A stretch of 64,000 bases of DNA from Bacteroidales bacterium UBA1184 (GTDB lineage Bacteria; Bacteroidota; Bacteroidia; Bacteroidales; ML635J-15): positions 1,462 to 65,461 of the forward strand of contig DBYO01000032.1 in assembly GCA_002310235.1 (NCBI GenBank), given 5' to 3'. Positions 1 through 64,000 of the stretch are shown piece by piece; within the stretch, counting starts at the first letter, position 1, and each line of letters begins with the position of its first letter. The notes under the pieces were generated by a model that made no database searches, was not told the origin of the DNA, and was given only the letters and a program-made list of their open reading frames with translations. A program made the position numbers and the translations under genes.

Positions 1-118
1 TATAAATATCTCTAGCTGCATTTCCAGGAATATAATAGTTGCTCGAAGTTATGCTTACCTGTGCGAATGCAGATATACATGCAAGCGAAAGTGCAGCAAT
101 TGTTAGTGCTTTTTTCAT
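1..118 (-). CDS. 5' end of a secreted-protein gene running off the left edge (partial)
   Basis: ATG at 118-116 (minus) opens an uninterrupted frame to position 1: MKKALTIAALSLACISAFAQVSITSSNYY... This is a typical Bacteroidota signal peptide. The ORF is below the size cut-off of the ORF track. Confidence 0.4.
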   Translation of the reverse strand, partial: MKKALTIAALSLACISAFAQVSITSSNYYIPGNAARDIY

Positions 119-126
119 GTCGAATC

Positions 127-537
127 CTAGTTGAATACTGTTTGTTCGTTGATTTCTATTGTAACATCAGCAGTCTTGTCGTTTTCGAGAACAAGAACAC
201 CCATACCTCTTCTTATCGGATGAGTTCTGTCGGCAGCTTTTGTAGCTTCAACCTTAAGAATTGATTCATATTTGAATTCATATTCCAGAATACCGTCAGA
301 TTTTGTGTATTGAGTGTCGGCTATGGATTTGGTTTCGTCTTTTAGGTAAACCATTGTGTGGGCGCTGTCCGAATTGTTTGCCTTTACTATTACCATAGCA
401 TCTTCAACTGGCTGTTTGTCAGTGTCAACGATTCTTACTATGGCTTTTGGTGCTGCAGGTCTTCTGCATCCCGACATAAAACTCATGGCTCCAAGCGCTA
501 CGGCTAAAACCAAAATTATTACAATATTTTTTTTCAT
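127..537 (-). CDS. hypothetical lipoprotein
   Basis: ORF 127..573. The internal ATG at 537 gives MKKNIVIILVLAVALGAMSFMSGC, a lipoprotein signal with a Cys lipobox. No recognisable catalytic motif. Confidence 0.6.
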   Translation of the reverse strand: MKKNIVIILVLAVALGAMSFMSGCRRPAAPKAIVRIVDTDKQPVEDAMVIVKANNSDSAHTMVYLKDETKSIADTQYTKSDGILEYEFKYESILKVEATKAADRTHPIRRGMGVLVLENDKTADVTIEINEQTVFN

Positions 538-608
538 ACTCATACTTGAAATTTTTGCTAATTTTACGCCCACAATATTAATAAAAAAAACAATATAAAT
601 TATTATTT

Positions 609-1490
609 GTGAAAAAAATATTGAGGATACTTATTGTGTGCATGTGCTGCATGGGACTTCTACAATCGTGTAGTCTTTTGCGTAATCCTTTAAAAATAAA
701 GAATTACGTAGAGGTGGAGACTACTAGTGGAAGTTTTGTGGTCGGTCTGTATCAGGGTACACCTGCGCATCGCGATAATTTCAAAGAAAAGTGTTCTTCA
801 AAGTTTTACGATGGCACAATGTTGTATAAGTCGGTGCGAAATAGCGAGTATTCGTTCGGTTTGCGTGATGGATATACGGAGACAAAAGTTTTGGAGTCTG
901 ACTTTAAAAATGGAACGTCTTTGCCAGCCGAATTCGATGCTAGGATTTTGCCCAGACGCGGAACTGTTGCTATGAAGCGAATGGAAGGTGCGCAAAACTC
1001 AGAAAAAAAATCGGATGCATGCTTGTTCTTTATTGTGGATGGTGGCACTAAAGTGACTGCAAGAGAAGTAAAGGCTGCTGTAGCATTGAAAAATCGTGAT
1101 ACCTATAAAATATATATAGATAAATTCCTTGCTTTGCCCGAAAATGCTAGTTTGAAGGATAGTCTAAATTCGTTGCGTTCTATGAGTACAATGAAACAAT
1201 ATAATGAGTTGTATGCTGAACTGATGAAAAAGGTTAAACCGCAGATCGAAAGCGATGGGGTCGAGTTGTTTTCGATTTCCGAAAAGAATATCGAAAAGTA
1301 TGTCGAAGAAGGAGGAGTCCCCATGTTTGAAGGATATTATACTGTTTTTGGCGAAATATCTGTTGGAATGGAAATCCTTGAAAAATTTTCGAAATTAGAG
1401 ACAAAAATAGATCGTTCACCCAAAGAGAAGATAACAATAGTTTCTACTAAAGTGTTGAATAAAAAAGAGTTTAAAAAGAAATATAATTAG
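609..1490 (+). CDS. cyclophilin-type peptidyl-prolyl isomerase-like lipoprotein (divergent)
   Basis: GTG start. Signal MKKILRILIVCMCCMGLLQSC. VETTSGSFVVGLYQGTPAHRDNFKEKCSSKFYDGT and YTVFGEISVGMEILEKF resemble cyclophilin core strands, but the HR/FMIQGG catalytic stretch is not conserved and there is a long insertion. Confidence 0.6.
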   Translation: MKKILRILIVCMCCMGLLQSCSLLRNPLKIKNYVEVETTSGSFVVGLYQGTPAHRDNFKEKCSSKFYDGTMLYKSVRNSEYSFGLRDGYTETKVLESDFKNGTSLPAEFDARILPRRGTVAMKRMEGAQNSEKKSDACLFFIVDGGTKVTAREVKAAVALKNRDTYKIYIDKFLALPENASLKDSLNSLRSMSTMKQYNELYAELMKKVKPQIESDGVELFSISEKNIEKYVEEGGVPMFEGYYTVFGEISVGMEILEKFSKLETKIDRSPKEKITIVSTKVLNKKEFKKKYN

Positions 1491-1496
1491 TTGAAT

Positions 1497-4442
1497 ATGA
1501 AAAGAATAGTTTTCTTACTTGTGGCGATGGCATATTGTGCAATCGTTTTTTCCCAGTCAAATAAGAGTCTTGAAGTTGTGCATTATGAATTGGCCAATGG
1601 ATTGAATGTTTATCTTAACGAAGATCCCAACGCATCGGTTGTTCTTGGTGCTGTTGCAATTAAGACTGGTGGAAAATACGATCCTGCCGACCATACAGGA
1701 ACATCGCATTATCTCGAACATATGATGTTTAAGGGTACCGATGAAATAGGTACTATCGACTACAAAACCGAAAAGGTTTACCTAGACAGCATTGCCATGA
1801 AGTATGACGAACTTGCAAAAGTATCTGACGATACCCGTCGCAAAGAAATCCAGAAAGAAATCAATGCTTTGTCGTTGAAAGCTGGAAAGTATGCAATTCC
1901 TAACGAACTCGACAAGTTGCTCGACGGTATGGGTGCTACAATGGTAAACGCTTTTACATCCGACGAAGTTGTTGCATATTTCAATGCGTTTCCTGTCGGT
2001 CAGATGCAAAAATGGATGGAACTCTATTCTCATCGTTTCAAACATCCGGTCTTCAGGTTGTTCCAGTCGGAATTGGAAACCGTATTTGAGGAGAAAAACA
2101 TGTATGCCGACGAATTTCAGTCTAATCTGATGGAGTCGTTTTTGTCGCATTTCTACAAAAATCATCCTTATGGAACGCAAACTGTTATAGGTACTGCCGA
2201 TCATATTAAAAATCCATCGCTTACTACCATGCAGAAAATGTACGACACATATTACGTCGCCAACAATATGGCATTGATAATGACAGGAAATTTCAAGGTG
2301 TCGGAAGTAAAACCTATGATTGAAAAGTATTTTGGTGAGTGGCGTAAGGGGGATGTGCCCGAATATCCGAAGTATGAGGAGAAGCCTTTCGATGGCGTGG
2401 AGAGGGTTGAAGTATCTATGTCGCCAATCAGGATAGGTGTTCTCGGTTATCGAACTGTGACAATGAAAGACAAGGCTATGTATGCTCTTTCGGTATGTCA
2501 GGCTTTGCTCAACAACTCATCATCAACTGGTTATTTAGACAAACTTATGAACGATGGAAAGTTGTTGGCAGCAATGGCTCTCAACAACGAGCGTCTCGAC
2601 CACGGTGGTATGATGGTGGTCTATGTGCCTAAAATTCTGGGACAGAAGTTTGACGATGCCGAAGCCTTGGTCGTGAATGAAATTAATCGTCTGCGCAACG
2701 AATATGTTGACAAAATGCAATTGGAAGCAATAAAACTCGAAATGATAAAGAATTTTGAACAGGAAATGGAAGATCCTGAAATGCGTGCATACAGAATGGG
2801 AGAGTGCTTTATTGCAGGAAAAGAGTGGGATGAAATTCTTGCTTATCCAAAAATCATTGAAAGTTTAACTCCTCAGGATATCAAGGAGGTGGCTGAAAAG
2901 TATTTAAATGACAACTATATTTCTTATCGTTCTAAGATGGGATTCCCCGATAAGGATAAGCTTGACAAGCCTGGATTTGACCCAGTTGTGCCCGAAAACG
3001 CTGAGGTTTCATCAGATTATGCTAAAAAGTTCGAGGAAATGTCTGTGAAGACTATGTTGCCCGAATTTGTTAAGGAAGGCAAAGACTACGAGTATTACGA
3101 TCTTGCAAAACCATTAAACGCAAAAAAAAGTAGTAGTAAGGAAGTTAAAAAGAATACACTTACTGATTTTGCAAGCGGCAGTGGTTTGTATTATTCCAAG
3201 TTCGATCAAAACGATATATTCAATATGGAGATTAAGTTTAAGACTGGTCTTAAGGATAATCCAAAATACGAGCAGTTAGCGTCTTATCTTCAGTATATCG
3301 GTACTTCGAAGTTGACAAATGATGAGTTTAACAAGGAACTGCAGAAATATGCCGCTTCATTCTATGTTTCGGTTGACGACAACTATTTTACAATTTCGAT
3401 AGATGGTTTCAATAAATTTTTCAAAGAGACTTTAAATTTGGTTTTTAGTCTGCTCTCCGATGCCAAAACCGATGATTCCAAACTCAGTAGAATTGCTGAA
3501 GAAGATGCTATGGGGCGTAAGATGGAGCGTAAGTCCACCGATGACGTCGCATCGGCATTGTTGCAATATGGTATATATGGCGAAAATTCAAAGTTTTTGC
3601 GTCGCACTAGCACAAAGGCTGTATCTAAAATTAACTCCGATGAGTTGATGGAGGCTCTCTCGCAAGTAAAGCAATATCCGTTTAACGTGCATTATTCAGG
3701 CAATCTAAAACCAGAAAGTGTCATTGCTGTGATTAAAACTATGCAAGTCGAAAGTGCAAAGCAAGATGTTGACAGAGAATTCCCCAAAGTACTTCCTGTA
3801 AAAGAATATACAGAAAATACAATATTGTTCCTCAACGACTCAAAGGCTTTGCAGAGCAAAATTTACTTCTATATAGAGGGTAATGTTCTTGACGATAAGC
3901 AGCTTGCAAACATGGATGCATTCAACCAGTATTTTGGAACTGGTATGTCGTCAATTGTGTTCCAGGAAATCAGAGAATTCCGTTCTATGGCATATACAGC
4001 GTATGCTGTAAGCCGTCCAGGTTTGACGAAGAAAGAAAAGTCAAAATTTGTAGCATTTATAGGTACGCAGAGCGATAAGACTATTGATGCAATCTCTGTG
4101 ATGACAAGACTTATCAACGATATGCCAATGAAAGAGAAGCGTATGCGTGGTGTAAAGGATTATTTGATGCAGTCGCTGTTGACTTCCAAACCCGATGAGC
4201 GCGAAATTACCGAAACTGTTGAAGGATGGAGACTTTTCGGATATAAGGATGATCCTCGCATTATGCAATACGACATTTATCAGTCGTTGGAATTTGATAA
4301 TATTGTTGATTATTACAAGCGGAACATTCATGGTCGTCCGATGCTTATAACAATAGTCGGTAACAAGAAGAAAATCGACATGAAAGAACTTGCAAAGTAT
4401 GGCAAAATTATTGAAGTAAAGCAGAAAACAATAATGAATTAA
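1497..4442 (+). CDS. M16 family (pitrilysin/insulinase-like) zinc peptidase, two fused halves
   Basis: HxxEH zinc motif in GTSHYLEHMMFKGT. Length ~981 aa with a second inactive-type half. Signal peptide MKRIVFLLVAMAYCAIVFSQ. ATG at 1497 preferred over TTG at 1491. Confidence 0.85.
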   Translation: MKRIVFLLVAMAYCAIVFSQSNKSLEVVHYELANGLNVYLNEDPNASVVLGAVAIKTGGKYDPADHTGTSHYLEHMMFKGTDEIGTIDYKTEKVYLDSIAMKYDELAKVSDDTRRKEIQKEINALSLKAGKYAIPNELDKLLDGMGATMVNAFTSDEVVAYFNAFPVGQMQKWMELYSHRFKHPVFRLFQSELETVFEEKNMYADEFQSNLMESFLSHFYKNHPYGTQTVIGTADHIKNPSLTTMQKMYDTYYVANNMALIMTGNFKVSEVKPMIEKYFGEWRKGDVPEYPKYEEKPFDGVERVEVSMSPIRIGVLGYRTVTMKDKAMYALSVCQALLNNSSSTGYLDKLMNDGKLLAAMALNNERLDHGGMMVVYVPKILGQKFDDAEALVVNEINRLRNEYVDKMQLEAIKLEMIKNFEQEMEDPEMRAYRMGECFIAGKEWDEILAYPKIIESLTPQDIKEVAEKYLNDNYISYRSKMGFPDKDKLDKPGFDPVVPENAEVSSDYAKKFEEMSVKTMLPEFVKEGKDYEYYDLAKPLNAKKSSSKEVKKNTLTDFASGSGLYYSKFDQNDIFNMEIKFKTGLKDNPKYEQLASYLQYIGTSKLTNDEFNKELQKYAASFYVSVDDNYFTISIDGFNKFFKETLNLVFSLLSDAKTDDSKLSRIAEEDAMGRKMERKSTDDVASALLQYGIYGENSKFLRRTSTKAVSKINSDELMEALSQVKQYPFNVHYSGNLKPESVIAVIKTMQVESAKQDVDREFPKVLPVKEYTENTILFLNDSKALQSKIYFYIEGNVLDDKQLANMDAFNQYFGTGMSSIVFQEIREFRSMAYTAYAVSRPGLTKKEKSKFVAFIGTQSDKTIDAISVMTRLINDMPMKEKRMRGVKDYLMQSLLTSKPDEREITETVEGWRLFGYKDDPRIMQYDIYQSLEFDNIVDYYKRNIHGRPMLITIVGNKKKIDMKELAKYGKIIEVKQKTIMN

Positions 4443-4450
4443 TTCGGTAT

Positions 4451-5728
4451 ATGCGTATTAGGTTCGAAATATTATTGTTGGCACTTGTTGCTTTTTCGCT
4501 GTCCGTCTTTTCGCAGGGCAGGATAAAGGTGATGAGTTACAACTTGTTGAATTTCAATAATCTTACAAGTTATTGTACGGCAGAAAACAATTCATACCAA
4601 ACTAAGGCTGGCTATCTGGCGACCATTGTCGCCAATCAGCAGCCAGACATACTTTGTTGCTGCGAAGTAGGCAAAAGTCATCAATCATTGGCATATACAA
4701 TTTCGTATATACTAGGCAACTCGCTGAATGTCAATGGAGTTAATCGTTGGGCATCGGCATCGGCATCGGGAAACGAATATCTTAATAATGCTCTTTTTTA
4801 CGACAAAAAGAAACTGATACTTGTTGCCCAAACCAAAGTCAATACCGATATTCGCGAGATAAACATCTACAAACTGAAACATATTTCAACTGGTGACACT
4901 TTAAAGGTTGCAATTGCTCATCTAAAGGCTGGTGATGAATATCATTGTTCAGAATGTCCTGCGCAACGCGGAACAGAAATTCAAGATTTTATGAACTATC
5001 TGGTTACACAGGGCAACAACGACAATTTTATTGTCTGTGGCGACTTCAATGTTTATAAGGCATCGGAGCCTGCGTTCCAGAACCTTGTGAATCCTTCGTA
5101 TATGCCCATTGCATTCTACGACCCTGTAAACCAAATGGGAAACTGGAATGGAAACGAGAACTTTAGCGAATACCATACACAATCTACGCATAGTGGCAAC
5201 ACCAACTGTTTTTCTGGTGGCGGTATGGACGACCGCTTTGACTTCATACTTATGTCGGGTAGCATAATCAACGGAACCAAAGGTATAACATATCATCCAA
5301 ACTCGTATTGGGCAGTGGGACAGGACGGAAATAGGTTCAATGGTGCTATCAATTCGCCTCAGAACAATACTTTGCCGTCAAATGTAATCGATGCGTTATA
5401 CAACATGAGCGACCATCTTCCTGTGGTCGCAGAATTCGATTTTGGTGATGTCGGCTTTGCTTCGGAATCGACCGATGCTGGTTTCCTGTCGATAGTGCAG
5501 AACCCAGTATCCGATGTGTTGACCATGAGGATTAGAACAGAAAAACCTCGTGAGGTGTCGGTGGATATATATTCTTCACTTGGTGTATTGTTGCGTCATT
5601 ACCAAGAGAATGTACTAGCTGACGAGGTACTCGAATACGATGTTGCCGACTTGCCCAACGGTGCATATATTGTGAATGTAAGGTCGGAAGGCGTATCGGT
5701 TTCGCATAGGGTGATAAAAGCTGAATAA
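4451..5728 (+). CDS. endonuclease/exonuclease/phosphatase (EEP) family protein with T9SS C-terminal sorting domain
   Basis: N-terminal signal. EEP-like blocks (KVMSYNLLNF, VCGDFN, SDHLPV). C-terminus VQNPVSDVLTMRI...VDIYSSLGVLL...LPNGAYIVNV is a T9SS CTD pattern. Confidence 0.75.
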   Translation: MRIRFEILLLALVAFSLSVFSQGRIKVMSYNLLNFNNLTSYCTAENNSYQTKAGYLATIVANQQPDILCCCEVGKSHQSLAYTISYILGNSLNVNGVNRWASASASGNEYLNNALFYDKKKLILVAQTKVNTDIREINIYKLKHISTGDTLKVAIAHLKAGDEYHCSECPAQRGTEIQDFMNYLVTQGNNDNFIVCGDFNVYKASEPAFQNLVNPSYMPIAFYDPVNQMGNWNGNENFSEYHTQSTHSGNTNCFSGGGMDDRFDFILMSGSIINGTKGITYHPNSYWAVGQDGNRFNGAINSPQNNTLPSNVIDALYNMSDHLPVVAEFDFGDVGFASESTDAGFLSIVQNPVSDVLTMRIRTEKPREVSVDIYSSLGVLLRHYQENVLADEVLEYDVADLPNGAYIVNVRSEGVSVSHRVIKAE

Positions 5729-5730
5729 AT

Positions 5731-6198
5731 ATGGAAGGCGAATATGCAGAACTGATGAAGCGCCTGAAACGTCTCGACGGCAAGAAACTTGACGCGTTGT
5801 TTCATCGTATGCACGACGAGGAGTCGGAAAAGATCGACTGCCTGCAATGCGCAAATTGCTGCCGGAGCCTTGGCCCTCGGTTCATACAGAACGACATCGC
5901 ACGCATGGCTTCTCACCTTAAAATGAAGGAATCTGCCTTTATCGACCAGTATCTGCGCATCGACGAGGACGGCGACTATGTTTTCAAGTCTATGCCTTGC
6001 CCTTTCCTTATGCCCGACAACTACTGCATGCTCTACAATTCGCGCACTAAGGCTTGCCGCGAGTATCCGCATACCGATTCAAAAAACATAAAAAGCATAT
6101 TGAAAATCTGTGAGTTAAATGCACAGACTTGTCCTATTGTGAAGAATATATTTGAAAGGATTAGAAAAAACGATTATGATCTTCTTAGACGGTTGTAG
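5731..6198 (+). CDS. YkgJ family cysteine-cluster (CxxCxxCC) protein
   Basis: CLQCANCC motif plus downstream CPFL and ACREYP cysteines, as in the UPF0153/YkgJ family. Confidence 0.7.
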   Translation: MEGEYAELMKRLKRLDGKKLDALFHRMHDEESEKIDCLQCANCCRSLGPRFIQNDIARMASHLKMKESAFIDQYLRIDEDGDYVFKSMPCPFLMPDNYCMLYNSRTKACREYPHTDSKNIKSILKICELNAQTCPIVKNIFERIRKNDYDLLRRL

Positions 6199-7318
6199 TC
6201 CGTCTTACCATATCGTCGGCAATTCGTCTGTAAACGCCCTTTTCTCCAAGACGCCCGTATAGTTCCTTGTAGTCGTTTTCGATGGTTGCTCGCTTTTCGC
6301 CGCCAACAATTATTTTGCCGAGTTCGTCTGTGGCATTGCCTACGGTGAGGTCGTCCTGGATAAGTTCGCGTACGCTTGGCTTGTCGAGGATAAGGTTTAC
6401 CAGCGATATGTATTTTACTCCCGAAAAACGCGATACCTGTCTGGCTATGAATACTGAAAATGCATCGGCCTTGTAGCAGACAACCTGCGGAACACCGAAC
6501 AATGCAGCTTCGAGTGTGGCTGTTCCTGAGGTTACTAATCCAGCTTCGGCGTGGGAGAGGATTTCGTAGGTGCTGTTGAACAGGAGTTCAACATTTTCAG
6601 GTTTCTGGACAAGGAATTGATCGTAGTATTCCTTGTTGATGGCTGGTGCGCCAGTGATTAGAAACTCGTATTGTGGATAATTTTTTGCTGTTTCGAGCAT
6701 TACGGGCAGCATTCTGCTTATTTCCTGCTTGCGACTGCCTGCCATTGTGGCTATAATCGGCTTGTCGGGCAGATTGTGCATCTGGCGGAATTCGTCAATG
6801 CTTTTGGCTTTGTATGACGAAGTTACATCGACAAGCGGATGACCGTAGTATTCGACATCGATGTTGTATTTTGCGTAGAAAGCCTTTTCGAATGGAAGGA
6901 TAGTGTACATACGGTCGGTGTTGTCGCGAACCTTATAAACACGGTTAGCCTTCCATGCCCACACGTTGGGCGAAATGAAGTACAATACCTTGAAGCCTTG
7001 TTTCTTGGCCCATTTCGCAATTCGGAAGTTGAACCCAGGGTAGTCGACAAGTACGAGAGCATCTGGACGGAAGTCGGTAATCTGCTGTTTTACAAGCTTT
7101 ATGTTCGCAAAAATTGTCGAAAGGTTCTTTGCAACTTCGACGAAGCCCATAAAGGCGAGGTCGCGTATGTGTTTGTGCAGTTTTACGCCTTGGGCAGCCA
7201 TAAGGTCGCCGCCCCAGCCTTCGATGGTGGCTTCGGTGTCGGCAGCTTTTATCTGCTCGACAAGGAAAGACCCGTGCAGGTCGCCCGATGCTTCTCCGGC
7301 AATTACGAAATATCTCAT
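6185..7318 (-). CDS. lpxB: lipid-A-disaccharide synthase
   Basis: MRYFVIAGEASGDLHG N-terminus typical of LpxB (GT19). Start moved to the ATG at 7318; the 42-codon upstream extension overlaps the neighbouring gene. Confidence 0.9.
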   Translation of the reverse strand: MRYFVIAGEASGDLHGSFLVEQIKAADTEATIEGWGGDLMAAQGVKLHKHIRDLAFMGFVEVAKNLSTIFANIKLVKQQITDFRPDALVLVDYPGFNFRIAKWAKKQGFKVLYFISPNVWAWKANRVYKVRDNTDRMYTILPFEKAFYAKYNIDVEYYGHPLVDVTSSYKAKSIDEFRQMHNLPDKPIIATMAGSRKQEISRMLPVMLETAKNYPQYEFLITGAPAINKEYYDQFLVQKPENVELLFNSTYEILSHAEAGLVTSGTATLEAALFGVPQVVCYKADAFSVFIARQVSRFSGVKYISLVNLILDKPSVRELIQDDLTVGNATDELGKIIVGGEKRATIENDYKELYGRLGEKGVYRRIADDMVRRTTTV

Positions 7319-7629
7319 TTCATGAATGTGAGTACGACAAATATCAGCGTGTAGATTACCAGCGAGTAAACAAGTCCCTTGACTGCATACCAGTAGTCCA
7401 ACTTCTTGAAAATGAAGTAGGGGATAAGGTCGGCGAAAACGCAAAGACTAGGTGGCAATATCGACTTTATTTCGATAAGCCTGTTTATGAAATCGACAAA
7501 TCCCCATCCGTACATGAAGTGTTCGATAAGGAAATAGATGAAAAAGGCTATTATTGGAACAATTATTCCAACCAACATGCCAAAAATTGGCTTGTTGAAT
7601 CTCTTTATCATGTTAGGTCTGGCTTCCAT
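7315..7629 (-). CDS. small integral membrane protein, unknown function
   Basis: 104 aa with three hydrophobic segments. ATGA overlap with the lpxB start, sandwiched between surE and lpxB. Confidence 0.6.
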   Translation of the reverse strand: MEARPNMIKRFNKPIFGMLVGIIVPIIAFFIYFLIEHFMYGWGFVDFINRLIEIKSILPPSLCVFADLIPYFIFKKLDYWYAVKGLVYSLVIYTLIFVVLTFMK

Positions 7630-7630
7630 A

Positions 7631-8398
7631 TTATAAATTCCATTTTTTTAGTTCGTCAATCATTTTGTATTCGGTAAAATCGGCTCGCACGGGAACTATT
7701 GCTGCGTAATTTTCGGCAAGTGCATTTTCGTCGCATTCGGTATTTTCGGGTTCCATATTAATAATATGTCCGCGCTGGTAATATGCCAAATTCCCGAATC
7801 GGTCGGTCGTTTCTTCAAAGTCCTCGAACCAGTAGCTCTTTGTCTGTGTACATATTTTGAAACCTTTGAATTCTGCAGGAGTTGTCACTGGGTAGTTTAC
7901 ATTGAGGCTTACCTGATTGGGCAGTCCGTGTTCAAGTACTTTTTCGATAAGTGCCGGTGCTGTTTTTTCTACAACTTCAAAATCTGCATCTAGGTCGTGG
8001 GTAATAATTGAAAGACCGATAGATGGTATTCCGTAGAATGATGCCTCGATTGCTGCGCCCATTGTACCCGAGTAAACAACGCTTATTGCTGAGTTAGATC
8101 CGTGGTTTATTCCCGACAGCATAAGGTCTGGTTTGCGAGGAAGAATCTTTGTCAGCGCACCTTTTACACAATCTACCGGAGTGCCGTACAGTACATATTT
8201 TTCAAGATTTTTGCTGCTATGCCTGATTTCGTATCTAATTGGGGTTGTCAGCGAAACGGAGTGAGATTTTCCCGATTGGGCATTTACGGGGGCTACAACC
8301 ACTAATTTTCCGTATGGCTGTGCTATGCGTATAAGCGATTCGATACCTTTCGATGATATTCCGTCGTCGTTTGATATTAGTATTAGGCGTTCTTCCAT
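7631..8398 (-). CDS. surE: 5'/3'-nucleotidase SurE
   Basis: ILISNDDGISSKGIESL N-terminal motif and GINHGSN block characteristic of SurE. Confidence 0.9.
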   Translation of the reverse strand: MEERLILISNDDGISSKGIESLIRIAQPYGKLVVVAPVNAQSGKSHSVSLTTPIRYEIRHSSKNLEKYVLYGTPVDCVKGALTKILPRKPDLMLSGINHGSNSAISVVYSGTMGAAIEASFYGIPSIGLSIITHDLDADFEVVEKTAPALIEKVLEHGLPNQVSLNVNYPVTTPAEFKGFKICTQTKSYWFEDFEETTDRFGNLAYYQRGHIINMEPENTECDENALAENYAAIVPVRADFTEYKMIDELKKWNL

Positions 8399-8425
8399 AC
8401 GCGGTTGATTAAAAATATCTTACAT

Positions 8426-8455
8426 AAAAAAAGGTGCCAGATTTCCTGCCACCTT
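8426..8455 (-). terminator. rho-independent terminator downstream of the tRNA
   Basis: Arms 8431-8440 (aaggtgccag) and 8446-8455 (ctgccacctt) pair with one C:C mismatch. On the minus strand they are followed by a run of 7 T (plus A-run 8426-8432). Confidence 0.6.
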
Positions 8456-8459
8456 TTCG

Positions 8460-8533
8460 TGGTCCCACTAGGGCTTGAACCTAGGACCCCCTGATTATGA
8501 GTCAGGTGCTCTAACCAACTGAGCTATGGGACC
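8460..8533 (-). tRNA. tRNA with CAT anticodon (elongator Met or lysidine-modified Ile2)
   Basis: The reverse complement GGTCCCATAGCTCAGTTGGTTAGAGCACCTGACTCATAATCAGGGGGTCCTAGGTTCAAGCCCTAGTGGGACCA folds as a cloverleaf (7/4/5/5 bp stems) with anticodon loop CTCATAA. There is no 3xGC anticodon stem and no C1:A72 mismatch, so it is not an initiator. CCA is not encoded. Confidence 0.9.
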
Positions 8534-8556
8534 TCGTTCCTTTCGGAAACGGACTG

Positions 8557-8564
8557 CAAAAGTA
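8557..8564 (-). promoter_or_regulatory. Bacteroidota -7 promoter box (TACTTTTG) for the tRNA
   Basis: Plus-strand caaaagta equals TAnnTTTG on the minus strand, about 24 nt upstream of the tRNA 5' end. Confidence 0.45.
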
Positions 8565-8702
8565 CTGCAAAAAAATTATAGTGCAAAATTATTTTCCATT
8601 TTTTTTGAAAAATGATTTAATGCTCATTTTTTTTGATTTTTTCGACTGATGCAAAATTTTACATCTTAATCGTTGAATACATTGCGACGATACATTGAAC
8701 AA

Positions 8703-8728
8703 TAGAGCCGTTGCACGCAACGGCTCTA
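8703..8728. repeat. GC-rich palindromic hairpin, copy 1 of a two-copy element
   Basis: tagagccgttgcacgcaacggctcta has 11-12 bp arms. The core cgttgcacgcaacg and the trailing ctctacaat are repeated at 58065-58090. Confidence 0.7.
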
Positions 8729-8751
8729 CAATGTGATATTGTTTGAATTTG

Positions 8752-8806
8752 TTTTTAAATCTTTAAATCATTGAATCTTTAAATCATTAAATTCTTGAAT
8801 CCTCAA
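8752..8806. repeat. degenerate 7-8 nt A/T-rich tandem repeat (TTTAAATC/TTGAATC type)
   Basis: tttttaaatctttaaatcattgaatctttaaatcattaaattcttgaatcc read directly. The same family occurs at 10921, 16627, 19477 and 58085. Confidence 0.7.
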
Positions 8807-9288
8807 TTAACTATTATCAATCCTGTGCTGTCGGTGTTGCTTTTGTTGCCAGCGCGATCAATAATGTAGAATTTGTACATTATGGTGTCGCCAAACGACA
8901 TTGCATATTCATTAAGTTCTTCGATTTTCATGTCGCCACTCACTGATTGTTTCTTGTCGTCCTTGTAGATGCGCTCTACGAAGTAGTTCAAATCGACAAG
9001 CAATTCCATCTGCGTAAGCACGTTGTTTACCATCTTGTGCTTGGTCATGAATATGGTATTTTTTCGTGGAGTGATTGTATCGAATCCAATGTCGCCATCG
9101 CCGTCGGTGAACGAGAAGGTGAGGGTGCCACGCTTGACGGTGTTGCCAAGAAGCACCGTGTCGGCAAATGTGAATTCCTTGAAAGTCACTGTCGGCTCGT
9201 CGGGATATTCCTCTTCGGGTTTGCACGACGGCATTATTGCCGATGCAAGAAGCAGCAAAACCATATATGTTGTAAGGCGCTTGCGCAT
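8803..9288 (-). CDS. hypothetical lipoprotein
   Basis: The ATG at 9288 gives MRKRLTTYMVLLLLASAIMPSC (lipobox). The ORF-track start at 9306 lies inside the predicted -7 box. Confidence 0.6.
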   Translation of the reverse strand: MRKRLTTYMVLLLLASAIMPSCKPEEEYPDEPTVTFKEFTFADTVLLGNTVKRGTLTFSFTDGDGDIGFDTITPRKNTIFMTKHKMVNNVLTQMELLVDLNYFVERIYKDDKKQSVSGDMKIEELNEYAMSFGDTIMYKFYIIDRAGNKSNTDSTGLIIVN

Positions 9289-9303
9289 ATCAGAAATTTT
9301 AGG

Positions 9304-9311
9304 CAAAGATA
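9304..9311 (-). promoter_or_regulatory. -7 promoter box TATCTTTG
   Basis: Plus-strand caaagata, 16 nt upstream of the ATG at 9288. Confidence 0.45.
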
Positions 9312-9381
9312 ATGAATTTTTACAAAAAAAGCGGACACTTTCGCATACGCTCCAAAATGTGATATATCTTTTCTATTAAAT

Positions 9382-9834
9382 TTACGCTAAATTTGCCCCA
9401 ATCGTCTTGTTCCACTTTTCGGTAATTACCTTTTCTGCATCAAGGGCAAGTTTATTTTCCGACGAGAACAATGGCAGAATCTTAGTGCCTTTGCCTTCCT
9501 TGAACTCAATGTCAATCACGAGCTTGTCGATGATGTCGCCTTTGGTGTTTTCCGACGAGGTACGGCTGTTGCAGCTCTTTACATCGTGCAGGTCGATGAT
9601 TAGGCCGTCGCCACCTTTGGGCTGGTAGGCAAGTTTCTTCGCATTGCTGTCGATGCCGATTAAGCCGAGGTCGCAGCAGTCGAACTCGCTGAGCTCAAGA
9701 CCGTTGCTTGTGGCAAACTTTCTGAATTTATCAATGCTTCTCTTTTGTTTTCTCTTGCCCGATGTGGCAAGTATTACTACTGGTATAATCACTGCTATCG
9801 TGATTACTATTCCTAAAATTATATTGCTATCCAT
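9382..9834 (-). CDS. single-pass membrane-anchored hypothetical protein
   Basis: The ATG at 9834 gives MDSNIILGIVITIAVIIPVVILATSGKRKQKR, an N-terminal TM followed by positive charges. No known motif. Confidence 0.5.
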   Translation of the reverse strand: MDSNIILGIVITIAVIIPVVILATSGKRKQKRSIDKFRKFATSNGLELSEFDCCDLGLIGIDSNAKKLAYQPKGGDGLIIDLHDVKSCNSRTSSENTKGDIIDKLVIDIEFKEGKGTKILPLFSSENKLALDAEKVITEKWNKTIGANLA

Positions 9835-9981
9835 TTTGTTTGTTTTTTTACTGATTAATAATGATTTATAATAAGAAACGAGAACCGTCATGCTGAACTT
9901 GTTTCAGTATCTGGCATCGTTTGTTTAATGATCCTTGTTAGCCGACCCTTCTACAGGCTCAGGGAGCGGCTCAATGTGTTA

Positions 9982-10347
9982 TCAGTAAAAATTATGGAAT
10001 GGAAATGTCAAATAATGCTCTTTGAAAATCGCTTTGTTTTCGGTCTTGGTTTTGAAAGTGACCGATTGCGAAAAAAGTATTGTCGTATTTGCTTTGTCAA
10101 TCAGGATGTTGCTGTAGTCTAGCAAGGAACTGCCGTATCTGCTTTTCTGTGGCTGGCTGTTGTCGATTACCTTGGTTCTGTCGGTAATGACTAGCGTATA
10201 ATTGTCGTTCTGTGCGACAAGCAGTTCCGTCTTCTGGCTTTTGCTTACGAATGCGTTTTCATCGGTGCAGAATGCGTACAATGAGGCGCTTCTGGTGAGA
10301 ATCAGAAGCGTAAGGCAAAGCGACAATATTTTGAAAGTTGCTTTCAT
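9982..10347 (-). CDS. secreted hypothetical protein
   Basis: Signal peptide MKATFKILSLCLTLLILTRSASLYA. 121 aa, no known motif. Confidence 0.5.
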   Translation of the reverse strand: MKATFKILSLCLTLLILTRSASLYAFCTDENAFVSKSQKTELLVAQNDNYTLVITDRTKVIDNSQPQKSRYGSSLLDYSNILIDKANTTILFSQSVTFKTKTENKAIFKEHYLTFPFHNFY

Positions 10348-10349
10348 TT

Positions 10350-10380
10350 GAAAAAAATGCGGATGGAAACCACCCGCATT
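10350..10380 (-). terminator. rho-independent terminator after the HMA gene
   Basis: Arms 10357-10366 (atgcggatgg) and 10370-10379 (ccacccgcat) with one mismatch and loop aaa. On the minus strand they are followed by 7 T (plus A-run 10351-10357). Confidence 0.6.
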
Positions 10381-10389
10381 TATATCAGA

Positions 10390-10899
10390 TTACTTTGTGG
10401 CATCGTTGTGCTTGTGCTGGCATTCGGTGTGGTTGCCGCTGCATCCAGAAGCCTTCTGTGTATCGTGTGAATGGCTGCAACCTGCGTGATTTCCACTGCA
10501 ACCGCTCTTCTGCTGTTCCTGCTGAGCATGGTTGCAACCAGCATGGTTTCCGCAGCAAGCTCCGTTCTTTGCGTGTGGGCACTGGTGGCCAGCGTTGAAA
10601 ACTGTTGCTGTGTAGCCGATTTCCTTGAGCGATGCAATCAACTTTTCGGTGTCGGTGCGGTCGTTACGATACTTGATATACACGGCGTTCTTCTCGTGGT
10701 TTGCCTGAACGTCGATAACGCCCTTAGTGTATGCCAACTGCTTAGCAACCTTGTCGGCGCAATTCTGGCAGTGCATTTCGGTCGATAGGATTACTTCCGA
10801 AATCTTTTCGTTCTGCTTTGCTGCCTTCTGTTCCTGTGCAAATACGTTGCCCATTCCGAACAACAATACCAATACTAAAATCAAAATGTTCTTTTTCAT
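10390..10899 (-). CDS. secreted heavy-metal-associated (HMA) domain protein with Cys/His-rich repeat tail
   Basis: Signal MKKNILILVLVLLFGMGNVFAQ. HMA motif MHCQNC within a ~65-aa ferredoxin-like segment. Tail: CCGNHAGCNH...SGCSGNHAGCSHSH...SGCSGNHTECQHKH. Confidence 0.8.
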   Translation of the reverse strand: MKKNILILVLVLLFGMGNVFAQEQKAAKQNEKISEVILSTEMHCQNCADKVAKQLAYTKGVIDVQANHEKNAVYIKYRNDRTDTEKLIASLKEIGYTATVFNAGHQCPHAKNGACCGNHAGCNHAQQEQQKSGCSGNHAGCSHSHDTQKASGCSGNHTECQHKHNDATK

Positions 10900-10995
10900 G
10901 TCTTTAGTTTTTTTATGAAAATTTAAAAATTCAATTATTCAATTATTCAATGATTCAACAATAGTTTTATAATTTGTAAAAATACACTCAAAATC

Positions 10996-11421
10996 CTACA
11001 TTGTTATCGCTGCGCATATTCCTGAAGTCACTGCATATATCAGCAGGTACGAAACTGGACGGTAAACGGGAATTTTTTTGGCGATAACATCGTAAATGAG
11101 ATAGCCGATGAGTATTATGGACATGTATGTTCCCATCATTTCTTTGCCAGGGTAGCCCTTGCTGAAGAATAGTATTCCGCCGAACAAATTTATCTTACAG
11201 TACAAATCGATTATGAATGCTAGAATGCTAGTTTTGTATATCTTGCTTTTAATACTGGTAATAATGAATATTACAAGTGAAGCAAACCAAAGGAATATAA
11301 AACATGTAAGTGCGTATGGAATACTTGCTGCTGCTAAAATTGCACTTATCGCAAGCAGTCCCATTACGGTGTAGTCTATGATGTTTTGTCTTTTGCTGTA
11401 TGTATTCATAACATTATTCAT
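10996..11421 (-). CDS. integral membrane protein, unknown function
   Basis: 141 aa with about four hydrophobic helices. Lies between the TonB-dependent receptor and the HMA gene. Confidence 0.5.
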   Translation of the reverse strand: MNNVMNTYSKRQNIIDYTVMGLLAISAILAAASIPYALTCFIFLWFASLVIFIITSIKSKIYKTSILAFIIDLYCKINLFGGILFFSKGYPGKEMMGTYMSIILIGYLIYDVIAKKIPVYRPVSYLLIYAVTSGICAAITM

Positions 11422-11484
11422 AACATTAATCCATTTGAGTTATAACAATGCAAATATAAACAAAAAATTCCTGTATATATGTTT

Positions 11485-13695
11485 CTAGTCTCTATCAATT
11501 GCAAATCTTATTCCAATGTAGAATTTTCGTCCGTCAATCGGTCCCCATATGAGCGACGAGTCGAAGTAGTCGCCAAACGGGTCGCCAGCAGCGATAATCG
11601 GGTCTTTCTGTGTGAAGTTGAAGATATTCTCAACGCCTACATAAATGCTCCATTTCTTGAAGAACTTGGTAATCTGTGCGTTGAAGATGTTGTAAGCCTT
11701 GAACTTGTCGTCGCGGCGGTATTCTTCGGGATTGCTGGCTGTTGACGGTATTCTGCCCGGTCCGTTGAACTGTGCGGTGAAGTCGAACTGCCATTTTTCG
11801 AGCTTTGTGCGGTACGAGGTTGTAAGCAAGCCTTTGAAACGGCTCATCAACGGTGATTCTACAAGGTTTCCGTCGATGGTCTGCTTTACATCGTTGTAAC
11901 GGAACGCTCCTGTGATGTCCCAGCCCTTTAGCACTTCGCACGACACTTCAATTTGGTAGGTGTTGGAGAACGATTTGCCCTGCAGGTTATAGAACTCAAC
12001 AACGCCTGGTGTCTCGAAATCGGCGACAATCTGCTTCACAAAGTCGGTGCGGTAATATTCTGCCATAATGTTCAGCAACCTGTCCTTTATAGGTATGTTG
12101 GCCGAGAAGGTTGCACCGTAGTTCCAAGCTTCTTCGAGGTCGAGGTTGTCATAGATTACCATTCTGCGCGACGATGCCAGCAGGAACGAGTTTTCGCTCA
12201 GTACATTTGCCTTGCGGAATGCTCTTCCAGCCGATGCTCTCAAGGTGAGGTATTCGTTGATGCTGTACTTGAGGTTCAGTCGGGGAGTGAAGAGGAATCC
12301 GTACTGGTTGTGGTAGTCGCCGCGGATGCCTGCAATCATATTGAAGTTGCCGAAATGTCCAGTATATTGGAAGAATGCACCCGGAACCGCTTCGATGTCG
12401 TTCATTATGCTGTCGTTGAGGTTCTGGTGAAGGTTTTCGTACTTCATGCTTGCACCAGCGGTGTAGGAGTGCTTCTCGTTACAACCGAATGCCGATTTCC
12501 ACAATACGTTGGCGTACAGGCTGTTCTGGCTTGCATCGAAATCATTATGTCCGTAGTACGAATCCTGATGGTGGGTTATGAAGTTGGTAATCACAGCAAT
12601 GCTCTGGTAGTCCTTTTCGGGGAACACATATCCACACTTTAGGAAGGCTTCGCCACGCTGCGAGTGAATTTTTATCTTGTAAAGTTCCGTCTTTGTGGGG
12701 TCTATGTCGGTAGAATGGTCTTTGATTTGTCCGTTTTTGCGTGTCTCGTCGATGTACTTCACACCGAACCGCATTGTCAGATGCTTGCCAAAATAGTCCC
12801 AGCGGTTGAAAAAGTTGTACTGGGTGACATTGGGCGAGTCGTAGAAGTTGTCGTGGTTGTGGTCCATCTTGATGAAGCGGTTCTGTGCGTGTGCAAATAT
12901 CTGGGTGCTAACCTTTTCGCTGACCTTTATAGGTGCATCGATGTTGCCTTCGACATTGCCGTGCGAACTTCCCATAAGGTTGAGCGAGAATTTGTCGGAC
13001 TGGCGCGGCTTCTTGTATTCCACATTTATCTGACCAGTCACGGCGTCGTAACCGTTTATAACAGTGGAAGTTCCCTTCGAAATCTGCATCGATGTCATCC
13101 ACGGGCCTGGAATGTAGCCAAGTGCGTACGGCTGCGAAAGTCCGTAGAGGTTTGGAATGTTTTCGGTAAGGAACTGCACATATTTTCCTGCCAGACCGAG
13201 CAGTTTTATCTGCTTTGCGCCAGTAGCGGCATCGCTTGTGCCAGCATCGACAGATGCGTTAGTTTCGAAACTTTCCGAAAGGTTGCAGCAGGCGGCCTTG
13301 CAGAGTTCCTGTCCCGAAACATCCTGCACATTGCCGATTTCCATTCGCGAATAGTGCGAACTGGCTGCTCGCTCGTTCACTGTGACTTCCGAAAGCATTT
13401 CGCCGGCGGTAAGCACGACTTCTATATTTTTCTTCTTCTCTGGAATTTCAAGAGTGTCGCTGTTGTAACCGATGAAGCTGACAATCAGTTTGTTGGTCGA
13501 GTTGACTTTGTTTATCTTGAAATTGCCGTTCATGTCGGAAATTGTTCCGACGCTGCTGTTTTCCCAATAAACATTTGCACCGAAAAGCGTCTGCTTGTTG
13601 CCATCGACAATCTCGAAGACTGTGCCGCTAATCTGGGCTTTGCTTATTGTGGCTATTGCTACTAAAGCAATTAATGCCAATATTTTGTTTTTCAT
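11485..13695 (-). CDS. TonB-dependent receptor with N-terminal carboxypeptidase-regulatory-like domain
   Basis: Signal MKNKILALIALVAIATISKAQ. CarboxypepD_reg-like ISGTVFEIVDGNKQTLFGANVYW. Plug-like block (KQIKLLGLAGKYVQFLTENIP, ISKGTSTVINGYDAVTGQINV) and alternating beta-barrel pattern to the C-terminus. Confidence 0.85.
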   Translation of the reverse strand: MKNKILALIALVAIATISKAQISGTVFEIVDGNKQTLFGANVYWENSSVGTISDMNGNFKINKVNSTNKLIVSFIGYNSDTLEIPEKKKNIEVVLTAGEMLSEVTVNERAASSHYSRMEIGNVQDVSGQELCKAACCNLSESFETNASVDAGTSDAATGAKQIKLLGLAGKYVQFLTENIPNLYGLSQPYALGYIPGPWMTSMQISKGTSTVINGYDAVTGQINVEYKKPRQSDKFSLNLMGSSHGNVEGNIDAPIKVSEKVSTQIFAHAQNRFIKMDHNHDNFYDSPNVTQYNFFNRWDYFGKHLTMRFGVKYIDETRKNGQIKDHSTDIDPTKTELYKIKIHSQRGEAFLKCGYVFPEKDYQSIAVITNFITHHQDSYYGHNDFDASQNSLYANVLWKSAFGCNEKHSYTAGASMKYENLHQNLNDSIMNDIEAVPGAFFQYTGHFGNFNMIAGIRGDYHNQYGFLFTPRLNLKYSINEYLTLRASAGRAFRKANVLSENSFLLASSRRMVIYDNLDLEEAWNYGATFSANIPIKDRLLNIMAEYYRTDFVKQIVADFETPGVVEFYNLQGKSFSNTYQIEVSCEVLKGWDITGAFRYNDVKQTIDGNLVESPLMSRFKGLLTTSYRTKLEKWQFDFTAQFNGPGRIPSTASNPEEYRRDDKFKAYNIFNAQITKFFKKWSIYVGVENIFNFTQKDPIIAAGDPFGDYFDSSLIWGPIDGRKFYIGIRFAIDRD

Positions 13696-13764
13696 CGTTT
13701 TACTTCTTTAAATTATGAATTTGGACTATAGTCCGTTGCTATCTCTTTGGTTTTGAGATGCAAT

Positions 13765-14232
13765 TCATAATCTGAAGCAGGAGAGGAGAGGACACACTTT
13801 GCCCTTTTCGTACAAATGTTCGGCGTTGGATGCCAATAGTTTAGTTTCAATTTCGTTCGTCGTACAAGTTATAATTGAGCACGGTGCGAAATTGTTGCTG
13901 ATGAAAGTCTTTATTGATGGAATTTCGGGCAAAGCCGAGTGTACGTCCTGTTGGAACAAATCCTTGAGCGACATGAATTCTACATGTGTATGCTTTTGGT
14001 GCTCCGACTTGTCCTGGCAATGGCAGTGATGACCATCGCAATGGTGGCTGTGGCATTCGTGGTGCGAATGGCACTCGTGGTTGTGCGAAACTTCGCCAAA
14101 CTCGAAAAGGCTGATCTCCTGGTGCTCTTCGTTGCAGCATTTGCAGAAATAGTGTTCATACACAATGCCGTTTGAGGTAAGGAATACCATCAAAGCTGTG
14201 ATTGTTGCCAATATTGCGTTTGTAAGTTTCAT
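13765..14232 (-). CDS. His/Cys-rich membrane-anchored protein (resembles my recollection of the HYC_CC_PP family)
   Basis: N-terminal TM, then YEHYFCKCCNEEH and HNHECHSHHECHSHHCDGHHCHCQD. Encoded immediately upstream of the TonB-dependent receptor. The family assignment is from memory, not a search. Confidence 0.6.
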   Translation of the reverse strand: MKLTNAILATITALMVFLTSNGIVYEHYFCKCCNEEHQEISLFEFGEVSHNHECHSHHECHSHHCDGHHCHCQDKSEHQKHTHVEFMSLKDLFQQDVHSALPEIPSIKTFISNNFAPCSIITCTTNEIETKLLASNAEHLYEKGKVCPLLSCFRL

Positions 14233-14287
14233 CGTTGCAAAGGTAGATGTTTTTTTGATTGGATGATTACGATTAACAAAACATTAA

Positions 14288-14431
14288 GTTTCTATGGCTT
14301 CGTCGTTTCAATGCCTACGGCGTTTCTAGGTGCTACGCACGTTTCATGGGCTAAAGCCCGTTTCTGGGTTTGGCTTACGCCGAGCTAAAGGTTAACTTCG
14401 TTGAGGGCTTCGCCGTTCTATGGCTACGCCG
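14288..14431. repeat. array of ~7 degenerate 15-19 nt units, GTTTC-N3-(GGC-N3/4-GCC mini-palindrome)
   Basis: GTTTC at 14288, 14305, 14322, 14341 and 14360 (spacing 17, 17, 19, 19). Mini-palindromes: gcctacggc, gtgctacgcac, gggctaaagccc, ggcttacgcc, ggcttcgcc, ggctacgcc. The period is not a multiple of 3. Confidence 0.75.
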
Positions 14432-14453
14432 TTTGGTGGAATTTTGGGGGTGG

Positions 14454-14473
14454 GGACGATGCATGCATCGTCC
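14454..14473. promoter_or_regulatory. perfect 20-bp palindrome GGACGATGCATGCATCGTCC (candidate operator or hairpin)
   Basis: Read directly. Ends 15 nt upstream of the -7 box at 14489 and is followed by gttttaaaattt. Confidence 0.55.
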
Positions 14474-14488
14474 GTTTTAAAATTTGTT

Positions 14489-14496
14489 TATCTTTG
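14489..14496 (+). promoter_or_regulatory. -7 promoter box TATCTTTG
   Basis: Exact TATCTTTG, 19 nt upstream of the ATG at 14515. Confidence 0.5.
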
Positions 14497-14514
14497 TGCT
14501 CAAATTTATGATAT

Positions 14515-15015
14515 ATGAGAAAGTTTGTTGAAATTTTCGGATATGCCCTTGGTGGACTGATGTTTGTGATTTTAATTCCGACTATAATGTGGTTTGCTTC
14601 GCTGATGCCAAATGTATGTTCTGTTGAAATTTGGCAGATTATAGTAGCGGCTGTGCTTGCTGTGATAGGTTTGGTGCTGAGCATTTGGTCTATTGTGTAT
14701 ATGAGGCACATAGGTGATGGTAATCCTATGGATGCATTCGGACACGAAGTAGCACCGAGAACCAAACATCTTATGACCGATGGTCCTTACCGTCTGAGCC
14801 GAAATCCAATGCTGACAGGAAGTTTCGTTTATAATGCTGCCGCTTGCGTGTGGCTGTGGACATGGCAGTCGCTGGTGGTTTTTGTTGCGTTTGTGGTGAT
14901 TATGTTGGTGCAGGTTATGACCGAGGAAAAGCGCCTCCGTCGCGATTTTGGCGATGAATACGATGCATATTGTCGTAGAACGGGAAGGTTTTTGCCGTTT
15001 AGTTGCAAAAAATGA
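14515..15015 (+). CDS. isoprenylcysteine carboxyl methyltransferase (ICMT)/phospholipid methyltransferase family membrane protein
   Basis: Multi-TM protein with LMTDGPYRLSRNPMLTG and EEKRLRRDFGDEYDAYCRRTGRFLPF, the signature C-terminal blocks of the ICMT/PEMT family. Confidence 0.75.
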   Translation: MRKFVEIFGYALGGLMFVILIPTIMWFASLMPNVCSVEIWQIIVAAVLAVIGLVLSIWSIVYMRHIGDGNPMDAFGHEVAPRTKHLMTDGPYRLSRNPMLTGSFVYNAAACVWLWTWQSLVVFVAFVVIMLVQVMTEEKRLRRDFGDEYDAYCRRTGRFLPFSCKK

Positions 15016-15074
15016 TTGTACGGATTTGAATTCATCAATCAAAATTCGTAATTCGTAAATCCAAAATAATATTG

Positions 15075-15082
15075 TATCTTTG
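15075..15082 (+). promoter_or_regulatory. -7 promoter box TATCTTTG
   Basis: Exact TATCTTTG, 48 nt upstream of the trkH ATG at 15130. Confidence 0.45.
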
Positions 15083-15129
15083 CAAATTTATTATGCAATG
15101 TGCATTTTTGTGCGTGTTGCTTTATTGCG

Positions 15130-16626
15130 ATGAAAAAGAAGATTATAGGACAGAATCTCGTAATAGTGTCGATACTGATGTTGGTATCGGCATTTGTCGC
15201 GCTGTACTATAATATTAACTATGGTGAGAAGGATTTTATTCCTTTGCTGGTCCCTGCGCTCGCAACATTTGCCATAGGATTCATCTTATTTTTGCTTGGT
15301 CGCAAGTCCACACAAAAACTACGCAAGGAAGACAATTTCTTTATTGTTACGCTTACATGGCTGATTCTTACAGTTCTTGGCATGGTTCCATATCTTATGT
15401 GTGGAACTTTTGATAATGTTTCCGATGCGTTTTTTGAGACAATGTCGGGATTTACAACCACTGGCGCTACGGTGATGAATGACATCGATTATCAGCCTCA
15501 CGGAATACTTTTGTGGCGTAGTGTAACACAATGGCTTGGTGGTTTGGGCGTTATCGTGCTTACAATGGCATTCTTCTCGCAAAAGAACAAAGCTCACGAA
15601 ACCCAGTTGTTTTCTGCTGAATCTCCTGGAATAGAAGTGGATAAACTTGGTTCACGCATTCGCAACACAGCACAGAAATTGTGGGTTATCTATATTGTGC
15701 TTACCATACTTTGCTTTGTGTCATACTATCTTGGTCCAATGAACCTTTTCGATGCCGTTTGTCATTCTATGACTACGGTTGCAACTGGCGGTTTCAGTAC
15801 GCATCAGGCAAGCATCGGTTATTGGGCATCGCCGTACATTGAATATATATGTACACTATTCATGGCAATGTGCGGACTTACGCTGGCACTTTACTATTTT
15901 CTTATTGTCGGGCGATTCAAGGCTTTCCGCCAAAACGAGGAAATGCGCTGGTACTTTGGTATTATATTTTTCGGTGTCGCAGTGTTCATGATTATGTTCT
16001 ACTCGCTGGAATACACTACGGTGCTTACTGCCGACCAACTTTCGTCGTTCCCAATGGGCTTCGAGGAGACTTTCCGCGCTTCGCTGTTCAATGTGGTGGC
16101 AATAATGACATCGTCGGGTTATCAGGCAAGTTGCTTCGACTATGTGGCTTGGGGACAGGCATTTATAATACCTACAGTGCTTCTTATGGCAGTTGGCGGA
16201 TGTTCGGGTTCTACGAGCGGTGGTATTAAGGTGTCACGTATTGCAATAGCTGTGAAAAACCTTATCGCCGATTTAAAACGGCAGATGCATCCTCAAGCTG
16301 TAATTCCTGTTAAAATGTCGAAGCGTTCGATTGACGAGAGAATAGTAATGCGCGTAATGGCGTTCATAATGATGTATGTGATCACCGTGCTCGTTGCTAC
16401 ATTGTTGCTTACTTGCTTGGGAATGGACTTTACTAGTTCGTTCGTATCCTGCGTTTCGGCGATGAGCAACATAGGTCCAGCCTACGGAATGACTGGTCCG
16501 GCAACGACTTATGCTGCTATTCCAGACCTGGCAAAGTGGATTCTTTCTGGCATGATGCTTGTCGGTAGGTTGGAAATCTTTACAGTATTGCTGCTATTTA
16601 CAAAGGAATATAAGGTAACGAAATAA
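15130..16626 (+). CDS. trkH: TrkH family potassium uptake protein
   Basis: Polytopic protein with repeated pore-loop motifs (TTTGATV, TVATGGFST, SSGYQ, GSTSGGIKVSRI) typical of TrkH/KtrB. ATG at 15130 preferred over GTG at 15100. Confidence 0.85.
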   Translation: MKKKIIGQNLVIVSILMLVSAFVALYYNINYGEKDFIPLLVPALATFAIGFILFLLGRKSTQKLRKEDNFFIVTLTWLILTVLGMVPYLMCGTFDNVSDAFFETMSGFTTTGATVMNDIDYQPHGILLWRSVTQWLGGLGVIVLTMAFFSQKNKAHETQLFSAESPGIEVDKLGSRIRNTAQKLWVIYIVLTILCFVSYYLGPMNLFDAVCHSMTTVATGGFSTHQASIGYWASPYIEYICTLFMAMCGLTLALYYFLIVGRFKAFRQNEEMRWYFGIIFFGVAVFMIMFYSLEYTTVLTADQLSSFPMGFEETFRASLFNVVAIMTSSGYQASCFDYVAWGQAFIIPTVLLMAVGGCSGSTSGGIKVSRIAIAVKNLIADLKRQMHPQAVIPVKMSKRSIDERIVMRVMAFIMMYVITVLVATLLLTCLGMDFTSSFVSCVSAMSNIGPAYGMTGPATTYAAIPDLAKWILSGMMLVGRLEIFTVLLLFTKEYKVTK

Positions 16627-16746
16627 ATCATCAAATAGTCAAATCATCGAATTATCAAATCATCAAATCTTGAAACTTAGAAACTCAGAAACGTGAAACA
16701 TAGAAACCAGAAACTTTAAACATTAAACTTTGAACATTTAAACTTT
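16627..16746. repeat. degenerate 7-8 nt tandem repeat (ATCAAATC then nnnGAAAC/TAAAC units)
   Basis: catcaaatagtcaaatcatcgaattatcaaatcatcaaatcttgaaacttagaaactcagaaacgtgaaacatagaaaccagaaactttaaacattaaactttgaac. Shares the exact 16-mer ttgaaacttagaaact (16670-16685) with 19561-19576. Confidence 0.75.
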
Positions 16747-16751
16747 TGACC

Positions 16752-17180
16752 ATGAAGAATATATTTTTAATTTTAGTTTGTGCGCTTTCGTTTTCATCGC
16801 TTGCTTATGCCGACAACGACAAGCCCGTGAAAGTAGAGGATATGCCAATGACCGCACAGGAATTCCTAAAGGCTTACTTCCCGAAGGTTAAGGTTGCATC
16901 TGCAACTCTCGACGAGAAAGATGGCGACTACGAAGTGCGTCTCGAAAACGGCGTGAAGATTGAGTTCAACAAGATTGGCTCGTGGATGGAAATCGAAGGT
17001 CATACCGCTTTGCCAAAAGGTATTGTTAGCAGCAACATTTACGACTATGTTGCCCACAACTACAAAAAGGCAAAGATTTTCAAGATTGAACGCGACAAAA
17101 ATGGCTTCGAAATCGGTCTCGACTCAAATGTAGAGGTACATTTCGACCTGAATGGTAATTTTGTTAAGGCTGAAAACTAA
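16752..17180 (+). CDS. PepSY-like (putative beta-lactamase-inhibitor-like) domain protein, secreted
   Basis: Signal MKNIFLILVCALSFSSLAYA. Two repeats of the ...YEV.L.NG..I.F...G pattern (DYEVRLENGVKIEFNKIGSW; GFEIGLDSNVEVHFDLNGNF). Confidence 0.65.
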   Translation: MKNIFLILVCALSFSSLAYADNDKPVKVEDMPMTAQEFLKAYFPKVKVASATLDEKDGDYEVRLENGVKIEFNKIGSWMEIEGHTALPKGIVSSNIYDYVAHNYKKAKIFKIERDKNGFEIGLDSNVEVHFDLNGNFVKAEN

Positions 17181-17186
17181 TAGTTT

Positions 17187-18770
17187 ATGAAAAACATACT
17201 TGTTGCTTTGCTGTTCTTGCTGTCGCTGTGTGCATACGGGCAGGAGGAAGAATTTATTGGAGGAAATTGCACCAGCATAATGGTCGGCAAGAAGGCCAGT
17301 GCCGATGGTTCGGTTATTACTTCGCACACCTGCGACGGACGCTACCGCACATGGATGACGATTGAGCCCGCCGCAAACTACAAGGACGGTGCTACCCACA
17401 AGGTTTACAAGGGCACTATGCACACTAAGAGCCGCACCGACACTACGGGTCTAACGCTCGCTGGTGAAATTCCGCAGGCAAAGCACACCTACGCTTACCT
17501 CAATACTGCATATCCTTGTCTCAACGAAAAGCAGCTTGCCATTGGCGAGACTACTTTTTCTGGTCCCGATACGCTTGTTAACAGCAAGGGAATGTTTATG
17601 ATTGAGGAACTTGAACGTGTTGCACTTATGCGTTGTACTACTGCTCGTGAAGCTATAAAGCTTATCGGAAGCCTTGTAAAAGAATACGGTTATGGCGATG
17701 GCGGCGAGTGCATTACGATTGCCGACAAGAACGAGGTATGGCAGATGGAAATCCTTGGCGAAGGTCCCGACAAGATTGGTGGCGTGTGGGCAGCAAAGCG
17801 CATTCCCGACGACCATGTTGGCGTGTCGGCAAACATTGCTAGAATTGGGCAGATGGAGCGCAACAATCCCGACTATTTTATGGCTTCGGACAATGTTGAG
17901 GAAGTTGCCAAAAAATACAACCTGTGGGACGGCAGCGAACCGTTTGTCTTCTGGAAGGCTTTTGCGTCGTCGTATGGCGCAGGGAAGAACTTCAAGGAAC
18001 GCGAGTTCTTTATTCTCAACAGTATAGCTCCTTCGCTCGGACTTAGCATGGATATGGATGAACTGCCGTTTTCGGTTAAGCCCGATGAAAATGTTGATGT
18101 CCGCAAGGTGATTGAACTTTTCCGCAGCACCTACGAAGGCACCGACCTCGATATGACTCGCAATGTGCGAATGGTTACCAAGAAGCGTCTCGACGACGGC
18201 ACTTTGGTTGACGATACAATTGTAAGTCCAATAGCAAATCCGTGGCTTGGTACAAATTTGCGCAACACCTTGAATTTCATTGCTCCCGAGACTGTAACAT
18301 TCCAGCGCACTGTGGCTGTGGCTTGGTGCTCGTACTCGCACATTATCCAGTTGCGCAGCTGGTTGCCCGACGAGGTTGGTGGCATCTGCTGGATGTCGGT
18401 TGACAATCCCGCTCAGACTCCACGAGTGCCTATTTTCTGCGGAACAACCGCATTGCCAAAGGCTTACGATGTCTGTGGACAAAGACAACTCGACGACAAC
18501 TGCGTGCTATGGACTTACCGCAAGGCAAACAAGTTGGCAACCGTAGCTTGGCAATCAACGAGACCGGTTCTTGAAAGTGCACTCAAATCATACGAGGATG
18601 ATGCATTTGCTGGTCTTAAGGAATTGGAACAGAAAGTTGTTGACAACGGCAATGCCAAGAAGTCGGCGAAACTTTTGAATGCCTATACAAACGATAATTT
18701 TGAGAAGTCGGCAAAGAAATGGAAAAGCTTGGAAGAAATGTTTTGGCTGAGATTTGGAATGGGATTTTAA
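17187..18770 (+). CDS. C69 family dipeptidase
   Basis: The mature N-terminus GGNCTSIMVGKKASADGSVITSHTCDG carries the nucleophile Cys context of peptidase family C69. 527 aa. Confidence 0.8.
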   Translation: MKNILVALLFLLSLCAYGQEEEFIGGNCTSIMVGKKASADGSVITSHTCDGRYRTWMTIEPAANYKDGATHKVYKGTMHTKSRTDTTGLTLAGEIPQAKHTYAYLNTAYPCLNEKQLAIGETTFSGPDTLVNSKGMFMIEELERVALMRCTTAREAIKLIGSLVKEYGYGDGGECITIADKNEVWQMEILGEGPDKIGGVWAAKRIPDDHVGVSANIARIGQMERNNPDYFMASDNVEEVAKKYNLWDGSEPFVFWKAFASSYGAGKNFKEREFFILNSIAPSLGLSMDMDELPFSVKPDENVDVRKVIELFRSTYEGTDLDMTRNVRMVTKKRLDDGTLVDDTIVSPIANPWLGTNLRNTLNFIAPETVTFQRTVAVAWCSYSHIIQLRSWLPDEVGGICWMSVDNPAQTPRVPIFCGTTALPKAYDVCGQRQLDDNCVLWTYRKANKLATVAWQSTRPVLESALKSYEDDAFAGLKELEQKVVDNGNAKKSAKLLNAYTNDNFEKSAKKWKSLEEMFWLRFGMGF

Positions 18771-18808
18771 AACAGTTGAAAGTTAAAAGTTAACAGTTAT
18801 CAGACAAG

Positions 18809-19474
18809 ATGCAAAAGAAAATATTTGTACTATTCATTATGAGCATAATACTATGTTCAAACAATGGTTTCTCACAATCATTAAACGGGCACGAGTATGT
18901 TGATTTAGGATTGCCAAGCGGTACTAAATGGGCAAAATGTAATATCGGTGCTAAAACACCCGAAAGTTACGGCGACTTATTTGCGTGGGGAGAAACGAAG
19001 ACAAAGGCTAACTATGGAGGGCAAGGATATTGTTTCAATGGCGAAGTTAGTTCTACATTAAAAAAATATTCCTCGGAAACTACCGTCAAGCATGGCGAAA
19101 AGCCAGACAACTTACTTGTGTTAGAGGCTGTGGATGATGCAGCTACGGCAAATTGGGGAGAAGGATGGCGTATGCCTACTGATGCGGATTTCGGAGAATT
19201 GCTATCAAATTGCACTGCGACTTGGACAACACAAAACGAAATAAAAGGATATATTTTTACAGGTCCAAATGGGAATTCAATCTTTTTGCCTGCAGCGGGC
19301 TGGTGTTCGACTGATAACGTCATTGATAGAGGTAGTAGCGGTTGCTATTGGTCCAAAAGCCTTAACAGAGAGAACGTATTCCGTGCCTATAATCTAGAAT
19401 TTAGTTCCAACAATTGTAAGCTAAACGATTCCGGAAGAAGCGATGGAATTTCGGTAAGACCCGTCTGTAATTAG
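18809..19474 (+). CDS. secreted FISUMP/DUF1566-like domain protein
   Basis: Signal peptide. GDLFAWGE, GWRMPTDADFGELL, FLPAAGW and GCYWS blocks, typical of the Fibrobacter major paralogous domain / DUF1566 group. Confidence 0.6.
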   Translation: MQKKIFVLFIMSIILCSNNGFSQSLNGHEYVDLGLPSGTKWAKCNIGAKTPESYGDLFAWGETKTKANYGGQGYCFNGEVSSTLKKYSSETTVKHGEKPDNLLVLEAVDDAATANWGEGWRMPTDADFGELLSNCTATWTTQNEIKGYIFTGPNGNSIFLPAAGWCSTDNVIDRGSSGCYWSKSLNRENVFRAYNLEFSSNNCKLNDSGRSDGISVRPVCN

Positions 19475-19476
19475 CA

Positions 19477-19595
19477 ATCTTCAAATACTTAAATCATCAA
19501 ATTTTCAAATCATTAAGCAAATTCAACCTAAAACATTAAAACCTGAAACGGCATCAGCCATTGAAACTTAGAAACTTATATACATTAAAACTTAG
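19477..19595. repeat. degenerate 7-8 nt tandem repeat, same family as 16627-16746
   Basis: caatcttcaaatacttaaatcatcaaattttcaaatcattaagcaaattcaacctaaaacattaaaacctgaaac...ttgaaacttagaaact. Followed by the GC hairpin agtcgcggcgcgccacgact (19599-19618). Confidence 0.7.
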
Positions 19596-19636
19596 TACAG
19601 TCGCGGCGCGCCACGACTCAACAAAAAAAATAGCTT

Positions 19637-20314
19637 ATGCGAATTGACATTATAACCGTTTTGCCAGAAATCCTTGATGGACCGCTGAACAATTCGATAA
19701 TCAAGCGGGCAACCGACAAGGGAATTGCCGAAGTTCATATCCATGACCTGCGCGAATACGGCCTTGGGCGTCACAAGCAGGTTGATGACTACGCCTTTGG
19801 CGGCGAGGCTGGCATGGTAATGATGATAGAACCTATCTATAACTGCATCAACGATTTGAAAAAGCAACGCGACTATGACCTTGTAATTTACACATCGCCC
19901 GACGGTAAGCCGTGGAAGCAGAAGGAAGCTAATCGCATAAGCATGATGAACAACATTATAATTCTTTGTGGTCACTATAAGGGCATCGACTATCGCATTC
20001 GCGAACACCTTATCGACGAGGAGTTTAGCATCGGAGACTTTGTGCTTACTGGTGGCGAACTTGCCGCCGCTATGATGTGCGACAGCATTATCCGTGTTAT
20101 ACCTGGTGCAATCGGCGACGAGCAGTCGGCCTTGTCCGATTCGTTCCAAGACGGACTTCTTGCACCGCCAGTCTATACCCGTCCTGCTGAGTTCAACGGA
20201 TGGAAAGTCCCAGATATTCTGCTTTCTGGAAATTTTGCCAAGATAGATGAGTGGAAAGAGGAACTTGCCTACGAGCGCACAAAGACATTGAGACCGGATT
20301 TGTTGGAGGAATAA
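19637..20314 (+). CDS. trmD: tRNA (guanine37-N1)-methyltransferase
   Basis: [39 protein letters not shown] and [17 protein letters not shown] are canonical TrmD blocks. Confidence 0.95.
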
Positions 20315-20318
20315 TTTC

Positions 20319-20840
20319 CTACTTTATCTTATCTCCGCAAAATTCCCTTCGTCCACATTTTTCGCAGTGACTGCCCATCCATACGCTATCGAACTGATTG
20401 ATGGCCGATTCTACAATTTCTGGATCGTTGGTGTAAATTCCAGCCTCGAAGTTCCGTTTTTGTGGACTTTTCATGCCTATGCCTGCACCGGTAAGGTTTG
20501 CCGAACCAATATAGACGCTTTCCATGTCGAAAATCATAATTTTGAAATGTACGCGCGGACATAGTACTCGTTCAAGATTGGTATGCAGGATAGGGTAGCG
20601 GTCAAAGTCAGTGCGAAAGTTTTCTCCAGGTTCCTTGGCGTGAATGAGACGAATTTCTACACCTTTTTTCAGAAGCGAAGCAAGTATGCCAAGCATTGGC
20701 ACAACATCGTTGCCTTGCTTTATGTACAAGTCCTTGATGTCGGCTGTGCCAATCCATAGGGTACGCTTTACATTTGTGAGCTTTGAAAGCACTTCGGTGT
20801 AGTGTTGTTCGTTGGCTATGTATTTTAGGAAAGGTGACAT
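20319..20840 (-). CDS. phospholipase D/Nuc-like single-HKD domain protein
   Basis: HKD motif HFKIMIFDMESVYIGSANLTGAG. No signal peptide. C-terminal Cys cluster HCEKCGRREFCGD. Confidence 0.7.
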   Translation of the reverse strand: MSPFLKYIANEQHYTEVLSKLTNVKRTLWIGTADIKDLYIKQGNDVVPMLGILASLLKKGVEIRLIHAKEPGENFRTDFDRYPILHTNLERVLCPRVHFKIMIFDMESVYIGSANLTGAGIGMKSPQKRNFEAGIYTNDPEIVESAINQFDSVWMGSHCEKCGRREFCGDKIK

Positions 20841-20845
20841 GCAAA

Positions 20846-23800
20846 TTATTCTATAACAAATTTCGCCTTATTTTTCCCAATTTTTGCGATGTAGATTCCT
20901 GCTGCAATTTTTCCCAGCGAAATTTCTGTTACCTCTGATTCGGTTTTTCGTACAAGGACGATTCTACCGTTTATATCGGTAATTATAAGTTGCTTTCCTA
21001 CAAGGTCTGGAGTAATGCTTATAGAGAAACTTCCATTGTTGGGTGAAGGGTAGGTGCTAATGCCGCAAAGGTCTTCGTCGCTGATGCTTACTGTAGTTGT
21101 GTCGTTTGCAACCGAGTAGTTGTACCATCCGATGTTTTGTGCCGAGTCGATTGCTATCGAGCTTATGATGGCGAAGTCCTGGTTCCCTTCGATATTGGCA
21201 GGAGCTTGAATATCTCCGTTTTCGCCCGCGGTTATGCTTGCTGTATTGCTGCGTGAACGGTAAATCCTGAAATTGTCGATGTGTGCTGTCGCACCGCCGT
21301 TGCGTAGCGCCACAATGTTGCCCTCTGTGAAGAAGTCTGGTGCTGTATATGAACCATAGTAGCTGTAATCATAATATATCGAACTCTTGCCGTTTATGCG
21401 GTTGTAAATAAGTTTTACGTTGTGCCAGTTGTGAGTATCGAGTGGAAGGTCAATGCACTTGTTCTGTGAATATGTGTTGTTTTCTACGCGGTAGAACTCA
21501 ACTCTCGACGAACTTGACGACAGTCGGAAATAGATGAAGTATCCGTTGCCGTGGTTTTCAGTTTGTCCGTCGGTGCTCATGTAGTGCAGACCAATACGCT
21601 GATTTGTCGCGCCTTCTGTCATCTTGAAGTCGAATTCGTACAAATATTTGTCAGCCAATGTTTGGTCAACAGTAGCATATAGGTTCGATGTCGCGGTTTC
21701 TGTCTGGATCAGGTGCCCGTCGCTAATGCTCCATGAGCCGGTTACGCCTGTCCACGCATCGCCAATTTCGGTATCGAAATCGCTGTTGGCAAAGCCGTTT
21801 GAGTTGTTGGATATCCATTCTTCTCCTGCAAGATATTTAACACCGTAGAAACGTTCTGCTACGAAATTGTTTTCGGTTTCGTCGAATGTAGCTTCGAAGT
21901 CGGTTCCGTTCCATGCATGGTCGGTGCTTATTTCGGTTACGGGAGCAGTCCAGTCAACCTTGACGTCTTTCTCGTAGTAGTCCGACCACATTCCGTTGTT
22001 GCCGTGAAGTATGGTTCTTATTTTTCCAGCATAGCTTCCATTAGTGCTTTCGTGGCGGATGTCACCGTTTTCTCCTATTGTGACGGTAATGTCGGCACTA
22101 TTGTTGCGCAAACGTGATACATAGATGTCCTTGTATTCGGTCTTGCAGTTTGCAGAGCGCAAAGAGAAGCAGTCGCCAGATGTAAATGGATTGGAGTCGT
22201 TGAGTGTAACGGCAACAATGTCATCTATATAGCAAGTTATTTTGCCCGTATTTGTGTCGAATAAAATCTTTATATCGTACCATTGACCAGCATTTATGGT
22301 ATATGAAAGCGAAGTGTATGTTCCTCCGTTTTCCGAATACGAGCCATCAACATATTTGTAAAGTTGTGCTGTGTTGTGGTCGGCACGGATAAATAGCATG
22401 TATCCGTTCCTCCGTTCTGCATTGTCGGTAAAGAAATAGAATCCAGCACGGCGGTTAGAGCCATCTCCGGTAATTTTCATTTTTGCATGATATAAATATG
22501 TATATCCGCTTTCCTGATGCAGGTTGCAGTGTAGGTTTGTGCTTGTTAGTTCTTCATCGGTTTGTATTATCGCATCAGAATTCATTACCCAATTGCCGTT
22601 TGCAATTGTCCAATTCTCGGGAATTGTTTGTCCGTCAAATTTTTCGTAAAGCGTTCCACGTGATGTGTTGGTCGTCCAATTGTCGTCTTCTTTGTCAAGT
22701 ATCTGGTAGAAAGCCTTGTTTGTGCTGCTTCTGTCGTCGAAAGAGACTTGAAAGTTGCTGTTGTTCCATTCGTCGGCTGTGATTTCGGTTGTTGGCGGAA
22801 CAGTGTCGTCTTCTGGCAGAACAATGTTCCATCCGCAGTCGTTCATTTTACGTGCTACCTGAACGCGGAAGTTTGGTAGCATTGCGTAAAGGGTTTCGCC
22901 GGGGCATGTTGTGCCGATTGATCCGTTGGAGTCTTGGTTTACGTCGCGGTGTCCTGAAATACGGTAGCGGCTGAAAGTAAATTGTCCTGCCTGATTGATT
23001 ATGTCGGCGGATGATGTCGGGTCGAGTTCCTTGCGGTCGTACCACCAGGCTAGCATGTCCCAGCATTTTTCGAGCTGGGCGCTGGTTGGAGCGGTAGCAA
23101 GAGTATCGGAATGTCCGATGAAATTGAGACCAATTGACTTGGAATTGCAATATCCTGCGTGAGCGCCTTTAACATCAGAAGTGGGCAGGTTGGGATTGTG
23201 GCGACCCTGGTACATATTTCCGTACTTGTCAAAAAGGTAGTTGTAGCCTATGTCTGACCAGGGTTCAGAGAGTCCATGTACGTGATAGTACCAATAAGAT
23301 CGCACAACAGCGGCTCCGTCGGTGTATGAGTATGGACTTGCGCCATGGTGTATGATTGTATGTGTCGGTGTTATATATGTGACACTGTATGTTGGATTTA
23401 GGCAATCCGTATAGTTGCCGCACCACGCTGAACGAGGAACGTAGTCTGGAAATTCGAGACAGTTGCCATCGCGGGTAGCGTTGACGTGTATGGTTCGGTT
23501 CGATGCTTCTTCATTTTCCGATTTCATATCTTGGAAAACAAGTTCAATTTTTGTGAGTTGTACATTTACAGGCGGAAAAATTAAGAATTCAATCGAATCG
23601 TGCATATTGAGGTCGAAACCGAAAAGCAAGTCGGTGTAGAAGATGTTTGGTTCGATGTCTTCGGGACGGAAATATCCGTGGTCGTCCTGCCAGTTTGTCC
23701 ATTTCTGACCTTGCGATGTGCGGTAATAGACAATGAAATGTCCTTCGAGAGCATTGCGGTCGGTGGCATCGAAACCTATGGCAAACGAGGTAAATGGCAT

Positions 23801-23980
23801 CGGCGCTTTCATGCGGAAACCATATGCACCGTCATCGTTTGGTTTTAATAGTTCATTTATTTGTATGCGCATGAGTGTCGTTCCGTTTTCTGAATGTGAC
23901 TTTATGGTCTTGTAGTTCACCTGTGCGAACGATGCCAATGATATGGCTATGACTATTATTGATACAAATAAACGCTTCAT
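20846..23980 (-). CDS. multidomain N-acetylmuramoyl-L-alanine amidase (PGRP/amidase_2) with duplicated jelly-roll modules and T9SS sorting domain
   Basis: Signal MKRLFVSIIVIAISLASFAQ. Amidase_2-like HHGASPY...WSDIGYNYLFDKYGNMYQGR...KGAHAGYCNSKSIGLNFIGH...ISGHRDV. Two ~250-aa repeats, each ending IT(V/A)GENGDI. C-terminal YPSPNNGSFSISI...ITDINGRIV...AAGIYIAKI is a T9SS CTD. Confidence 0.8.
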   Translation of the reverse strand: MKRLFVSIIVIAISLASFAQVNYKTIKSHSENGTTLMRIQINELLKPNDDGAYGFRMKAPMPFTSFAIGFDATDRNALEGHFIVYYRTSQGQKWTNWQDDHGYFRPEDIEPNIFYTDLLFGFDLNMHDSIEFLIFPPVNVQLTKIELVFQDMKSENEEASNRTIHVNATRDGNCLEFPDYVPRSAWCGNYTDCLNPTYSVTYITPTHTIIHHGASPYSYTDGAAVVRSYWYYHVHGLSEPWSDIGYNYLFDKYGNMYQGRHNPNLPTSDVKGAHAGYCNSKSIGLNFIGHSDTLATAPTSAQLEKCWDMLAWWYDRKELDPTSSADIINQAGQFTFSRYRISGHRDVNQDSNGSIGTTCPGETLYAMLPNFRVQVARKMNDCGWNIVLPEDDTVPPTTEITADEWNNSNFQVSFDDRSSTNKAFYQILDKEDDNWTTNTSRGTLYEKFDGQTIPENWTIANGNWVMNSDAIIQTDEELTSTNLHCNLHQESGYTYLYHAKMKITGDGSNRRAGFYFFTDNAERRNGYMLFIRADHNTAQLYKYVDGSYSENGGTYTSLSYTINAGQWYDIKILFDTNTGKITCYIDDIVAVTLNDSNPFTSGDCFSLRSANCKTEYKDIYVSRLRNNSADITVTIGENGDIRHESTNGSYAGKIRTILHGNNGMWSDYYEKDVKVDWTAPVTEISTDHAWNGTDFEATFDETENNFVAERFYGVKYLAGEEWISNNSNGFANSDFDTEIGDAWTGVTGSWSISDGHLIQTETATSNLYATVDQTLADKYLYEFDFKMTEGATNQRIGLHYMSTDGQTENHGNGYFIYFRLSSSSSRVEFYRVENNTYSQNKCIDLPLDTHNWHNVKLIYNRINGKSSIYYDYSYYGSYTAPDFFTEGNIVALRNGGATAHIDNFRIYRSRSNTASITAGENGDIQAPANIEGNQDFAIISSIAIDSAQNIGWYNYSVANDTTTVSISDEDLCGISTYPSPNNGSFSISITPDLVGKQLIITDINGRIVLVRKTESEVTEISLGKIAAGIYIAKIGKNKAKFVIE

Positions 23981-24005
23981 AATTATATGATAATTAAAAT
24001 TATGC

Positions 24006-24013
24006 CAAAGATA
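24006..24013 (-). promoter_or_regulatory. -7 promoter box TATCTTTG
   Basis: Plus-strand caaagata, 26 nt upstream of the ATG at 23980. Confidence 0.45.
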
Positions 24014-24067
24014 ATTATTTTTTTGAAAGATAGAGTTTTGTTGGGAATAAATAGATTTATCAGGATT

Positions 24068-24889
24068 TTATTTCTTCTTTTTCTTCTCTTTCTTTTCCTT
24101 GTCTTCAAAATATTTGTCCTTGTATTTTTCGTAGCGGTCTTCCCATTGTTCAATGCTTTCGTCGTCGAACTTTATGGAACCGATAAGTCCCATTAGGCTA
24201 CGTATATGCGCGGCACGGGCGGAGGCTTTTTTAGGACTTCGTTTGGGGTCGCGAGGGTTGGGGTAGGCGGCAACAATTTGCGAGGCTTCGGCTTTGGTAA
24301 GATTTTTTGCGCTCTTGTGGAAATATTCCTGCGCAGCCGCTTCTGCACCATAAATACCAGGCCCCATCTCTATGACGTTGAGATATACTTCCATGATGCG
24401 CTCTTTCGACCAGAAAAGTTCAATAAGGAAGGTTTGATATACTTCCAGTCCTTTGCGAATCCATGAACGACCTTGCCACAAAAATACATTCTTGGCTGTC
24501 TGTTGCGAAATGCCGCTGCCGCCACGGTTGCTTTTGCCCGACTTGTGCTCTTCGATGGCTATGTCAATGGCTACTCGGTCGAAGCCATTGTGTCCCAGAA
24601 ACATATTGTCTTCGCTGGCAACCGATGCATCGACAAGGTATGGCGAAATTTCGTCAAGCGATTTCCATTCTTTTTTTAGTGATTCTCCTTCAAATAATGA
24701 ACGGGAAATCATAGTAAGCGTAATGGGCGGATTTACCCAGCGGTATAGTATGGTTGTGAGTAGGTTAAGTCCGAATATGCAAAGAATTGTAATGAAGATT
24801 GCCTTCATAATCTTTCGGAATATGGACTTGCCACTTTTTTTCTTTGCTGGTTTGGTAGTGGATTCTTTTTTTGCTTTGTTTTTTCTCAT
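24068..24889 (-). CDS. mtgA: monofunctional peptidoglycan glycosyltransferase (GT51)
   Basis: ASEDNMFLGHNGFD, GGSGISQQTAKNVFL and RKGLEVYQTFLIELFWSKERIMEVYLN are GT51 motifs. Single N-terminal TM. ATG at 24889 preferred. Lys/Glu-rich C-terminal tail. Confidence 0.85.
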   Translation of the reverse strand: MRKNKAKKESTTKPAKKKSGKSIFRKIMKAIFITILCIFGLNLLTTILYRWVNPPITLTMISRSLFEGESLKKEWKSLDEISPYLVDASVASEDNMFLGHNGFDRVAIDIAIEEHKSGKSNRGGSGISQQTAKNVFLWQGRSWIRKGLEVYQTFLIELFWSKERIMEVYLNVIEMGPGIYGAEAAAQEYFHKSAKNLTKAEASQIVAAYPNPRDPKRSPKKASARAAHIRSLMGLIGSIKFDDESIEQWEDRYEKYKDKYFEDKEKKEKKKKK

Positions 24890-24903
24890 ATTATTTATGA
24901 ATG

Positions 24904-25386
24904 TTATTGTGCGTTGCTGTCTATTTCGCAACTATCTTTTCTTGTTGTGCAAATATGTGAAAATGCGAACATTATGGCGAAACTAACAAGCAGATAGTGT
25001 CGCAGCATAATGCCGTCGATTAGGAATATGCACGATGGAATTATGGCAAGAGCCATACTTTTCCCGTTCGTACGTTTGTGGAAGTATAATGCATATACAA
25101 ACCAATATGCGACAAGCAGTGCTACGTTTGAAATTGCGTATATAGTAAAATGTGTTTTGGACGCGAATCCGAATTCGGCAATTCCGATGTTGAAAGCCAT
25201 TAGGAACATTGAGCCATATCGACCTACTTGTTCTAGAATGTACATTGAACGACAACATTTGCACTTTGTTTCCTGTCCTTTGAATTTTATGGCGTACAAA
25301 ATGTTTGGAATCAACATCAGCACTATGGTGATGAGTCCGAAAAGGTTTATCCAGTTCCAACCGTCGATTATGCAATATTTTTCCAT
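24904..25386 (-). CDS. integral membrane protein, unknown function
   Basis: 160 aa with about five hydrophobic helices. 1-nt gap to the upstream yfcC-like gene. Confidence 0.5.
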   Translation of the reverse strand: MEKYCIIDGWNWINLFGLITIVLMLIPNILYAIKFKGQETKCKCCRSMYILEQVGRYGSMFLMAFNIGIAEFGFASKTHFTIYAISNVALLVAYWFVYALYFHKRTNGKSMALAIIPSCIFLIDGIMLRHYLLVSFAIMFAFSHICTTRKDSCEIDSNAQ

Positions 25387-25387
25387 G

Positions 25388-26986
25388 CTAAAATCCGTTG
25401 AGTGTCATGTATAGTGTTGGCAGGCAGAGCAGAAAACCTAGAGCTATAAGGATCAACATGAATTTCCAGATGAACTTGAACCAAAGGTTGAACGGAATCT
25501 TTGCCATTCCCAATGCTCCAATCAAAACGCCTGATGTAGGTGTTATCATATTGGTGAAGCCATCGCCAAACTGGAAGGCGAGTACTGTGGTCTGTCGCGA
25601 AATCTCGACAAGGTCGGAGAATGGTGCCATAATCGGCATAGTGAGTGCTGCTTTTGCTGATCCGGATGGGATTATTATGTTTAGGAATGTTTGTATCCCG
25701 TACATTATCGACAGTGAGGCTTCTTTGCCTGTGTCTTGCATTCCATTCGAGAGACTATTCATTATTGTATCGATGATATTGCCATTGGTGAGTATGGCGA
25801 TGATACCGCCAGCAAGACCAACAACAAAGGCTGCAGAGAAAATGTCCTTGGCTCCGTCGAGAAACATTTTTACAATGTCGTTTGCCGACTTGTTCATGGC
25901 TATTCCTGCTGCTATGCCCATGGCTAGGAAAAGTCCTCCGATTTCTTCAACGTACCAACCGTAGCCCATAACACCTACTATAAGGTACAAAACCGTGAAT
26001 AGCAACAGATTTATTATGTAAAAATGTACCGATTTGCGAAGCATAAAAAACGATGTGAGAACGAAAAGTCCAGAAACTATAGGTATTGCAGCAAACTCAA
26101 ATTCTGCATTTCCAACTTTTAGTTGGGAAATGGGGTAGAATATCGAGAACAAAATAACAGCTATGGATACGATTATATAGCTTGCCCAAGCCGATTTCGG
26201 TGTACAATATACAATGTCGTCGGCATGACTGCTGTTGTTTTTACGCCAGTACTCGTCGATGGAGTAGGTAAGGCTTTTCTGTGGATTTTTCTTTATGTGT
26301 GAGGCGTACCAAAGTATAAATGTGAATCCTACTGCATTAATCACAAGCCAGCACACAAATCTGTATTCCCAACCGCTGAATAACGGCAAATCCGACATCC
26401 CTTGTGCTATGCCTATTGTAAACGGGTTAAATATCGCTCCAGCAAAACCTAAATGGGCGGCTACATATACAAGACAAAGTCCAGTTATAGAGTCATATCC
26501 CATTGATATAGCCAATGGTACGAATATTATAACAAAGGCTATTGTTTCCTCGCTCATGCCGAAAATAGCCCCAAATGCGCTGAATAATGTCATTATCAGC
26601 ACCATAATGATGTTATTAACGCCTATTTTCTGAAGGAACTTCCGCTTTTCGAGCCGCTTGCTAAACCGAAGAAATGAGTTGATTCCTGCTGCTAGTGCGC
26701 GACTTTCGTTCAAAATCCAGAAACTTCCACCAACAAGCAGTATGAATGCAATAATTCCTGCCTGTTTTTTGAACCCGTCGAATATAGATGTGAAAACTTG
26801 CCAAGTTTGTGGACTTGCATCCACTTCGTGGTATGAGTTTTCGACGATTACAGTGGTCGTGCTGCCATCGGATAGGGCTTTTGTCGCGCGTTCGAATTGT
26901 CCTGCGGGAACTATCCATGTGAGTATTGCAGCAATGACTATAATTGTGAATACAATGACATATGTATGTGGAACTTTCTTGAACAT
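25388..26986 (-). CDS. yfcC: YfcC family (DcuC/AbgT-like) transporter
   Basis: MFKKVPHTYVIVFTIIVIAAILTWIVPAGQFER is the typical YfcC N-terminus. Polytopic, ~532 aa. ATG at 26986 chosen because a -7 box sits at 27004. Confidence 0.75.
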   Translation of the reverse strand: MFKKVPHTYVIVFTIIVIAAILTWIVPAGQFERATKALSDGSTTTVIVENSYHEVDASPQTWQVFTSIFDGFKKQAGIIAFILLVGGSFWILNESRALAAGINSFLRFSKRLEKRKFLQKIGVNNIIMVLIMTLFSAFGAIFGMSEETIAFVIIFVPLAISMGYDSITGLCLVYVAAHLGFAGAIFNPFTIGIAQGMSDLPLFSGWEYRFVCWLVINAVGFTFILWYASHIKKNPQKSLTYSIDEYWRKNNSSHADDIVYCTPKSAWASYIIVSIAVILFSIFYPISQLKVGNAEFEFAAIPIVSGLFVLTSFFMLRKSVHFYIINLLLFTVLYLIVGVMGYGWYVEEIGGLFLAMGIAAGIAMNKSANDIVKMFLDGAKDIFSAAFVVGLAGGIIAILTNGNIIDTIMNSLSNGMQDTGKEASLSIMYGIQTFLNIIIPSGSAKAALTMPIMAPFSDLVEISRQTTVLAFQFGDGFTNMITPTSGVLIGALGMAKIPFNLWFKFIWKFMLILIALGFLLCLPTLYMTLNGF

Positions 26987-27003
26987 CGTTTGCAAAATTT
27001 GTG

Positions 27004-27011
27004 CAAAGATA
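27004..27011 (-). promoter_or_regulatory. -7 promoter box TATCTTTG
   Basis: Plus-strand caaagata, 18 nt upstream of the ATG at 26986. Confidence 0.45.
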
Positions 27012-27089
27012 AGGAAATCTTTGCGATTCGCGAATGACGATTTTGGATTGCGGTTTCGACAATATTGCAAACGTTTTGTTTGATTATAC

Positions 27090-28199
27090 TTACCTTATGC
27101 AGTTGGCGTATATGTCGAGAAATATTTCACGCAATAGTTTTCTGTCCAAGTCTTTGTACTCATCAATCCAATTCATGTACTGTACGAATTGATTTTTTTG
27201 TTCGTCGGTATAGTGACATGCGTATTTTGTTTCCCCGCTGCGTATGTCGTGTGCTATATAGTTATTTGGATTTATTGCATAGTTTGAGTTTATCTGCTTG
27301 TCAATATGTTCTGCAATGTTCGAGAAAAAGTTGCCTTTCAAGCTGTCTATGTGACGTAAGACGTCTTCTGTGAGAGGTTTCCCAATATGGAAGTTTACCT
27401 TTCCTTTGGGTTGTTTAATACCAGTAAGTATGCTATTGATGTCTTCGCCAGGTGCTTTTTTGTATTCTCCGTTGATTTTTGTGTGGTAGAGTTCCAATGT
27501 TTTCAACTTGTCGCAAGGTTCCCATTCGTATGAAACGGTGATTGGTGTAATGTTCATTTCTGCCAACGAAAGAATTTTGTCGTCTCTGCGACTTGACCAG
27601 AACATCTTTATTATGGCAGGGTCGGTAATATCCAGTCCATCCTTTGTGCGTCCGTTGCGTTGTGCTATCCACACAGATTCTTGTTTTTCCGTTATGGAAT
27701 ATCGTATATATTCCGATATGAGCGTCAGATTGTTGTAAAAGTCTTTTCTGTTGCCTCCGCGTTCGATTTTGAACATCTTGTTTACCTTGCCGAAATCGAC
27801 TATAAACGGATGTTGCATTAGGTTGCTACCGAAAGTTATCTGGCAGGTTCTGTGATTTTCCTTTAATAAAAGATATTGCAGCAGCATTGCATCTAAAACT
27901 ATGTCGCGGTGATTTGAAATATAAAGGTATGGTTTGTCTTCTCTAATGTTTTCTATTCCTGTCCATACAAATTGGCTTGTCGTCTTTTTAAGAATTATAT
28001 CTATGCAATCTGATATGATCCCAATTTGGAATTCATAGGTTGTCTTGATTTTTCGCAGTCTTTCTCGAAAAAACTCGACATCTGTTCCTGGCATCAAATA
28101 GTTTACTATTGCTGGAATAATTTCGCTGTCGGCAATACGTTGCATTGCGGCAGGAATATCTTCAGGAGAATAAGGCCTTATATTATCAAACTTTTCCAT
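27090..28199 (-). CDS. PlsC-family (1-acyl-sn-glycerol-3-phosphate-type) acyltransferase
   Basis: HX4D motif in YISNHRDIVLDAM. Downstream WIAQRNGRTKDG block. Last gene of the PKS operon. Confidence 0.7.
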   Translation of the reverse strand: MEKFDNIRPYSPEDIPAAMQRIADSEIIPAIVNYLMPGTDVEFFRERLRKIKTTYEFQIGIISDCIDIILKKTTSQFVWTGIENIREDKPYLYISNHRDIVLDAMLLQYLLLKENHRTCQITFGSNLMQHPFIVDFGKVNKMFKIERGGNRKDFYNNLTLISEYIRYSITEKQESVWIAQRNGRTKDGLDITDPAIIKMFWSSRRDDKILSLAEMNITPITVSYEWEPCDKLKTLELYHTKINGEYKKAPGEDINSILTGIKQPKGKVNFHIGKPLTEDVLRHIDSLKGNFFSNIAEHIDKQINSNYAINPNNYIAHDIRSGETKYACHYTDEQKNQFVQYMNWIDEYKDLDRKLLREIFLDIYANCIR

Positions 28200-29497
28200 T
28201 ATTTTTTTCTTAGGTCAATAAATTTTATTGGTTTACGACTTTTTGCTGGAAAATTTATTTTTTGGATTTCCTCAACTGGAAGAATTTCAATTTGCGGTGC
28301 TACGCGGATGCGTGAGCGGAAACTGTCCTTTAGTTCCTTTACAACATCGAAATCCTGTTCTTCCTTAAGTCCAATCTTTATTGTTACATCATCGGTGCCG
28401 GCTTCGTTTTGCCTTACTTCTATTACATAGTTCTCAACATAATCGGTATTGTCAAGTACATCGTTTATTGCTGGCGGATATAGGGTTGTTCCCTTGAGTT
28501 TTATCATATTGTTCATGCGACCGACAAGAGGGGTGAGTCGGTATGAGTTTCGTCCGCATTTGCACTTGTCAACAATTTTTGCTGCAATGTCGCCTGTGCG
28601 AAAACGAAGCAATGGCATTGCTTCTACTCCTAATGTTGTCACCACAATTTCACCAGGTTGTCCGTCGGGTACAGGCAGACCGTCTTCGCCGATAATTTCA
28701 ACTATGATAAGCTCTGGATGAACATGACCACCCATTCCGTATTCGCACTCCGAGAAGGTTGCGCCCATCTCTGTGGATGAGTAGGTGGCGAACAACTGGA
28801 CATCCCATTTCTCCTTTATTTTCTTGCCCAATAGATTGAGCTCGAAATTCTGGTCGCGCAAACCTTCGCCAATGCCTATAATTCGTCGGATGCTACTGTT
28901 CTTGTAGTCGATGTTGTGTTCCTCGGCATATTGTATGAGTCGAAGTATAAACGATGGCACGCACATTATTGTGTCGGGCTTGATGCGTTTTATCGTGTCC
29001 CATTGCAGTTCGGGAATTCCGTTTCCCACGCGGATAATGCCTACACCAAGTTCACGAAGCCCAAGAAAATATGCAAGTCCTGCCATGAAGCGTTTGTCCA
29101 GAGTTGTCATAAGTTGCACGACATTGCCTTGATGTACATTGGCACATTCAAAAGATTTCTTCTCGTTGTATGCAAGTCGCTGGAGGTCTTTTTCTGAACA
29201 GCCGAATGTCACAGGGTCGCCCAAGGTGCCAGATGTGGTTATGTAGTCGATGATTTTCGATTTCTCGCAGCACAGAAATTCCTCGTTGAACAGTTGAAGG
29301 TCTTTTTTTTCTGTAAAAGGAATTTTCACAAGGTCTTCGATGTGCTTTATCTTATTGATGTTGATGCCGTAGCTTTTGAACATTCGCTGGTAATATGGCG
29401 AATTTGCCTGCAGGTATGCCAATGCTTTGTGCAGCAATTCTTCTTGGAATGCTTTTATTTCTTCAACAGATTTGTATTCTATATCGTTGTTGTTCAT
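28199..29497 (-). CDS. PaaK/coenzyme F390 synthetase-like adenylate-forming CoA ligase
   Basis: P-loop-like TTSGTLGDPVTF, YSSTEMG and RFRTGD blocks typical of the phenylacetate-CoA ligase family. 432 aa. Confidence 0.75.
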   Translation of the reverse strand: MNNNDIEYKSVEEIKAFQEELLHKALAYLQANSPYYQRMFKSYGININKIKHIEDLVKIPFTEKKDLQLFNEEFLCCEKSKIIDYITTSGTLGDPVTFGCSEKDLQRLAYNEKKSFECANVHQGNVVQLMTTLDKRFMAGLAYFLGLRELGVGIIRVGNGIPELQWDTIKRIKPDTIMCVPSFILRLIQYAEEHNIDYKNSSIRRIIGIGEGLRDQNFELNLLGKKIKEKWDVQLFATYSSTEMGATFSECEYGMGGHVHPELIIVEIIGEDGLPVPDGQPGEIVVTTLGVEAMPLLRFRTGDIAAKIVDKCKCGRNSYRLTPLVGRMNNMIKLKGTTLYPPAINDVLDNTDYVENYVIEVRQNEAGTDDVTIKIGLKEEQDFDVVKELKDSFRSRIRVAPQIEILPVEEIQKINFPAKSRKPIKFIDLRKK

Positions 29498-29509
29498 CGT
29501 TAAATGTCA

Positions 29510-30370
29510 TTAATAAATGTTTTCTTTAAGCCATTTCAGAAACTCTTTTTTCCATTGACGGCATTCTTCGCTGCCTTTATCTTCGTTGGCTCCAAATCCG
29601 TGGCCTCCAGTCTTGTATTGTATGTATTTGTGCTTAATATTTTTTGCCGTCAGTGCCGAATCGAGCAGCATTGAGTTGTGATATTCTACAGTAGGGTCGT
29701 CAACGCAGTTTACAATGAATACGGGTGGACAGTCGGCTGGTACATGCAGCTCAAGCGAAAGTGAGTCGCGCATGGTTTGGTCGTTTTGTCTGCGTTCGCT
29801 TAGCAGAGCACGGCGCGAGCGTTTGTGAACGTATGGCGGGTTCATTGTGACAACAGGGTAGATTGGTGCAGCAAACGACGGGCGTTGTTCCTTGCTGCTG
29901 TAACATATTGTTGACATCGACAAATGTCCGCCAGCCGAAAATCCCATTATGCCTACCTTATTCGGTTTGATATGATACTCTTTTGCGTGATTGCGAACCC
30001 ATTTTATTGCTTGCTGTGCATCGTTGAGCATGTCGGGGTACTGATTGCCACTGGATTTGCTTCTGTGATTCCAGAAAAATGCTGAAAAACCTGCAACGCG
30101 GTATTTAAGTACAAAAGCTGAGATGCCGTTCGATTGCAGCCATCTTGCAACGCCATTGCCTTCGGTTTCTTCGGCAAGCCAGAAATAACTTCCTCCAGGA
30201 CAAACAATGACAGCAGTGCCAGTAGTGTTGCTTTCTGATATGTATGGCGTCAATGTCACCTGTTTCCAGTTCTTTGCACCAGTGTCCTGCCATAAAAATA
30301 TTTTCTCTTGTGCGGCAGTTGTTCCGACAAGAAAAATAAGTAGGGTATATAACGCTAGTTTCTTCAACAT
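29510..30370 (-). CDS. secreted alpha/beta hydrolase (esterase/lipase type)
   Basis: Signal MLKKLALYTLLIFLVGTTAAQ. Oxyanion CPGGSY. Nucleophile elbow GFSAGGH. C-terminal GGHGF. Confidence 0.75.
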   Translation of the reverse strand: MLKKLALYTLLIFLVGTTAAQEKIFLWQDTGAKNWKQVTLTPYISESNTTGTAVIVCPGGSYFWLAEETEGNGVARWLQSNGISAFVLKYRVAGFSAFFWNHRSKSSGNQYPDMLNDAQQAIKWVRNHAKEYHIKPNKVGIMGFSAGGHLSMSTICYSSKEQRPSFAAPIYPVVTMNPPYVHKRSRRALLSERRQNDQTMRDSLSLELHVPADCPPVFIVNCVDDPTVEYHNSMLLDSALTAKNIKHKYIQYKTGGHGFGANEDKGSEECRQWKKEFLKWLKENIY

Positions 30371-30732
30371 TATCTTCCCAATATTTTCATAACTTCCTCT
30401 TTCGATAGCTGGCGGTATTTGTGTTGCATGTCGGCAAAAAAGTTCACCTGAAAGTATTCTTCATCGTAGAACGATAGTTTTGAGTTTGTGTTTGGCGTGC
30501 ATTCCAAGTAAACAATATCTTCAAGTTTCAGATTTTTTGCTTCGCATATCTGGTCAGCCAATTTTTTGCCTGCATATGTTACCGATGTGCCCGGGTTTTC
30601 TTGGTACAATTCAGTTACAATTACGTATTTTTTGCCGTCAACATCCCTAATCTTAAGTCCGCATGACGATTCCATATCCCATTCGCCCTTGAAAGGGAAA
30701 ATCTCATCGTAATATTCCTTTGAAACTTTCAT
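30370..30732 (-). CDS. hypothetical cytoplasmic protein (120 aa) inside the PKS operon
   Basis: Intact ORF overlapping the downstream start by 1 nt. No signal peptide and no recognisable motif. Confidence 0.5.
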   Translation of the reverse strand: MKVSKEYYDEIFPFKGEWDMESSCGLKIRDVDGKKYVIVTELYQENPGTSVTYAGKKLADQICEAKNLKLEDIVYLECTPNTNSKLSFYDEEYFQVNFFADMQHKYRQLSKEEVMKILGR

Positions 30733-30741
30733 CGTAGTTAA

Positions 30742-32049
30742 TTAATTTTCAGCTCTTACATTTACATTTCTCTTGCTTCTGTCAACATCGCGGCCAAACG
30801 ACTTGTTTGCCAGCTTCCTGTTACGCGGACGGTATGTACCTTCTTCCATCTCGCGAAGCGCAACATTGCAGAACAGCCTGAACATCTTCGATTCCTGGGT
30901 TTCGGTTGCATAGAAACTCTTCCAAGCGTATTCGTAAACATCCTGCAACTGTTCTGGAGTCATAAGCTTAGGCTGGAAAACAACCTGACCTGCATTGTAG
31001 TGGTTCCAGTCGAAATCGAATATACGACCTTGCCTCAACAAGTCGTCGTAAGCTTTTGTGTGTGGGAAAGGTGTCATTACGGTAAATTCTGCCAAGTCCA
31101 AGTCGATTTCACCAAGGAAATCTATCAATCGCTTGCAATCGTCAACCGACTGGTTGTCGAGACCGAGCAAAATTGTGCCTTCGACACCGATTCCATAGTC
31201 GTGGTATCTCTTTACGCGTTCCTTGATATAATCGGATGTGTCGTAAACAGCCTGATAAACATACCATGCACCAGCTTTGGCTGCCAGGTCAAGCACTTCT
31301 GGGTCGTCTTCGATGGTATGGCTTATCCATTTTTTCTTCAGCGGTGCGATTGCCTTGAAAAGTTCTATTTCCCACTGCTTGTCCTGAGCCAGTGAGTTGT
31401 CAACTATAAACAGTCGGTTGTTGTCGATGCTAGCCATATCCTCAACCACCTTGTCAATTGGACGCGGACGGAACTTACGACCACCAAGATACGACACAGC
31501 ACAAGGATAGCAGCTGAAACGGCATCCTCGGCTTGCGTGGAAAAGGTCAACCATCTGCACGCCCTTGTGGTTGTATAGTTCGCGCTTGTACAAATCGCGG
31601 CGGCAAGGACCTACCGATTCGATTGGCGGCTGGTTGCCCATATAGTTGTATATCTTTTTCAGACAGCCGTTTTTCCAGTCGATGATTACCTGTTCGGAGC
31701 GGCCTTCCGATTCGCCTAGGAATACGCTGTCGACATGGTTTACCATTTCCTCGGCATGAAGCATTGTGGATATTCCTCCAGCAATTACTTTTTTGCCTCG
31801 CTTGTGGTATTCGTCGGCTATCGCCCACCCACGTTTTACCTGTGTTGTTAACATCATCGACAATGCAACAAGGTCGCATTCCTCGTCAAAATCGATTGCT
31901 TCCACATTCTCGTCGGTAAACGAAATGTCAACATATTCGGGGAGGGTGGCAGCAAAGGCTACTGGTCCGTGAGGCGGCAGGTTGAATGTCGTTTGCCCTG
32001 GGAGCTTGTTCCACTTCGGGTATATCAATTTCAGTTTTACAGTATCCAT
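30742..32049 (-). CDS. B12-binding domain-containing radical SAM protein
   Basis: CxxxCxxC in ASRGCRFSCYPCAV. N-terminal Rossmann-like segment with DLVALSMMLTTQ typical of the cobalamin-binding domain of class B radical SAM enzymes. Confidence 0.75.
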   Translation of the reverse strand: MDTVKLKLIYPKWNKLPGQTTFNLPPHGPVAFAATLPEYVDISFTDENVEAIDFDEECDLVALSMMLTTQVKRGWAIADEYHKRGKKVIAGGISTMLHAEEMVNHVDSVFLGESEGRSEQVIIDWKNGCLKKIYNYMGNQPPIESVGPCRRDLYKRELYNHKGVQMVDLFHASRGCRFSCYPCAVSYLGGRKFRPRPIDKVVEDMASIDNNRLFIVDNSLAQDKQWEIELFKAIAPLKKKWISHTIEDDPEVLDLAAKAGAWYVYQAVYDTSDYIKERVKRYHDYGIGVEGTILLGLDNQSVDDCKRLIDFLGEIDLDLAEFTVMTPFPHTKAYDDLLRQGRIFDFDWNHYNAGQVVFQPKLMTPEQLQDVYEYAWKSFYATETQESKMFRLFCNVALREMEEGTYRPRNRKLANKSFGRDVDRSKRNVNVRAEN

Positions 32050-32092
32050 TAATATATAGGTAAATTGTTATGTACATTGCAAATGTAAAAGT

Positions 32093-35086
32093 TTATTTGC
32101 AATTATTGTAATGTTCGTTGATTTTTTTTACTATCACATTGTGTCCGACTAGAGCTTCGGCGGTTTCGATTGCGGTAAGCGAGACGCCACAGAATCCATG
32201 AATGTTCACGTTTTGTCCCGTCAGGAACAAATTCTTTACCTTGGTTGCAACCGCCATCTGCGAAAGCATCAGATTGCGGCTATCTTTCTGGAAACCATAG
32301 TTCGAGCCTTCCTTGTTTCCGAGAAAATCGCGGATTGTGAGTGGCGATGAGGCAAACGAAAATTCAATGCTTTCCCGGAAGTCTGGATATATTTTCTCCA
32401 TCACATCGAAAACCTTTTCTGTTGTTTCTTTTTTCCATTGCTCGTATTCCTCGCCACGATGCCCAGTTTCGGTATTTTCCCATTTTTTGACATCGGCAAA
32501 ATCCATCAAACTGATAATTGCCATTGTATTCGCAAATTTTCCTTGATTTTTTTCAGGTGGAGTAACATACATTATTCCTTTTGGCCAGTTTATATTATTG
32601 TTGTAATAAAAGTTGGCATGGTTTAGGAATGGGAAGGCATTTTTCTTGAACTTAATGTAAACCTTAAAGCTCGAATTCGATTCGGGAATCAATTTCAATC
32701 GTTTTCTGAAAGCTGCAGGGAATGCGTCGCCACTGATGATTTTCATTAGTACATCGGGGTGAACATCAGAAATATAGCTGTCGGCTACGTAGGATTTGTT
32801 ATTCTTTGTCAGAACCTTTGTGACTGCGTGATCTTCGACCTCAATTTTTGTAACCTCCTCGCTTGAAACGACTGAACCGCCAGCCTCCTCAATGATTTTT
32901 TCCAACATATCGACCATCTGCTGACCGCAGCCCACAAACTGGAATGTTCCTCCAATATGCAAAACGCTTAGCAAAGCATTGAAAAAAGCAGGCGTTGTAT
33001 CTTCCTCACCACCAAAAAGCGGTTTTAGGTAGCAGAGTAATCTTTTTAGTTTTGGATTGTGTATGTATCTGTCTATTAGCTCGTTATATGGAGTAATAAA
33101 ATCTTCACTCAGAGAAGTGAAATTTGGTTCTGTTGACCTTTCGCGTATGTAGAAAAGGTCTTCTTCCTGCGAAAGTTCAAATAGTTTGTCAATGTATAGC
33201 CTAATGTTTTCAGCCTCGTCGGGGAAGATTCCTGAAAGGTATCCAACAAGATTTTCCCTGCCTTTGGGAAGACAATATGTAGCGTTGTCGTCGGCTATGG
33301 TAACTACATCGCTGGCGTTGTAGTCGGTGGGCATAAGGTTCAATTTATCGGCAATGCCAAGATATTCAAAGATTTTGTAGAGGTTTCCGCCTTTGTTGAA
33401 TCCTCCGAATATGTGCATTCCTGTTGCAAATTCAACTCCTTTGCGCCTAATTGTCTGCAAACCGCCACCTATTATGGCATTTTTCTCCAGAACGGTTACC
33501 TTGTAGTTCTCCTTGGCGAGCAAAGCTCCAGTAACAAGACCGCCGAGTCCGCCTCCGATAATCAGCACAGACTTTTGTTCGACAGGTTTGACGAAAGCAT
33601 TGGCCTCAAGCATTTGTCTCTTAATTACATCCTCGCCAAGCAATGCCGAACAAACATTCAATGTCCCGACCATTACGCCAAGTATTCCGTGTGCGTTTAT
33701 ATTTTGTCCCACCAAGTAGAAATTAGGCAACTTTGTCTTGTACGACACACGTCCTGCCAAGCCTAAAGTCAGATCTTTTGCCATACCATACATCGAGCCG
33801 CCAGGCGACAATGTATAGTCGCGGTAGGTAAGGGGAGTTGCCGTGTAATATTCATCAATGTACGACCTTAATCCAGGGAAATCCTTTTCAACGGCATCAA
33901 GTAATTTTTCCGCCTTTGCATGTTTAAACTGCTCGTACGATTCACCTCGTTTACCAATAGTTGTTTGTGCCCATTCCGATAGTTCATCGGCAAGCATATA
34001 GGCGAGTATAACACCACTTCTTGCAAATTCTTGTTCTTTCTCGTGGCAATGGTGCATATACAAATAACCGCGTGGCCAAGTTGTGTCGTCGTAGTTTTCC
34101 ATATCCCACGGTGATTTGCATGAATATCCGTAGAAATTGGTGTTCATATACCGCATTGCACTAGGTTTGAACTTAAGGAAAAGAGAAAATACGGATGGCG
34201 TATTCTTTATTGACTCTATCCTTGAATAGAAAGAAGGTCGCAATTCTTTTCCAGTAAACATCCTGCTCAACTGCATGGGATGCACGTCGGAAATAAATAT
34301 GTCGCCTTCTACCAATTCTCCGTTTTCCAGTTCCACACTGGTTACCGAACCATTGTTGCAATGCGCTCTTACGACACGGCAACCTGTATAAATTTTGCCA
34401 CCGTTTGATTTTATCACTTCGGCAAGAGCCTTTGCTATGTTGTCGCTTCCTCCTACAATCCTAAAAGCGCTTCGGTTGTAAAAATTCGACACGAATGCGT
34501 ATGTGGAAAACGGTGTGCGGTTGCGTTGCGCTGCATATAGCGACATATCGCCCACAAGTACATTACGCAATGTAGGGTCTGATATGACTTCGTCGATTAC
34601 CTCGTTGATGCTTGTTGTGAATAGGCGTAAGTCAAGCTGAGCATTTCTGTCTATACGGTTCAAGTCATAAAAAGGGGACTCCTGTGCAACTGTATCTACA
34701 AGTTGCCAATAGCGGCGAAGATTGTCCTTTTCATTTGGAAATCTTTCTGCCAGACTTTCAATCATCTGTTCGTGTCCGTTTGCTATGGAAAAACGTTCGC
34801 CATTGAGCGATATGGTATTGTACGAACTTGTATCCATACGCGAAACTTCAACCTTGTTCTTGATACCAAGGAAGTTGAAATAGTTTGAAAGCACTTCTCC
34901 ATCATCGAGACTGCCAACAAAATGCATTCCTGTTTCGAACTTTACACCGTTTCGTTGGAAACATTGCAGGCAGCCTCCAATCTGTTTTGCCTGTTCAAGA
35001 ATGGTTACTTCATAGCCGTTTTTTGCTAGAATTACACCTGTGGAAAGTCCACCAAGTCCACTTCCTATGACAATGCATTTTTTCAT
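32093..35086 (-). CDS. tandem fusion of two CrtI/phytoene-desaturase-like FAD-dependent oxidoreductases
   Basis: Two dinucleotide-binding motifs ~510 aa apart: KKCIVIGSGLGGLSTGVILAKNGYEVTILEQ and KSVLIIGGGLGGLVTGALLAKENYKVTVLEKN. Both halves end with a GQN(I/V)N(A/I)HG block. ATG at 35086 gives an ATGA overlap with the upstream gene. Confidence 0.75.
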   Translation of the reverse strand: MKKCIVIGSGLGGLSTGVILAKNGYEVTILEQAKQIGGCLQCFQRNGVKFETGMHFVGSLDDGEVLSNYFNFLGIKNKVEVSRMDTSSYNTISLNGERFSIANGHEQMIESLAERFPNEKDNLRRYWQLVDTVAQESPFYDLNRIDRNAQLDLRLFTTSINEVIDEVISDPTLRNVLVGDMSLYAAQRNRTPFSTYAFVSNFYNRSAFRIVGGSDNIAKALAEVIKSNGGKIYTGCRVVRAHCNNGSVTSVELENGELVEGDIFISDVHPMQLSRMFTGKELRPSFYSRIESIKNTPSVFSLFLKFKPSAMRYMNTNFYGYSCKSPWDMENYDDTTWPRGYLYMHHCHEKEQEFARSGVILAYMLADELSEWAQTTIGKRGESYEQFKHAKAEKLLDAVEKDFPGLRSYIDEYYTATPLTYRDYTLSPGGSMYGMAKDLTLGLAGRVSYKTKLPNFYLVGQNINAHGILGVMVGTLNVCSALLGEDVIKRQMLEANAFVKPVEQKSVLIIGGGLGGLVTGALLAKENYKVTVLEKNAIIGGGLQTIRRKGVEFATGMHIFGGFNKGGNLYKIFEYLGIADKLNLMPTDYNASDVVTIADDNATYCLPKGRENLVGYLSGIFPDEAENIRLYIDKLFELSQEEDLFYIRERSTEPNFTSLSEDFITPYNELIDRYIHNPKLKRLLCYLKPLFGGEEDTTPAFFNALLSVLHIGGTFQFVGCGQQMVDMLEKIIEEAGGSVVSSEEVTKIEVEDHAVTKVLTKNNKSYVADSYISDVHPDVLMKIISGDAFPAAFRKRLKLIPESNSSFKVYIKFKKNAFPFLNHANFYYNNNINWPKGIMYVTPPEKNQGKFANTMAIISLMDFADVKKWENTETGHRGEEYEQWKKETTEKVFDVMEKIYPDFRESIEFSFASSPLTIRDFLGNKEGSNYGFQKDSRNLMLSQMAVATKVKNLFLTGQNVNIHGFCGVSLTAIETAEALVGHNVIVKKINEHYNNCK

Positions 35087-38000
35087 TTCAGAAACGTTTG
35101 GCAATCAATTGTTAGTTCACAAGTTGGTAATTCGTTTTCATCGTTGATGAAATGGAGATTCTGCGGAATGTAGGTGCAATGTGATGCTATCAGGAACTGG
35201 TCAATATCGGTTTCCAGGGCATATACTTGTGTTTGCCTGTGTACAAGAGCAATCGTCCATGCAAGTTCGCCGTATCCGCTGTTCTTTATTGCTATGCTAC
35301 TGCCATGCATGGTGTTGATTTCTTCCGAATGCGCTTTTATTTTCCTTATGTTAGCACGGCTGGAACGTTCCACATCGTTGCCTTTGTATATGTATTTGTA
35401 GCGTACAAGTTTTGATACGTATTCAGTGTCTTCGCATTTGTTGCGTATTTCTTCGAAATGTTCCAGATAGTATTTGTGGAAGTATGATGTCAACTCTCTT
35501 GCGGTAACAGATTGTACTTTTTCGGCCGAATACCTTTGTCCTATTTCAATGTGGAGAGCGCCTTCGCGCAGGATAATGTCATTTTTGGGCATTGCATGGT
35601 TGGCTCCATGTATGAATATTGGCAGAATGTCGATGTTGAGCGATTGTGCAAGTTGGAATGCCCCCTTGTGGAATCGCATTATTTCTCCAGTTACAGAACG
35701 TGTGCCTTCGGGGAAAATAACAACAGAATAACCTCTCGCTACAAGTTTTCTCAGTCGTTCTATATTCTTGTCGTAGCCGTCTGATACAGGATAAAATTCT
35801 GCATATCGGATAATTAATCCGTATATTGGATTTTTCCATACCCAGTCGTTGGTAAGTATAACTACCTTGTGCGACTGCATCATTATGCACGACAAGTCGA
35901 GGTGAGACTGGTGGTTGGCAATGATTACTGCCGGTTTTTCAAAGTCTTCTCCATTGGGATTGTCAAGCGAATATTTTACACCTGGAAGGCGTAGTATCGC
36001 AAATCTGTTGAAAACAACTATAAGCTTATGATACCAAAGTCGTTTGCGTTCGCTGTCACGACCGATAAGTTTGTAAAACAGTGTAAATGGCGTTACTATA
36101 ACAAATGCCGATACGAAAAATACAAGAAGCGATACAAATGTGTACAAAAGTCGCTTGATTGTTACAGGTACATCGCGGAGTTGTCCTTTTTTCTTTGTCA
36201 GCCAGTTGAAAATGACAGGAGGCAGGTAACATGCCATCAATACAACAGTCATCATGCCTACTATTGCGACTTCGGCTAGCGACTTCATGGCTGGATGTTT
36301 TGCAAAAATCAGCGCTCCAATGCCAATAAACATCAGTATTCCGGAGAGAATAACGCTGTTTCGGTAGTTTTTCAGCATCTTTTTGCCGTACGAGTATTCG
36401 TACAGCAGACCTTCGGTTATGAAAATGGTGTAGTCGTCGCCTTGTCCGAATATGAATGTCGCCAGAATTATGTTTACAATGTTGAATTTTATTCCGAAGA
36501 AGTACATCAAGCCCAATATCCAAGCCCAGCCAATAGTTAGTGGCAGGAATGCAAGTATCGACAATTCGAGTCGTCCGAACGAGATGCAAAGGAAGAAAAA
36601 TACGACTATGCTGCATACATAAAGTATGTAGTCAAAATCTTCGGATAAAACCGTTACCAGATTGCTTCCAATATCCGACATGCTAAATGCAAAACCGTTG
36701 TCGGACAATGTTTGTCGAAGTTGTTGCTTCAAAGTGTCGGAGTATTCCGCTGGTACTCGCACAAAGTTTACAACACGTGTTAGTGTGTCGTGCTGTAGGG
36801 TATAGTTTTTGCATAGTTCAAGTAGCGGCTGCATTTCGTCTTGCGACTTTGTGTCGTATTGTTTGCCGATGTTATCGGTAAATGGTACGAATGCATTTGC
36901 GGTAAATCCGTTTGCAATGGCTTCTCTGTTTATTTCGTTGGCAATGTCGGCATGTCGTTGCCAGAAGTCATTCCATCTTTCAATCGATTCTTTTTGCTTC
37001 TCGTTTGACGGCAAAAGTCCATCGGGCCCCGAAATGCTTACATTTACATTCTGCGGAATCGATTTTTTAAGGTTGCTAATTATTTTTTCGTTTTGTTGCA
37101 GTGCTTGCTGTAGGTCGTTGCTTTCCGAAACTACATAAATAAGGTCTGTTTTGCCTTCCTTTTGCATCGATTCGTTGAGCAGGGCAATGTCTTCCTTCTG
37201 TTGCTCTGTCATGTAGTTGATGTTGTGTAGGTCTGAATCGAAGGTCGTTTCTTGGCTGTAGTAGCCGAGGATGATGGTTACGATTACCAAAGGCCAGAAG
37301 GCAAAAGTCTTTATTTTACGCCATTTTTCGTTCGGTTCTTTTCCGCTATCAACGAAAAGTTTGTGCTTCTTTTTCGGTACGACAGCCAGCAGAGGCAGGA
37401 AAACCATTACGAAAAGTATAGTACCGATAAGCATTAGTGCGCCGAATAGACCAAGATCGTGCATTGCTTCGGCTTTTACGAATATCAAGCAGGCGAATGC
37501 CGCTACGGTTGTGATGTTTCCGATAACCAGCGGTTGGATTACATCTTTAAGTGCTTCGCGCTTGTCGGGTTGCTGCTTTATGTGGTCAAGATAGTGGAGT
37601 GGGTAGTTAACAGCAATGCCCAAAATTACCGAGCCAATGCCAATGACAATTATCGATATGCTTGTCTTGAATAAGGCTATGATTGCCAAAGCGAAAATCC
37701 AGCCGAAAAGAATTGATATGCCGAGCCAAATAAGGTTTCGTTTCCTTGCCATGGTGAACATAAGTATGCCGAAAATCAGCACTAGGGCAATGGCTATCGA
37801 AAGGAAACTATCATGTTTTATCTGCTGGGCGTTGGTAACGGCTATGGTAGGTGCGCCTACTGCCGAAATTTTTACATTCTGATGGTTTTGTGCAGTGGTG
37901 TCAATGACATTGTTTATCAGTTCGACCAGTATGGCGTTGTTTTTTGTGTCGCTACCGGCAAAAGGAGAGGAGAAGAATGCAAAAGCCTTGTCTCCGCTTT

Positions 38001-38607
38001 CGTTCATCAGGTATTCGTCGTTTATTACAAAACCTTCGGTGGCGTTCAATGCTGTCAGTCTCTGTAAGGTTGGAGAATATAGGTTTAGCGGGTCGGCTTT
38101 TATTCCTTCCACAATGAAACTTGCAGTCGGAAACGAAAGCATTCGCTTGATGTTTTGCAGGCAGGTGGCAACATGGCAGGTGTCGGCAAGTAGCGAATCC
38201 ATTCTCTGGAAGTCGTTTTCGGTAAGGAACAAAGGTTGGTTCTCGCGTATGAAATCAATTGCATCGAAAACTTGTCCGTCGTCAATTTTGCATCTTAGAT
38301 CGTTTACTAGATGCGATGTGTCGGCTTCCTCCCAGTTTGTTTCAAAGTCGTCAACAGCCGACATAAGTTCATCGGTGTCGTCCGATGAGAAGATTATTGT
38401 AATTTGTCCTTGATTGCTCAGGTCGTTGTAAACTGAGGTGTATTTTTCCTTTTCGGGGTCGGTGGGCAGAAAGTCGGCAATGTTTTCCTTATAGTCTAGT
38501 TGCAAAGCAGAAAGTACGCACAGTGCGGTAATTGTCAATAATATGATTATTGAAAGAACTTTGCGCTTTGACAGGTAGTCGTATATCGATAGGAAAAATC
38601 TATTCAT
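35083..38607 (-). CDS. MMPL/RND-type exporter fused to a PlsC-type acyltransferase and an extra C-terminal domain
   Basis: ~780 aa with two bundles of TM helices separated by soluble loops (MMPL-like). Then AVIIANHQSHLDLSCIM (HX4D) and VVIFPEGTRS (acyltransferase). The last ~120 aa contain IKNSGYGELAW...VYALETD, a Rossmann/methyltransferase-like remnant. Confidence 0.7.
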   Translation of the reverse strand: MNRFFLSIYDYLSKRKVLSIIILLTITALCVLSALQLDYKENIADFLPTDPEKEKYTSVYNDLSNQGQITIIFSSDDTDELMSAVDDFETNWEEADTSHLVNDLRCKIDDGQVFDAIDFIRENQPLFLTENDFQRMDSLLADTCHVATCLQNIKRMLSFPTASFIVEGIKADPLNLYSPTLQRLTALNATEGFVINDEYLMNESGDKAFAFFSSPFAGSDTKNNAILVELINNVIDTTAQNHQNVKISAVGAPTIAVTNAQQIKHDSFLSIAIALVLIFGILMFTMARKRNLIWLGISILFGWIFALAIIALFKTSISIIVIGIGSVILGIAVNYPLHYLDHIKQQPDKREALKDVIQPLVIGNITTVAAFACLIFVKAEAMHDLGLFGALMLIGTILFVMVFLPLLAVVPKKKHKLFVDSGKEPNEKWRKIKTFAFWPLVIVTIILGYYSQETTFDSDLHNINYMTEQQKEDIALLNESMQKEGKTDLIYVVSESNDLQQALQQNEKIISNLKKSIPQNVNVSISGPDGLLPSNEKQKESIERWNDFWQRHADIANEINREAIANGFTANAFVPFTDNIGKQYDTKSQDEMQPLLELCKNYTLQHDTLTRVVNFVRVPAEYSDTLKQQLRQTLSDNGFAFSMSDIGSNLVTVLSEDFDYILYVCSIVVFFFLCISFGRLELSILAFLPLTIGWAWILGLMYFFGIKFNIVNIILATFIFGQGDDYTIFITEGLLYEYSYGKKMLKNYRNSVILSGILMFIGIGALIFAKHPAMKSLAEVAIVGMMTVVLMACYLPPVIFNWLTKKKGQLRDVPVTIKRLLYTFVSLLVFFVSAFVIVTPFTLFYKLIGRDSERKRLWYHKLIVVFNRFAILRLPGVKYSLDNPNGEDFEKPAVIIANHQSHLDLSCIMMQSHKVVILTNDWVWKNPIYGLIIRYAEFYPVSDGYDKNIERLRKLVARGYSVVIFPEGTRSVTGEIMRFHKGAFQLAQSLNIDILPIFIHGANHAMPKNDIILREGALHIEIGQRYSAEKVQSVTARELTSYFHKYYLEHFEEIRNKCEDTEYVSKLVRYKYIYKGNDVERSSRANIRKIKAHSEEINTMHGSSIAIKNSGYGELAWTIALVHRQTQVYALETDIDQFLIASHCTYIPQNLHFINDENELPTCELTIDCQTFLK

Positions 38608-39349
38608 GCGACCTCCATTTCCTTATTAGTAGTGACGGCCATCCGTATAAAATCGCCACGAAGCAAAGTATTGTGTTCAGTATGCTGATTCTGAAGAAGT
38701 CCCAGAAAGGCCTGAAATGCGAAATGCGTTCCTCGGCTTTGGGATAGAATACATTTATCTTAATGGGAATCAGAGGTATGTTGCGCCATGCTGAGAAAAC
38801 AAGCAACTCTAATTCGGCTTCGTACCGGGATGTAATCATACAAAGACTAGGCATGTTTTTGAGTGGATATAGTCTATAGCCAGTCTGTGTGTCGGGTAGA
38901 TTGATGCCAGTTTGAACTCTGAACCAGAAGTTTGAGAACTTGTTGGCAAATGTATTGCCACCAGGCATGTTTTCTTGTTTCAGATTTCTGCTTCCGACTA
39001 TTAATGCATTTCGTTTTTGCCTTATGGCATCAATGAACAAGGGAATGTCTTCAGGAAAATGCTGTCCGTCCGAGTCGATTGTAATTGCATAGTCGAAACC
39101 GAGTTCTCTTGCCTTTTCGAAGCCTTTTTTCAGGGCGTATCCTTTGCCACGGTTCTTGCCGTAGTCAACTACAGTGATTTTGTCACCCAGCGATGTTATA
39201 ATTTCTGGTGTATTGTCTGTGCAGCCGTCGTTTACAATGATTAAATCATTTGTAAACGCCAACACGCGTTCCGCGACATTCCGCAGAGTTCCGCCGTTGT
39301 TGTAGGTTGGCATTATTACGCACAGTTTCAATGCGTCAGATTCTTTCAT
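38600..39349 (-). CDS. family 2 glycosyltransferase
   Basis: CVIMPTYNNGGTL, IIVNDGCTDNT and ITIDSDGQH (DxD) motifs. C-terminal TM. Confidence 0.8.
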   Translation of the reverse strand: MKESDALKLCVIMPTYNNGGTLRNVAERVLAFTNDLIIVNDGCTDNTPEIITSLGDKITVVDYGKNRGKGYALKKGFEKARELGFDYAITIDSDGQHFPEDIPLFIDAIRQKRNALIVGSRNLKQENMPGGNTFANKFSNFWFRVQTGINLPDTQTGYRLYPLKNMPSLCMITSRYEAELELLVFSAWRNIPLIPIKINVFYPKAEERISHFRPFWDFFRISILNTILCFVAILYGWPSLLIRKWRSHE

Positions 39350-39713
39350 AGCTGAATATAAGTGATATTTTGGCGTAAATTGTTGTTTCGTCGTTCACTA
39401 GTACCTGTACCTTGCAGCCGTTTCCCTCTTCCTTGAAGTTTGAGAATACGTATTTGATTCTTTTGCCTTCGGCAGGAATAATAACAGATAGAAATTTTAC
39501 ATTTTTAACGTTTTTGAGCCACAATTTACGGTTTATTTTGTTTTCAAGAAGTTCTCCTGCGGTCTTAATTATGCACACGCCAGGAGTGATTGGATTTCCA
39601 GGAAAATGTGCCTTATATATTATGTGAGACGGATTTGTTTCTATTTCAGCTACAAATCCGTTTTCGTTGTCTTCGACATTGATGGTTGTATATAGGTTGT
39701 CTGTCATTTGCAT
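39336..39713 (-). CDS. hotdog-fold 3-hydroxyacyl-ACP dehydratase (FabZ/ApeP-like)
   Basis: HFPGNPITPGVCIIKTAGEL matches the FabZ active-site His/Glu context. Confidence 0.75.
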   Translation of the reverse strand: MQMTDNLYTTINVEDNENGFVAEIETNPSHIIYKAHFPGNPITPGVCIIKTAGELLENKINRKLWLKNVKNVKFLSVIIPAEGKRIKYVFSNFKEEGNGCKVQVLVNDETTIYAKISLIFSYERI

Positions 39714-40303
39714 GTTTCGGTGTTTGCGTTCAGTATGATGTCGGTAAACTGTATTGTGGTATTGTCGCCGTTGGCTTCGGTGAGGACAACCTTGTTGATG
39801 ATGTCCCTTTTCTTTTCGAAATAGAATGTCATTGTGCTGAACATTCGTTTCATGTCGCTCTTTTTCGGTTTCATGTCGGCACGCCAGAAGTTGCCGTCGC
39901 TGGAAATTGTAACGTCGAATGTTGACTTGTCGAACAGATTTTTGCCAGTGGCACTACTCATGATAATTTTCATCATGCCTTGGTACATTCTGTTTTTTGT
40001 GTCAAGAATTTCCTCTTTCCCATCGGAAATCTTTGTCATTTTTTCTCCGTCAACTTTGATTGCAAATGGGTATGGGTCGGTGTATTCCCATTTCATCTTG
40101 TCGGGCGCTACATAGCACATTCTGCCTTTCGAAACCGTAGGTTCTGCAAGCATCGACATTGTCTTGTTTTGCGTGAAGTTGCATTGCATCGATTTCATCG
40201 AAGCAGCGGCTTGCGTCAACTTAGCCATTATTTCGTCGTTAGATTGAGCGAAACTGAAAATGCTTGCGACTAAGGCAATTATAATTAAAAAAATCTTTTT
40301 CAT
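39704..40303 (-). CDS. LolA-like outer-membrane lipoprotein carrier family protein
   Basis: Signal MKKIFLIIIALVASIFSFAQ. ~200 aa with FTQ.K....L and KM(K)WEY blocks as in LolA-like proteins of aryl-polyene clusters. Confidence 0.65.
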   Translation of the reverse strand: MKKIFLIIIALVASIFSFAQSNDEIMAKLTQAAASMKSMQCNFTQNKTMSMLAEPTVSKGRMCYVAPDKMKWEYTDPYPFAIKVDGEKMTKISDGKEEILDTKNRMYQGMMKIIMSSATGKNLFDKSTFDVTISSDGNFWRADMKPKKSDMKRMFSTMTFYFEKKRDIINKVVLTEANGDNTTIQFTDIILNANTETCK

Positions 40304-40304
40304 C

Positions 40305-40658
40305 TCATTTTAGAATTAAGAAACAACCAGATACGACAAGAATCAGGCCAATCCATCGCGAAAAAGGAATACTTTCTCCAAAAACTAACCATGCAGCCAA
40401 CATTCCGAATACGAACGATAAGCTTGTCAGAGGGTAGGCTTGGCTGAACGGGAATTTTTTCAGAATGAAAAACCATAGTACGGTTGCAAGTCCGAAGCTA
40501 ACTCCACATGCCAGTAGCCACCAGTCGGTTGCAACAGACTTGAAGTATGCCCACGACCACTCGAATTTGCCCAACTTTTCCAGTCCAAGCTTAAGCAGCA
40601 CCTGTCCTCCTGCGAGGAAAAACGTTTGCAACGATACTAATCCAAAAATCTTCCACAC
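40305..40658 (-). CDS. small DMT/EamA-like (ArnE-type) 4-TM membrane protein
   Basis: 117 aa, four TM helices, LAGGQVLLKLG and AYPLTSLSFVFG patterns. Confidence 0.6.
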   Translation of the reverse strand: MWKIFGLVSLQTFFLAGGQVLLKLGLEKLGKFEWSWAYFKSVATDWWLLACGVSFGLATVLWFFILKKFPFSQAYPLTSLSFVFGMLAAWLVFGESIPFSRWIGLILVVSGCFLILK

Positions 40659-40660
40659 GG

Positions 40661-41689
40661 TTATTTCTCCAATAGCGTTAATGAATAGTTCGTTCCATCG
40701 GAACGATTGAAAATTAAAATGTTATTAGGTTTCTTGTCGGTGATGTCCTTTTCGTTTACGAATAAATTGCGAGCTACGAAACCCGATTTCAGGCATTGTG
40801 CTGCGACATAAAAGCCGATTCCCGAAGCGGTAAAACTTTCACCGAACAGATTTTTGTATTTCAGCAAAGGTCTGTCGCCAAAGAGTGCTTTTGTTTCTGA
40901 CATGTATTCTTCATCGTTTTCTTTATAGCCACTGATACCTGTGAGTATGAAGTCGATGTCGGAACATGTTTTGCCATTTTCTTGCAGGAACTTTGCAACT
41001 TTTTCTTTCAACGAGTCAATTCCATGCTGATGTATTATTTTGTGACCTGACAGTTTACACAATGCATTATCCTGCTTGTCGGACAAAATCACAGAAACGG
41101 CTGCCTCTCCGCAAATTTCATTGTCGAAACCTATTACGCCGCCTTTTTTCAGGATCTGATAAAAGGTTTCGGTCATTTCATCGTGACCACCGACTAAAGC
41201 CGAACTTATTTTGTTGAGGCGGAATTGCAGATAAGCGTCGTAAAGTGCGCTATCGAACGATATTTCCTTATGTGCGTAAGTGGCGTTGTAGCCGTGATTC
41301 TTGATTTGTATTGCAATCAGTGAACTTATTGTATTGTGGGTTGATTGCATGAAATATGTCGGTTTTAGCAGTTGTTCGCCTTCTTTTGAAAGGGCATCGA
41401 GGAAAAATTCGGTGTTTTCGATACATCCGTAGCCTGTTCCGGTTACTATTGCATCAACAGATTCAAGTCCCGATGCTTTCAGAGCTTCTTTCGACGTTGC
41501 AAGTGCACGCTTTAGGATTTTTCCCATACGCCGTGCTTCGATAGGAGATACGTATTCCTTGAAACTCGGATCAATGGAACGGGTGAAATCCACGTTGTAC
41601 AATTCAGGAGAAGTCATCCATTCTTCGGATAATGGCTGCTGTATCGAAATCTGCTTTGCAGAAAGTACATATATCTCTTTGTTCGTCAT
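40661..41689 (-). CDS. ketosynthase-like chain-length-factor type protein (no active-site Cys seen)
   Basis: Thiolase-fold-like length and blocks (ARRMGKILKRALATSKEAL, IVTGTGYGC, MQSTHNTISS) but no C-H-H triad. ATGA-coupled to the upstream KS. Confidence 0.65.
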   Translation of the reverse strand: MTNKEIYVLSAKQISIQQPLSEEWMTSPELYNVDFTRSIDPSFKEYVSPIEARRMGKILKRALATSKEALKASGLESVDAIVTGTGYGCIENTEFFLDALSKEGEQLLKPTYFMQSTHNTISSLIAIQIKNHGYNATYAHKEISFDSALYDAYLQFRLNKISSALVGGHDEMTETFYQILKKGGVIGFDNEICGEAAVSVILSDKQDNALCKLSGHKIIHQHGIDSLKEKVAKFLQENGKTCSDIDFILTGISGYKENDEEYMSETKALFGDRPLLKYKNLFGESFTASGIGFYVAAQCLKSGFVARNLFVNEKDITDKKPNNILIFNRSDGTNYSLTLLEK

Positions 41690-42885
41690 TTCTGCTCAAA
41701 TTTTGAAAGTAATAATGAAGAATCGTTACCACCAAAGCCGAATGCATTACACAGAATGTGCTTCAAGTCTTTTTTTGTTGACTGGTGGACTGGAATTATT
41801 CCATCGTCCATTGCCTGTGAGTAGTTTAGGTTGACTGGCAGAAATCCGTTTTGCAGTGCAAGAATGCAGAATACGGCTTCTATTGAGCCTGATGCGCTTG
41901 TGGTGTGTCCCGTAAATGGTTTTGTCGATGAGGCAGGGGGAAGGTTCTCTCCGAACAATCTTTTCATTGCCTGGCTTTCGCTGGCGTCGTTGTTGGGTGT
42001 TCCTGTTCCGTGAGCGTTGATGTAGTCAACTTCAGACGTTTTTACGCCTGCCATTTCCAATGCTTCTTTCATAGCTAGGTATGCACCTTCGCCGTCGGGC
42101 GACGATGCAGTCTGGTGAAAAGCGTCGCAGGCATTGCCGTATCCCGAAAGTACTGCTTGTATTTTTGCCTTGCGTTTTTTTGCGCTATTCTCCGATTCAA
42201 GAACCAAGTATGCTGCGCCTTCTCCAAGATTCAATCCGTTTCGGGTTGCATCAAACGGACGGCAAGGCTTTGTGTCGAGAATCATAAGCGAGTTGAAACC
42301 GTTAAGGTGGAACTTTGTTATGCACTCGCTACCGCCTACTATCACAATCTCAGCTTCGCCACAACGTATCATGTTTGCTCCTAGTATTATTGCGTTTGCA
42401 GCCGAGGAACATGCCGTGGAAAGTGTTGTTATAAATGCAAAGTTGCCAAAATGCTTGGCTGTCATTTCCGAGCAATTTCCACAATCGTGAACAGAAATGT
42501 ATTCCTTATGGAAATCGTTACTTATATAGTCGAGGTAGAATTGCTCGCTCATGTCCATTCCACCGACTGTAGTTCCCGATATGAACCCAATTTCATGGAG
42601 CATTTCTGTGGTAATCTCAGCCTGTTTCATAGCCTCGTCAAGAGCAAGCATTCCCATAAGCGCAGTGCGCGTGGTTATGGCGTTTTCGCTAATTCCCAAT
42701 AGTTTGCGCATTTCGGCATCCGACAGTTTTACCTCGCCTACGGGAAACTCCTTGTGTTCGGTTTTCAAGTATTTAAGTTTACCTACACCGGAACGTTCGC
42801 CCATCAAGGCTTCCAAAGTTTCCTTTTGGTTTAGGCCGATTGCAGAAACTACGCCGCAGCCAGTTATGTAAATCGGAGCAGTCAT
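41686..42885 (-). CDS. beta-ketoacyl-ACP synthase (FabF-like KS)
   Basis: Active-site Cys in TLSTACSSAANAI. His in NAHGTGTPNND and FTGHTTSASG. Confidence 0.85.
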   Translation of the reverse strand: MTAPIYITGCGVVSAIGLNQKETLEALMGERSGVGKLKYLKTEHKEFPVGEVKLSDAEMRKLLGISENAITTRTALMGMLALDEAMKQAEITTEMLHEIGFISGTTVGGMDMSEQFYLDYISNDFHKEYISVHDCGNCSEMTAKHFGNFAFITTLSTACSSAANAIILGANMIRCGEAEIVIVGGSECITKFHLNGFNSLMILDTKPCRPFDATRNGLNLGEGAAYLVLESENSAKKRKAKIQAVLSGYGNACDAFHQTASSPDGEGAYLAMKEALEMAGVKTSEVDYINAHGTGTPNNDASESQAMKRLFGENLPPASSTKPFTGHTTSASGSIEAVFCILALQNGFLPVNLNYSQAMDDGIIPVHQSTKKDLKHILCNAFGFGGNDSSLLLSKFEQK

Positions 42886-43143
42886 TTATTTTGTTCTGTT
42901 CTGTTGGATGAACTCTGCCATCACCTTTACCGACTTGAAAATTTCCTTTCCTTGATTTGGATCCTGCAGTTTTATACCATAGTTCTTTTCCATTAGCACT
43001 ATGAGTTCGAGTGCATCAATTGAGTCAAGTCCAAGACCTTCGCCAAACAGCGATGCGTTTTCATCAATGTCTTCTGGAGTCATGTCTTCGAGGTTCAGTG
43101 CTTCGATAATTTCCTGTTTCAGTTTGTAAATCAATTCGTCCAT
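42886..43143 (-). CDS. acyl carrier protein
   Basis: 85 aa. Phosphopantetheine Ser in GLGLDSIDALELI. Confidence 0.85.
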   Translation of the reverse strand: MDELIYKLKQEIIEALNLEDMTPEDIDENASLFGEGLGLDSIDALELIVLMEKNYGIKLQDPNQGKEIFKSVKVMAEFIQQNRTK

Positions 43144-43156
43144 AACTTTTATTAAT

Positions 43157-43711
43157 TTATTTTTCCATTAAAAATATATTCGCTTCAAAATGTTCTTCGT
43201 CGGTACAGTCGAGCCAACCACCGATTATGCTTTTTGTATCGGTGTCTTGGAATGCAACCGACAGGTTTTGTTCCATGAGTTTTTCATCGTTTTCTTCAAT
43301 CACAATAAACGAAGTTTCTCCAAAATACTTGTTTCTGATTGCAATTTCTCCAGTTACAATGTTTGGCAGTGTGTAAACGAATGCTGCTGGACTTGGGAAG
43401 AAATTTTCGGAATCCTGTATTGTCGATTGGTAGTTCGTGTCGGCCTGTAGTGATGCGTTTCTGTTGAAAAGTATTATTGCGCGGTCTTCTCTGGGCTCGA
43501 AATTTCTGTCCCCCTCGGAATTGAGCAGCAATTCAGATGCAACAAAGCCCAATTTGCACAAGGTGTCCATTTTGAAAAACTTCGGATAATCGCCAATGTG
43601 ACTGCGATAAATCTGAGTCAGTAGGGCAGAGCCTTTTTCGGTAAGTTCCAATGCTTTGCCATCGACTATGGTCTTGACTGTTGATATGTAAACTCTATGT
43701 TGTATCATCAT
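43157..43711 (-). CDS. small KS-N-terminal-like protein typical of aryl-polyene/flexirubin clusters
   Basis: 184 aa from the ATG at 43711 (ATGA overlap with the upstream KS stop). No catalytic Cys. The position between KS and ACP is as in APE clusters. Assignment from memory of such clusters. Confidence 0.5.
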   Translation of the reverse strand: MMIQHRVYISTVKTIVDGKALELTEKGSALLTQIYRSHIGDYPKFFKMDTLCKLGFVASELLLNSEGDRNFEPREDRAIILFNRNASLQADTNYQSTIQDSENFFPSPAAFVYTLPNIVTGEIAIRNKYFGETSFIVIEENDEKLMEQNLSVAFQDTDTKSIIGGWLDCTDEEHFEANIFLMEK

Positions 43712-44826
43712 TGCAAGCCTCCTTTCGTCATTAGCAGTGCAGCGTTGCAACCGCCGAATCCCGACAACAGCTTTATAAAAGCCCTTTTTTCTGTCGGTTG
43801 GTTTTGGTTTGTAACATTTATATTACGGCTTACTCCCAGAGTCTCAAAACCTCTTGTTGCCAATATGTTGTTATCGTCTATTGCTTGCATCGACATGATG
43901 GTTTCGAGTATGCCCGCTGCACCCATAGTGTGACCGTAGTATCCTTTGAGAGAGTTGACGGGAACATTTGATAGTCCAGCTCTGTCGATGGCTATAGACT
44001 CCATTTCGTCGTTGTATGGTGTAGCCGTTCCGTGAGCGTTTACGAATGCTATTTTTTGTATGTCGATGTCACCGAGTACATATTTTAATGCTCTATAGCT
44101 GCCTTCTCCTGTGCGCGACGGACCGGATATGTGGTTTGCATCGTTGCGGATGGCACCGCGATAAGCGCACCATTCGTTTTCTGATACAGTGTCTTTTCTT
44201 GTGTATATTATTGTTGCTGCGGCATCACCAAGATTCAATCCGTGACGGTTTGCGTCGAATGGTTTGCATTCTTCTGGCGAGAGAGCTTTGAACGACTGGA
44301 AGCCTGAAACAATGAATGCCGACTGTATGTCAACTCCAGAAACTATTACATAGTCGTAATTTCCGCTTTCGAGATGCCTCATTGCTTCTATTTGTGCGCA
44401 AACGCCCGATATACAAGCGTTTGAAACCACAATGGGTTCGTTCGGATTGTGAAAATACGAGGCAATCTGTCGTGCCATCATGCCAAGTCGAACGCGCTCT
44501 TGTGGAAATCCTTTTTCTCGCTTGTCAAGCAAAAATACATTGCCTTTGGTGGTGGAAAGTATAAACAATACTTTTGGTGATGCGGTATCTATATTTGCAT
44601 TTTCCAATGCTTTTGCAACAGAGTGTATTACAGCCTGTTCGACTATGGTATATCTAGTATCTGAGAATAGGCTTCTATCAATTAGCGAGGCTACAAATGC
44701 TTCTGGCAATCCCCAATGTCCTTCGTAACGCCTTAATGCTGATTTACCAGTCTTTACGGCAGCATAGTTTTCGGCAGTTGTCATGCCCAATGGCGAGGTT
44801 ATATTATTTGCAATGCTTACAATCAT
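43708..44826 (-). CDS. beta-ketoacyl-ACP synthase
   Basis: Cys in VSNACISGVCAQ. His in NAHGTATPYND and YGHTMGAAG. The ATG at 44826 forms ATGA with the upstream stop. Confidence 0.8.
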   Translation of the reverse strand: MIVSIANNITSPLGMTTAENYAAVKTGKSALRRYEGHWGLPEAFVASLIDRSLFSDTRYTIVEQAVIHSVAKALENANIDTASPKVLFILSTTKGNVFLLDKREKGFPQERVRLGMMARQIASYFHNPNEPIVVSNACISGVCAQIEAMRHLESGNYDYVIVSGVDIQSAFIVSGFQSFKALSPEECKPFDANRHGLNLGDAAATIIYTRKDTVSENEWCAYRGAIRNDANHISGPSRTGEGSYRALKYVLGDIDIQKIAFVNAHGTATPYNDEMESIAIDRAGLSNVPVNSLKGYYGHTMGAAGILETIMSMQAIDDNNILATRGFETLGVSRNINVTNQNQPTEKRAFIKLLSGFGGCNAALLMTKGGLQ

Positions 44827-45263
44827 TTTCCGACCTCCCATCTTTTTTTCCATTCCTCGTAGAAATCCGGATTCGTCAATACGAGCTGATAGTTGTTTTT
44901 ATTCATAAAAACCTGAATTGTGCGCCCTGTCACATGAATTTCACCAGTTTCTCTGTTGCGAATTTCATAGTCGAATATGATTTTTGCAGCATCGGTAGGG
45001 CGGTAGGTAATTGTGATTTCGGGTTTCATGCCGTAAATCAACGGTTTCTTGTATTTTATTGAAAGGTCAACTATGGGTTCGAAGAAACCTTTACCGTACA
45101 TCATAAGGTAGCCCAAATCGTATTTCTTGCCAAATTCCTCTCTTGCATCCTCGAAGTAAACCGAGTAGTGCCCGTGCCATACGACACCCATCGAATCTAC
45201 TTCGCTGAAGCGTATTTCAAAAGGTTTGGTTACCGATAATATCTTTTCCTTTCCCATAGTCAT
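44823..45263 (-). CDS. 4HBT/YbgC-type hotdog acyl-CoA/ACP thioesterase
   Basis: FEIRFSEVDSMGVVWHGHYSVYFEDAREEF is the canonical 4HBT N-terminal block with catalytic Asp. Confidence 0.8.
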   Translation of the reverse strand: MTMGKEKILSVTKPFEIRFSEVDSMGVVWHGHYSVYFEDAREEFGKKYDLGYLMMYGKGFFEPIVDLSIKYKKPLIYGMKPEITITYRPTDAAKIIFDYEIRNRETGEIHVTGRTIQVFMNKNNYQLVLTNPDFYEEWKKRWEVGK

Positions 45264-45709
45264 TAATTTTTTGAGTCAATGTCAGTCAAGGCAATTTTCA
45301 TGTTGGCCTGAACGATTTCTTCGTTGTCGCTGGCGATTACCGCTTCTACCAATGTCATCTGGAAAACTTCTTCCAGCAATTTGATGGTGGTTGTCAGTTT
45401 TTCTCCGACTTTTGGCGTGCGTTCAATGTTCAGGTTGCTTATTGAACCGATAACACCTATTTTAACAGTTTGACCGTGGTTTAGGTTTATGTATCCTATT
45501 CTTGCTGCACAGGTTTGGGCTATGTTTTCAATCAGTCCCGATGCCGAAAGCCGCCCGTCTTCGACGAACAGATTGTCTTCGCGGACAGTGAGTTCAGTTA
45601 TCGAATACACTTCGTCGCTCGATACCAGCCTGTCAATCATTACGAATGGCGGTCTTTGCGGGATAAGTTCTTCTATTGTCAATTCGTCTATTGCTTTCAT
45701 TGTTTCCAA
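45263..45709 (-). CDS. hotdog-fold dehydratase (ApeI/FabA-like)
   Basis: LIPQRPPFVMIDRLV and GLIENIAQT motifs typical of FabA/FabZ-like dehydratases in APE clusters. Confidence 0.75.
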   Translation of the reverse strand: METMKAIDELTIEELIPQRPPFVMIDRLVSSDEVYSITELTVREDNLFVEDGRLSASGLIENIAQTCAARIGYINLNHGQTVKIGVIGSISNLNIERTPKVGEKLTTTIKLLEEVFQMTLVEAVIASDNEEIVQANMKIALTDIDSKN

Positions 45710-46593
45710 AAATCAAAATAGTTGAACCATTGCGTCGGGTATTTCCTGACGATTTCCTCTAGGTTTTCTGCAAAATTCTGTGCCATTTGGCTCATTTGTT
45801 CGCGAATTTTTGCAGTTCTGTCGCATTGGATTTTACGGACGTATGCATGATATTTCTTTGCCGTTTCTTTCATTACGAAAATAGCAAGAACGGATACGTT
45901 TTTTTGTGTCGCCAATGCAAATGCACCTAATGGAAAACGAGCTGTTTCTCCGAAAAAAGTACATTCAGAAGCTTTTTGTGAACCGAAAATGCGGTCGGCA
46001 GGCATACTTATTATTTCTCCGTTGTCGATTGCAGTGTTTAGTGCAAACAGATGCGACATGTCGGCCATCACCGGAATCATGTTCATGTTGTTTTGTGATA
46101 ATATTCTCCGTCTGTTTTCCATGACGGTTGCTGTTTCTCCTCCAAATACCAGTGCATTGAATCTCTTCGCTTTAGGCTTTAGAGAATAACCAGCAATCTC
46201 ATAATTTCCAACATGACTGCTTAGCAGGACAAAACCTTCGGGATGAGTCTCAAGTTCATCCAAATATTCCTGTCCTTCGACAGAAAAATTGTATTTCTTG
46301 CCTGCATATACGCCAAAGCGGTCCAATATTACTTGACCGAAACGAAAATGGTTTGCATAGACTTTGCAAAAAGATTTTAATCGTCCGTATTGGAAACGTT
46401 TGCGGAAGAATGAGTATGTGGCTTTATAACCTTTTCTGCTGAATATCATGTAGAACGGAACAATAAAAACTGCCATAAATCCGTACATTACCCATATTGG
46501 CAATACACGGAACATGCCGATGAGAGAACGTTGCATCCACGGTTGTCCATCGGTTTTCCCTGACCATTCGTTATGTTGCAACTCTTCAGCCAT
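45697..46593 (-). CDS. LpxL/HtrB-family lysophospholipid (lipid A-type) acyltransferase
   Basis: N-terminal TM. HX4E motif in LSSHVGNYEIAG. ~300 aa, as in the PF03279 family. Confidence 0.75.
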   Translation of the reverse strand: MAEELQHNEWSGKTDGQPWMQRSLIGMFRVLPIWVMYGFMAVFIVPFYMIFSRKGYKATYSFFRKRFQYGRLKSFCKVYANHFRFGQVILDRFGVYAGKKYNFSVEGQEYLDELETHPEGFVLLSSHVGNYEIAGYSLKPKAKRFNALVFGGETATVMENRRRILSQNNMNMIPVMADMSHLFALNTAIDNGEIISMPADRIFGSQKASECTFFGETARFPLGAFALATQKNVSVLAIFVMKETAKKYHAYVRKIQCDRTAKIREQMSQMAQNFAENLEEIVRKYPTQWFNYFDFWKQ

Positions 46594-46596
46594 TAT

Positions 46597-46839
46597 TTAG
46601 GCCGTCTTTTGCTCTATATAATCGCAGAACTGACTGAATGTCTTTATGTTAACCATCTCTTCCGTCTTGATCTTGAAGCCGAATTTTCTTTCGACTATTA
46701 CCACGATGTCAACGAAATCGAGGCTGTCGATACCTATATCTTCCTTAAGCCTTGCTTCTGGCTTTATCTTATCTTCTTCAAGTTCAAGATCTTCAATCAA
46801 AAATTCTTTTACTTTTGCTTCTATTTCTTTTCTATCCAT
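46597..46839 (-). CDS. acyl carrier protein
   Basis: 80 aa. DSL-type motif IGIDSLDFVDIV. Confidence 0.85.
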   Translation of the reverse strand: MDRKEIEAKVKEFLIEDLELEEDKIKPEARLKEDIGIDSLDFVDIVVIVERKFGFKIKTEEMVNIKTFSQFCDYIEQKTA

Positions 46840-46843
46840 ATAA

Positions 46844-47944
46844 TTATTTATTACGTTTACAAATCATTATACTATGTCCATGACCTAAATTGTCATGTAT
46901 TTTTTCTACTTCCATTCCTGCTTCACGAACAAGTCTTGCCATATCTTCGGAATGATACATTTTGCTGTTGCCATTGGCGATAGCTGTAAAATACAAACTT
47001 GTCATTGTTAGACAAAACGCTGCTGGTTCGTATTTCTGTCTGTCCCAGAATGTTTCCATAATGTAAACACGGCTTTCGTCATCCATTATTTTTGCTGCTC
47101 TTGACAAAATGCTAAGTATTTCATTTTCGCTAAAGCAGTCGAGGAACTGGCTCATCCATATCGCATCGTAGTGCTTGTCGGTAGGGAAGGAGGCTGTTTT
47201 ATCAAGCAGATTTATGCCGTAACCGTCAATGCGTTCTGCACCTTTTTGTCCTGCGGTAAACTTGCGCATCATTTCCAACTGCTGAGGCAAATCCATTATG
47301 GTTACATTCACATTATTATCGTAACCAACGCATTGCAAAGCCCAGCGACCAGTATTTCCGCCAACGTCGAGCAATGTTTTCGGTTTGTTTGAAAAAACTA
47401 TTTCCAAAGCCTGTGAAAACGAGTTGTCTGAGTAGAAATGGTCGAACCCAAACCAACTTTTCTGCACTTGCTCTGGCAACTGCGACAAGCCTTCGTAAAC
47501 TGTCGGCCAGTCGCCGAAATGCTTAAGTCCTGCAGGCTTGCCTTCAAGCAACGACTCTTCGAGTTTGAACCAACCTTCGTAATTTACATCGTGGTTGAAG
47601 TCCATGTTTACTCTTACGAGTTTGTCGGTAAGCAAAAACCAGCCAGTTTTCGATATGCTGAACCTGTCGGTGTCCTTGTCAACTAGCACAGTACCGATGC
47701 ATAGCGATGCTTCCATCAGCACCTTTACAGCGTATGGCGACAAACCTGTAGCCTTTACTATTTCTTCCTGCGTCATTCCGTCGTTGCTATCACGAAGCAA
47801 ATCGAGAATTCCAAACTTTACCATTAGCCTCGATGCTTGGAAAACTATCGGTCCCCATGCAATCCATTCGGCTTGACGCTGAGCTTCGCGTGCAGAAAGT
47901 TGCTCTTTTGTATATTTTTTTTCTAATTCAGGAAATAAGTCCAT
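46844..47944 (-). CDS. class I SAM-dependent (O-)methyltransferase with N-terminal dimerisation-like domain
   Basis: SAM motif I LLDVGGNTGRWA. Acidic loop IMDLP. ~366 aa, like plant/bacterial small-molecule OMTs. Confidence 0.75.
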   Translation of the reverse strand: MDLFPELEKKYTKEQLSAREAQRQAEWIAWGPIVFQASRLMVKFGILDLLRDSNDGMTQEEIVKATGLSPYAVKVLMEASLCIGTVLVDKDTDRFSISKTGWFLLTDKLVRVNMDFNHDVNYEGWFKLEESLLEGKPAGLKHFGDWPTVYEGLSQLPEQVQKSWFGFDHFYSDNSFSQALEIVFSNKPKTLLDVGGNTGRWALQCVGYDNNVNVTIMDLPQQLEMMRKFTAGQKGAERIDGYGINLLDKTASFPTDKHYDAIWMSQFLDCFSENEILSILSRAAKIMDDESRVYIMETFWDRQKYEPAAFCLTMTSLYFTAIANGNSKMYHSEDMARLVREAGMEVEKIHDNLGHGHSIMICKRNK

Positions 47945-47951
47945 TCGTTTA

Positions 47952-48515
47952 CTATTTTGCTTTTTTTATAAGTTTAGCCAAGTTTTCTGCCAATTCGCGG
48001 TAAGCCTCTACACGACGGATTTCGTTGCCAAATCCAGCACCTGGAACTCCGTCAACATCGAGAACTGCAATAGGTTCTGCTTGTCCTTTCTTGTAAATTT
48101 CCATTGTGCCATATAGATGCGAATCTCCAGCGCCAAAACCTACAGCGACTGCCAATCCGGTTATGCCGTAGTTAAAGTCTTTCACTTTCATAATAATGGT
48201 GTATTCGGCAGAACTTTCATCGGTTGTAGTCTGAACATCTTTGGTTTCTTCGTCAAGACGTTCTCTGAAGTTGCTTTCTGCTCTTGTAATTTCGGCATCG
48301 TAGTCGCGAACCCAGTCGTCACCACGTTCCTTCAAATAAGCATTTACTTCCTTGCCCTCGATTGTGCTGTTAGTGTAGTCCCAGCGGACAAACATTTTTG
48401 CATTTGACTTTTTAAGTTCAACGAGAGACCCCTTGATAACCGTTACATCTGGTTTTGCTGTTGCTGTTGCTATCCCCGTGAGGATAATTAAAATTGCCAA
48501 TAATGTCTTTTTCAT
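47952..48515 (-). CDS. secreted hypothetical protein inside the PKS operon
   Basis: Signal MKKTLLAILIILTGIATATA. 187 aa, no recognised motif. Confidence 0.5.
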   Translation of the reverse strand: MKKTLLAILIILTGIATATAKPDVTVIKGSLVELKKSNAKMFVRWDYTNSTIEGKEVNAYLKERGDDWVRDYDAEITRAESNFRERLDEETKDVQTTTDESSAEYTIIMKVKDFNYGITGLAVAVGFGAGDSHLYGTMEIYKKGQAEPIAVLDVDGVPGAGFGNEIRRVEAYRELAENLAKLIKKAK

Positions 48516-48540
48516 GATTGTACAGATTATATTATTAAAC

Positions 48541-49764
48541 TTATATTTTACGTATTACTAATGCAGAATTTGTGCCACCAAATCCAAATGAATTGGATAG
48601 TATGGTGTTAAGTTTCTTTTCTGTAGCTTTGGTCACAATGTTCAACCCATCGGAATATTCGTCTGGATTTTCGAAGTTTATGTTAGGAGCGATAAAACCG
48701 TTCTGCATCATCAGTATGCAGTAAACTATTTCGCTTGCGCCTGCCATCCAGCATTCGTGTCCGGTCATTGATTTTGTTGATGAGATTGGCGTTTGTATTT
48801 TTCCGAACAGTTGTTTTAATGCCAATGCCTCGAACATGTCGCCTTGAGGTGTCGAAGTTGCGTGAGCGTTTACATAGTCAATGTCTTCAGCTTTTACGCC
48901 AGCTTCTTTTATTGCACGCATCATTGCGCGCATACAACCTTCTTCGCTCGGTTGTGATATGTGGCTTTCGCCGTTTGACGAGAATCCGTATCCGCATACT
49001 TCGGCTAATATTGTGGCTCCACGAGCTATTGCGTGGTCGTAATCTTCGAGTACCAATGCTGCTGCGCCACCGCTTGGAACAAGTCCGTCACGGTTACGGT
49101 CGAATGGGCGGGAGGCTTTTGTTGGCTCGTCTATACGTGTAGAAAAAGCGCTTATACCATCGAAGCTACCCATCGACAGGTAATTGGTTTCTTGTGCACC
49201 ACCGCAAAGTACCATGTCCTGCAGACCATTGCGAATCAATAATGTGCCCAAACCAATTGAGTGAGAGCCACTTGCGCAGGCAGCACTAACGGTCATATTT
49301 ATTCCTTTGAGGTGAAAAATGGTTGACAGGTTCATGGTCACGGTTGAGTTCATCGATTGGAATATTGCAGCGGAGCCAATCAGGGTAGTGTCTTTTTTCT
49401 CCATAGCCATCTCGTGCGATTCGATTACGGCCTTTGCAGATGAATCGTTGCCGAAAATTACGCCAACTTCGTTGTTTTGCAGATAATTTTCATCAATATT
49501 TGCCTGTTGGAATGCTTCAAGTGCGGCTACATATGCGTATTCGCCTTCTTCGGCAAGATACATTCTGAGTTTACGGTCGAGTTTACCCTTAAGTTGTGGC
49601 TTTTCAACTATTCCTGTCAGTGGCGAGCGGTAGCCGTATTCTATGCGTTGTGGATCGATGCCGATGCCAGAACGACCTTCGCGCAATGATGCGGTTACTT
49701 CTTCCTTATTTTTTCCTATGCATGACCAGATGCCTATGCCTGTGATGACTACTCTTCTTGTCAT
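48541..49764 (-). CDS. beta-ketoacyl-ACP synthase (FabB/F-like)
   Basis: Cys in VSAACASGSHSIG. His in NAHATSTPQGD and MTGHECWMAGA. Confidence 0.85.
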   Translation of the reverse strand: MTRRVVITGIGIWSCIGKNKEEVTASLREGRSGIGIDPQRIEYGYRSPLTGIVEKPQLKGKLDRKLRMYLAEEGEYAYVAALEAFQQANIDENYLQNNEVGVIFGNDSSAKAVIESHEMAMEKKDTTLIGSAAIFQSMNSTVTMNLSTIFHLKGINMTVSAACASGSHSIGLGTLLIRNGLQDMVLCGGAQETNYLSMGSFDGISAFSTRIDEPTKASRPFDRNRDGLVPSGGAAALVLEDYDHAIARGATILAEVCGYGFSSNGESHISQPSEEGCMRAMMRAIKEAGVKAEDIDYVNAHATSTPQGDMFEALALKQLFGKIQTPISSTKSMTGHECWMAGASEIVYCILMMQNGFIAPNINFENPDEYSDGLNIVTKATEKKLNTILSNSFGFGGTNSALVIRKI

Positions 49765-49781
49765 AATACTAATTTCCTGTT

Positions 49782-50510
49782 TTATGTGTATAAGCCTCCG
49801 TTTATTGAAATTACCTGCCCTGTGATATATGCTGCATCGTCGGACGCAAGGAACGATGTCAGACTAGCGACTTCTTCGGGTTTTCCGAAACGGCCCATTG
49901 GTATGAGTTTTTTTAGTTCAGCTTCGTTGAGTCCCTTTGTCATGTCGGTGGAAATGAAGCCAGGTGCGATTGCGTTGACAGTTATTTTTCTAGCAGCAAC
50001 TTCTTGTGCCAAAGCTTTTGTCGCGCCAATGAGGGCTGCTTTTGCTGCCGAATAGTTTGTCTGTCCAGGCAGACCCTTTAGTCCCGACAGCGACGACATG
50101 TTTATGATACGTCCGTTTCTGTGGGTTATCATATCTTTCAATAGTCGGCGAGTGATGTAGAAAAATCCGTTTAGTGTAGTGTCAACAACATTGTTCCATT
50201 CGGTTTCCTGCATGAATATCATGAGGTTGTCTTTTCTGATGCCAGCGTTGTTTACCAGTACCGAAATATATTCGTCGGGATGGGCAGACTGCCACGATTC
50301 CAAAGCAGCTTCGATAGCCTTTGAATCGGCTACGTCGAAGGGGAGGAGTTCTCCGTTTCCGCCAGATTCCTGAACTATTTTCAATGTTTCTTCGGCAGCT
50401 TCCTTGTTTGACTGGTAATTGATTATTACAGCAAAACCGTCTTTAGCGAGGCGTAAGGCAACAGCCCTGCCCAAACCACGTGAAGCACCGGTGATGAGAG
50501 CATATTTCAT
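49782..50510 (-). CDS. 3-oxoacyl-ACP reductase (SDR, FabG-like ketoreductase)
   Basis: TGASRGLGRA cofactor motif. NNAG. Catalytic S...YSAAK. Confidence 0.9.
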   Translation of the reverse strand: MKYALITGASRGLGRAVALRLAKDGFAVIINYQSNKEAAEETLKIVQESGGNGELLPFDVADSKAIEAALESWQSAHPDEYISVLVNNAGIRKDNLMIFMQETEWNNVVDTTLNGFFYITRRLLKDMITHRNGRIINMSSLSGLKGLPGQTNYSAAKAALIGATKALAQEVAARKITVNAIAPGFISTDMTKGLNEAELKKLIPMGRFGKPEEVASLTSFLASDDAAYITGQVISINGGLYT

Positions 50511-52048
50511 TATTTCAGATTCAATTTATTAGTTTTCAAATAGTTTTCTATGTTTGCAATGTCCTTGTAAAATGGAGTGTCCTCGATGAAAAGAGGTACT
50601 ATCTTACGGACTTCTTCATATACTTTGCGCGAAGTAGGACAAAGTTTGTCTGCAATTTTGAGACAATCGGTTGCTTGTGCCAATGCAATGTATTGGATTG
50701 CCATAACTTGGAAGCAGTTTTCTACTACATGCTTGCATATCAAAGCTGTGTTAGTCCCCATGCTTACGATGTCCTGATTGTCGTTGTTGTTCGGGATGCT
50801 GTGGACATAGTTTGGCATTGCAAGTGTCTGGCATTCTGCAGTCGTTGATGTTGCAGTAAAACCACATGCCTGCATTCCGTAGTTCAGACCGAGAGTTCCA
50901 AGGTTGAGGAATGGCGGCAAAATGCCGTTTATTCTGTCGTGGAACAGGTAGTTGAGCTGACGTTCGGATGTCATGGCAAGGCGGACAAGTGCTATTTTTA
51001 CCTTGTCTTCCTCAAGCGAAATATAATCGCCATGGAAGTTGCCACCGTGATAAACATATTGTGATTCGGGGTCAACTATTGGGTTGTCGCATGCCGAGTT
51101 GAGTTCGTCTTCGATTATATTGCGAGCATATTGCAGTGTGTCGTATATGGGACCCAATATCTGAGGAGTACAGCGAAGCGAATAATATGCCTGAACCTTG
51201 TGTTCAAACACTTTTACGTCCTTGTGTCCGTAGTCGTAAAGCTCGTGTGCGCGCTTTTTCATACATTTAGAACCTTCGGCTATTTCACGCATACGGCGAG
51301 CAATTACTTGTTGACCTTCGTGGCGGCGGCATTCGTTTTCTTCTAGTGCCATATAATCGTCGAATGAAGAAGCGATTTCGTTCATCCATACTGCGGCAAG
51401 TGTTGCCCAATCGAGAATATTTTCGGCATATATCTGGTTTACAATGCTAATTCCCGTCATTACGGATGTTCCATTGGTAATAGAAAGTCCTTCGCGAATG
51501 TGAACTTTCAATGGGGTTAACCCGAGTTGCTTCATCACGTCTGAAGATTTGCGCCATTCTCCTTTGTAGTGGACTTCGCCCTCGCCAATGAGACATAATG
51601 CTATGTGTGCCAGTTGTACGAGGTCGCCACTTGCGCCTACGCTGCCGTGCATTGGAATAAATGGGTATATGCCTTCGTTTATGAACGAAATGAGTAGTTT
51701 TGCAACATCGGGATGAACACCGGACCGGCATTGTAATACTGTGCCGAGACGGGCTATCATTGCCGACTTTACATAAATGTCGTCCAATGGTTCTCCTGCA
51801 CCAGTAGCGTGACTGCGAATTATATTGTATTGTAAATCAGAAAGGTATCTGTCGTCAACGCGCCATTGCGCCATAGGACCGAAGCCTGTGTTTATCCCGT
51901 ATATGACTTTTTCTGCAGCAAATTTCTCCAGAAAATGATAGCAGGCATCAACGCGGTCAATCCATTCTTTGGAAATATTGATGTTTTCGGTTGAAAATAG
52001 TATTTTTTCAACCTCATTGAGTGTTAATCTATCAGTAAATATTGTCAT
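50510..52048 (-). CDS. aromatic amino acid ammonia-lyase, flexirubin-type tyrosine ammonia-lyase-like
   Basis: MIO-forming GSVGASGDL. Long blocks (YGINTGFGPMAQWR, LQYNIIRSHATGAG, YHGGNFHGDYISLE, YVHSIPNNNDNQDIVSMGTN) match my recollection of Flavobacterium johnsoniae TAL. No alignment was computed. Confidence 0.8.
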   Translation of the reverse strand: MTIFTDRLTLNEVEKILFSTENINISKEWIDRVDACYHFLEKFAAEKVIYGINTGFGPMAQWRVDDRYLSDLQYNIIRSHATGAGEPLDDIYVKSAMIARLGTVLQCRSGVHPDVAKLLISFINEGIYPFIPMHGSVGASGDLVQLAHIALCLIGEGEVHYKGEWRKSSDVMKQLGLTPLKVHIREGLSITNGTSVMTGISIVNQIYAENILDWATLAAVWMNEIASSFDDYMALEENECRRHEGQQVIARRMREIAEGSKCMKKRAHELYDYGHKDVKVFEHKVQAYYSLRCTPQILGPIYDTLQYARNIIEDELNSACDNPIVDPESQYVYHGGNFHGDYISLEEDKVKIALVRLAMTSERQLNYLFHDRINGILPPFLNLGTLGLNYGMQACGFTATSTTAECQTLAMPNYVHSIPNNNDNQDIVSMGTNTALICKHVVENCFQVMAIQYIALAQATDCLKIADKLCPTSRKVYEEVRKIVPLFIEDTPFYKDIANIENYLKTNKLNLK

Positions 52049-52086
52049 AACAACATTTCTTATGTGTCTAAGAATTTTTAAAACTG

Positions 52087-52094
52087 CAAAGATA
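52087..52094 (-). promoter_or_regulatory. -7 promoter box TATCTTTG for the PKS operon
   Basis: Plus-strand caaagata, 39 nt upstream of the ATG at 52048. Confidence 0.5.
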
Positions 52095-52248
52095 TTAAAT
52101 ATTGTCCAAATTTCAGTATATTATTAAGTATAAAAATGTCAACAAATAATTAAAATATTGACAGGTAGGAACGTATGCTGTAAAAAATTAAACGTGCTTA
52201 TCTTTGTGCTTTATGCTTCCTTTTGAGTTGTGTGTATTTCAAGCACAT

Positions 52249-52284
52249 AAAAAAGCATACCAAATGCTTTGAAATGGTATGCTT
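52249..52284 (-). terminator. rho-independent terminator after the LRR gene
   Basis: 10-bp arms aagcatacca (52253-52262) and tggtatgctt (52275-52284). On the minus strand they are followed by a T-run (plus A-run 52249-52254). Confidence 0.6.
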
Positions 52285-52304
52285 TAGTATAGGGTAGTTG
52301 TATG

Positions 52305-53462
52305 TTACTTCGACATGGATTCTTTAACTTCTTTGAACCGTTTGCATGCAGGCAGTTGCTTGTAGTATGATCCGCATAGTTTTGGAATCGATAGTATGGC
52401 ATCTTCTGGGAGTCCTTCAAATGCGTCGTCAGCTATTTCTACATTTCCGCCGTCAATTCTGACATAGGTAAGTTTTTTGCAATTTTTGAAAGCACCCTTT
52501 TCTATTTTTGTTATAGTCGAAGGGATTCTTACGTTAGTAATATCGCAGCTATTGAATGCGTTTACATCCAAAGTTGTTATGTTGTATGGAACATTTTCCT
52601 TTGTTACCGAATACGGAAGTTTTAATTCTCCGCTAACATCATCGTACGATTCTTCGCTTTTGATATAAGGAGTTTGTATTCCGTACGAAATAATAGATGC
52701 AGTGCCTTCGTCCTGATTAGTTACATTGCAGATAAATTTCTGGCCAGTTTCGGCTGTTGCCCAGAAAGTGTCTGCACTTGACTTATCGGCATCGCGTTCA
52801 ATAATTTTCTTTGCATCGCTCCATGGTTCCGTTTTGCTGTATGTATCCGCAGTTTTTGGAGGAACAATGAGAGTAACACCATATAGGTAAAAATCGGAAT
52901 GCGGAGCGAATTCAGGCGGAGTTTCGCAATACAACTCAATGGTTTTTAGTTTTTTGCAATGCTCAAATGCTCCAGTGTTTATCTTTTTCATTTCGGGAGG
53001 AAGTATTATTGCTTCGAGTTCCGAACATCCGCTGAATGCATCAATTCCAATTTCAGTTACCGATAGTGGCAGCAGGACTTTTTTCAGTTTTTTGCAATCC
53101 TTGAATGCTTGTATGCCAATGCATGTTATCGGGTAGTTTACACCCTGATAGGTTATGCGTTTAGGTACGGTTACTGTGCCGTTGATTGCATTGTTGTATT
53201 TCTGTATGGTTTCGTAAACAAATGGTATCCACGCGGTGTCGATGGTATTTTTTACCTTTTCCGATTGTCCTACTGCAGGAGTAAGTGGGGCAATCACTTC
53301 GTATGATGGCGGAGTCTTCACTTTGTCGTACTTGTTCTCCTTGTTTACCTTCAAGCCAAAGTAGAGCGTGTTTCCGTTGTCATCTACACGTGTAATGTTT
53401 TGTGCTGCAACTGGCAAAGCCATGATTGCTGCGGCCATTAATATTAATAGAGTCTTCCTCAT
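52305..53462 (-). CDS. BspA-type leucine-rich repeat (LRR_5) surface protein
   Basis: Signal MRKTLLILMAAAIMALPVAAQ. Repeats of the I.IGI.AF..C..L..V.LP..V..I pattern (IGIQAFKDCKKLKKVLLPLSVTEIGIDAFSGCSELEAIILP...). Confidence 0.8.
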   Translation of the reverse strand: MRKTLLILMAAAIMALPVAAQNITRVDDNGNTLYFGLKVNKENKYDKVKTPPSYEVIAPLTPAVGQSEKVKNTIDTAWIPFVYETIQKYNNAINGTVTVPKRITYQGVNYPITCIGIQAFKDCKKLKKVLLPLSVTEIGIDAFSGCSELEAIILPPEMKKINTGAFEHCKKLKTIELYCETPPEFAPHSDFYLYGVTLIVPPKTADTYSKTEPWSDAKKIIERDADKSSADTFWATAETGQKFICNVTNQDEGTASIISYGIQTPYIKSEESYDDVSGELKLPYSVTKENVPYNITTLDVNAFNSCDITNVRIPSTITKIEKGAFKNCKKLTYVRIDGGNVEIADDAFEGLPEDAILSIPKLCGSYYKQLPACKRFKEVKESMSK

Positions 53463-53665
53463 AACAAAAAAAATTAATCCAAATTCGGAGTTAAAAGTAC
53501 AAATATTATTCCGATTAAGTGAATTTTTTTTGATTTTTTTGTTTGGTCTTATTTGTGCTGTTTATATTGTTGATATTTAGTGGTTTAAGTGCTGGTTTTA
53601 TAATTCTTTTAAAGTAATTTGTATGTTTTGTGAGTTGTATATTTTTAGAAGTCGCTGTTTTTATG

Positions 53666-53673
53666 TAATTTTG
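53666..53673 (+). promoter_or_regulatory. -7 promoter box TAATTTTG
   Basis: Matches TAnnTTTG, 29 nt upstream of the lepA ATG. Confidence 0.4.
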
Positions 53674-53701
53674 CGCCTAAATTTTCGAAAATTCACAATT
53701 G

Positions 53702-55492
53702 ATGAAGAACATACGCAATTTTTGCATAATAGCACATATCGACCACGGAAAGAGCACATTGGCCGACCGTCTCCTACAATATACAGGTACAGTTTCGGAA
53801 CGAAATTTCCAGAATCAGGTTCTTGATGACATGGATTTGGAACGCGAACGAGGCATAACCATAAAAAGTCACGCCATACAGATGGAATATGAGGCAAAGG
53901 ATGGACAGAAATACATTCTTAACCTTATCGATACTCCAGGACACGTGGACTTTTCGTACGAAGTTAGCCGTTCCATAGCTGCATGCGAAGGAGCTCTGCT
54001 GGTAGTTGATGCTACACAGGGTGTTCAGGCTCAGACGATTTCAGTTCTTTATCAGGCTATTGAACACGATTTGGAAATCATTCCTGTGCTTAACAAGATT
54101 GACCTCGATGCTGCTATGCCCGAACTTGTCGAAGACCAGATAATCGACCTTATAGGTTGCGACCGCGAGGATATTCTTCGTGCCAGCGGAAAGACCGGCG
54201 AGGGCGTTGAGGATGTGCTCGAGGCAATCGTAAGCAAGATTCCTGCACCAAAGGGCGACCCCGAAGCTCCGTTCGAGGCTCTTATCTTCGACTCGGTTTT
54301 CAACCCATTCCGTGGAATAGTTGTGTATTTCCGTATTTTCAACGGCACGGTTAATACAAAGGATCTTGTGAAGTTCGTTAATACTGGTCGCGAGTACAAT
54401 GCCGAGGAAATCGGTGTGCTCAAGATGGACTACTCGCCGCGCAAGACTTTGTCGGCAGGCGATGTGGGATACATAATTTCCGGTATCAAGACGGCCGTGG
54501 AGGTGAAGGTTGGTGATACAATAACTCAAGTTGACCGTCCGTGCGCCGAGGCTATTGCCGGTTTCTCGGAAGTGAAACCAATGCTTTATGCCGGTATTTA
54601 TCCTGTCGATGCCGACGACTATGAAGAACTTCGTGCTTCGATAGAAAAGTTGCAGCTCAACGATGCTTCGCTTACATACGATCTCGAATCGTCGGCAGCA
54701 TTGGGATTCGGTTTCCGCTGCGGATTCCTTGGACTGCTTCACATGGAGATTGTTCAGGAACGTCTCGACCGTGAGTTCAAGATGGATGTCATAACTACTG
54801 TTCCAAACGTTCAGTATCTTGCATACACAACCAAGGGCGAGAAGGTTGAGGTTCACAATCCGTCGGGAATGCCTGGACCAAACTATCTCGATCACGTTGA
54901 GGAGCCGTTTATCCGCGGAACGATCATCACAAAGGCCGATTATGTAGGTCCTATAATCAAATTGTGTATCGACAAGCGTGGAACTTTCCTGAATCAGGTT
55001 TACCTGAGTGCCGACCGCGTTGAGTTGCATTTCGACTTGCCGCTTGGCGAAATAGTCTTCGACTTCTATGACAAGCTGAAGAGCATCTCGAAGGGTTATG
55101 CTTCGTTCGACTATCACCAGTCGGAATACAAGTTGTCGAAACTCGTACGTCTCGATATTTTGTTGAACGGCGAAATGGTTGATGCCTTGTCGACGCTAAC
55201 GCATGTAAGCAATGCGCAGACTTTTGGTCGCCGTATGTGCGAAAAACTGAAGGAACTTATCCCTCGCCATCAGTTCGATGTTGCAATTCAGGCAGCAATC
55301 GGCGGAAAGATTATCGCCCGTGAAACTGTGAAGGCTGTACGCAAGGATGTTACTGCTAAATGTTATGGCGGTGATATCACCCGTAAGCGCAAGCTTCTTG
55401 AAAAGCAGAAGGAAGGTAAGAAGCGTATGCGTCAGATAGGTTCGGTCGAAGTTCCGCAGTCGGCATTCCTCGCTGTGCTGAAGCTTGATTAG
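53702..55492 (+). CDS. lepA: translation elongation factor 4
   Basis: [23 protein letters not shown]1 motif, [13 protein letters not shown], and the LepA-specific C-terminal domain ([24 protein letters not shown]). Confidence 0.97.
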
Positions 55493-55594
55493 ACGCTAGC
55501 CTTTTTGTTAACTTTCACGCTTTAATAAATACTTTTCTTTCTTGTTCCTGCTGATGGTATATTATATACCTTCGCGGAAAATTTTGTTTGTATC

Positions 55595-56410
55595 ATGGAA
55601 AAACAGCACGCCCATAAGGAACAACTTTTGAAGATGCAGAAGTTGTATAAGGAATACAGGTCTGCAGTAGCCAATAAATTGCCGGATGAAGATGTTGAAG
55701 CTTCTCGGATTGCTTTTTATGATATTTGCGACAACTACGACTGGATGGATTATGTGGTTGAGGAAAATGGCTGCGAGAAGTTGATTAACATAAAGGATGA
55801 GGTGCTTGTTCCTGCAAAGTATGAGCGTTTAGGTTGTTGCCGCGGGAAGGTCAACGACCGTAAGTTTCCTGTATCTGCCATGTCGGATGGGAAATGGGGA
55901 CTTGTTATGCCAGATGGTTACGGTACGGTAGTACTAGGTTTCGATTACGATGAGATTGAGTGTTTCGACAAGTTTTTTGTCGTTTCGAAGTCGGGTAGGA
56001 AAGGTGTCGCTGACAAAAAGGGCAGATTGCTTGTACCATGCTCGATGGATGACGTTGTTTTCCGTCCTATATTCATAACCAACGAGGATGACGGTCGTTC
56101 GTGGTACGATGACTGTATGTTCGAGCTACGCAGTGGCGACAAGGTAGGTGTGCTCACTATGGATGGCCAGTATGTTAAGCCGTTGTATGATGAAATTTTG
56201 TTTTCAGAAATCCTTGAAACCGATGAGGCTCTTGGCGCTGTACTTGATGGGCGAGACGGATGCGTTTCAGTTGATGGAAAACTTGTTCCCGATGAGGATT
56301 TCGAAAAATACGAGGATAAACTTATATATGCCAAAGGCCGCTACAGCCATCGTTCGTCGTACAACTACGAACTTGACGTGAAAATGGGTTACGCCGAGGG
56401 AAAGATATAA
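55595..56410 (+). CDS. WG (KWG) repeat-containing protein
   Basis: Repeated motifs DGKWGLVMPDG, SGRKGVADKKGRLLVP and GDKVGVLTMDGQYVKP. Confidence 0.7.
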   Translation: MEKQHAHKEQLLKMQKLYKEYRSAVANKLPDEDVEASRIAFYDICDNYDWMDYVVEENGCEKLINIKDEVLVPAKYERLGCCRGKVNDRKFPVSAMSDGKWGLVMPDGYGTVVLGFDYDEIECFDKFFVVSKSGRKGVADKKGRLLVPCSMDDVVFRPIFITNEDDGRSWYDDCMFELRSGDKVGVLTMDGQYVKPLYDEILFSEILETDEALGAVLDGRDGCVSVDGKLVPDEDFEKYEDKLIYAKGRYSHRSSYNYELDVKMGYAEGKI

Positions 56411-56415
56411 AGTGC

Positions 56416-56955
56416 TTATTCCTCTACTGTAATATTCTCGGCAATCAAATCCTTCAGATTGTTGATGATGTTGACATCATTTAGGTTCATACCTTCGAAG
56501 ACTTCCTTAACGTCGGCTGTGCTAAGTTCGAAATAGTCTTCGTCGGTGGTGTACTTGATGATGAAGTTGATGTCCTGGTACTGGCAGATGAAGTTGCTGA
56601 AACATCCGGCAAGGTCGCCTTTGGGTTGCAGGTCGATATGCGAACGCTGGTAGTCGGCGTAGATTTCGGTACCCTTGCCAACTTCCGACTTCAGGTAGAA
56701 CTTGCCGTTGCATAGTTCAGAATGGAATTTCAGCAGGGCTATGCCCATACCAATCTTACGTTCGGGACGCGACGAGTAGAAGGTCTCGTTTATGGCATCC
56801 ATCATCTCCTTGGGCATTCCGCAGCCATTGTCGATAATCTTGAGTGACAGCAAGTCCTGTTTTGCGCTGTCGACCATCTCAATCACAATCTCCGTAGCCT
56901 TTGCACGGATAGAATTGTGAACTATGTCAATTATATGTAAATCAAGTGTTTTCAT
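56416..56955 (-). CDS. GHKL-type (HATPase_c) ATP-binding protein
   Basis: N-box HIIDIVHNSIRA. G1 IIDNGCGMP. G2-like GMGIALLKF. Then GKGTEIY. 179 aa with no sensor or DHp domain. Confidence 0.7.
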   Translation of the reverse strand: MKTLDLHIIDIVHNSIRAKATEIVIEMVDSAKQDLLSLKIIDNGCGMPKEMMDAINETFYSSRPERKIGMGIALLKFHSELCNGKFYLKSEVGKGTEIYADYQRSHIDLQPKGDLAGCFSNFICQYQDINFIIKYTTDEDYFELSTADVKEVFEGMNLNDVNIINNLKDLIAENITVEE

Positions 56956-57680
56956 AATATTATCTGTTCTCCTGTGTGAAGTGCGTTTTTAAGGTTGTCG
57001 AAACTGAAACTGTCCATTTCGAGTACGCTTGAAATTTTGCCGATATCGTCAATGTAGTGGGCATCGGAACTTTGTATGTAGTTGTAGTCGCTGAACCACG
57101 GGAATTTGTCGAAGAAGTTGTTCTTCATGGCGTAATAGCTGAGCTCAAGTGCCTGAAACTTAAGTTTGTCGGGAACAAAAACAAGTTGCGAACTTATGCT
57201 GAATGTGCTGCGGTCAACGTGTGCAGGGATGAAGATTCCGCCCATTTCATATACCTTTTTCTGCAAGTCGAGCATCGGCAGGTCGAGGGCATTTATTAAT
57301 AGGTGGGGAACTTCGTCGAGCACATTTTCTTCCTCGTCAACTACAAACTGGTAGCCGAACTTGTCGGGGTCGTTCTCGAAGAAAATAACCTTCGAATCAA
57401 GAAATTTCTGGAACTCGGCAAGTTTTTCGGCGTTGGGCATAAATCCCAGGCAATGGATTTCCTCCTTGGTTGTGACTTCGGCACCCATCATAACGGCTAT
57501 GCCGTTCTGCTCGCCGATTTTGCGTGTAACTTCGGCATTGAGAGTGCTGTTGTGGTCGGTAAGACCGATAATGTCAAGCCCTTTCTCCTTGGCCTTTGCG
57601 ATTATGGCAGACGGACTCATCTCTATGTCGCCACAAGGTGACAACACAGAGTGCATGTGTAGGTCTGCGCGGAATTTCAT
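56952..57680 (-). CDS. PHP domain phosphoesterase
   Basis: DLHMHSVLSPCGD and GLTDHNS metal-binding His motifs of the PHP family. ATGA-type overlap with the downstream gene. Confidence 0.8.
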   Translation of the reverse strand: MKFRADLHMHSVLSPCGDIEMSPSAIIAKAKEKGLDIIGLTDHNSTLNAEVTRKIGEQNGIAVMMGAEVTTKEEIHCLGFMPNAEKLAEFQKFLDSKVIFFENDPDKFGYQFVVDEEENVLDEVPHLLINALDLPMLDLQKKVYEMGGIFIPAHVDRSTFSISSQLVFVPDKLKFQALELSYYAMKNNFFDKFPWFSDYNYIQSSDAHYIDDIGKISSVLEMDSFSFDNLKNALHTGEQIIL

Positions 57681-57695
57681 GACTGGAAAGTCTTG

Positions 57696-58025
57696 TTACT
57701 TAATAAGTTCGTACAGTTTGCCGCAAAGCATGAATGTAGGTTCTGAACTTGAGAGCACAGCCACATCGTTGTCCTTTGCAAATTCGAGCATATCGTCATC
57801 GGGAACACCGTTGCGAACAATGATAATTGCAGGAACATCCTTTAGAGCGGCAATCGAAGCCACGTTCTTGTGTGTCTGCATTGTAATCCAAACCTGTCCA
57901 CTCTTTGCATTGCCCATTACGTCGCTGAGCAAATCAGATGAGTATGCGCTCTTTACATCAGCGTCCATATTTACCTCGTTGTAAACCTTGAGGTTTAATT
58001 TTTCTATTATGTCTTTCAGTATCAT
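57696..58025 (-). CDS. DRTGG domain protein
   Basis: The ATG at 58025 gives MILKDIIEKLNLKVY...SSDLLSDVM...VWITMQTHKNVASIAALKDVPAIIIVRNG. It is a paralogue of 59983-60324. The ORF-track extension to 58079 runs through the intergenic hairpin. Confidence 0.7.
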   Translation of the reverse strand: MILKDIIEKLNLKVYNEVNMDADVKSAYSSDLLSDVMGNAKSGQVWITMQTHKNVASIAALKDVPAIIIVRNGVPDDDMLEFAKDNDVAVLSSSEPTFMLCGKLYELIK

Positions 58026-58064
58026 ATCGTTAATTGTTTTTATTCTTAAATCGTTAAATTTAGT

Positions 58065-58084
58065 AGACGTTGCACGCAACGTCT
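58065..58084. repeat. GC-rich palindromic hairpin, copy 2
   Basis: agacgttgcacgcaacgtct. Same core as 8703-8728, with a paired C:G to A:T change next to the core. Followed by ctctacaat. Confidence 0.7.
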
Positions 58085-58160
58085 CTACAATTGAATCATC
58101 AAATCATCAAATCTTCAAATCAATCAAATCTTTAAATTTTTAAATCCTTAAATCATTAAT
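58085..58160. repeat. degenerate 7-8 nt A/T-rich tandem repeat (ATCAAATC/TTTAAATC)
   Basis: ctacaattgaatcatcaaatcatcaaatcttcaaatcaatcaaatctttaaatttttaaatccttaaatcattaatc. Confidence 0.7.
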
Positions 58161-59498
58161 CTATAGCGTTTTCAGCTCTTCTCCCCAGATGTCGAACATC
58201 ACCTTGTAGAATTCGTCCATCTTCTTGTGGGCGAAAATGCAATTCTCGATTTTGCTTTCGTTGCGGATGACATCCTCTGCCAGAGCGTTGCAAGTCGGAG
58301 CTCCGCAAGCCGAGCAGTCGATTCCTGGCAACATTCCTTCTATGCGCTTCATATTTTCGACCATGCGGAAGGCAATCTGAAGGTTGTCGTTAAGTTTCAG
58401 GATCGAACGAGGCTTTATTTCATCAACCTTTACCATTTCGGAAATCTTTTTGGCAAATTCCTTGTTGTTAAAGGCTACTTTCTGGTCGGAGTCTTCTTTT
58501 TTCGGCTTGCTGTCGATGATTTCGGCACGTGCTTTCAGTTTTTGCTTTGCAACAAATCGGTTTGTTGGGCAGAGAACACCGCCTACGCAACTTTGGTCGC
58601 AGGCTCGCATTTCAACTAAGCCGTTTGCACTAATATCTTCGTCTTCAACCTTTTCCAAGAACTCGATGGCGTTTCGTATTCCATCTACAGCAAAGCACGA
58701 ATTGTTGAAGTTGCGCGATTCGCCAGTTGTAAGTCCCCAAAGTACATCGTTTCCTGTAAGACTATGATTAATAGGCTCTACGATTGATTTTGAGTTGCTT
58801 AGCATCAGTTTTACCTTGTTGTAGAGGAAGTCCATGTTGATTACGCCTGTTATGAAAGATTTCTTTCCTTCGGCGGGACTTTTCACTGCGGCAATCTTTG
58901 CAGCGCAAGGAGATACATAGAAAATACCAATGTCCTCGCTTGGAATGCCAGCTTCTACCAGTCGTTGGCGGATAACTATCGAGGCGATGTCTAAAGGTGC
59001 GCTAAGGTGTATGATGTTGTGCACCAGCGATGGGAATCTTACCTGTATAAGTCGCACGATAGCAGGGCAGTATGGCGATATGAAAGTGTCTATTTCGTCG
59101 TGCTCGGCCATGTACTGCTTGTATAGTTCAATGAGGAACGATACGGCGTGTTCGACTTCGTAGGTGTGGGTGAAGCCTATTTTCTTGAGGCAGGCGTATA
59201 TCTGCGAGGTCTTTACATCGTTTGGGAATTGTCCGATGAAAGTGGCAGGAACCAGAGCGATGCGGTACTTGTAGTCGTCGAGCAGTTCGAAGTCGTCCTG
59301 CTTGATGTATATTGCATGGTTTGGACAAACCTTGAAGCATTCTCCGCAGTCGATGCATTTGTTGCTGAAAATAACCGCTTTGCCTTTCCTGATTCGGATG
59401 GCTTCGGTAGGACAAGACCTTAGGCAGTGCGTACATCCGGTGCACACATTGCGGTCAACGCGAAGCGCGTGGTAGAAGTATGATCCGTTTTCACTCAT
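58161..59498 (-). CDS. [FeFe]-hydrogenase-like (HydS/group C-type putative sensory) iron-sulfur protein
   Basis: N-terminal 2x[4Fe-4S] CTGCTHCLRSCP / CIDCGECFKVCP. H-cluster-like motifs SPYCPAI (L1), VSPCAAK (L2) and EMRACDQSCVGG (L3). C-terminal CSACGAPTCNALAEDV...C putative Fe-S domain. Confidence 0.7.
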   Translation of the reverse strand: MSENGSYFYHALRVDRNVCTGCTHCLRSCPTEAIRIRKGKAVIFSNKCIDCGECFKVCPNHAIYIKQDDFELLDDYKYRIALVPATFIGQFPNDVKTSQIYACLKKIGFTHTYEVEHAVSFLIELYKQYMAEHDEIDTFISPYCPAIVRLIQVRFPSLVHNIIHLSAPLDIASIVIRQRLVEAGIPSEDIGIFYVSPCAAKIAAVKSPAEGKKSFITGVINMDFLYNKVKLMLSNSKSIVEPINHSLTGNDVLWGLTTGESRNFNNSCFAVDGIRNAIEFLEKVEDEDISANGLVEMRACDQSCVGGVLCPTNRFVAKQKLKARAEIIDSKPKKEDSDQKVAFNNKEFAKKISEMVKVDEIKPRSILKLNDNLQIAFRMVENMKRIEGMLPGIDCSACGAPTCNALAEDVIRNESKIENCIFAHKKMDEFYKVMFDIWGEELKTL

Positions 59499-59563
59499 AG
59501 GCCAATTTTTTTGGGGCTAACAGGCTCGCAGGCTCAAAGGCTTGAAGTTTGTTAGCTGCTGAG

Positions 59564-59980
59564 TCAATTTTTTAGAAAAACTGTCATTGTTATTGTTGTT
59601 CCGACGCCCAATTCCGTCTGGATGTCGAGCTTGTCGGTGTTCTTCTTCATGTTTGGAAGTCCCATGCCAGCACCGAATCCCATTTCCCTAACTTTTTGCG
59701 AGGCAGTTGAGTAGCCTTCGGTCATAGCAAGTTCTATGTTGGGGATGCCCGGTCCTTGGTCGGCGACGACCATCACAATCTTGTCGCCATCGATGTCGAT
59801 GTCGATCTTTCCACCGTATGCGTGTGCAACTGCATTAATTTCGGCTTCGTAAAGAGCGACCACAATGCGCTTGATGCTCGACGGATCAACGTTGAGCTGC
59901 TTCAATGTCTTCTTTACGCTTCCCGATGCGTTGCCGGCATTGGTGAAATTGCCTTTTTCAATGTCAAATGTGTAATGCAT
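59564..59980 (-). CDS. small GHKL ATPase / anti-sigma-factor-like serine kinase family protein
   Basis: EAEINAVAHAY (N-box), VADQGPGIPN (G1), GFGAGMGLPNMKK (G2). 138 aa, the size of RsbW/SpoIIAB-type proteins. Confidence 0.7.
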   Translation of the reverse strand: MHYTFDIEKGNFTNAGNASGSVKKTLKQLNVDPSSIKRIVVALYEAEINAVAHAYGGKIDIDIDGDKIVMVVADQGPGIPNIELAMTEGYSTASQKVREMGFGAGMGLPNMKKNTDKLDIQTELGVGTTITMTVFLKN

Positions 59981-59982
59981 AA

Positions 59983-60324
59983 TTAATACATGGGGTTAAT
60001 GCCGTGAGTATAAAGTAGTCCACTGACTTTGAATATACTATACTCGGTCTCGATTATTGTAATGTCGTTGTCAATCGCATGTTCAACCATCTCTTCGTCT
60101 GCGGTCTTGCCACGGGCGAGGATTATGGTGTTTATCTCGGCCATTTCGGCTGTGCGTATTGTCTGTATGTTGCACAAGCCAGTGATTAGCAGCGAACATT
60201 CGCCACCTAGACGCAGTACATCGCTCATCAGGTCCGACGAAAATGCGTTTGTCAGTTCTTCGTTGTTATCTTGGCAGCCAACTATTCTGCCGTTTAGCAA
60301 TTCTGCTATTTCTTTCGCTTTCAT
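59983..60324 (-). CDS. DRTGG domain protein
   Basis: SSDLMSDVL...LLITGLCNIQTIRTAEMAEINTIILARGK pattern. The start ATG overlaps the ygiQ stop (ATGA at 60321-60324). Confidence 0.7.
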   Translation of the reverse strand: MKAKEIAELLNGRIVGCQDNNEELTNAFSSDLMSDVLRLGGECSLLITGLCNIQTIRTAEMAEINTIILARGKTADEEMVEHAIDNDITIIETEYSIFKVSGLLYTHGINPMY

Positions 60325-62276
60325 TTCTTTTTTAATTGTTTCGCAAATGTAGTTCTTTTTATTGAATGTTTGGTTGATTCCGACTTGTTTTTTTTCTGTG
60401 GTTCTTCATCTGTTTTTCTAGACGATGCTTTCATCTTCCTGATTATGTCGTCTCTTCCCATCTGAAGCAGCCGTTTTTCAATCTTCTTGCGTGCTTCTGG
60501 AGTGTACCAGAAGAAGTACATGTTTTGGTTTTCTCGTTCTTCGCGCGACTTGGGCACATATACTTTCTCCATTGTGTATGGGTTCAGTTCGGTGTAGTAC
60601 ATCACGGTCGAGAGCGTCATTGGTGTGGGGGTGAAAGTCTGCACTTGTTCGGGACAGATACCGAGGTCGCTTATTTGCGCCATAAGTTCGGCCATATCTT
60701 CTTCCTTGCAACCCGGGTGAGCCGAGATAAAATAGGGTATGAGTTGTTGTTTGAGTCCGTATTTTTTGTTAGTGCGGTCGAACAAATCCTTCAGTTCACC
60801 AAACTTGTCGAAAGGAGTCTTGCGCATGAGTTCCAAAACCTTGGGAGAGGTGTGCTCGGGAGCAACTTTCAGACGTCCCGATACGAACTTTGAGATAACA
60901 AGTTCGAGATATTCCTCGTTTATACGGTCTGTTTCGGCATTGCCGGTCTTGTGAAGGGCTATGTCGTATCGTATACCACTGCCTATGCTTATCTTCTTTA
61001 TGCCTCTGACTTCCAGTGCTTTCTTGTAAAGTTTGCAAAGTTCTTCGTGCGAAGTGTTGAGGTTCGGGCAAATCTTTGGTGCTATGCACGACGGACGCTT
61101 GCACTTGCGGCACTGTTCCTCGTTGTTTCCGTGCATGCGGTACATGTTTGCCGACGGTGCGCCGATGTCGGAAATGTGTCCTTTGAAGTTCGGCATACGC
61201 GAAATGCGTTCCAGTTCGGCGATTATGGATTTTTCGGAGCGACTCGAAATTTGCTTGCCCTGATGTGCCGCTATGGTGCAGAACGAACAACCGCCGAAAC
61301 AGCCGCGATGTATTGTCACCGAGTTCTTTATCATCTCGTAGGCGGGAATGTCGGGCTTGCCGTTGTAGCGCGGATGCGGAAGTCGAGTAAACGGCAGCGC
61401 ATAAATGCTGTCCATTTCGTTTTCCGACAGAGGTTCGTATGTTGGGTTTACAATCAGTTTCGAATGTTCAAGTTGCTGGGTTATACGCCTGTTGGTGAAC
61501 GAGTTGGCTTCGCGCTCGACGATTACGAAGTTTTCGGCGTAGTTGCGCTTGTCGGCAAGAATTTCGGCGTAGGAGTGAAGTTCAATGTCGTCCTTTTTCT
61601 TGTCGTTTTCGTCGCTGAGGTAGGCAATCTGCCTTATGTTGAAGCAGTTGTAGTGATGTCCGTCGCGGTTTATGTGGTCGGCGACTTCCACAATGGACTT
61701 TTCCGACATTCCATAGCAAAGTATGTCGGCTCCCGACATTTCGAGCATCGACGACAATATTTTGTCCTGCCAGTAGTCGTAGTGTGCAAAGCGGCGCATC
61801 GAGGCTTCGATTCCACCGATAACGATTGGCGTGTCGGGATATATGTCCTTGAGTATCTGACAGTAAACCTTGGTTGCGTAGTCGGGGCGATGACCGCTTT
61901 GTCCGCCAGGCGTGTAGGCGTCGTCGCTGCGGAGACGTTTGTTGGCGGTGTAGTGGTTGAGCATGCTGTCGATGTTTCCTGCCGAAACGCCAAAGAACAG
62001 GCGTGGCGCACCGAACTTGCGGAAGTCGCGGAGGTCGTCCTGCCAGTTGGGTTGTGGAATTACTGCCACGCGGTAGCCTGCGTTCTGCAAAACCCTTGCT
62101 ATCACGGCCGGACCGAACGACGGATGGTCAACAAAAGCATCGCCACTGACGAGGATAACGTCGATATAGTCCCAGCCAAAAGCCTTCAGTTCCTTGACTG
62201 AAGTTGGAAAATAGTCGAGGATGTTGGTGCGTTGAATCTTCTTGCCGTTACGTTTGTTATCTAGCGAAGAGTTCAT
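60321..62276 (-). CDS. ygiQ: YgiQ family (UPF0313) radical SAM protein
   Basis: N-terminal VSGDAFVDHPSFG block. Radical SAM cluster HRGCFGGCSFCTIAAHQGK. ~650 aa with a basic C-terminal tail, as in YgiQ. Confidence 0.85.
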   Translation of the reverse strand: MNSSLDNKRNGKKIQRTNILDYFPTSVKELKAFGWDYIDVILVSGDAFVDHPSFGPAVIARVLQNAGYRVAVIPQPNWQDDLRDFRKFGAPRLFFGVSAGNIDSMLNHYTANKRLRSDDAYTPGGQSGHRPDYATKVYCQILKDIYPDTPIVIGGIEASMRRFAHYDYWQDKILSSMLEMSGADILCYGMSEKSIVEVADHINRDGHHYNCFNIRQIAYLSDENDKKKDDIELHSYAEILADKRNYAENFVIVEREANSFTNRRITQQLEHSKLIVNPTYEPLSENEMDSIYALPFTRLPHPRYNGKPDIPAYEMIKNSVTIHRGCFGGCSFCTIAAHQGKQISSRSEKSIIAELERISRMPNFKGHISDIGAPSANMYRMHGNNEEQCRKCKRPSCIAPKICPNLNTSHEELCKLYKKALEVRGIKKISIGSGIRYDIALHKTGNAETDRINEEYLELVISKFVSGRLKVAPEHTSPKVLELMRKTPFDKFGELKDLFDRTNKKYGLKQQLIPYFISAHPGCKEEDMAELMAQISDLGICPEQVQTFTPTPMTLSTVMYYTELNPYTMEKVYVPKSREERENQNMYFFWYTPEARKKIEKRLLQMGRDDIIRKMKASSRKTDEEPQKKNKSESTKHSIKRTTFAKQLKKK

Positions 62277-62862
62277 TTTGGAACATCGGTGAAAATGTTG
62301 TAGTCGGTGCCATCGGGTATAGTCCGTATTCTGGCATCAGCTGGTGATGGTTGCCTTCGTGAATGCTTACAGCTATGCTGATGGTCGATTTGTCGGTAAT
62401 CTTATAGTCGGCACCGAAGTATCCAGAGAACGAAGTCTTGTTGCCCTTGTAGTAATCGCAGAAACTGACGGCTGCAGCACCGTATACGTTTATTCTTGGT
62501 GTCAGCGAGTAGGAACCTTTGGCAAACAGCGTGTATCGTGGAAATCCGTACGGACTTTTGCTTTCTGTGTTTGCTGATGCGGAAAACATGGAGTAGGAGA
62601 CGGCAAATCCGCCCGAAACGGTGAATTTGTCGGTTACTTTGTAGCCGAATTCTGGTGCAATAAAGCCTGTTCCGAACGCATGTCCGCCAAATCCGCCAAC
62701 AGATACACCGGTGCTGATTCGGCTTACAAAACGAGAATCCTTGTCATGCTTTGTCTTTACAAGTGCTGATGAGTCTGGTTCATAGAGATATAGCTTGTCG
62801 TTCTGTGCGAATGCCGACAATGCGAAAACCATAATTAATATTGCAAATATGCACCTTTTCAT
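62257..62862 (-). CDS. outer-membrane beta-barrel (porin-family) protein
   Basis: Signal MKRCIFAILIMVFALSAFAQ. Alternating hydrophobic beta-strand pattern rich in G/Y/F/S. 20-nt overlap with the ygiQ start. Confidence 0.6.
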   Translation of the reverse strand: MKRCIFAILIMVFALSAFAQNDKLYLYEPDSSALVKTKHDKDSRFVSRISTGVSVGGFGGHAFGTGFIAPEFGYKVTDKFTVSGGFAVSYSMFSASANTESKSPYGFPRYTLFAKGSYSLTPRINVYGAAAVSFCDYYKGNKTSFSGYFGADYKITDKSTISIAVSIHEGNHHQLMPEYGLYPMAPTTTFSPMFQNELFAR

Positions 62863-62928
62863 TTTTAATGAAAATTTGCCGTAAAGGTAAACAATAATTA
62901 TGAGAGAGCAATCGGTGTTAAGAAAATT

Positions 62929-63381
62929 TTAGTAGATGTGATGTGTTAGTATTTCCAAATACTTTTTGTCAATCTCGTCGAAGGTGGCAAGTTTCTCGCT
63001 GTCGATGTCGAGTTCGGCGACAACTTCGCCGTCGCGGATAATAGGCACTACGATTTCGCTTCGCGATGCACTGCTGCAGGCAATGTGTCCAGGAAATTCC
63101 TCGACATCCTCGACAACAATCGTACGTTTTTCCTTCCATGCTGTTCCGCACACACCACGACCGAATTTTATCCTCGTACAAGCTACAGGACCTTGGAATG
63201 GGCCAAGCACAAGTTCTTGTCCAACAACGCGGTAAAAGCCAGTCCACCAGAAGTGGAAGGTCTCTTGTATGATAGCAGCAACGTTTGCCATAAGTGCAAT
63301 CTCGTCGTGTTCCGATTCGGCAAATGCTTTTACCTGTTCGATAAGGTTTTCGTATTTTTTTTGTTTTTCGGTGCTGTCCAT
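62929..63381 (-). CDS. msrC: GAF-domain free methionine-(R)-sulfoxide reductase
   Basis: WTGFYRVVGQELVLGPFQGPVACTRIKFGRGVCGTAW...FPGHIACSSASRSEIVVPI closely parallels E. coli YebR/MsrC as I recall it. Confidence 0.75.
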   Translation of the reverse strand: MDSTEKQKKYENLIEQVKAFAESEHDEIALMANVAAIIQETFHFWWTGFYRVVGQELVLGPFQGPVACTRIKFGRGVCGTAWKEKRTIVVEDVEEFPGHIACSSASRSEIVVPIIRDGEVVAELDIDSEKLATFDEIDKKYLEILTHHIY

Positions 63382-63383
63382 TG

Positions 63384-64000
63384 CTATAGTTTTATGATGT
63401 GAGGGGCGGGGAAGTGCATTCCTGCCATTGGCTTGTGGTTTTTGCGGGCTGTTTCTAATACCGAAATTCGTGTTTCTCTGGCTTCTACTGGGTTAAAGTC
63501 GTATATGGCGGAAATTTCCGGATGTTCGATTTGCAGGTCAATCGCGTGCATGATGTCGCCCACAATTAGTGTTTCGCCAATGTCGTACATGGTATGGCCG
63601 GGCGTATGTCCGTATGCTGCAATGGTTACAATCCCATCGATAATTGTGTCGCCAGCATGAAATGTTTCGTATCTGCCATCGTATGCCTTAAGCATCTTGT
63701 CAACTGTTTCGTTGTCTTTTAATACACCTACAGTCCAAATTTCCAATTCCATATCGGAAAAGTGCAGCTTGGCATTTTTGAAAACTGCCTCGCCGTCGGC
63801 AGTAAGGAGTCCGCCAATATGGTCGCCGTGGAAATGGGTTATGCAAATGTCGGTTATCTCGTCTGGCTGAAGGCCTATAGAGTCCAGTTTTTCGAGCAGA
63901 CGGCCGTTTTGCGATGTGCCAAGTCCTGCATCAAAGAGAATATTCTTGTCGCCACGTTCCAGCAGAAACACATTTATCGAGTTGTCGATGTAGTCATCTG
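63384..64000 (-). CDS. MBL-fold metallo-hydrolase (5' end beyond the right edge, partial)
   Basis: HxHxDH motif in ICITHFHGDHIGG. Later AYGHTPGH. The frame stays open upstream of the GTG at 63971 to the window end. Confidence 0.75.
   Translation of the reverse strand, partial: DDYIDNSINVFLLERGDKNILFDAGLGTSQNGRLLEKLDSIGLQPDEITDICITHFHGDHIGGLLTADGEAVFKNAKLHFSDMELEIWTVGVLKDNETVDKMLKAYDGRYETFHAGDTIIDGIVTIAAYGHTPGHTMYDIGETLIVGDIMHAIDLQIEHPEISAIYDFNPVEARETRISVLETARKNHKPMAGMHFPAPHIIKL

Follow-up and report, generated by a model that had tools for sequence, protein, structure and literature searches.

A probable intact flexirubin-type operon for the biosynthesis and export of an aryl polyene in an uncultured Bacteroidales bacterium from the rumen

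Which pigment pathway is encoded by a type II polyketide synthase (PKS) operon that combines an aryl-polyene gene inventory with a tyrosine ammonia-lyase (TAL) start and has no dialkylresorcinol (dar) genes beside it? Judged by its sequence, the locus at 27090-52048 of the window (the whole 64-kb stretch of DNA analysed here) is likely to be an intact operon of flexirubin (flx) type, through which an uncultured Bacteroidales bacterium from the rumen would make and export an aryl polyene. Five proteins, FlxA, FlxB, FlxJ, LolA2, and FlxY, score above the NCBIfam flexirubin-specific cutoffs (Table 1). Moreover, 20 of the 25 ORFs have one-to-one orthologues in identical order in the flx cluster of Persicobacter psychrovividus pPP6, the order of which agrees with that of C. 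pinensis flxA-flxY (PMC3992019 Table S4). The operon gene order is repeated in dozens of Bacteroidales genomes, and 587 or more species genomes contain a relative of FlxA. The operon is an ordinary member of a cluster family that spans hundreds of Bacteroidales species from the gut, the rumen, and the mouth.

Table 1. Features of the flx operon, in order of transcription
Feature	Coordinates	Strand	Evidence
TATCTTTG, putative Bacteroidota -7-type promoter box	52087..52094	-	Consensus match only
FlxA, TAL (tyrosine to p-coumarate)	50510..52048	-	NF053541 (FlxA_rubin_TAL), 836 bits (cutoff 700); Pfam Lyase_aromatic; MIO motif, aa 138-143
FlxB, SDR ketoreductase (KR)	49782..50510	-	NF053542, 411 bits (cutoff 340)
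FlxC-type ketosynthase (KS), Cys-His-His	48541..49764	-	Pfam ketoacyl-synt N+C; 63% identity to Persicobacter flx KS
ORF4, 187-aa signal-peptide protein	47952..48515	-	Homologues at equivalent position elsewhere
FlxJ-family SAM methyltransferase	46844..47944	-	NF053543, 626 bits (cutoff 560)
ACP 1 (FlxD-type), DSL serine	46597..46839	-	Pfam PP-binding; sequence
FlxE, LpxL-type (lipid A biosynthesis-like) acyltransferase	45697..46593	-	Pfam Lip_A_acyltrans; motif HVGNYE; 31% identity to Persicobacter FlxE
FlxF, hotdog dehydratase (DH; ApeP/FabZ-like)	45263..45700	-	Weak FabZ matches; identity 37% to Persicobacter orthologue, 39% to Galbibacter ApeP-like DH
FlxH, 4HBT-type thioesterase	44823..45263	-	Pfam 4HBT_2; 50% identity to Persicobacter orthologue
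FlxI-type KS, Cys-His-His intact	43708..44826	-	Pfam; Persicobacter orthologue; FabF alignment
FlxL, short KS-N-terminal-like protein	43157..43711	-	37% identity to Persicobacter FlxL
ACP 2 (FlxM-type), DSI serine	42886..43143	-	Profile matches; Persicobacter orthologue; sequence
FlxN, KS, Cys-His-His intact	41686..42885	-	Pfam; Persicobacter orthologue; FabF alignment
FlxO, chain-length-factor (CLF)-like KS homologue	40661..41689	-	Pfam Ketoacyl-synt_2
EamA/ArnE-ArnF-like four-TM protein	40305..40658	-	Profile matches; TM segments
LolA2 (FlxQ), flexirubin biosynthesis/transport periplasmic carrier	39704..40303	-	NF053544, 155 bits (cutoff 125)
FlxS, hotdog DH (FabA/ApeI-like)	39336..39713	-	Pfam; Persicobacter orthologue
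FlxT, GT2 of polyprenyl-phosphate sugar synthase type	38600..39349	-	50% identity to Persicobacter orthologue
FlxU, 1174-aa MMPL/RND-type transporter fused to PlsC-type acyltransferase	35083..38607	-	Pfam MMPL and Acyltransferase
Double FlxV (CrtI/retinol-saturase-like FAD oxidoreductase), in-frame fusion, 1003 aa	32093..35086	-	Profiles; alignments
B12-binding radical SAM protein, lineage-specific accessory	30742..32049	-	Profiles; CRFSCYPC at aa 176
ORF22, 120-aa lineage-specific protein	30370..30732	-	897 cluster members
Signal-peptide alpha/beta-hydrolase (BD-FAE/esterase family)	29510..30370	-	Profile match
FlxY, PaaK-fold 4-coumarate-CoA ligase	28199..29497	-	NF053551; PDB PaaK matches
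ORF25, PlsC-like acyltransferase, last operon gene	27090..28199	-	Motif HPFIVD at aa 130

The operon contains 25 minus-strand ORFs in an unbroken series (ORF listing and gap table), with intergenic spacers of -43 to +43 nt. The initial annotation had described a tightly packed single-strand operon of 24 ORFs; packing and strand hold, and the gap table corrects the count. Reading of the sequence confirmed its ATGA overlaps at 35083-86, 41686-89, 43708-11, and 44823-26 and its 1-nt TAATG overlaps at 45263 and 50510 (the latter between flxA and flxB), and further overlaps of the same kinds occur at 45697-45700, 30370, and 28199. The operon has one promoter-like region, located upstream, and no terminator excess was found. 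Specifically, TATCTTTG precedes the flxA ATG by 39 nt and may act as a promoter element of flxA; the same intergenic region also contains a TTGACA-16-TATACT match (52142-52115). The box had been correctly located, and calling it single was a slight overstatement: TACATTTG, at 32080-87 within the 43-nt spacer ahead of the radical-SAM gene, also matches. TAnnTTTG is not enriched across the whole window (62 matches versus 59.6 expected).

The above-cutoff match to NF053541 bears out the flexirubin-type TAL start, with GASGDL as the MIO motif, that had been read from the sequence. Activation had been attributed to a PaaK/F390-type ligase rather than a 4-coumarate-CoA ligase (4CL). The PaaK-like ORF is FlxY, scoring 704 bits against the NF053551 cutoff of 520. 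FlxY is the biochemically proven flexirubin 4CL, with less than 12% identity to plant 4CLs, and the activities of FlxA and FlxY have been proven for the C. pinensis orthologues (PMC3992019). The annotation reads 'coenzyme F390 synthetase-like' for C. pinensis FlxY and 'phenylacetate-CoA ligase' for Fjoh_1075 of F. johnsoniae. Thus, the supposed departure from flexirubin does not exist. DarA/DarB and a 4CL elsewhere in the genome had been named as evidence that would count against a departure; the 4CL sits inside the operon.

All enzymes previously listed for the operon were found, namely TAL, KR, three KSs, CLF, the short KS-like protein, two ACPs, two DHs, 4HBT thioesterase, methyltransferase, LpxL-like acyltransferase, GT2, LolA, MMPL protein, and PaaK-fold ligase. 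This inventory agrees with the proposal of a type II PKS aryl-polyene operon carrying lipid, glycosyl, and export genes. The KS, CLF, ACP, MIO, and HX4D motifs are intact across the operon. In the alignment with E. coli FabF, from which the KS and CLF active sites were read, FlxL has no catalytic Cys, and FlxO is missing all three residues of Cys, His, and His. The role of the FlxJ family in flexirubin is ring C-methylation.

FlxU contains TM segments and an acyltransferase motif, HQSHLD, at aa 899, and has 28-30% identity to Persicobacter and Aureispira FlxU over about 1160 aa. The best named NCBIfam matches of FlxT, weak and below cutoffs, are the polyprenyl-/dolichyl-phosphate sugar transferases AglJ, PpgS, and ArnC. 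Where other flx clusters have the FlxP deacetylase, this operon has the EamA/ArnE-like gene. In L095/L096, a 65% orthologue of ORF25 comes immediately after FlxY, and opposite-strand genes come next. The lipid-anchor and export genes had been regarded as ape-specific, which does not hold, as they are found in every flx cluster examined.

Several features were absent from the initial annotation: the PlsC domain on the MMPL protein, the double FlxV fusion, the B12-binding radical SAM protein, the EamA/ArnE-like protein, the signal-peptide alpha/beta-hydrolase, the terminal PlsC-like acyltransferase, ORF4, and ORF22. ORF4 has no match in Pfam or NCBIfam, and tblastn finds homologues that occupy the corresponding position in clusters of Prevotella and Muribaculaceae (L036, L043, L045-47, L051, L056). 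The flxV-flxY interval holds the second fused FlxV module, the B12-radical-SAM gene, ORF22, and the secreted alpha/beta-hydrolase. The N half of the FlxV fusion is orthologous to the lone FlxV found in a related species (55%), and the C half has diverged from it as a second copy (32%); the 999-aa form is seen in 150 cluster members. The radical SAM protein, from a large superfamily, has few close 50% clusters, and its gene was not found in the related species L095. ORF22 has no match in Pfam, NCBIfam, or PDB, and its AF2 model is unusable (pLDDT 50). The hydrolase adjoins flxY, the position of the C45 acyltransferase FlxW in reference clusters, and is likewise beside FlxY in L095/L096 (67%) and L083 (47%). 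C. pinensis, F. johnsoniae, Persicobacter, and Aureispira all carry FlxW; it was not found in the window, L083, or L095/L096. The operon differs from the reference clusters in two real respects, the absence of FlxW and the extra genes between flxV and flxY.

What the sequence shows directly is family membership, catalytic motifs, the order of the genes, and their conservation. Each chemical step of the pathway proposed below is predicted from homology, either to FlxA/FlxY of C. pinensis or to the ape system of Xenorhabdus/E. coli. FlxA would deaminate tyrosine to p-coumarate, and FlxY would convert p-coumarate to p-coumaroyl-CoA. The type II system would then lengthen this starter on the two ACPs with malonyl units, using the KSs FlxC, FlxI, and FlxN with their partners FlxO (CLF) and FlxL, the KR FlxB, and the DHs FlxF and FlxS, to give a hydroxyphenyl-polyenoyl thioester. 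After ring methylation by FlxJ, the polyenoyl group would probably pass to an acceptor through FlxH, a thioesterase, and the acyltransferase activities of FlxE, the FlxU PlsC domain, and ORF25. FlxT and the ArnE/F-like protein would supply and flip a polyprenyl-phosphate-linked sugar, and FlxU (MMPL) and LolA2 would bring the pigment to the outer membrane.

The acceptor bears on whether the product is a canonical flexirubin, with the polyene acid esterified to a 2,5-dialkylresorcinol (DAR) made by darA/darB (plus darH) elsewhere in the genome. The window has no homologue of DarA, DarB, or DarH (tblastn; Pfam on flanking ORFs), and none was found up to 10 kb from flxA in 80 related Bacteroidales genomes. 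The observation of no DarA/DarB-like genes here is therefore borne out in cis (tblastn, whole window). The accompanying claim, that DarA/DarB normally go with a flexirubin pathway, is not supported for the cluster itself: C. pinensis has flx (Cpin_1853-1877) and dar (Cpin_6843-6852) at separate loci, and the flx clusters that Persicobacter and Aureispira carry on plasmids have no dar genes. Because dar is unlinked to flx in C. pinensis, its absence in cis is uninformative. Both arrangements would suit a canonical flexirubin, as would a core entirely orthologous to flexirubin genes and the occurrence of StlD/DarB-family KSs in Bacteroidales. However, the DarB-like genes found in Bacteroidales lie on mobile plasmids, beside TetR and without DarA, and score 493 and 480 bits against the NCBI DarB-specific cutoff of 550; the dar-free flxA surroundings and the absence of FlxW, the proposed polyene-DAR ligase, from this operon and from two further Bacteroidales lineages also speak against it. 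We consider a canonical flexirubin unlikely. That FlxW and DarH take part in esterification is a proposal from the literature or is implied by NCBI naming.

For the acceptor, we lean towards a membrane (glyco)lipid of APEL type, counting in its favour the lack of dar genes, the missing FlxW, and the weak polyprenyl-phosphate transferase matches of FlxT together with the nearby ArnE/F-like protein. The full-length proteobacterial APE product is APE-GalNAc-phosphate-diacylglycerol (bioRxiv 10.1101/2020.12.19.423268). Because true flexirubin (DAR-ester) producers also have the lipid and export genes, these genes do not tell the acceptor types apart. We rate a DAR-free product at somewhat less than even odds.

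The initial annotation had favoured a distinct hybrid chemotype, neither flexirubin nor APE, with unusual PaaK-type activation. The lineage-specific flxV-flxY genes, including the hydrolase in place of FlxW, and the absence of dar in cis fit this idea, which is nevertheless improbable: the ligase is FlxY itself, 20 genes follow the flx cluster order, and earlier genome mining had assigned clusters from Bacteroidia to the flexirubin gene-cluster cloud (PMC9248904). Furthermore, the accessory genes differ even between species with 89% identical FlxY, as is typical of tailoring variation inside a family. Finally, that the TAL mainly yields free p-coumarate, with silent or irrelevant PKS genes, is very improbable, since flxA heads a 25-gene operon with intact catalytic motifs and an order kept across families, even though about a dozen of 80 loci (e.g., L012, L016, L019) have flxA without adjoining PKS genes and the B. 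ovatus TAL BACOVA_01194, a candidate FlxA orthologue, is reported to convert tyrosine in the gut to p-coumarate that feeds 4-ethylphenol formation (PMC11418828).

The flexirubin-type operon was compared with C. pinensis flxA-flxY (MIBiG BGC0000839; Schoner et al. 2014, PMC3992019) through the published gene table and the orthologous Persicobacter and Aureispira clusters rather than C. pinensis sequences. Both begin with FlxA and FlxB, end with FlxY, and lack dar genes. In between, they have in common the order KS, ACP, LpxL-like acyltransferase, DH, thioesterase, KS, FlxL, ACP, followed by KS, CLF, LolA, DH, GT2, MMPL-acyltransferase, and FlxV. FlxJ sits further forward here. FlxG, the FlxK halogenase, FlxP deacetylase, FlxR, FlxW (C45), and the FlxX PPTase are missing, while ORF4, the ArnE/F-like protein, second fused FlxV, B12-radical SAM, ORF22, alpha/beta-hydrolase, and terminal PlsC-like acyltransferase are extra. 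Unlike C. pinensis, the host belongs among rumen bacteria of the strict-anaerobe type.

The Flavobacteriia clusters of Flavobacterium johnsoniae (Fjoh_1075-1110; BGC0000838) and Galbibacter (L089) likewise contain TAL, KR, KS, ACP, LpxL-like acyltransferase, DHs, LolA, GT2, MMPL-acyltransferase, FlxV, and PaaK-type ligase. In them, darA, darB, darH, and an ABC transporter are embedded beside TAL; neither the window nor the 80 Bacteroidales loci, up to 10 kb from flxA, contained any of the four.

Proteobacterial ape clusters use 4-hydroxybenzoate as starter, and we know of none with a TAL, a FlxY-type 4CL, or a FlxV-type oxidoreductase. Those of E. coli CFT073 and Xenorhabdus doucetiae (APELs) are likewise unusual type II PKS systems, the product being a membrane-bound methyl-hydroxyphenyl polyene (bioRxiv 10.1101/2020.12.19.423268). 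Shared with them are KS, CLF, two ACPs, KR, two hotdog DHs, thioesterase, and methyltransferase, as well as LpxL/PlsC-type acyltransferases, glycosyltransferase, LolA-like, and MMPL proteins, a likeness of gene inventory rather than protein-level comparison, alongside Pfam ApeI-like and ApeP-like matches.

Genome mining has reported a gut Bacteroides 'arylpolyene' cluster, B. xylanisolvens pBGC-12 (PMC12940132). Over the cluster heads (FlxA to FlxP region), as distinct from the tails with the FlxW, radical-SAM, and hydrolase positions, Bacteroides congonensis and other Bacteroides loci have the same FlxA-B-C-...-CLF order with 30-68% protein identity, and retain the FlxP deacetylase where the operon has the ArnE/F-like protein. 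The gut Bacteroides 'arylpolyene' clusters (pBGC-12; the Bacteroidia flexirubin cloud) and the operon described here belong to the same family.

The operon belongs to a known type of gene cluster that is very widespread, namely the flexirubin-type aryl-polyene clusters of the Bacteroidia branch. It contains a row of 25 minus-strand ORFs (27090-52048), with spacers of -43 to +43 nt. The consecutive single-strand packing described in the initial annotation holds, with 25 ORFs in place of the 24 counted there, and the ATGA and TAATG overlaps that it named were confirmed by sequence reading. All the enzyme types that it listed were also recovered in Pfam and NCBIfam scans, and five window proteins exceed the curated cutoffs of NCBI flexirubin-specific equivalog models. 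FlxA contains the MIO motif GASGDL, both ACPs contain the DS(L/I) serine, and all three acyltransferases contain HX4D/E motifs. The active sites of the ketosynthases (KS) were judged by alignment with E. coli FabF.

Features of the flx operon, its flanks and the comparison loci (window positions unless a locus is named; "new" marks operon genes that the initial annotation did not list; scores are against curated cutoffs)
Feature	Position	Model and score	Remark
FlxA tyrosine ammonia-lyase (TAL)		NF053541, 836 bits vs 700	operon head
FlxB reductase (KR)		NCBI flexirubin equivalog, 411 bits vs 340	
FlxJ methyltransferase		NF053543, 626 bits vs 560	
LolA2		NF053544, 155 bits vs 125	
FlxY acyl-CoA ligase		NF053551, 704 bits vs 520	PaaK fold
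Three ketosynthases	48541-49764; 43708-44826; 41686-42885		Cys-His-His triad kept (FabF alignment)
CLF-like protein	40661-41689		none of the three triad residues (FabF alignment)
KS-like protein	43157-43711		N-terminal piece only (FabF alignment)
PlsC acyltransferase domain fused to MMPL protein			new
1003-aa double FlxV/CrtI-like FAD oxidoreductase fusion	32093-35086		new
B12-binding radical-SAM protein			new
EamA/ArnE-ArnF-like four-TM protein	40305-40658		new
Signal-peptide alpha/beta-hydrolase			new
Terminal PlsC-like acyltransferase			new
Two ORFs without assigned function (ORF4, ORF22)			new
ATGA overlaps	35083-86; 41686-89; 43708-11; 44823-26		
TAATG overlaps	45263; 50510		
Further overlaps of these kinds	45697-45700; 30370; 28199		
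TATCTTTG box	52087-94		39 nt ahead of flxA ATG
TATCTTTG box of DcuC gene	27004-11		
TAnnTTTG match TACATTTG	32080-87		widest internal spacer, ahead of radical-SAM gene
Hairpin AGCATACCA...TGGTATGCT, then TTTTTT	52226-52262, minus strand		stem of about 9 bp
BspA-type LRR protein gene	52305-53462		
Amidase_2 protein, 1044 aa	20846-23980		C-terminal Por_Secre_tail
Endonuclease/exonuclease/phosphatase-family protein	4451-5728		C-terminal Por_Secre_tail
Radical-SAM, ORF22 (120 aa) and esterase cassette	29510-32049		
Secreted lipase-like protein (438 aa) and esterase cassette	L095:7717-9987		related species
FlxP-slot comparison loci	L062, L067, L068, L072-L075, L078		about 10 kb downstream of flxA
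TetR and StlD/DarB-family KS pair	L091:6406-8131		Phocaeicola salanitronis pBACSA01
TetR and StlD/DarB-family KS pair	L090:8379-10149		Prevotella nigrescens F0103 plasmid

A 257-nt intergenic region lies 5' of flxA and contains the TATCTTTG box. The same region contains a hairpin followed by a T-tract, directly 3' of the LRR protein gene, which looks like an intrinsic terminator insulating the flx operon from that gene. Shuffled sequence contains terminator-like hairpins at least as often as the operon itself does. Across the whole window, TAnnTTTG is not enriched (62 matches versus 59.6 expected), and one extra match lies inside the operon. At the other side, the DcuC transporter gene downstream has its own TATCTTTG box, and in a related species opposite-strand genes come after the terminal acyltransferase gene; thus, we place the end of the operon at 27090. 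The window flanks contain housekeeping genes, as defined by Pfam scans. Two proteins encoded in the window carry the C-terminal Por_Secre_tail domain of type IX secretion, so the host has a type IX secretion system.

The reference for the comparison is the Chitinophaga pinensis flxA-flxY cluster, which was defined by Schoner et al. in 2014 and runs A B C D E F G H I J K L M N O P Q R S T U V W X Y (PMC3992019). The window runs A B C (ORF4) J D E F H I L M N O (ArnE/F-like) Q S T U V-V (radical SAM) (ORF22) (alpha/beta-hydrolase) Y (acyltransferase), and differs from C. pinensis in having no FlxG, FlxK halogenase, FlxP deacetylase, FlxR, FlxX PPTase or FlxW. The order was checked by sequence against two complete plasmid-borne flx clusters found with tblastn, those of Persicobacter psychrovividus pPP6 and Aureispira anguillae pAUEa. 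For 20 window ORFs the best match in these clusters is one-to-one and in the same order, with 28-63% identity, and FlxV is matched by both halves of the 1003-aa protein. The type II PKS core is in flx order (FlxB KR; FlxC, FlxI and FlxN KS; FlxO CLF; FlxL; two ACPs; FlxF and FlxS dehydratases; FlxH thioesterase). FlxJ and the lipid and export module (FlxE, LolA2, FlxT, FlxU and FlxV) are also present, with orthologues at 28-50% identity. Both plasmids carry the cluster from the TAL to FlxY, including a C45-type FlxW; the occurrence of complete clusters on plasmids of two environmental Bacteroidota suggests that horizontal transfer as a unit is possible.

The ligase at the far end had been read as a PaaK/F390-type enzyme standing in for a 4-coumarate-CoA ligase. 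Its score on NF053551 is above the cutoff, and the ligase is FlxY. Biochemical work in C. pinensis proved that FlxA is a TAL and FlxY a 4-coumarate-CoA ligase. FlxY is annotated there as "coenzyme F390 synthetase-like", its F. johnsoniae counterpart as "phenylacetate-CoA ligase", and its identity to plant 4CLs is below 12% (PMC3992019). A PaaK/F390-type ligase is therefore the canonical flexirubin state. By analogy with C. pinensis FlxY, the window FlxY is probably a 4-coumarate-CoA ligase.

Gene content between flxV and flxY varies from species to species. In the window, two FlxV-type modules are fused in frame in an ORF of 997-1003 aa, with 32% identity between the halves. Compared with the single 506-aa FlxV of L095, a locus from a related species with an FlxY 89% identical to that of the window, the N-terminal half is 55% identical and the diverged C-terminal half 32% identical. 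The fusion is not an assembly artefact, because 150 near-identical database entries show it as well. The window versions are common in rumen MAGs, with 90%-identity clusters of 150 members for the FlxV fusion, 1800 for the radical-SAM protein and 897 for ORF22. At the 50%-identity level, the radical-SAM protein has few close clusters, inside a large generic superfamily. The 438-aa gene of L095 was considered as its orthologue and rejected, since the two proteins share no similarity and the one in L095 resembles a secreted lipase, with GYSQG as its motif. PDB sequence searches with the radical-SAM protein and ORF22 returned no matches, and the AlphaFold2 model of ORF22, computed with no alignment, has a mean pLDDT of 50 and is unusable for fold comparison.

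In flexirubin, the polyene acid is esterified to a dialkylresorcinol (DAR) made by the darA and darB products, and the pigment shows a colour shift with KOH that is reversible; darH accompanies these genes, with a proposed role in the esterification. The DarA, DarB and DarH queries were taken from a Galbibacter flexirubin locus reached through an Aureispira FlxA search, in which the dar genes adjoin the TAL, as in F. johnsoniae; Galbibacter DarB reaches 664 bits on NF053539, and NF053550 is the model matched by DarH. In tblastn searches these proteins have no match anywhere in the 64-kb window, in agreement with the initial annotation, nor in the 80 Bacteroidales loci examined (10 kb on each side of flxA). 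ORF clustering of the 80 loci, after removal of antisense ORFs, gave no recurrent KS III or DarA-like family. Such absence in cis is not diagnostic, because in C. pinensis dar (Cpin_6843-6852) lies far from flx (Cpin_1853-1877) (PMC3992019), and the Persicobacter and Aureispira flx plasmids likewise carry no dar genes.

The clusters of C. pinensis, F. johnsoniae, Persicobacter and Aureispira have, beside FlxY, the C45/Ntn-hydrolase-type acyltransferase/hydrolase FlxW, which has been proposed as the polyene-DAR ligase. With tblastn, FlxW has no match in the window, nor in any of the Bacteroidales loci examined; in the window, in L095 and L096 from the species with the 89% identical FlxY and in L083 from a distant yak-omasum MAG, FlxW is missing and a secreted alpha/beta-hydrolase gene adjoins flxY. 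The only DarB-like genes found in Bacteroidales reside on mobile plasmids (Phocaeicola, Prevotella, Bacteroides), where they are linked to TetR and have no DarA partner. At 493 and 480 bits they pass the StlD/DarB subfamily cutoff but miss the DarB-specific cutoff of 550. The same gene pair occurs on B. ovatus and B. faecis plasmids. The ketosynthase product could be a cyclohexanedione, not a resorcinol, and these genes may lie behind "resorcinol" calls in genome mining of Prevotella and Bacteroides. A literature search for darA or darB in Bacteroides or Prevotella returned no pertinent paper. The absence of FlxW, the hydrolase beside flxY and DarB-like genes with no DarA favour a DAR-free product in a suggestive, not decisive, way. 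We tentatively propose, with somewhat less than even confidence, that anaerobic gut and rumen Bacteroidales make a DAR-free relative of flexirubin, namely a tyrosine-derived methyl-hydroxyphenyl polyene on a lipid or glycolipid, having lost FlxW and dar and having in their place secreted alpha/beta-hydrolases and, in this lineage, also a B12-radical-SAM enzyme and a duplicated FlxV. If true, this would be an undescribed class of pigment lipid in a bacterial group that ranks among the most abundant in animal guts. The class-breaking hybrid put forward in the initial annotation is unsupported, since its argument from the ligase was wrong and its argument from dar absence in cis is uninformative.

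From the biochemistry of orthologues, FlxA would convert tyrosine to p-coumarate, and FlxY would convert p-coumarate to p-coumaroyl-CoA. In the ape/APEL model the polyene is esterified to GalNAc-phosphate-diacylglycerol (bioRxiv 10.1101/2020.12.19.423268). By homology and this model, the type II system would carry out iterative extension, reduction and dehydration on the ACPs, FlxJ would methylate the ring, FlxH and the acyltransferases would release or transfer the polyenoyl group, and FlxU and LolA2 would export the product. The best named NCBIfam matches of the GT2 (FlxT), all well below cutoffs, are the polyprenyl- or dolichyl-phosphate sugar transferases AglJ, PpgS and ArnC, and its neighbour is similar to the ArnE/ArnF flippase subunits. 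These matches fit an acceptor lipid that contains a sugar and would be built in part in the periplasm, the compartment in which LolA2, ORF4 and the signal-peptide hydrolase would be active.

At least 587 species-level genomes contain a confirmed FlxA relative, and at E<=1e-100 FlxA matches at least 7,995 protein clusters. The best 80 of these genomes are almost all MAGs of Bacteroidales/Bacteroidia, sampled from the gut, rumen, mouth and similar anaerobic sites; they cover Bacteroides, Prevotella/Hoylesella, Alistipes, Parabacteroides, Muribaculaceae and Paludibacteraceae, include the cultured carriers Hoylesella saccharolytica, Prevotella micans, Bacteroides congonensis and Parabacteroides, and in most cases keep the operon gene order. 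The matches listed in the FlxA protein search have at least 74% identity and include no Flavobacteriia, and those listed for FlxY have at least 88%. Proteins identical to those of the window occur in cow-rumen metagenomes and one Logan run. Scans of viral contigs with FlxY, as a single sequence and as an alignment, returned distant PaaK-like genes only. In a published survey the flexirubin gene-cluster cloud contains five of six Bacteroidetes classes, with Saprospiria alone outside, so Bacteroidia lies inside (PMC9248904), and a B. xylanisolvens arylpolyene cluster was reported to share synteny with the flexirubin cluster of C. pinensis (PMC12940132). The window itself is ordinary, another intact member of a family already recognised by genome mining. 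Our literature search found no paper on an flx product in any anaerobic Bacteroidales. The identity of this product would bear on gut colonisation and host-microbe chemistry, because FlxA would form p-coumarate from tyrosine and aryl-polyene lipids elsewhere guard cells against oxidative stress.

About a dozen Bacteroidales have an FlxA-type TAL with no adjacent PKS genes (L011, L012, L013, L016, L019, L021, L022, L027, L031, L034, L069 and L084). In a few cases the contig is short and stops not far past flxA, but L012, L016, L019, L022, L034 and L069 extend several kb 3' of flxA with no PKS gene. In L011-L013, L016 and L019, the TAL is followed by a conserved ORF of about 480 aa, the N-terminus of which resembles histidyl-tRNA synthetase by eye. 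These loci may be stand-alone p-coumarate producers. They are relevant to the TAL of Bacteroides ovatus, in which, according to a review, conversion of tyrosine to p-coumarate is reported as the entry to 4-ethylphenol formation (PMC11418828).

Comparison with known systems also extends to lipid-linked sugar pathways. In Bacteroides-, Alistipes- and Parabacteroides-type clusters, in C. pinensis and in Persicobacter, the polysaccharide deacetylase FlxP holds the slot that is occupied in the window by the ArnE/F-like protein. Together with the polyprenyl-phosphate-type GT2, the ArnE/F-like protein forms a set that resembles an Arn-like pathway for lipid-linked aminosugars. With respect to proteobacterial ape clusters, the window matches the inventory (KS/CLF, two ACPs, KR, dehydratase pair, thioesterase, methyltransferase, acyltransferases, glycosyltransferase, LolA-like protein and MMPL protein), but this match cannot separate ape from flx, because the inventory is common to both cluster types. 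The starter is different. The defining starter of APE_Ec and APE_Vf is of benzoate type (4-hydroxybenzoate), with neither an ammonia-lyase nor a cinnamate-type CoA ligase, whereas the window operon opens with the FlxA TAL and includes FlxY.

Follow-up and report, generated by a model that had tools for sequence, protein, structure and literature searches.

In the 64,000-nt window of the Bacteroidales bacterium UBA1184 genome analyzed here, a minus-strand locus encodes a sensory-type [FeFe] hydrogenase, HydS, among kinase-like and phosphatase-like proteins and next to a radical SAM gene of the YgiQ family. The locus raises the question of what such a sensor controls, whether it is an orphan, and whether it works together with YgiQ. 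Our analysis identifies it as a normal, expressed copy of a widespread group D sensory [FeFe]-hydrogenase cassette. This copy by itself adds little: it shows that the cassette can function when separated from hydABC, that it apparently has a conserved promoter to itself, and that it is expressed in the rumen. The wider interest lies in its partners: the conserved set of DRTGG protein, SpoIIAB-like kinase, PHP protein and MutL-like ATPase offers concrete candidates for the relay of an H2 signal by sensory [FeFe] hydrogenases.

Organization of the locus

ORF and domain calls recovered the seven minus-strand genes of the first-pass annotation, together with both of its ATGA overlaps and its 135-nt spacer. 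Furthest upstream lies the YgiQ-family radical SAM gene (60321..62276; 651 aa; TIGR03904, 788 bits against a cut-off of 462). It is followed by DRTGG-1, a single-domain DRTGG protein with an SDLxSDV motif (59983..60324; 113 aa; Pfam E = 5e-5), K1, a small SpoIIAB/RsbW-like GHKL serine-kinase-type ATPase (59564..59980; 138 aa), and HydS, a group D (M2e) putative sensory [FeFe] hydrogenase with Fe_hyd_lg_C, two 4Fe-4S motifs and PF04060 (58161..59498; 445 aa). Beyond the spacer (58026..58160) are DRTGG-2, a DRTGG-1 paralogue of 109 aa from its ATG (57696..58025), a PHP-family metal-dependent phosphoesterase (56952..57680; 242 aa; PF02811) and K2 (GHKL-2), a GHKL ATPase with a C-terminal alpha/beta domain (56416..56955; 179 aa; HATPase_c). 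The overlaps, confirmed in the sequence, join ygiQ to DRTGG-1 (60321-60324) and PHP to K2 (56952-56955). The longest DRTGG-2 reading frame begins at a TTG (58079) and conservation among homologues begins at the ATG (58025); the spacer length holds if DRTGG-2 starts at this ATG. DRTGG-1, K1, HydS, DRTGG-2, PHP and K2 form a cassette of six genes, and YgiQ is an upstream neighbor outside it.

HydS belongs to group D

A Pfam domain search of HydS matched the PF02906 H-domain (75 bits), the Fer4 family at residues 13-64 and PF04060, and found no PAS domain. HydS keeps the ligands for two N-terminal [4Fe-4S] clusters, the H-cluster and a C-terminal [4Fe-4S] cluster. All 16 cluster cysteines, 8 of them N-terminal, were present and invariant in at least 74 of 75 homologues, with the H-cluster cysteines (C144, C198, C300 and C304) and the tail C395-x2-C398-x4-C403-x16-C420 (Cx2Cx4Cx16C) invariant in all 75. 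SPYCP and SPC motifs were conserved across the same alignment; the aligned sites of TamHydS, the group D enzyme of Thermoanaerobacter mathranii, read SSACP and SPC. Position 143, the Cys299 site of the proton relay in CpI numbering, was Tyr or Phe in every sequence, and position 196, the Met353 site, was Thr or Ser in 67 of the 75. TamHydS shares the domain order, both [4Fe-4S] motifs, the H-domain, the Cx2Cx4Cx16C tail, the absence of PAS, a non-cysteine residue at the C299 site and Ser/Thr at the M353 site, but has Ala at the C299 site rather than Tyr/Phe. The main block of 271 residues showed about 34% identity between the two proteins, and the remainder aligned in the same order. In our tree HydS (HydL family) and TamHydS grouped in a single clade (support 100/98) that excluded A3 HydA and group C PAS-type HydS, the TamHydS sequence being a partial, long-branched one read from an OCR-damaged supplementary table. 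By the group D membership criteria of PMC8163306 and PMC13104023, the sequence features of the Fe-S protein identify it as a group D (M2e) putative H2-sensing [FeFe] hydrogenase. Among the 70 group D enzymes tabulated in Table S6 of PMC13104023, Bacteroidales are already represented by the genera Parabacteroides and Proteiniphilum.

The description of the locus as a sensory-type [FeFe]-hydrogenase module whose partners resemble kinases and phosphatases was borne out, but its "hfs-type" label has to be dropped. The hfs loci and T. maritima TM1420-1422 are PAS-containing group C (M2f) systems with a PP2C-type serine phosphatase and lack a DRTGG/PHP set (PMC11837493, PMC3561251), whereas none of the seven genes here encodes a PAS or SpoIIE/PP2C domain. 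Group C, represented by Thermotoga maritima TmHydS, Ruminococcus albus HydS and Thermoanaerobacterium hfsABCD, resembles the present system in its slow sensory-type H-domain, C-terminal [4Fe-4S] cluster and adjoining catalytic [FeFe] hydrogenases, and kinase/phosphatase logic has been proposed for both groups; it differs in its PAS domain and its phosphatase (HfsC) and in having neither DRTGG nor PHP genes. Group C formed a clade of its own in the tree, and at Carboxylicivirga locus L049 group C and group D systems adjoin as separate units.

Partner proteins of the cassette

Across 80 related loci, DRTGG-1, K1 and HydS were found in nearly all and DRTGG-2, PHP and K2 in about 50; by gene content, the five partner genes were shown to be co-inherited with HydS across Bacteroidales. 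Motif conservation and predicted folds suggest that these partners look active or correctly folded. Pfam scores of the DRTGG proteins were marginal, at 23.5 and 18.5 bits where the cut-off is 25.2, but both calls were confirmed by profile and fold: the two families matched each other with an hhalign probability of 99.3%, and the AlphaFold model of DRTGG-1 (pLDDT 93.8) had the DRTGG protein 2ioj as its best PDB match (TM 0.83). In an alignment across both paralogues D31, L32, S34 and V36 were invariant and S30 and D35 nearly so, DRTGG-2 carrying the same element as SDLLSDV. K1 matched TIGR01925 (E = 3e-18; 65.9 bits, below the cut-off of 135) and, over its full length, the structures of SpoIIAB (1til and 1th8, E about 5e-6) and RsbW (6m36), with N, G1 and G2 boxes conserved in 70 homologues. 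The PHP protein matched phosphoesterase structure 3e0f weakly, and its metal-binding motifs (HxH, DH, E, H and DAH) were conserved in 51 homologues. PHP enzymes are nucleotide or sugar-phosphate esterases more often than protein phosphatases. For K2, modeled with a pLDDT of 87.8, the best full-length folds were the N-terminal ATPases of PMS2, MutL, MLH1 and TopoVI-B (TM about 0.5).

The likeness of K1 to SpoIIAB and RsbW invites comparison with the SpoIIAB-SpoIIAA-SpoIIE and RsbW-RsbV-RsbU modules, in which, as here, a small partner gene lies directly 5' of the kinase gene and a phosphoesterase gene belongs to the same operon. The cassette nevertheless departs from a canonical partner-switching module: the partner has a DRTGG rather than a STAS fold, the phosphoesterase is PHP rather than PP2C, and no sigma factor or DNA-binding gene was conserved beside the cassette in the 80 loci. 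The latter result also bears out, for genes conserved beside the cassette, the earlier remark that no DNA-binding output is visible.

A candidate H2-sensing chain

We think it probable that the locus is a stand-alone group D cassette of six genes with its own promoter, forming an H2-sensing chain that controls a HydABC encoded elsewhere, and that its adjacency to YgiQ is accidental. HydS would bind H2 at a slow H-cluster, and the resulting conformational or redox change would be relayed to K1, which may act on a DRTGG protein by phosphorylating or sequestering it at its invariant SDLxSDV element, a strand-loop-helix. The PHP protein could then reset the DRTGG state, with K2 acting as an ATP-driven clamp. 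The output would probably be post-translational control of HydABC, because no DNA-binding partner is conserved; the lack of a STAS fold in the DRTGG proteins and the more usual substrates of PHP enzymes count against this scheme. A bolder version seems doubtful to us: that the cassette makes up a complete post-translational switch, H2-responsive and acting in trans, in which DRTGG proteins are a new phospho-acceptor or partner-switch class acting through SDLxSDV, the SpoIIAB-like kinase docks on group D HydS, the PHP protein resets and the mini-MutL-like ATPase gates the system, and the distant target in this clade is the bifurcating HydABC or its NADH module.

The literature leaves the signaling mechanism unresolved, as the first-pass annotation had stated (PMC8163306, PMC13104023). 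According to the most recent study of TamHydS, H2 does not reduce the C-terminal cluster, which speaks against a relay through this cluster (PMC13104023), so that even the model enzyme offers no clear route for the signal. Neither TamHydS paper takes up the DRTGG, PHP and second-ATPase partners (PMC8163306, PMC13104023).

Is the sensor an orphan?

Group D loci often lie upstream of trimeric bifurcating hydrogenases (PMC3561251), and in many relatives, e.g., Carboxylicivirga L049, the cassette sits directly upstream of an electron-bifurcating hydD-hydB-hydA-hydC operon. Kinase-like ATPase neighbors are a further feature shared with TamHydS and other group D loci; a difference is that no AraC-type regulator stands beside the present cassette. 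In this genome and in the 12 closest species, by contrast, the cassette is not adjacent to a trimeric bifurcating group A hydrogenase; the "often" of the literature describes a tendency, not a strict group D criterion. The earlier finding of no catalytic hydrogenase or maturase within 64 kb held and extends to the whole of contig C45 (101.6 kb). A genome-wide search recovered the maturases elsewhere, all above cut-offs (HydF 461 bits, HydG 514 bits, HydE 354 bits), but no HydA, HydB or HydC anywhere in the assembly.

Taken at face value, this absence would make HydS a true orphan: the species would have lost hydABC, kept HydEFG only for HydS, and would sense the H2 of its neighbors to steer some other target, e.g., fermentation routes. 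The cassette is unlinked from hydABC throughout the clade, whose HydS sits on a long branch with at most 58%, mostly 40-47%, identity to homologues outside it, and both observations agree with such a loss. We nonetheless regard it as unlikely. The metagenome-assembled genome (MAG) is only 90.85% complete, and group A HydA (>225 bits) was kept in 20 of 20 other HydS-bearing relatives; each of the 12 closest species carried a single HydA of 597 aa at a site unlinked from the cassette. The hydCAB genes of the two closest relatives (G041 and G044) adjoin a stretch matching the end of contig C27 of this MAG; in G041 this stretch encodes SDR, MaoC, a CoA transferase and ETF, and it is within this stretch that C27 breaks off. 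The source sample yielded a 2,234-nt contig (depth 65) that agreed with the final 1,100 nt of C27 except for 2 mismatches and continued 1,134 nt past its end, into MaoC and SDR. From the same run, a 2,548-nt contig of similar depth (70) encoded HydC, HydA and the start of HydB with 93.7% identity to G041. This hydCAB contig is not physically joined to C27 and could belong to another species, since the rumen sample holds many congeners; one x129-hydB contig in run X3 carried 563 nt of upstream extension with no match to the SDR gene. That C27 breaks off in a conserved hyd flank, and that the sample contains hydCAB contigs of similar depth, speaks against the absence of hydABC being real, and hydABC is most likely present in the organism but missing from the MAG through an assembly gap at C27. 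What stands of the "orphan" label is the genomic separation of cassette and hydABC in this clade. As several related MAGs had hydABC at a contig end or close to one, their hydrogenase content and "orphan sensor" calls may also be assembly-biased.

Sensor or catalyst?

That TamHydS turns over H2 slowly leaves room for a catalytic role of HydS. HydS could be a slow but real catalytic hydrogenase, e.g., a ferredoxin-linked one, served by the GHKL, DRTGG and PHP proteins as factors for ATP-dependent assembly, protection or activity control rather than signaling. TamHydS converts H+ and H2 reversibly near the thermodynamic potential, but at low rates (PMC8163306). Here all electron-transfer clusters are conserved, HydS is the sole PF02906 match and the sole hydrogenase in the assembly, and K2 resembles MutL/TopoVI-type ATPase clamps more than kinases. 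Against these points stand the Phe or Tyr that all 75 sequences have in place of the group A proton-relay cysteine, the full-length SpoIIAB/RsbW likeness of K1 and the fully equipped, separate HydABC that nearly always accompanies the cassette, and we judge a primarily catalytic HydS to be quite improbable.

YgiQ and the promoter-like region

For YgiQ, the first-pass annotation had proposed a functional link to the module, e.g., in cofactor or cluster maturation. The ATGA overlap, RNA contigs spanning the ygiQ to DRTGG-1 junction and adjacency in five further species speak for such coupling, but it is very improbable and largely refuted by distribution as judged from genome comparison: YgiQ was single copy in 35 of 41 relatives, genomes without Fe-hydrogenase included, three HydS-bearing genomes lacked it, about 13 had it at another site, and it was never within reach at loci whose HydS was at most 58% identical to that of the window. 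YgiQ and the sensor each occur without the other. The ygiQ-DRTGG pairing does extend beyond this genome, as far as five close species, and is absent from more distant loci.

The overlap itself stems from a Lys-rich C-terminal extension of YgiQ, 35 residues and a stop codon (60321..60428, minus strand), that was seen in no other compared locus and reads through the intergenic promoter-like region. YgiQ of the five adjacent relatives ends just past a conserved (R/K)KMK motif, followed by a gap of 49-131 nt that holds a conserved promoter-like box and, in two of the five, a hairpin. In the window the corresponding conserved block lies 5' of DRTGG-1 (60325..60380, minus strand) and contains a Bacteroidetes-type -7 box, TACATTTG, at 60344-60351. 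The box motif by itself occurs at chance frequency in the window; the block with its TAnnTTTG box was kept in all 10 close relatives, irrespective of the genes further upstream. From this conservation the cassette appears to have its own promoter, and the adjacency and overlap with YgiQ are most likely local accidents.

Transcription and the HydS-DRTGG-2 spacer

The cassette is transcribed in the rumen. Metatranscriptome contigs covered the cluster and spanned the DRTGG-1-K1 and HydS-DRTGG-2 junctions, one contig running across the 135-nt spacer, and RNA depth was greater over DRTGG-1 and K1 than over ygiQ. The spacer contains A/T-rich GATTTGA-type repeats and a REP-like palindrome, AGACGTTGC-GT-GCAACGTCT, at 58065-58084. 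Hairpins of this type occur in 7 copies in the genome; relatives differ in the number of copies, with compensatory changes in the stem.

Identity of the hydrogenase-like protein

The gene order proposed for the minus strand was borne out by an ORF listing and profile searches: ygiQ (60321-62276; TIGR03904, 788 bits), DRTGG-1 (59983-60324; also a fold match), a small GHKL ATPase (K1, 59564-59980), the 445-aa Fe-S protein HydS (58161-59498; two 4Fe-4S motifs, Fe_hyd_lg_C and PF04060), DRTGG-2, a PHP protein (56952-57680) and a second GHKL ATPase (K2, 56416-56955). Both ATGA overlaps are present in the sequence, and the 135-nt spacer downstream of HydS is correct provided that DRTGG-2 is translated from the ATG at 58025, the point from which its homologues are similar.

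Judged on its sequence, HydS is a group D (M2e) putative sensory [FeFe] hydrogenase, with the features published for that group (PMC8163306, PMC13104023): two N-terminal [4Fe-4S] motifs, the four H-cluster cysteines (C144, C198, C300 and C304) in the H-domain, an exact C-terminal Cx2Cx4Cx16C motif (C395, C398, C403 and C420) and the absence of a PAS domain. Each of the 16 cysteines is fully or almost fully conserved among 75 family members. The position of the group A proton-relay Cys299 is Tyr in the window protein and Phe or Tyr in 75/75, and that of Met353 is Ser, with Thr or Ser in 67 of the 75. Compared with the coding sequence of the group D enzyme of Thermoanaerobacter mathranii (TamHydS), which was read from an OCR-damaged supplementary table, HydS showed ~34% identity in the main aligned block of 271 residues (E = 1e-54), within an alignment collinear along the whole length, with matching sites (ISSACP in TamHydS to ISPYCP in HydS, ISPCAAK to VSPCAAK) and a near-matching C-terminal motif. 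A maximum-likelihood tree placed TamHydS inside the clade of HydS homologues (support 100/98), with A3 HydA and PAS-type HydS from the same loci forming separate clades. No solved structure was found for group D. Of the 70 group D enzymes listed in earlier work (PMC13104023), some come from Parabacteroides and Proteiniphilum, so the group was already known in Bacteroidales, and the window cassette is of this known sensory kind. The "hfs-type" label and the reference to Thermotogae in the first-pass annotation were misplaced, as both belong to the PAS-containing group C (M2f) system (PMC11837493, PMC3561251). The best 120 matches of a large protein search were Bacteroidales-type homologues only; the Firmicutes cassette context was taken from PMC3561251. 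When the window HydS (58161-59498) is set against L026-L093, the HydS proteins of the rumen clade share a long stem branch: identity is 92-98% inside the clade, whereas all other homologues reach 58% at most and mostly 40-47%. This branch coincides with separation of the cassette from hydABC.

Conserved partners of the cassette

We compared 80 related loci, mostly from Bacteroidales, Marinilabiliaceae and Lentimicrobiaceae. Nearly all of these loci combine DRTGG-1, K1 and HydS, and DRTGG-2, PHP and K2 stand before or after them in ~50 loci. A frequent layout is D1-K1-HydS-D2-PHP-K2-x132-HydB-HydA-HydC, which Pfam domains confirmed for the isolate Carboxylicivirga fragile. Neither a transcription factor nor a sigma factor is a conserved neighbour of the cassette in these loci. 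Literature searches for DRTGG proteins with hydrogenases, or for PHP and ATPase genes with group D, returned nothing relevant. Pfam scores of both DRTGG proteins fall under the cut-off; the assignments hold despite this. An hhalign probability of 99.3% marks the two families as clear paralogues, and the DRTGG-1 model (pLDDT 93.8) best matched the DRTGG protein AF1212 (PDB 2ioj, TM 0.83), with the CBS-DRTGG region of a pyrophosphatase as the next match. Common to both paralogues is an SDLxSDV element on a strand-loop-helix, in which D31, L32, S34 and V36 are invariant and S30 and D35 nearly so. K1 can be matched to SpoIIAB and RsbW from end to end, and its N, G1 and G2 boxes are preserved. K2 consists of a GHKL domain and a small alpha/beta domain, with MutL, PMS2, MLH1 and TopoVI-B ATPase modules as its best full-length fold matches (TM ~0.5), and PHP retains its metal-binding motifs.

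A small protein, x132, is encoded before HydB in relatives. It was weighed as an output or regulator of the cassette and rejected, having proved to be a degenerate [2Fe-2S] ferredoxin of the thioredoxin type that resembles HydD. A conserved protein of 129-135 aa invariably comes just before HydB (27 loci, e.g. L049:13023-13430, L109:5024-5413); it resembles a clostridial thioredoxin-like [2Fe-2S] ferredoxin, keeps three cysteines only, and is probably the HydD subunit. In Marinilabiliales isolates (L049:5899-8932, L043 and L053), the group D cassette is directly preceded by a group C-type HydS (619-621 aa, seemingly without PAS) and a SpoIIE/PP2C gene, accompanied by a second HydCBA operon, thus placing two different sensor systems side by side.

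The analysis establishes what type of sensor this is, that its cofactor sites are intact, that the genome encodes the maturases, that the partners are co-inherited and that a DNA-binding partner is lacking. For the mechanism itself the following is proposed. Binding of H2 at HydS would alter its interaction with K1, which may phosphorylate or sequester a DRTGG protein; PHP would reverse this action, K2 could serve as an ATP-driven clamp, and the target may be HydABC itself. The suggested partner-switch logic survives as a proposal for how the cassette works, but not as family membership, since the cassette lacks the STAS domain, PP2C and sigma factor of canonical partner switching.

Association with YgiQ and transcription

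Two features had made the locus look special, its coupling to YgiQ and its orphan status, and neither was supported. No characterisation of YgiQ was found in the literature. Its gene adjoins the cassette at only five other loci, all within a clade of >90% identity, and at none of the more distant loci. TIGR03904 is single copy in 35 of 41 relatives, some without any Fe-hydrogenase; three HydS-bearing genomes lack it and in ~13 YgiQ lies elsewhere. In the five YgiQ-adjacent relatives, YgiQ stops just past a conserved (R/K)KMK motif and a gap of 49-131 nt follows, with a hairpin in two of them. YgiQ of the window alone ends in a Lys-rich tail of 35 residues, whose coding sequence continues through a conserved block as far as the ATGA. 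The "translational coupling", taken as a hint of a functional link, is therefore a by-product of ORF extension seen in no other locus.

The conserved block (~55 nt long, upstream of DRTGG-1) was found in 10/10 close relatives, whatever stands further upstream, and contains a Bacteroidetes -7-type box reading TACATTTG (60344-60351 in the window), TACCTTTG or TATCTTTG. As TAnnTTTG occurs across the window at chance frequency, the weight of this box comes solely from its conservation upstream of DRTGG-1. Scans of 55400-63600 for sigma-70 promoters and intrinsic terminators gave chance-level counts. The block at 60325-60380 (AACCRACATTMA...TAC[AC]TTTGCRAA) is kept even inside the extended YgiQ reading frame, and may hold a regulatory site besides the -7 box. 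Three rumen metatranscriptome runs yielded contigs identical to the cluster, which carry no strand information and may include DNA carry-over; among them are pieces spanning the ygiQ-DRTGG-1 junction (60048-60594, X18), the DRTGG-1-K1 junction (59777-60265, X8) and the HydS-DRTGG-2 spacer (57970-58220, X4). RNA depth was higher on DRTGG-1 and K1 than on ygiQ, and zero on the 3' part of ygiQ in X8, a pattern consistent with an internal promoter and a degree of read-through.

Apparent absence of hydABC

In the 2.82-Mb, 90.85% complete assembly of UBA1184, the window HydS was the sole PF02906 match, and neither Pfam nor tblastn found HydA, HydB or HydC beyond ferredoxin-motif matches. Three other contigs encode HydF, HydG and HydE, all scoring above curated cut-offs. 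In the set of 40 relatives, a group A HydA accompanies the HydS-type match in all genomes but UBA1184 that have such a match. Each of the 12 closest species has exactly one HydA (597 aa), on another contig or far from the cassette, so its unlinked placement is a feature of the clade, and only the total absence of HydA, HydB and HydC is unusual in UBA1184.

True loss of hydABC as the default explanation was rejected on contig-end and read-depth evidence. In the closest relative (G041), x129-HydB-HydA-HydC adjoins SDR, MaoC, CoA-transferase and ETF genes, and there and in G044 the sequence flanking hydCAB corresponds to the end of a UBA1184 contig (C27) that stops within it. The run of the source rumen sample (X1) holds 97% of the words sampled from the window. 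One of its contigs (2,234 nt, depth 65) agrees with C27:12490-13589 except for 2 mismatches and runs 1,134 nt past the end of C27 into MaoC and SDR, and another (2,548 nt, depth 70) carries HydC, HydA and the first part of HydB with 93.7% identity to G041. Depths in this sample were 45-50 for the cassette and 40-68 for the C27 contigs. Attempts to join contigs from the C27 end to hydB gave no physical link, the contigs stopping in a divergent intergenic region. The summed contig depth of hydB reached ~1,870, indicating that many strains carry this sequence in common, to which we attribute the position of hydA at or near contig ends in several MAGs; in several related rumen MAGs (e.g. G043, G045, G048 and G052) the distance from group A hydA to a contig end is no more than ~2 kb. 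Strain-shared sequence thus appears to break assemblies at hydABC, and the hydABC content of related rumen MAGs may be under-reported. The cassette is thus probably no orphan but shares its organism with a hydABC that was left unassembled; the hydCAB contig of the source sample was not physically joined to C27 and could derive from a congener.

Repeats in the HydS-DRTGG-2 spacer

The spacer between HydS and DRTGG-2 (window 58026-58160, and its counterparts in L014-L027) is a hot spot of small REP-like elements, in which A/T-rich GATTTGA-type repeats are followed by TTGTAG and a GC-rich palindrome, GACGTTGCnnGCAACGTC (58065-58084). Seven such palindromes occur in the genome. Spacers of relatives hold 1-3 copies with compensatory stem changes (e.g. 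AGATGTTGC...GCAACATCT), and there is also a second hairpin type, CATCGCAATGCTTTGCGATG. In L014 the spacer extends to ~770-825 nt, with two palindromes flanking a coding-like stretch.
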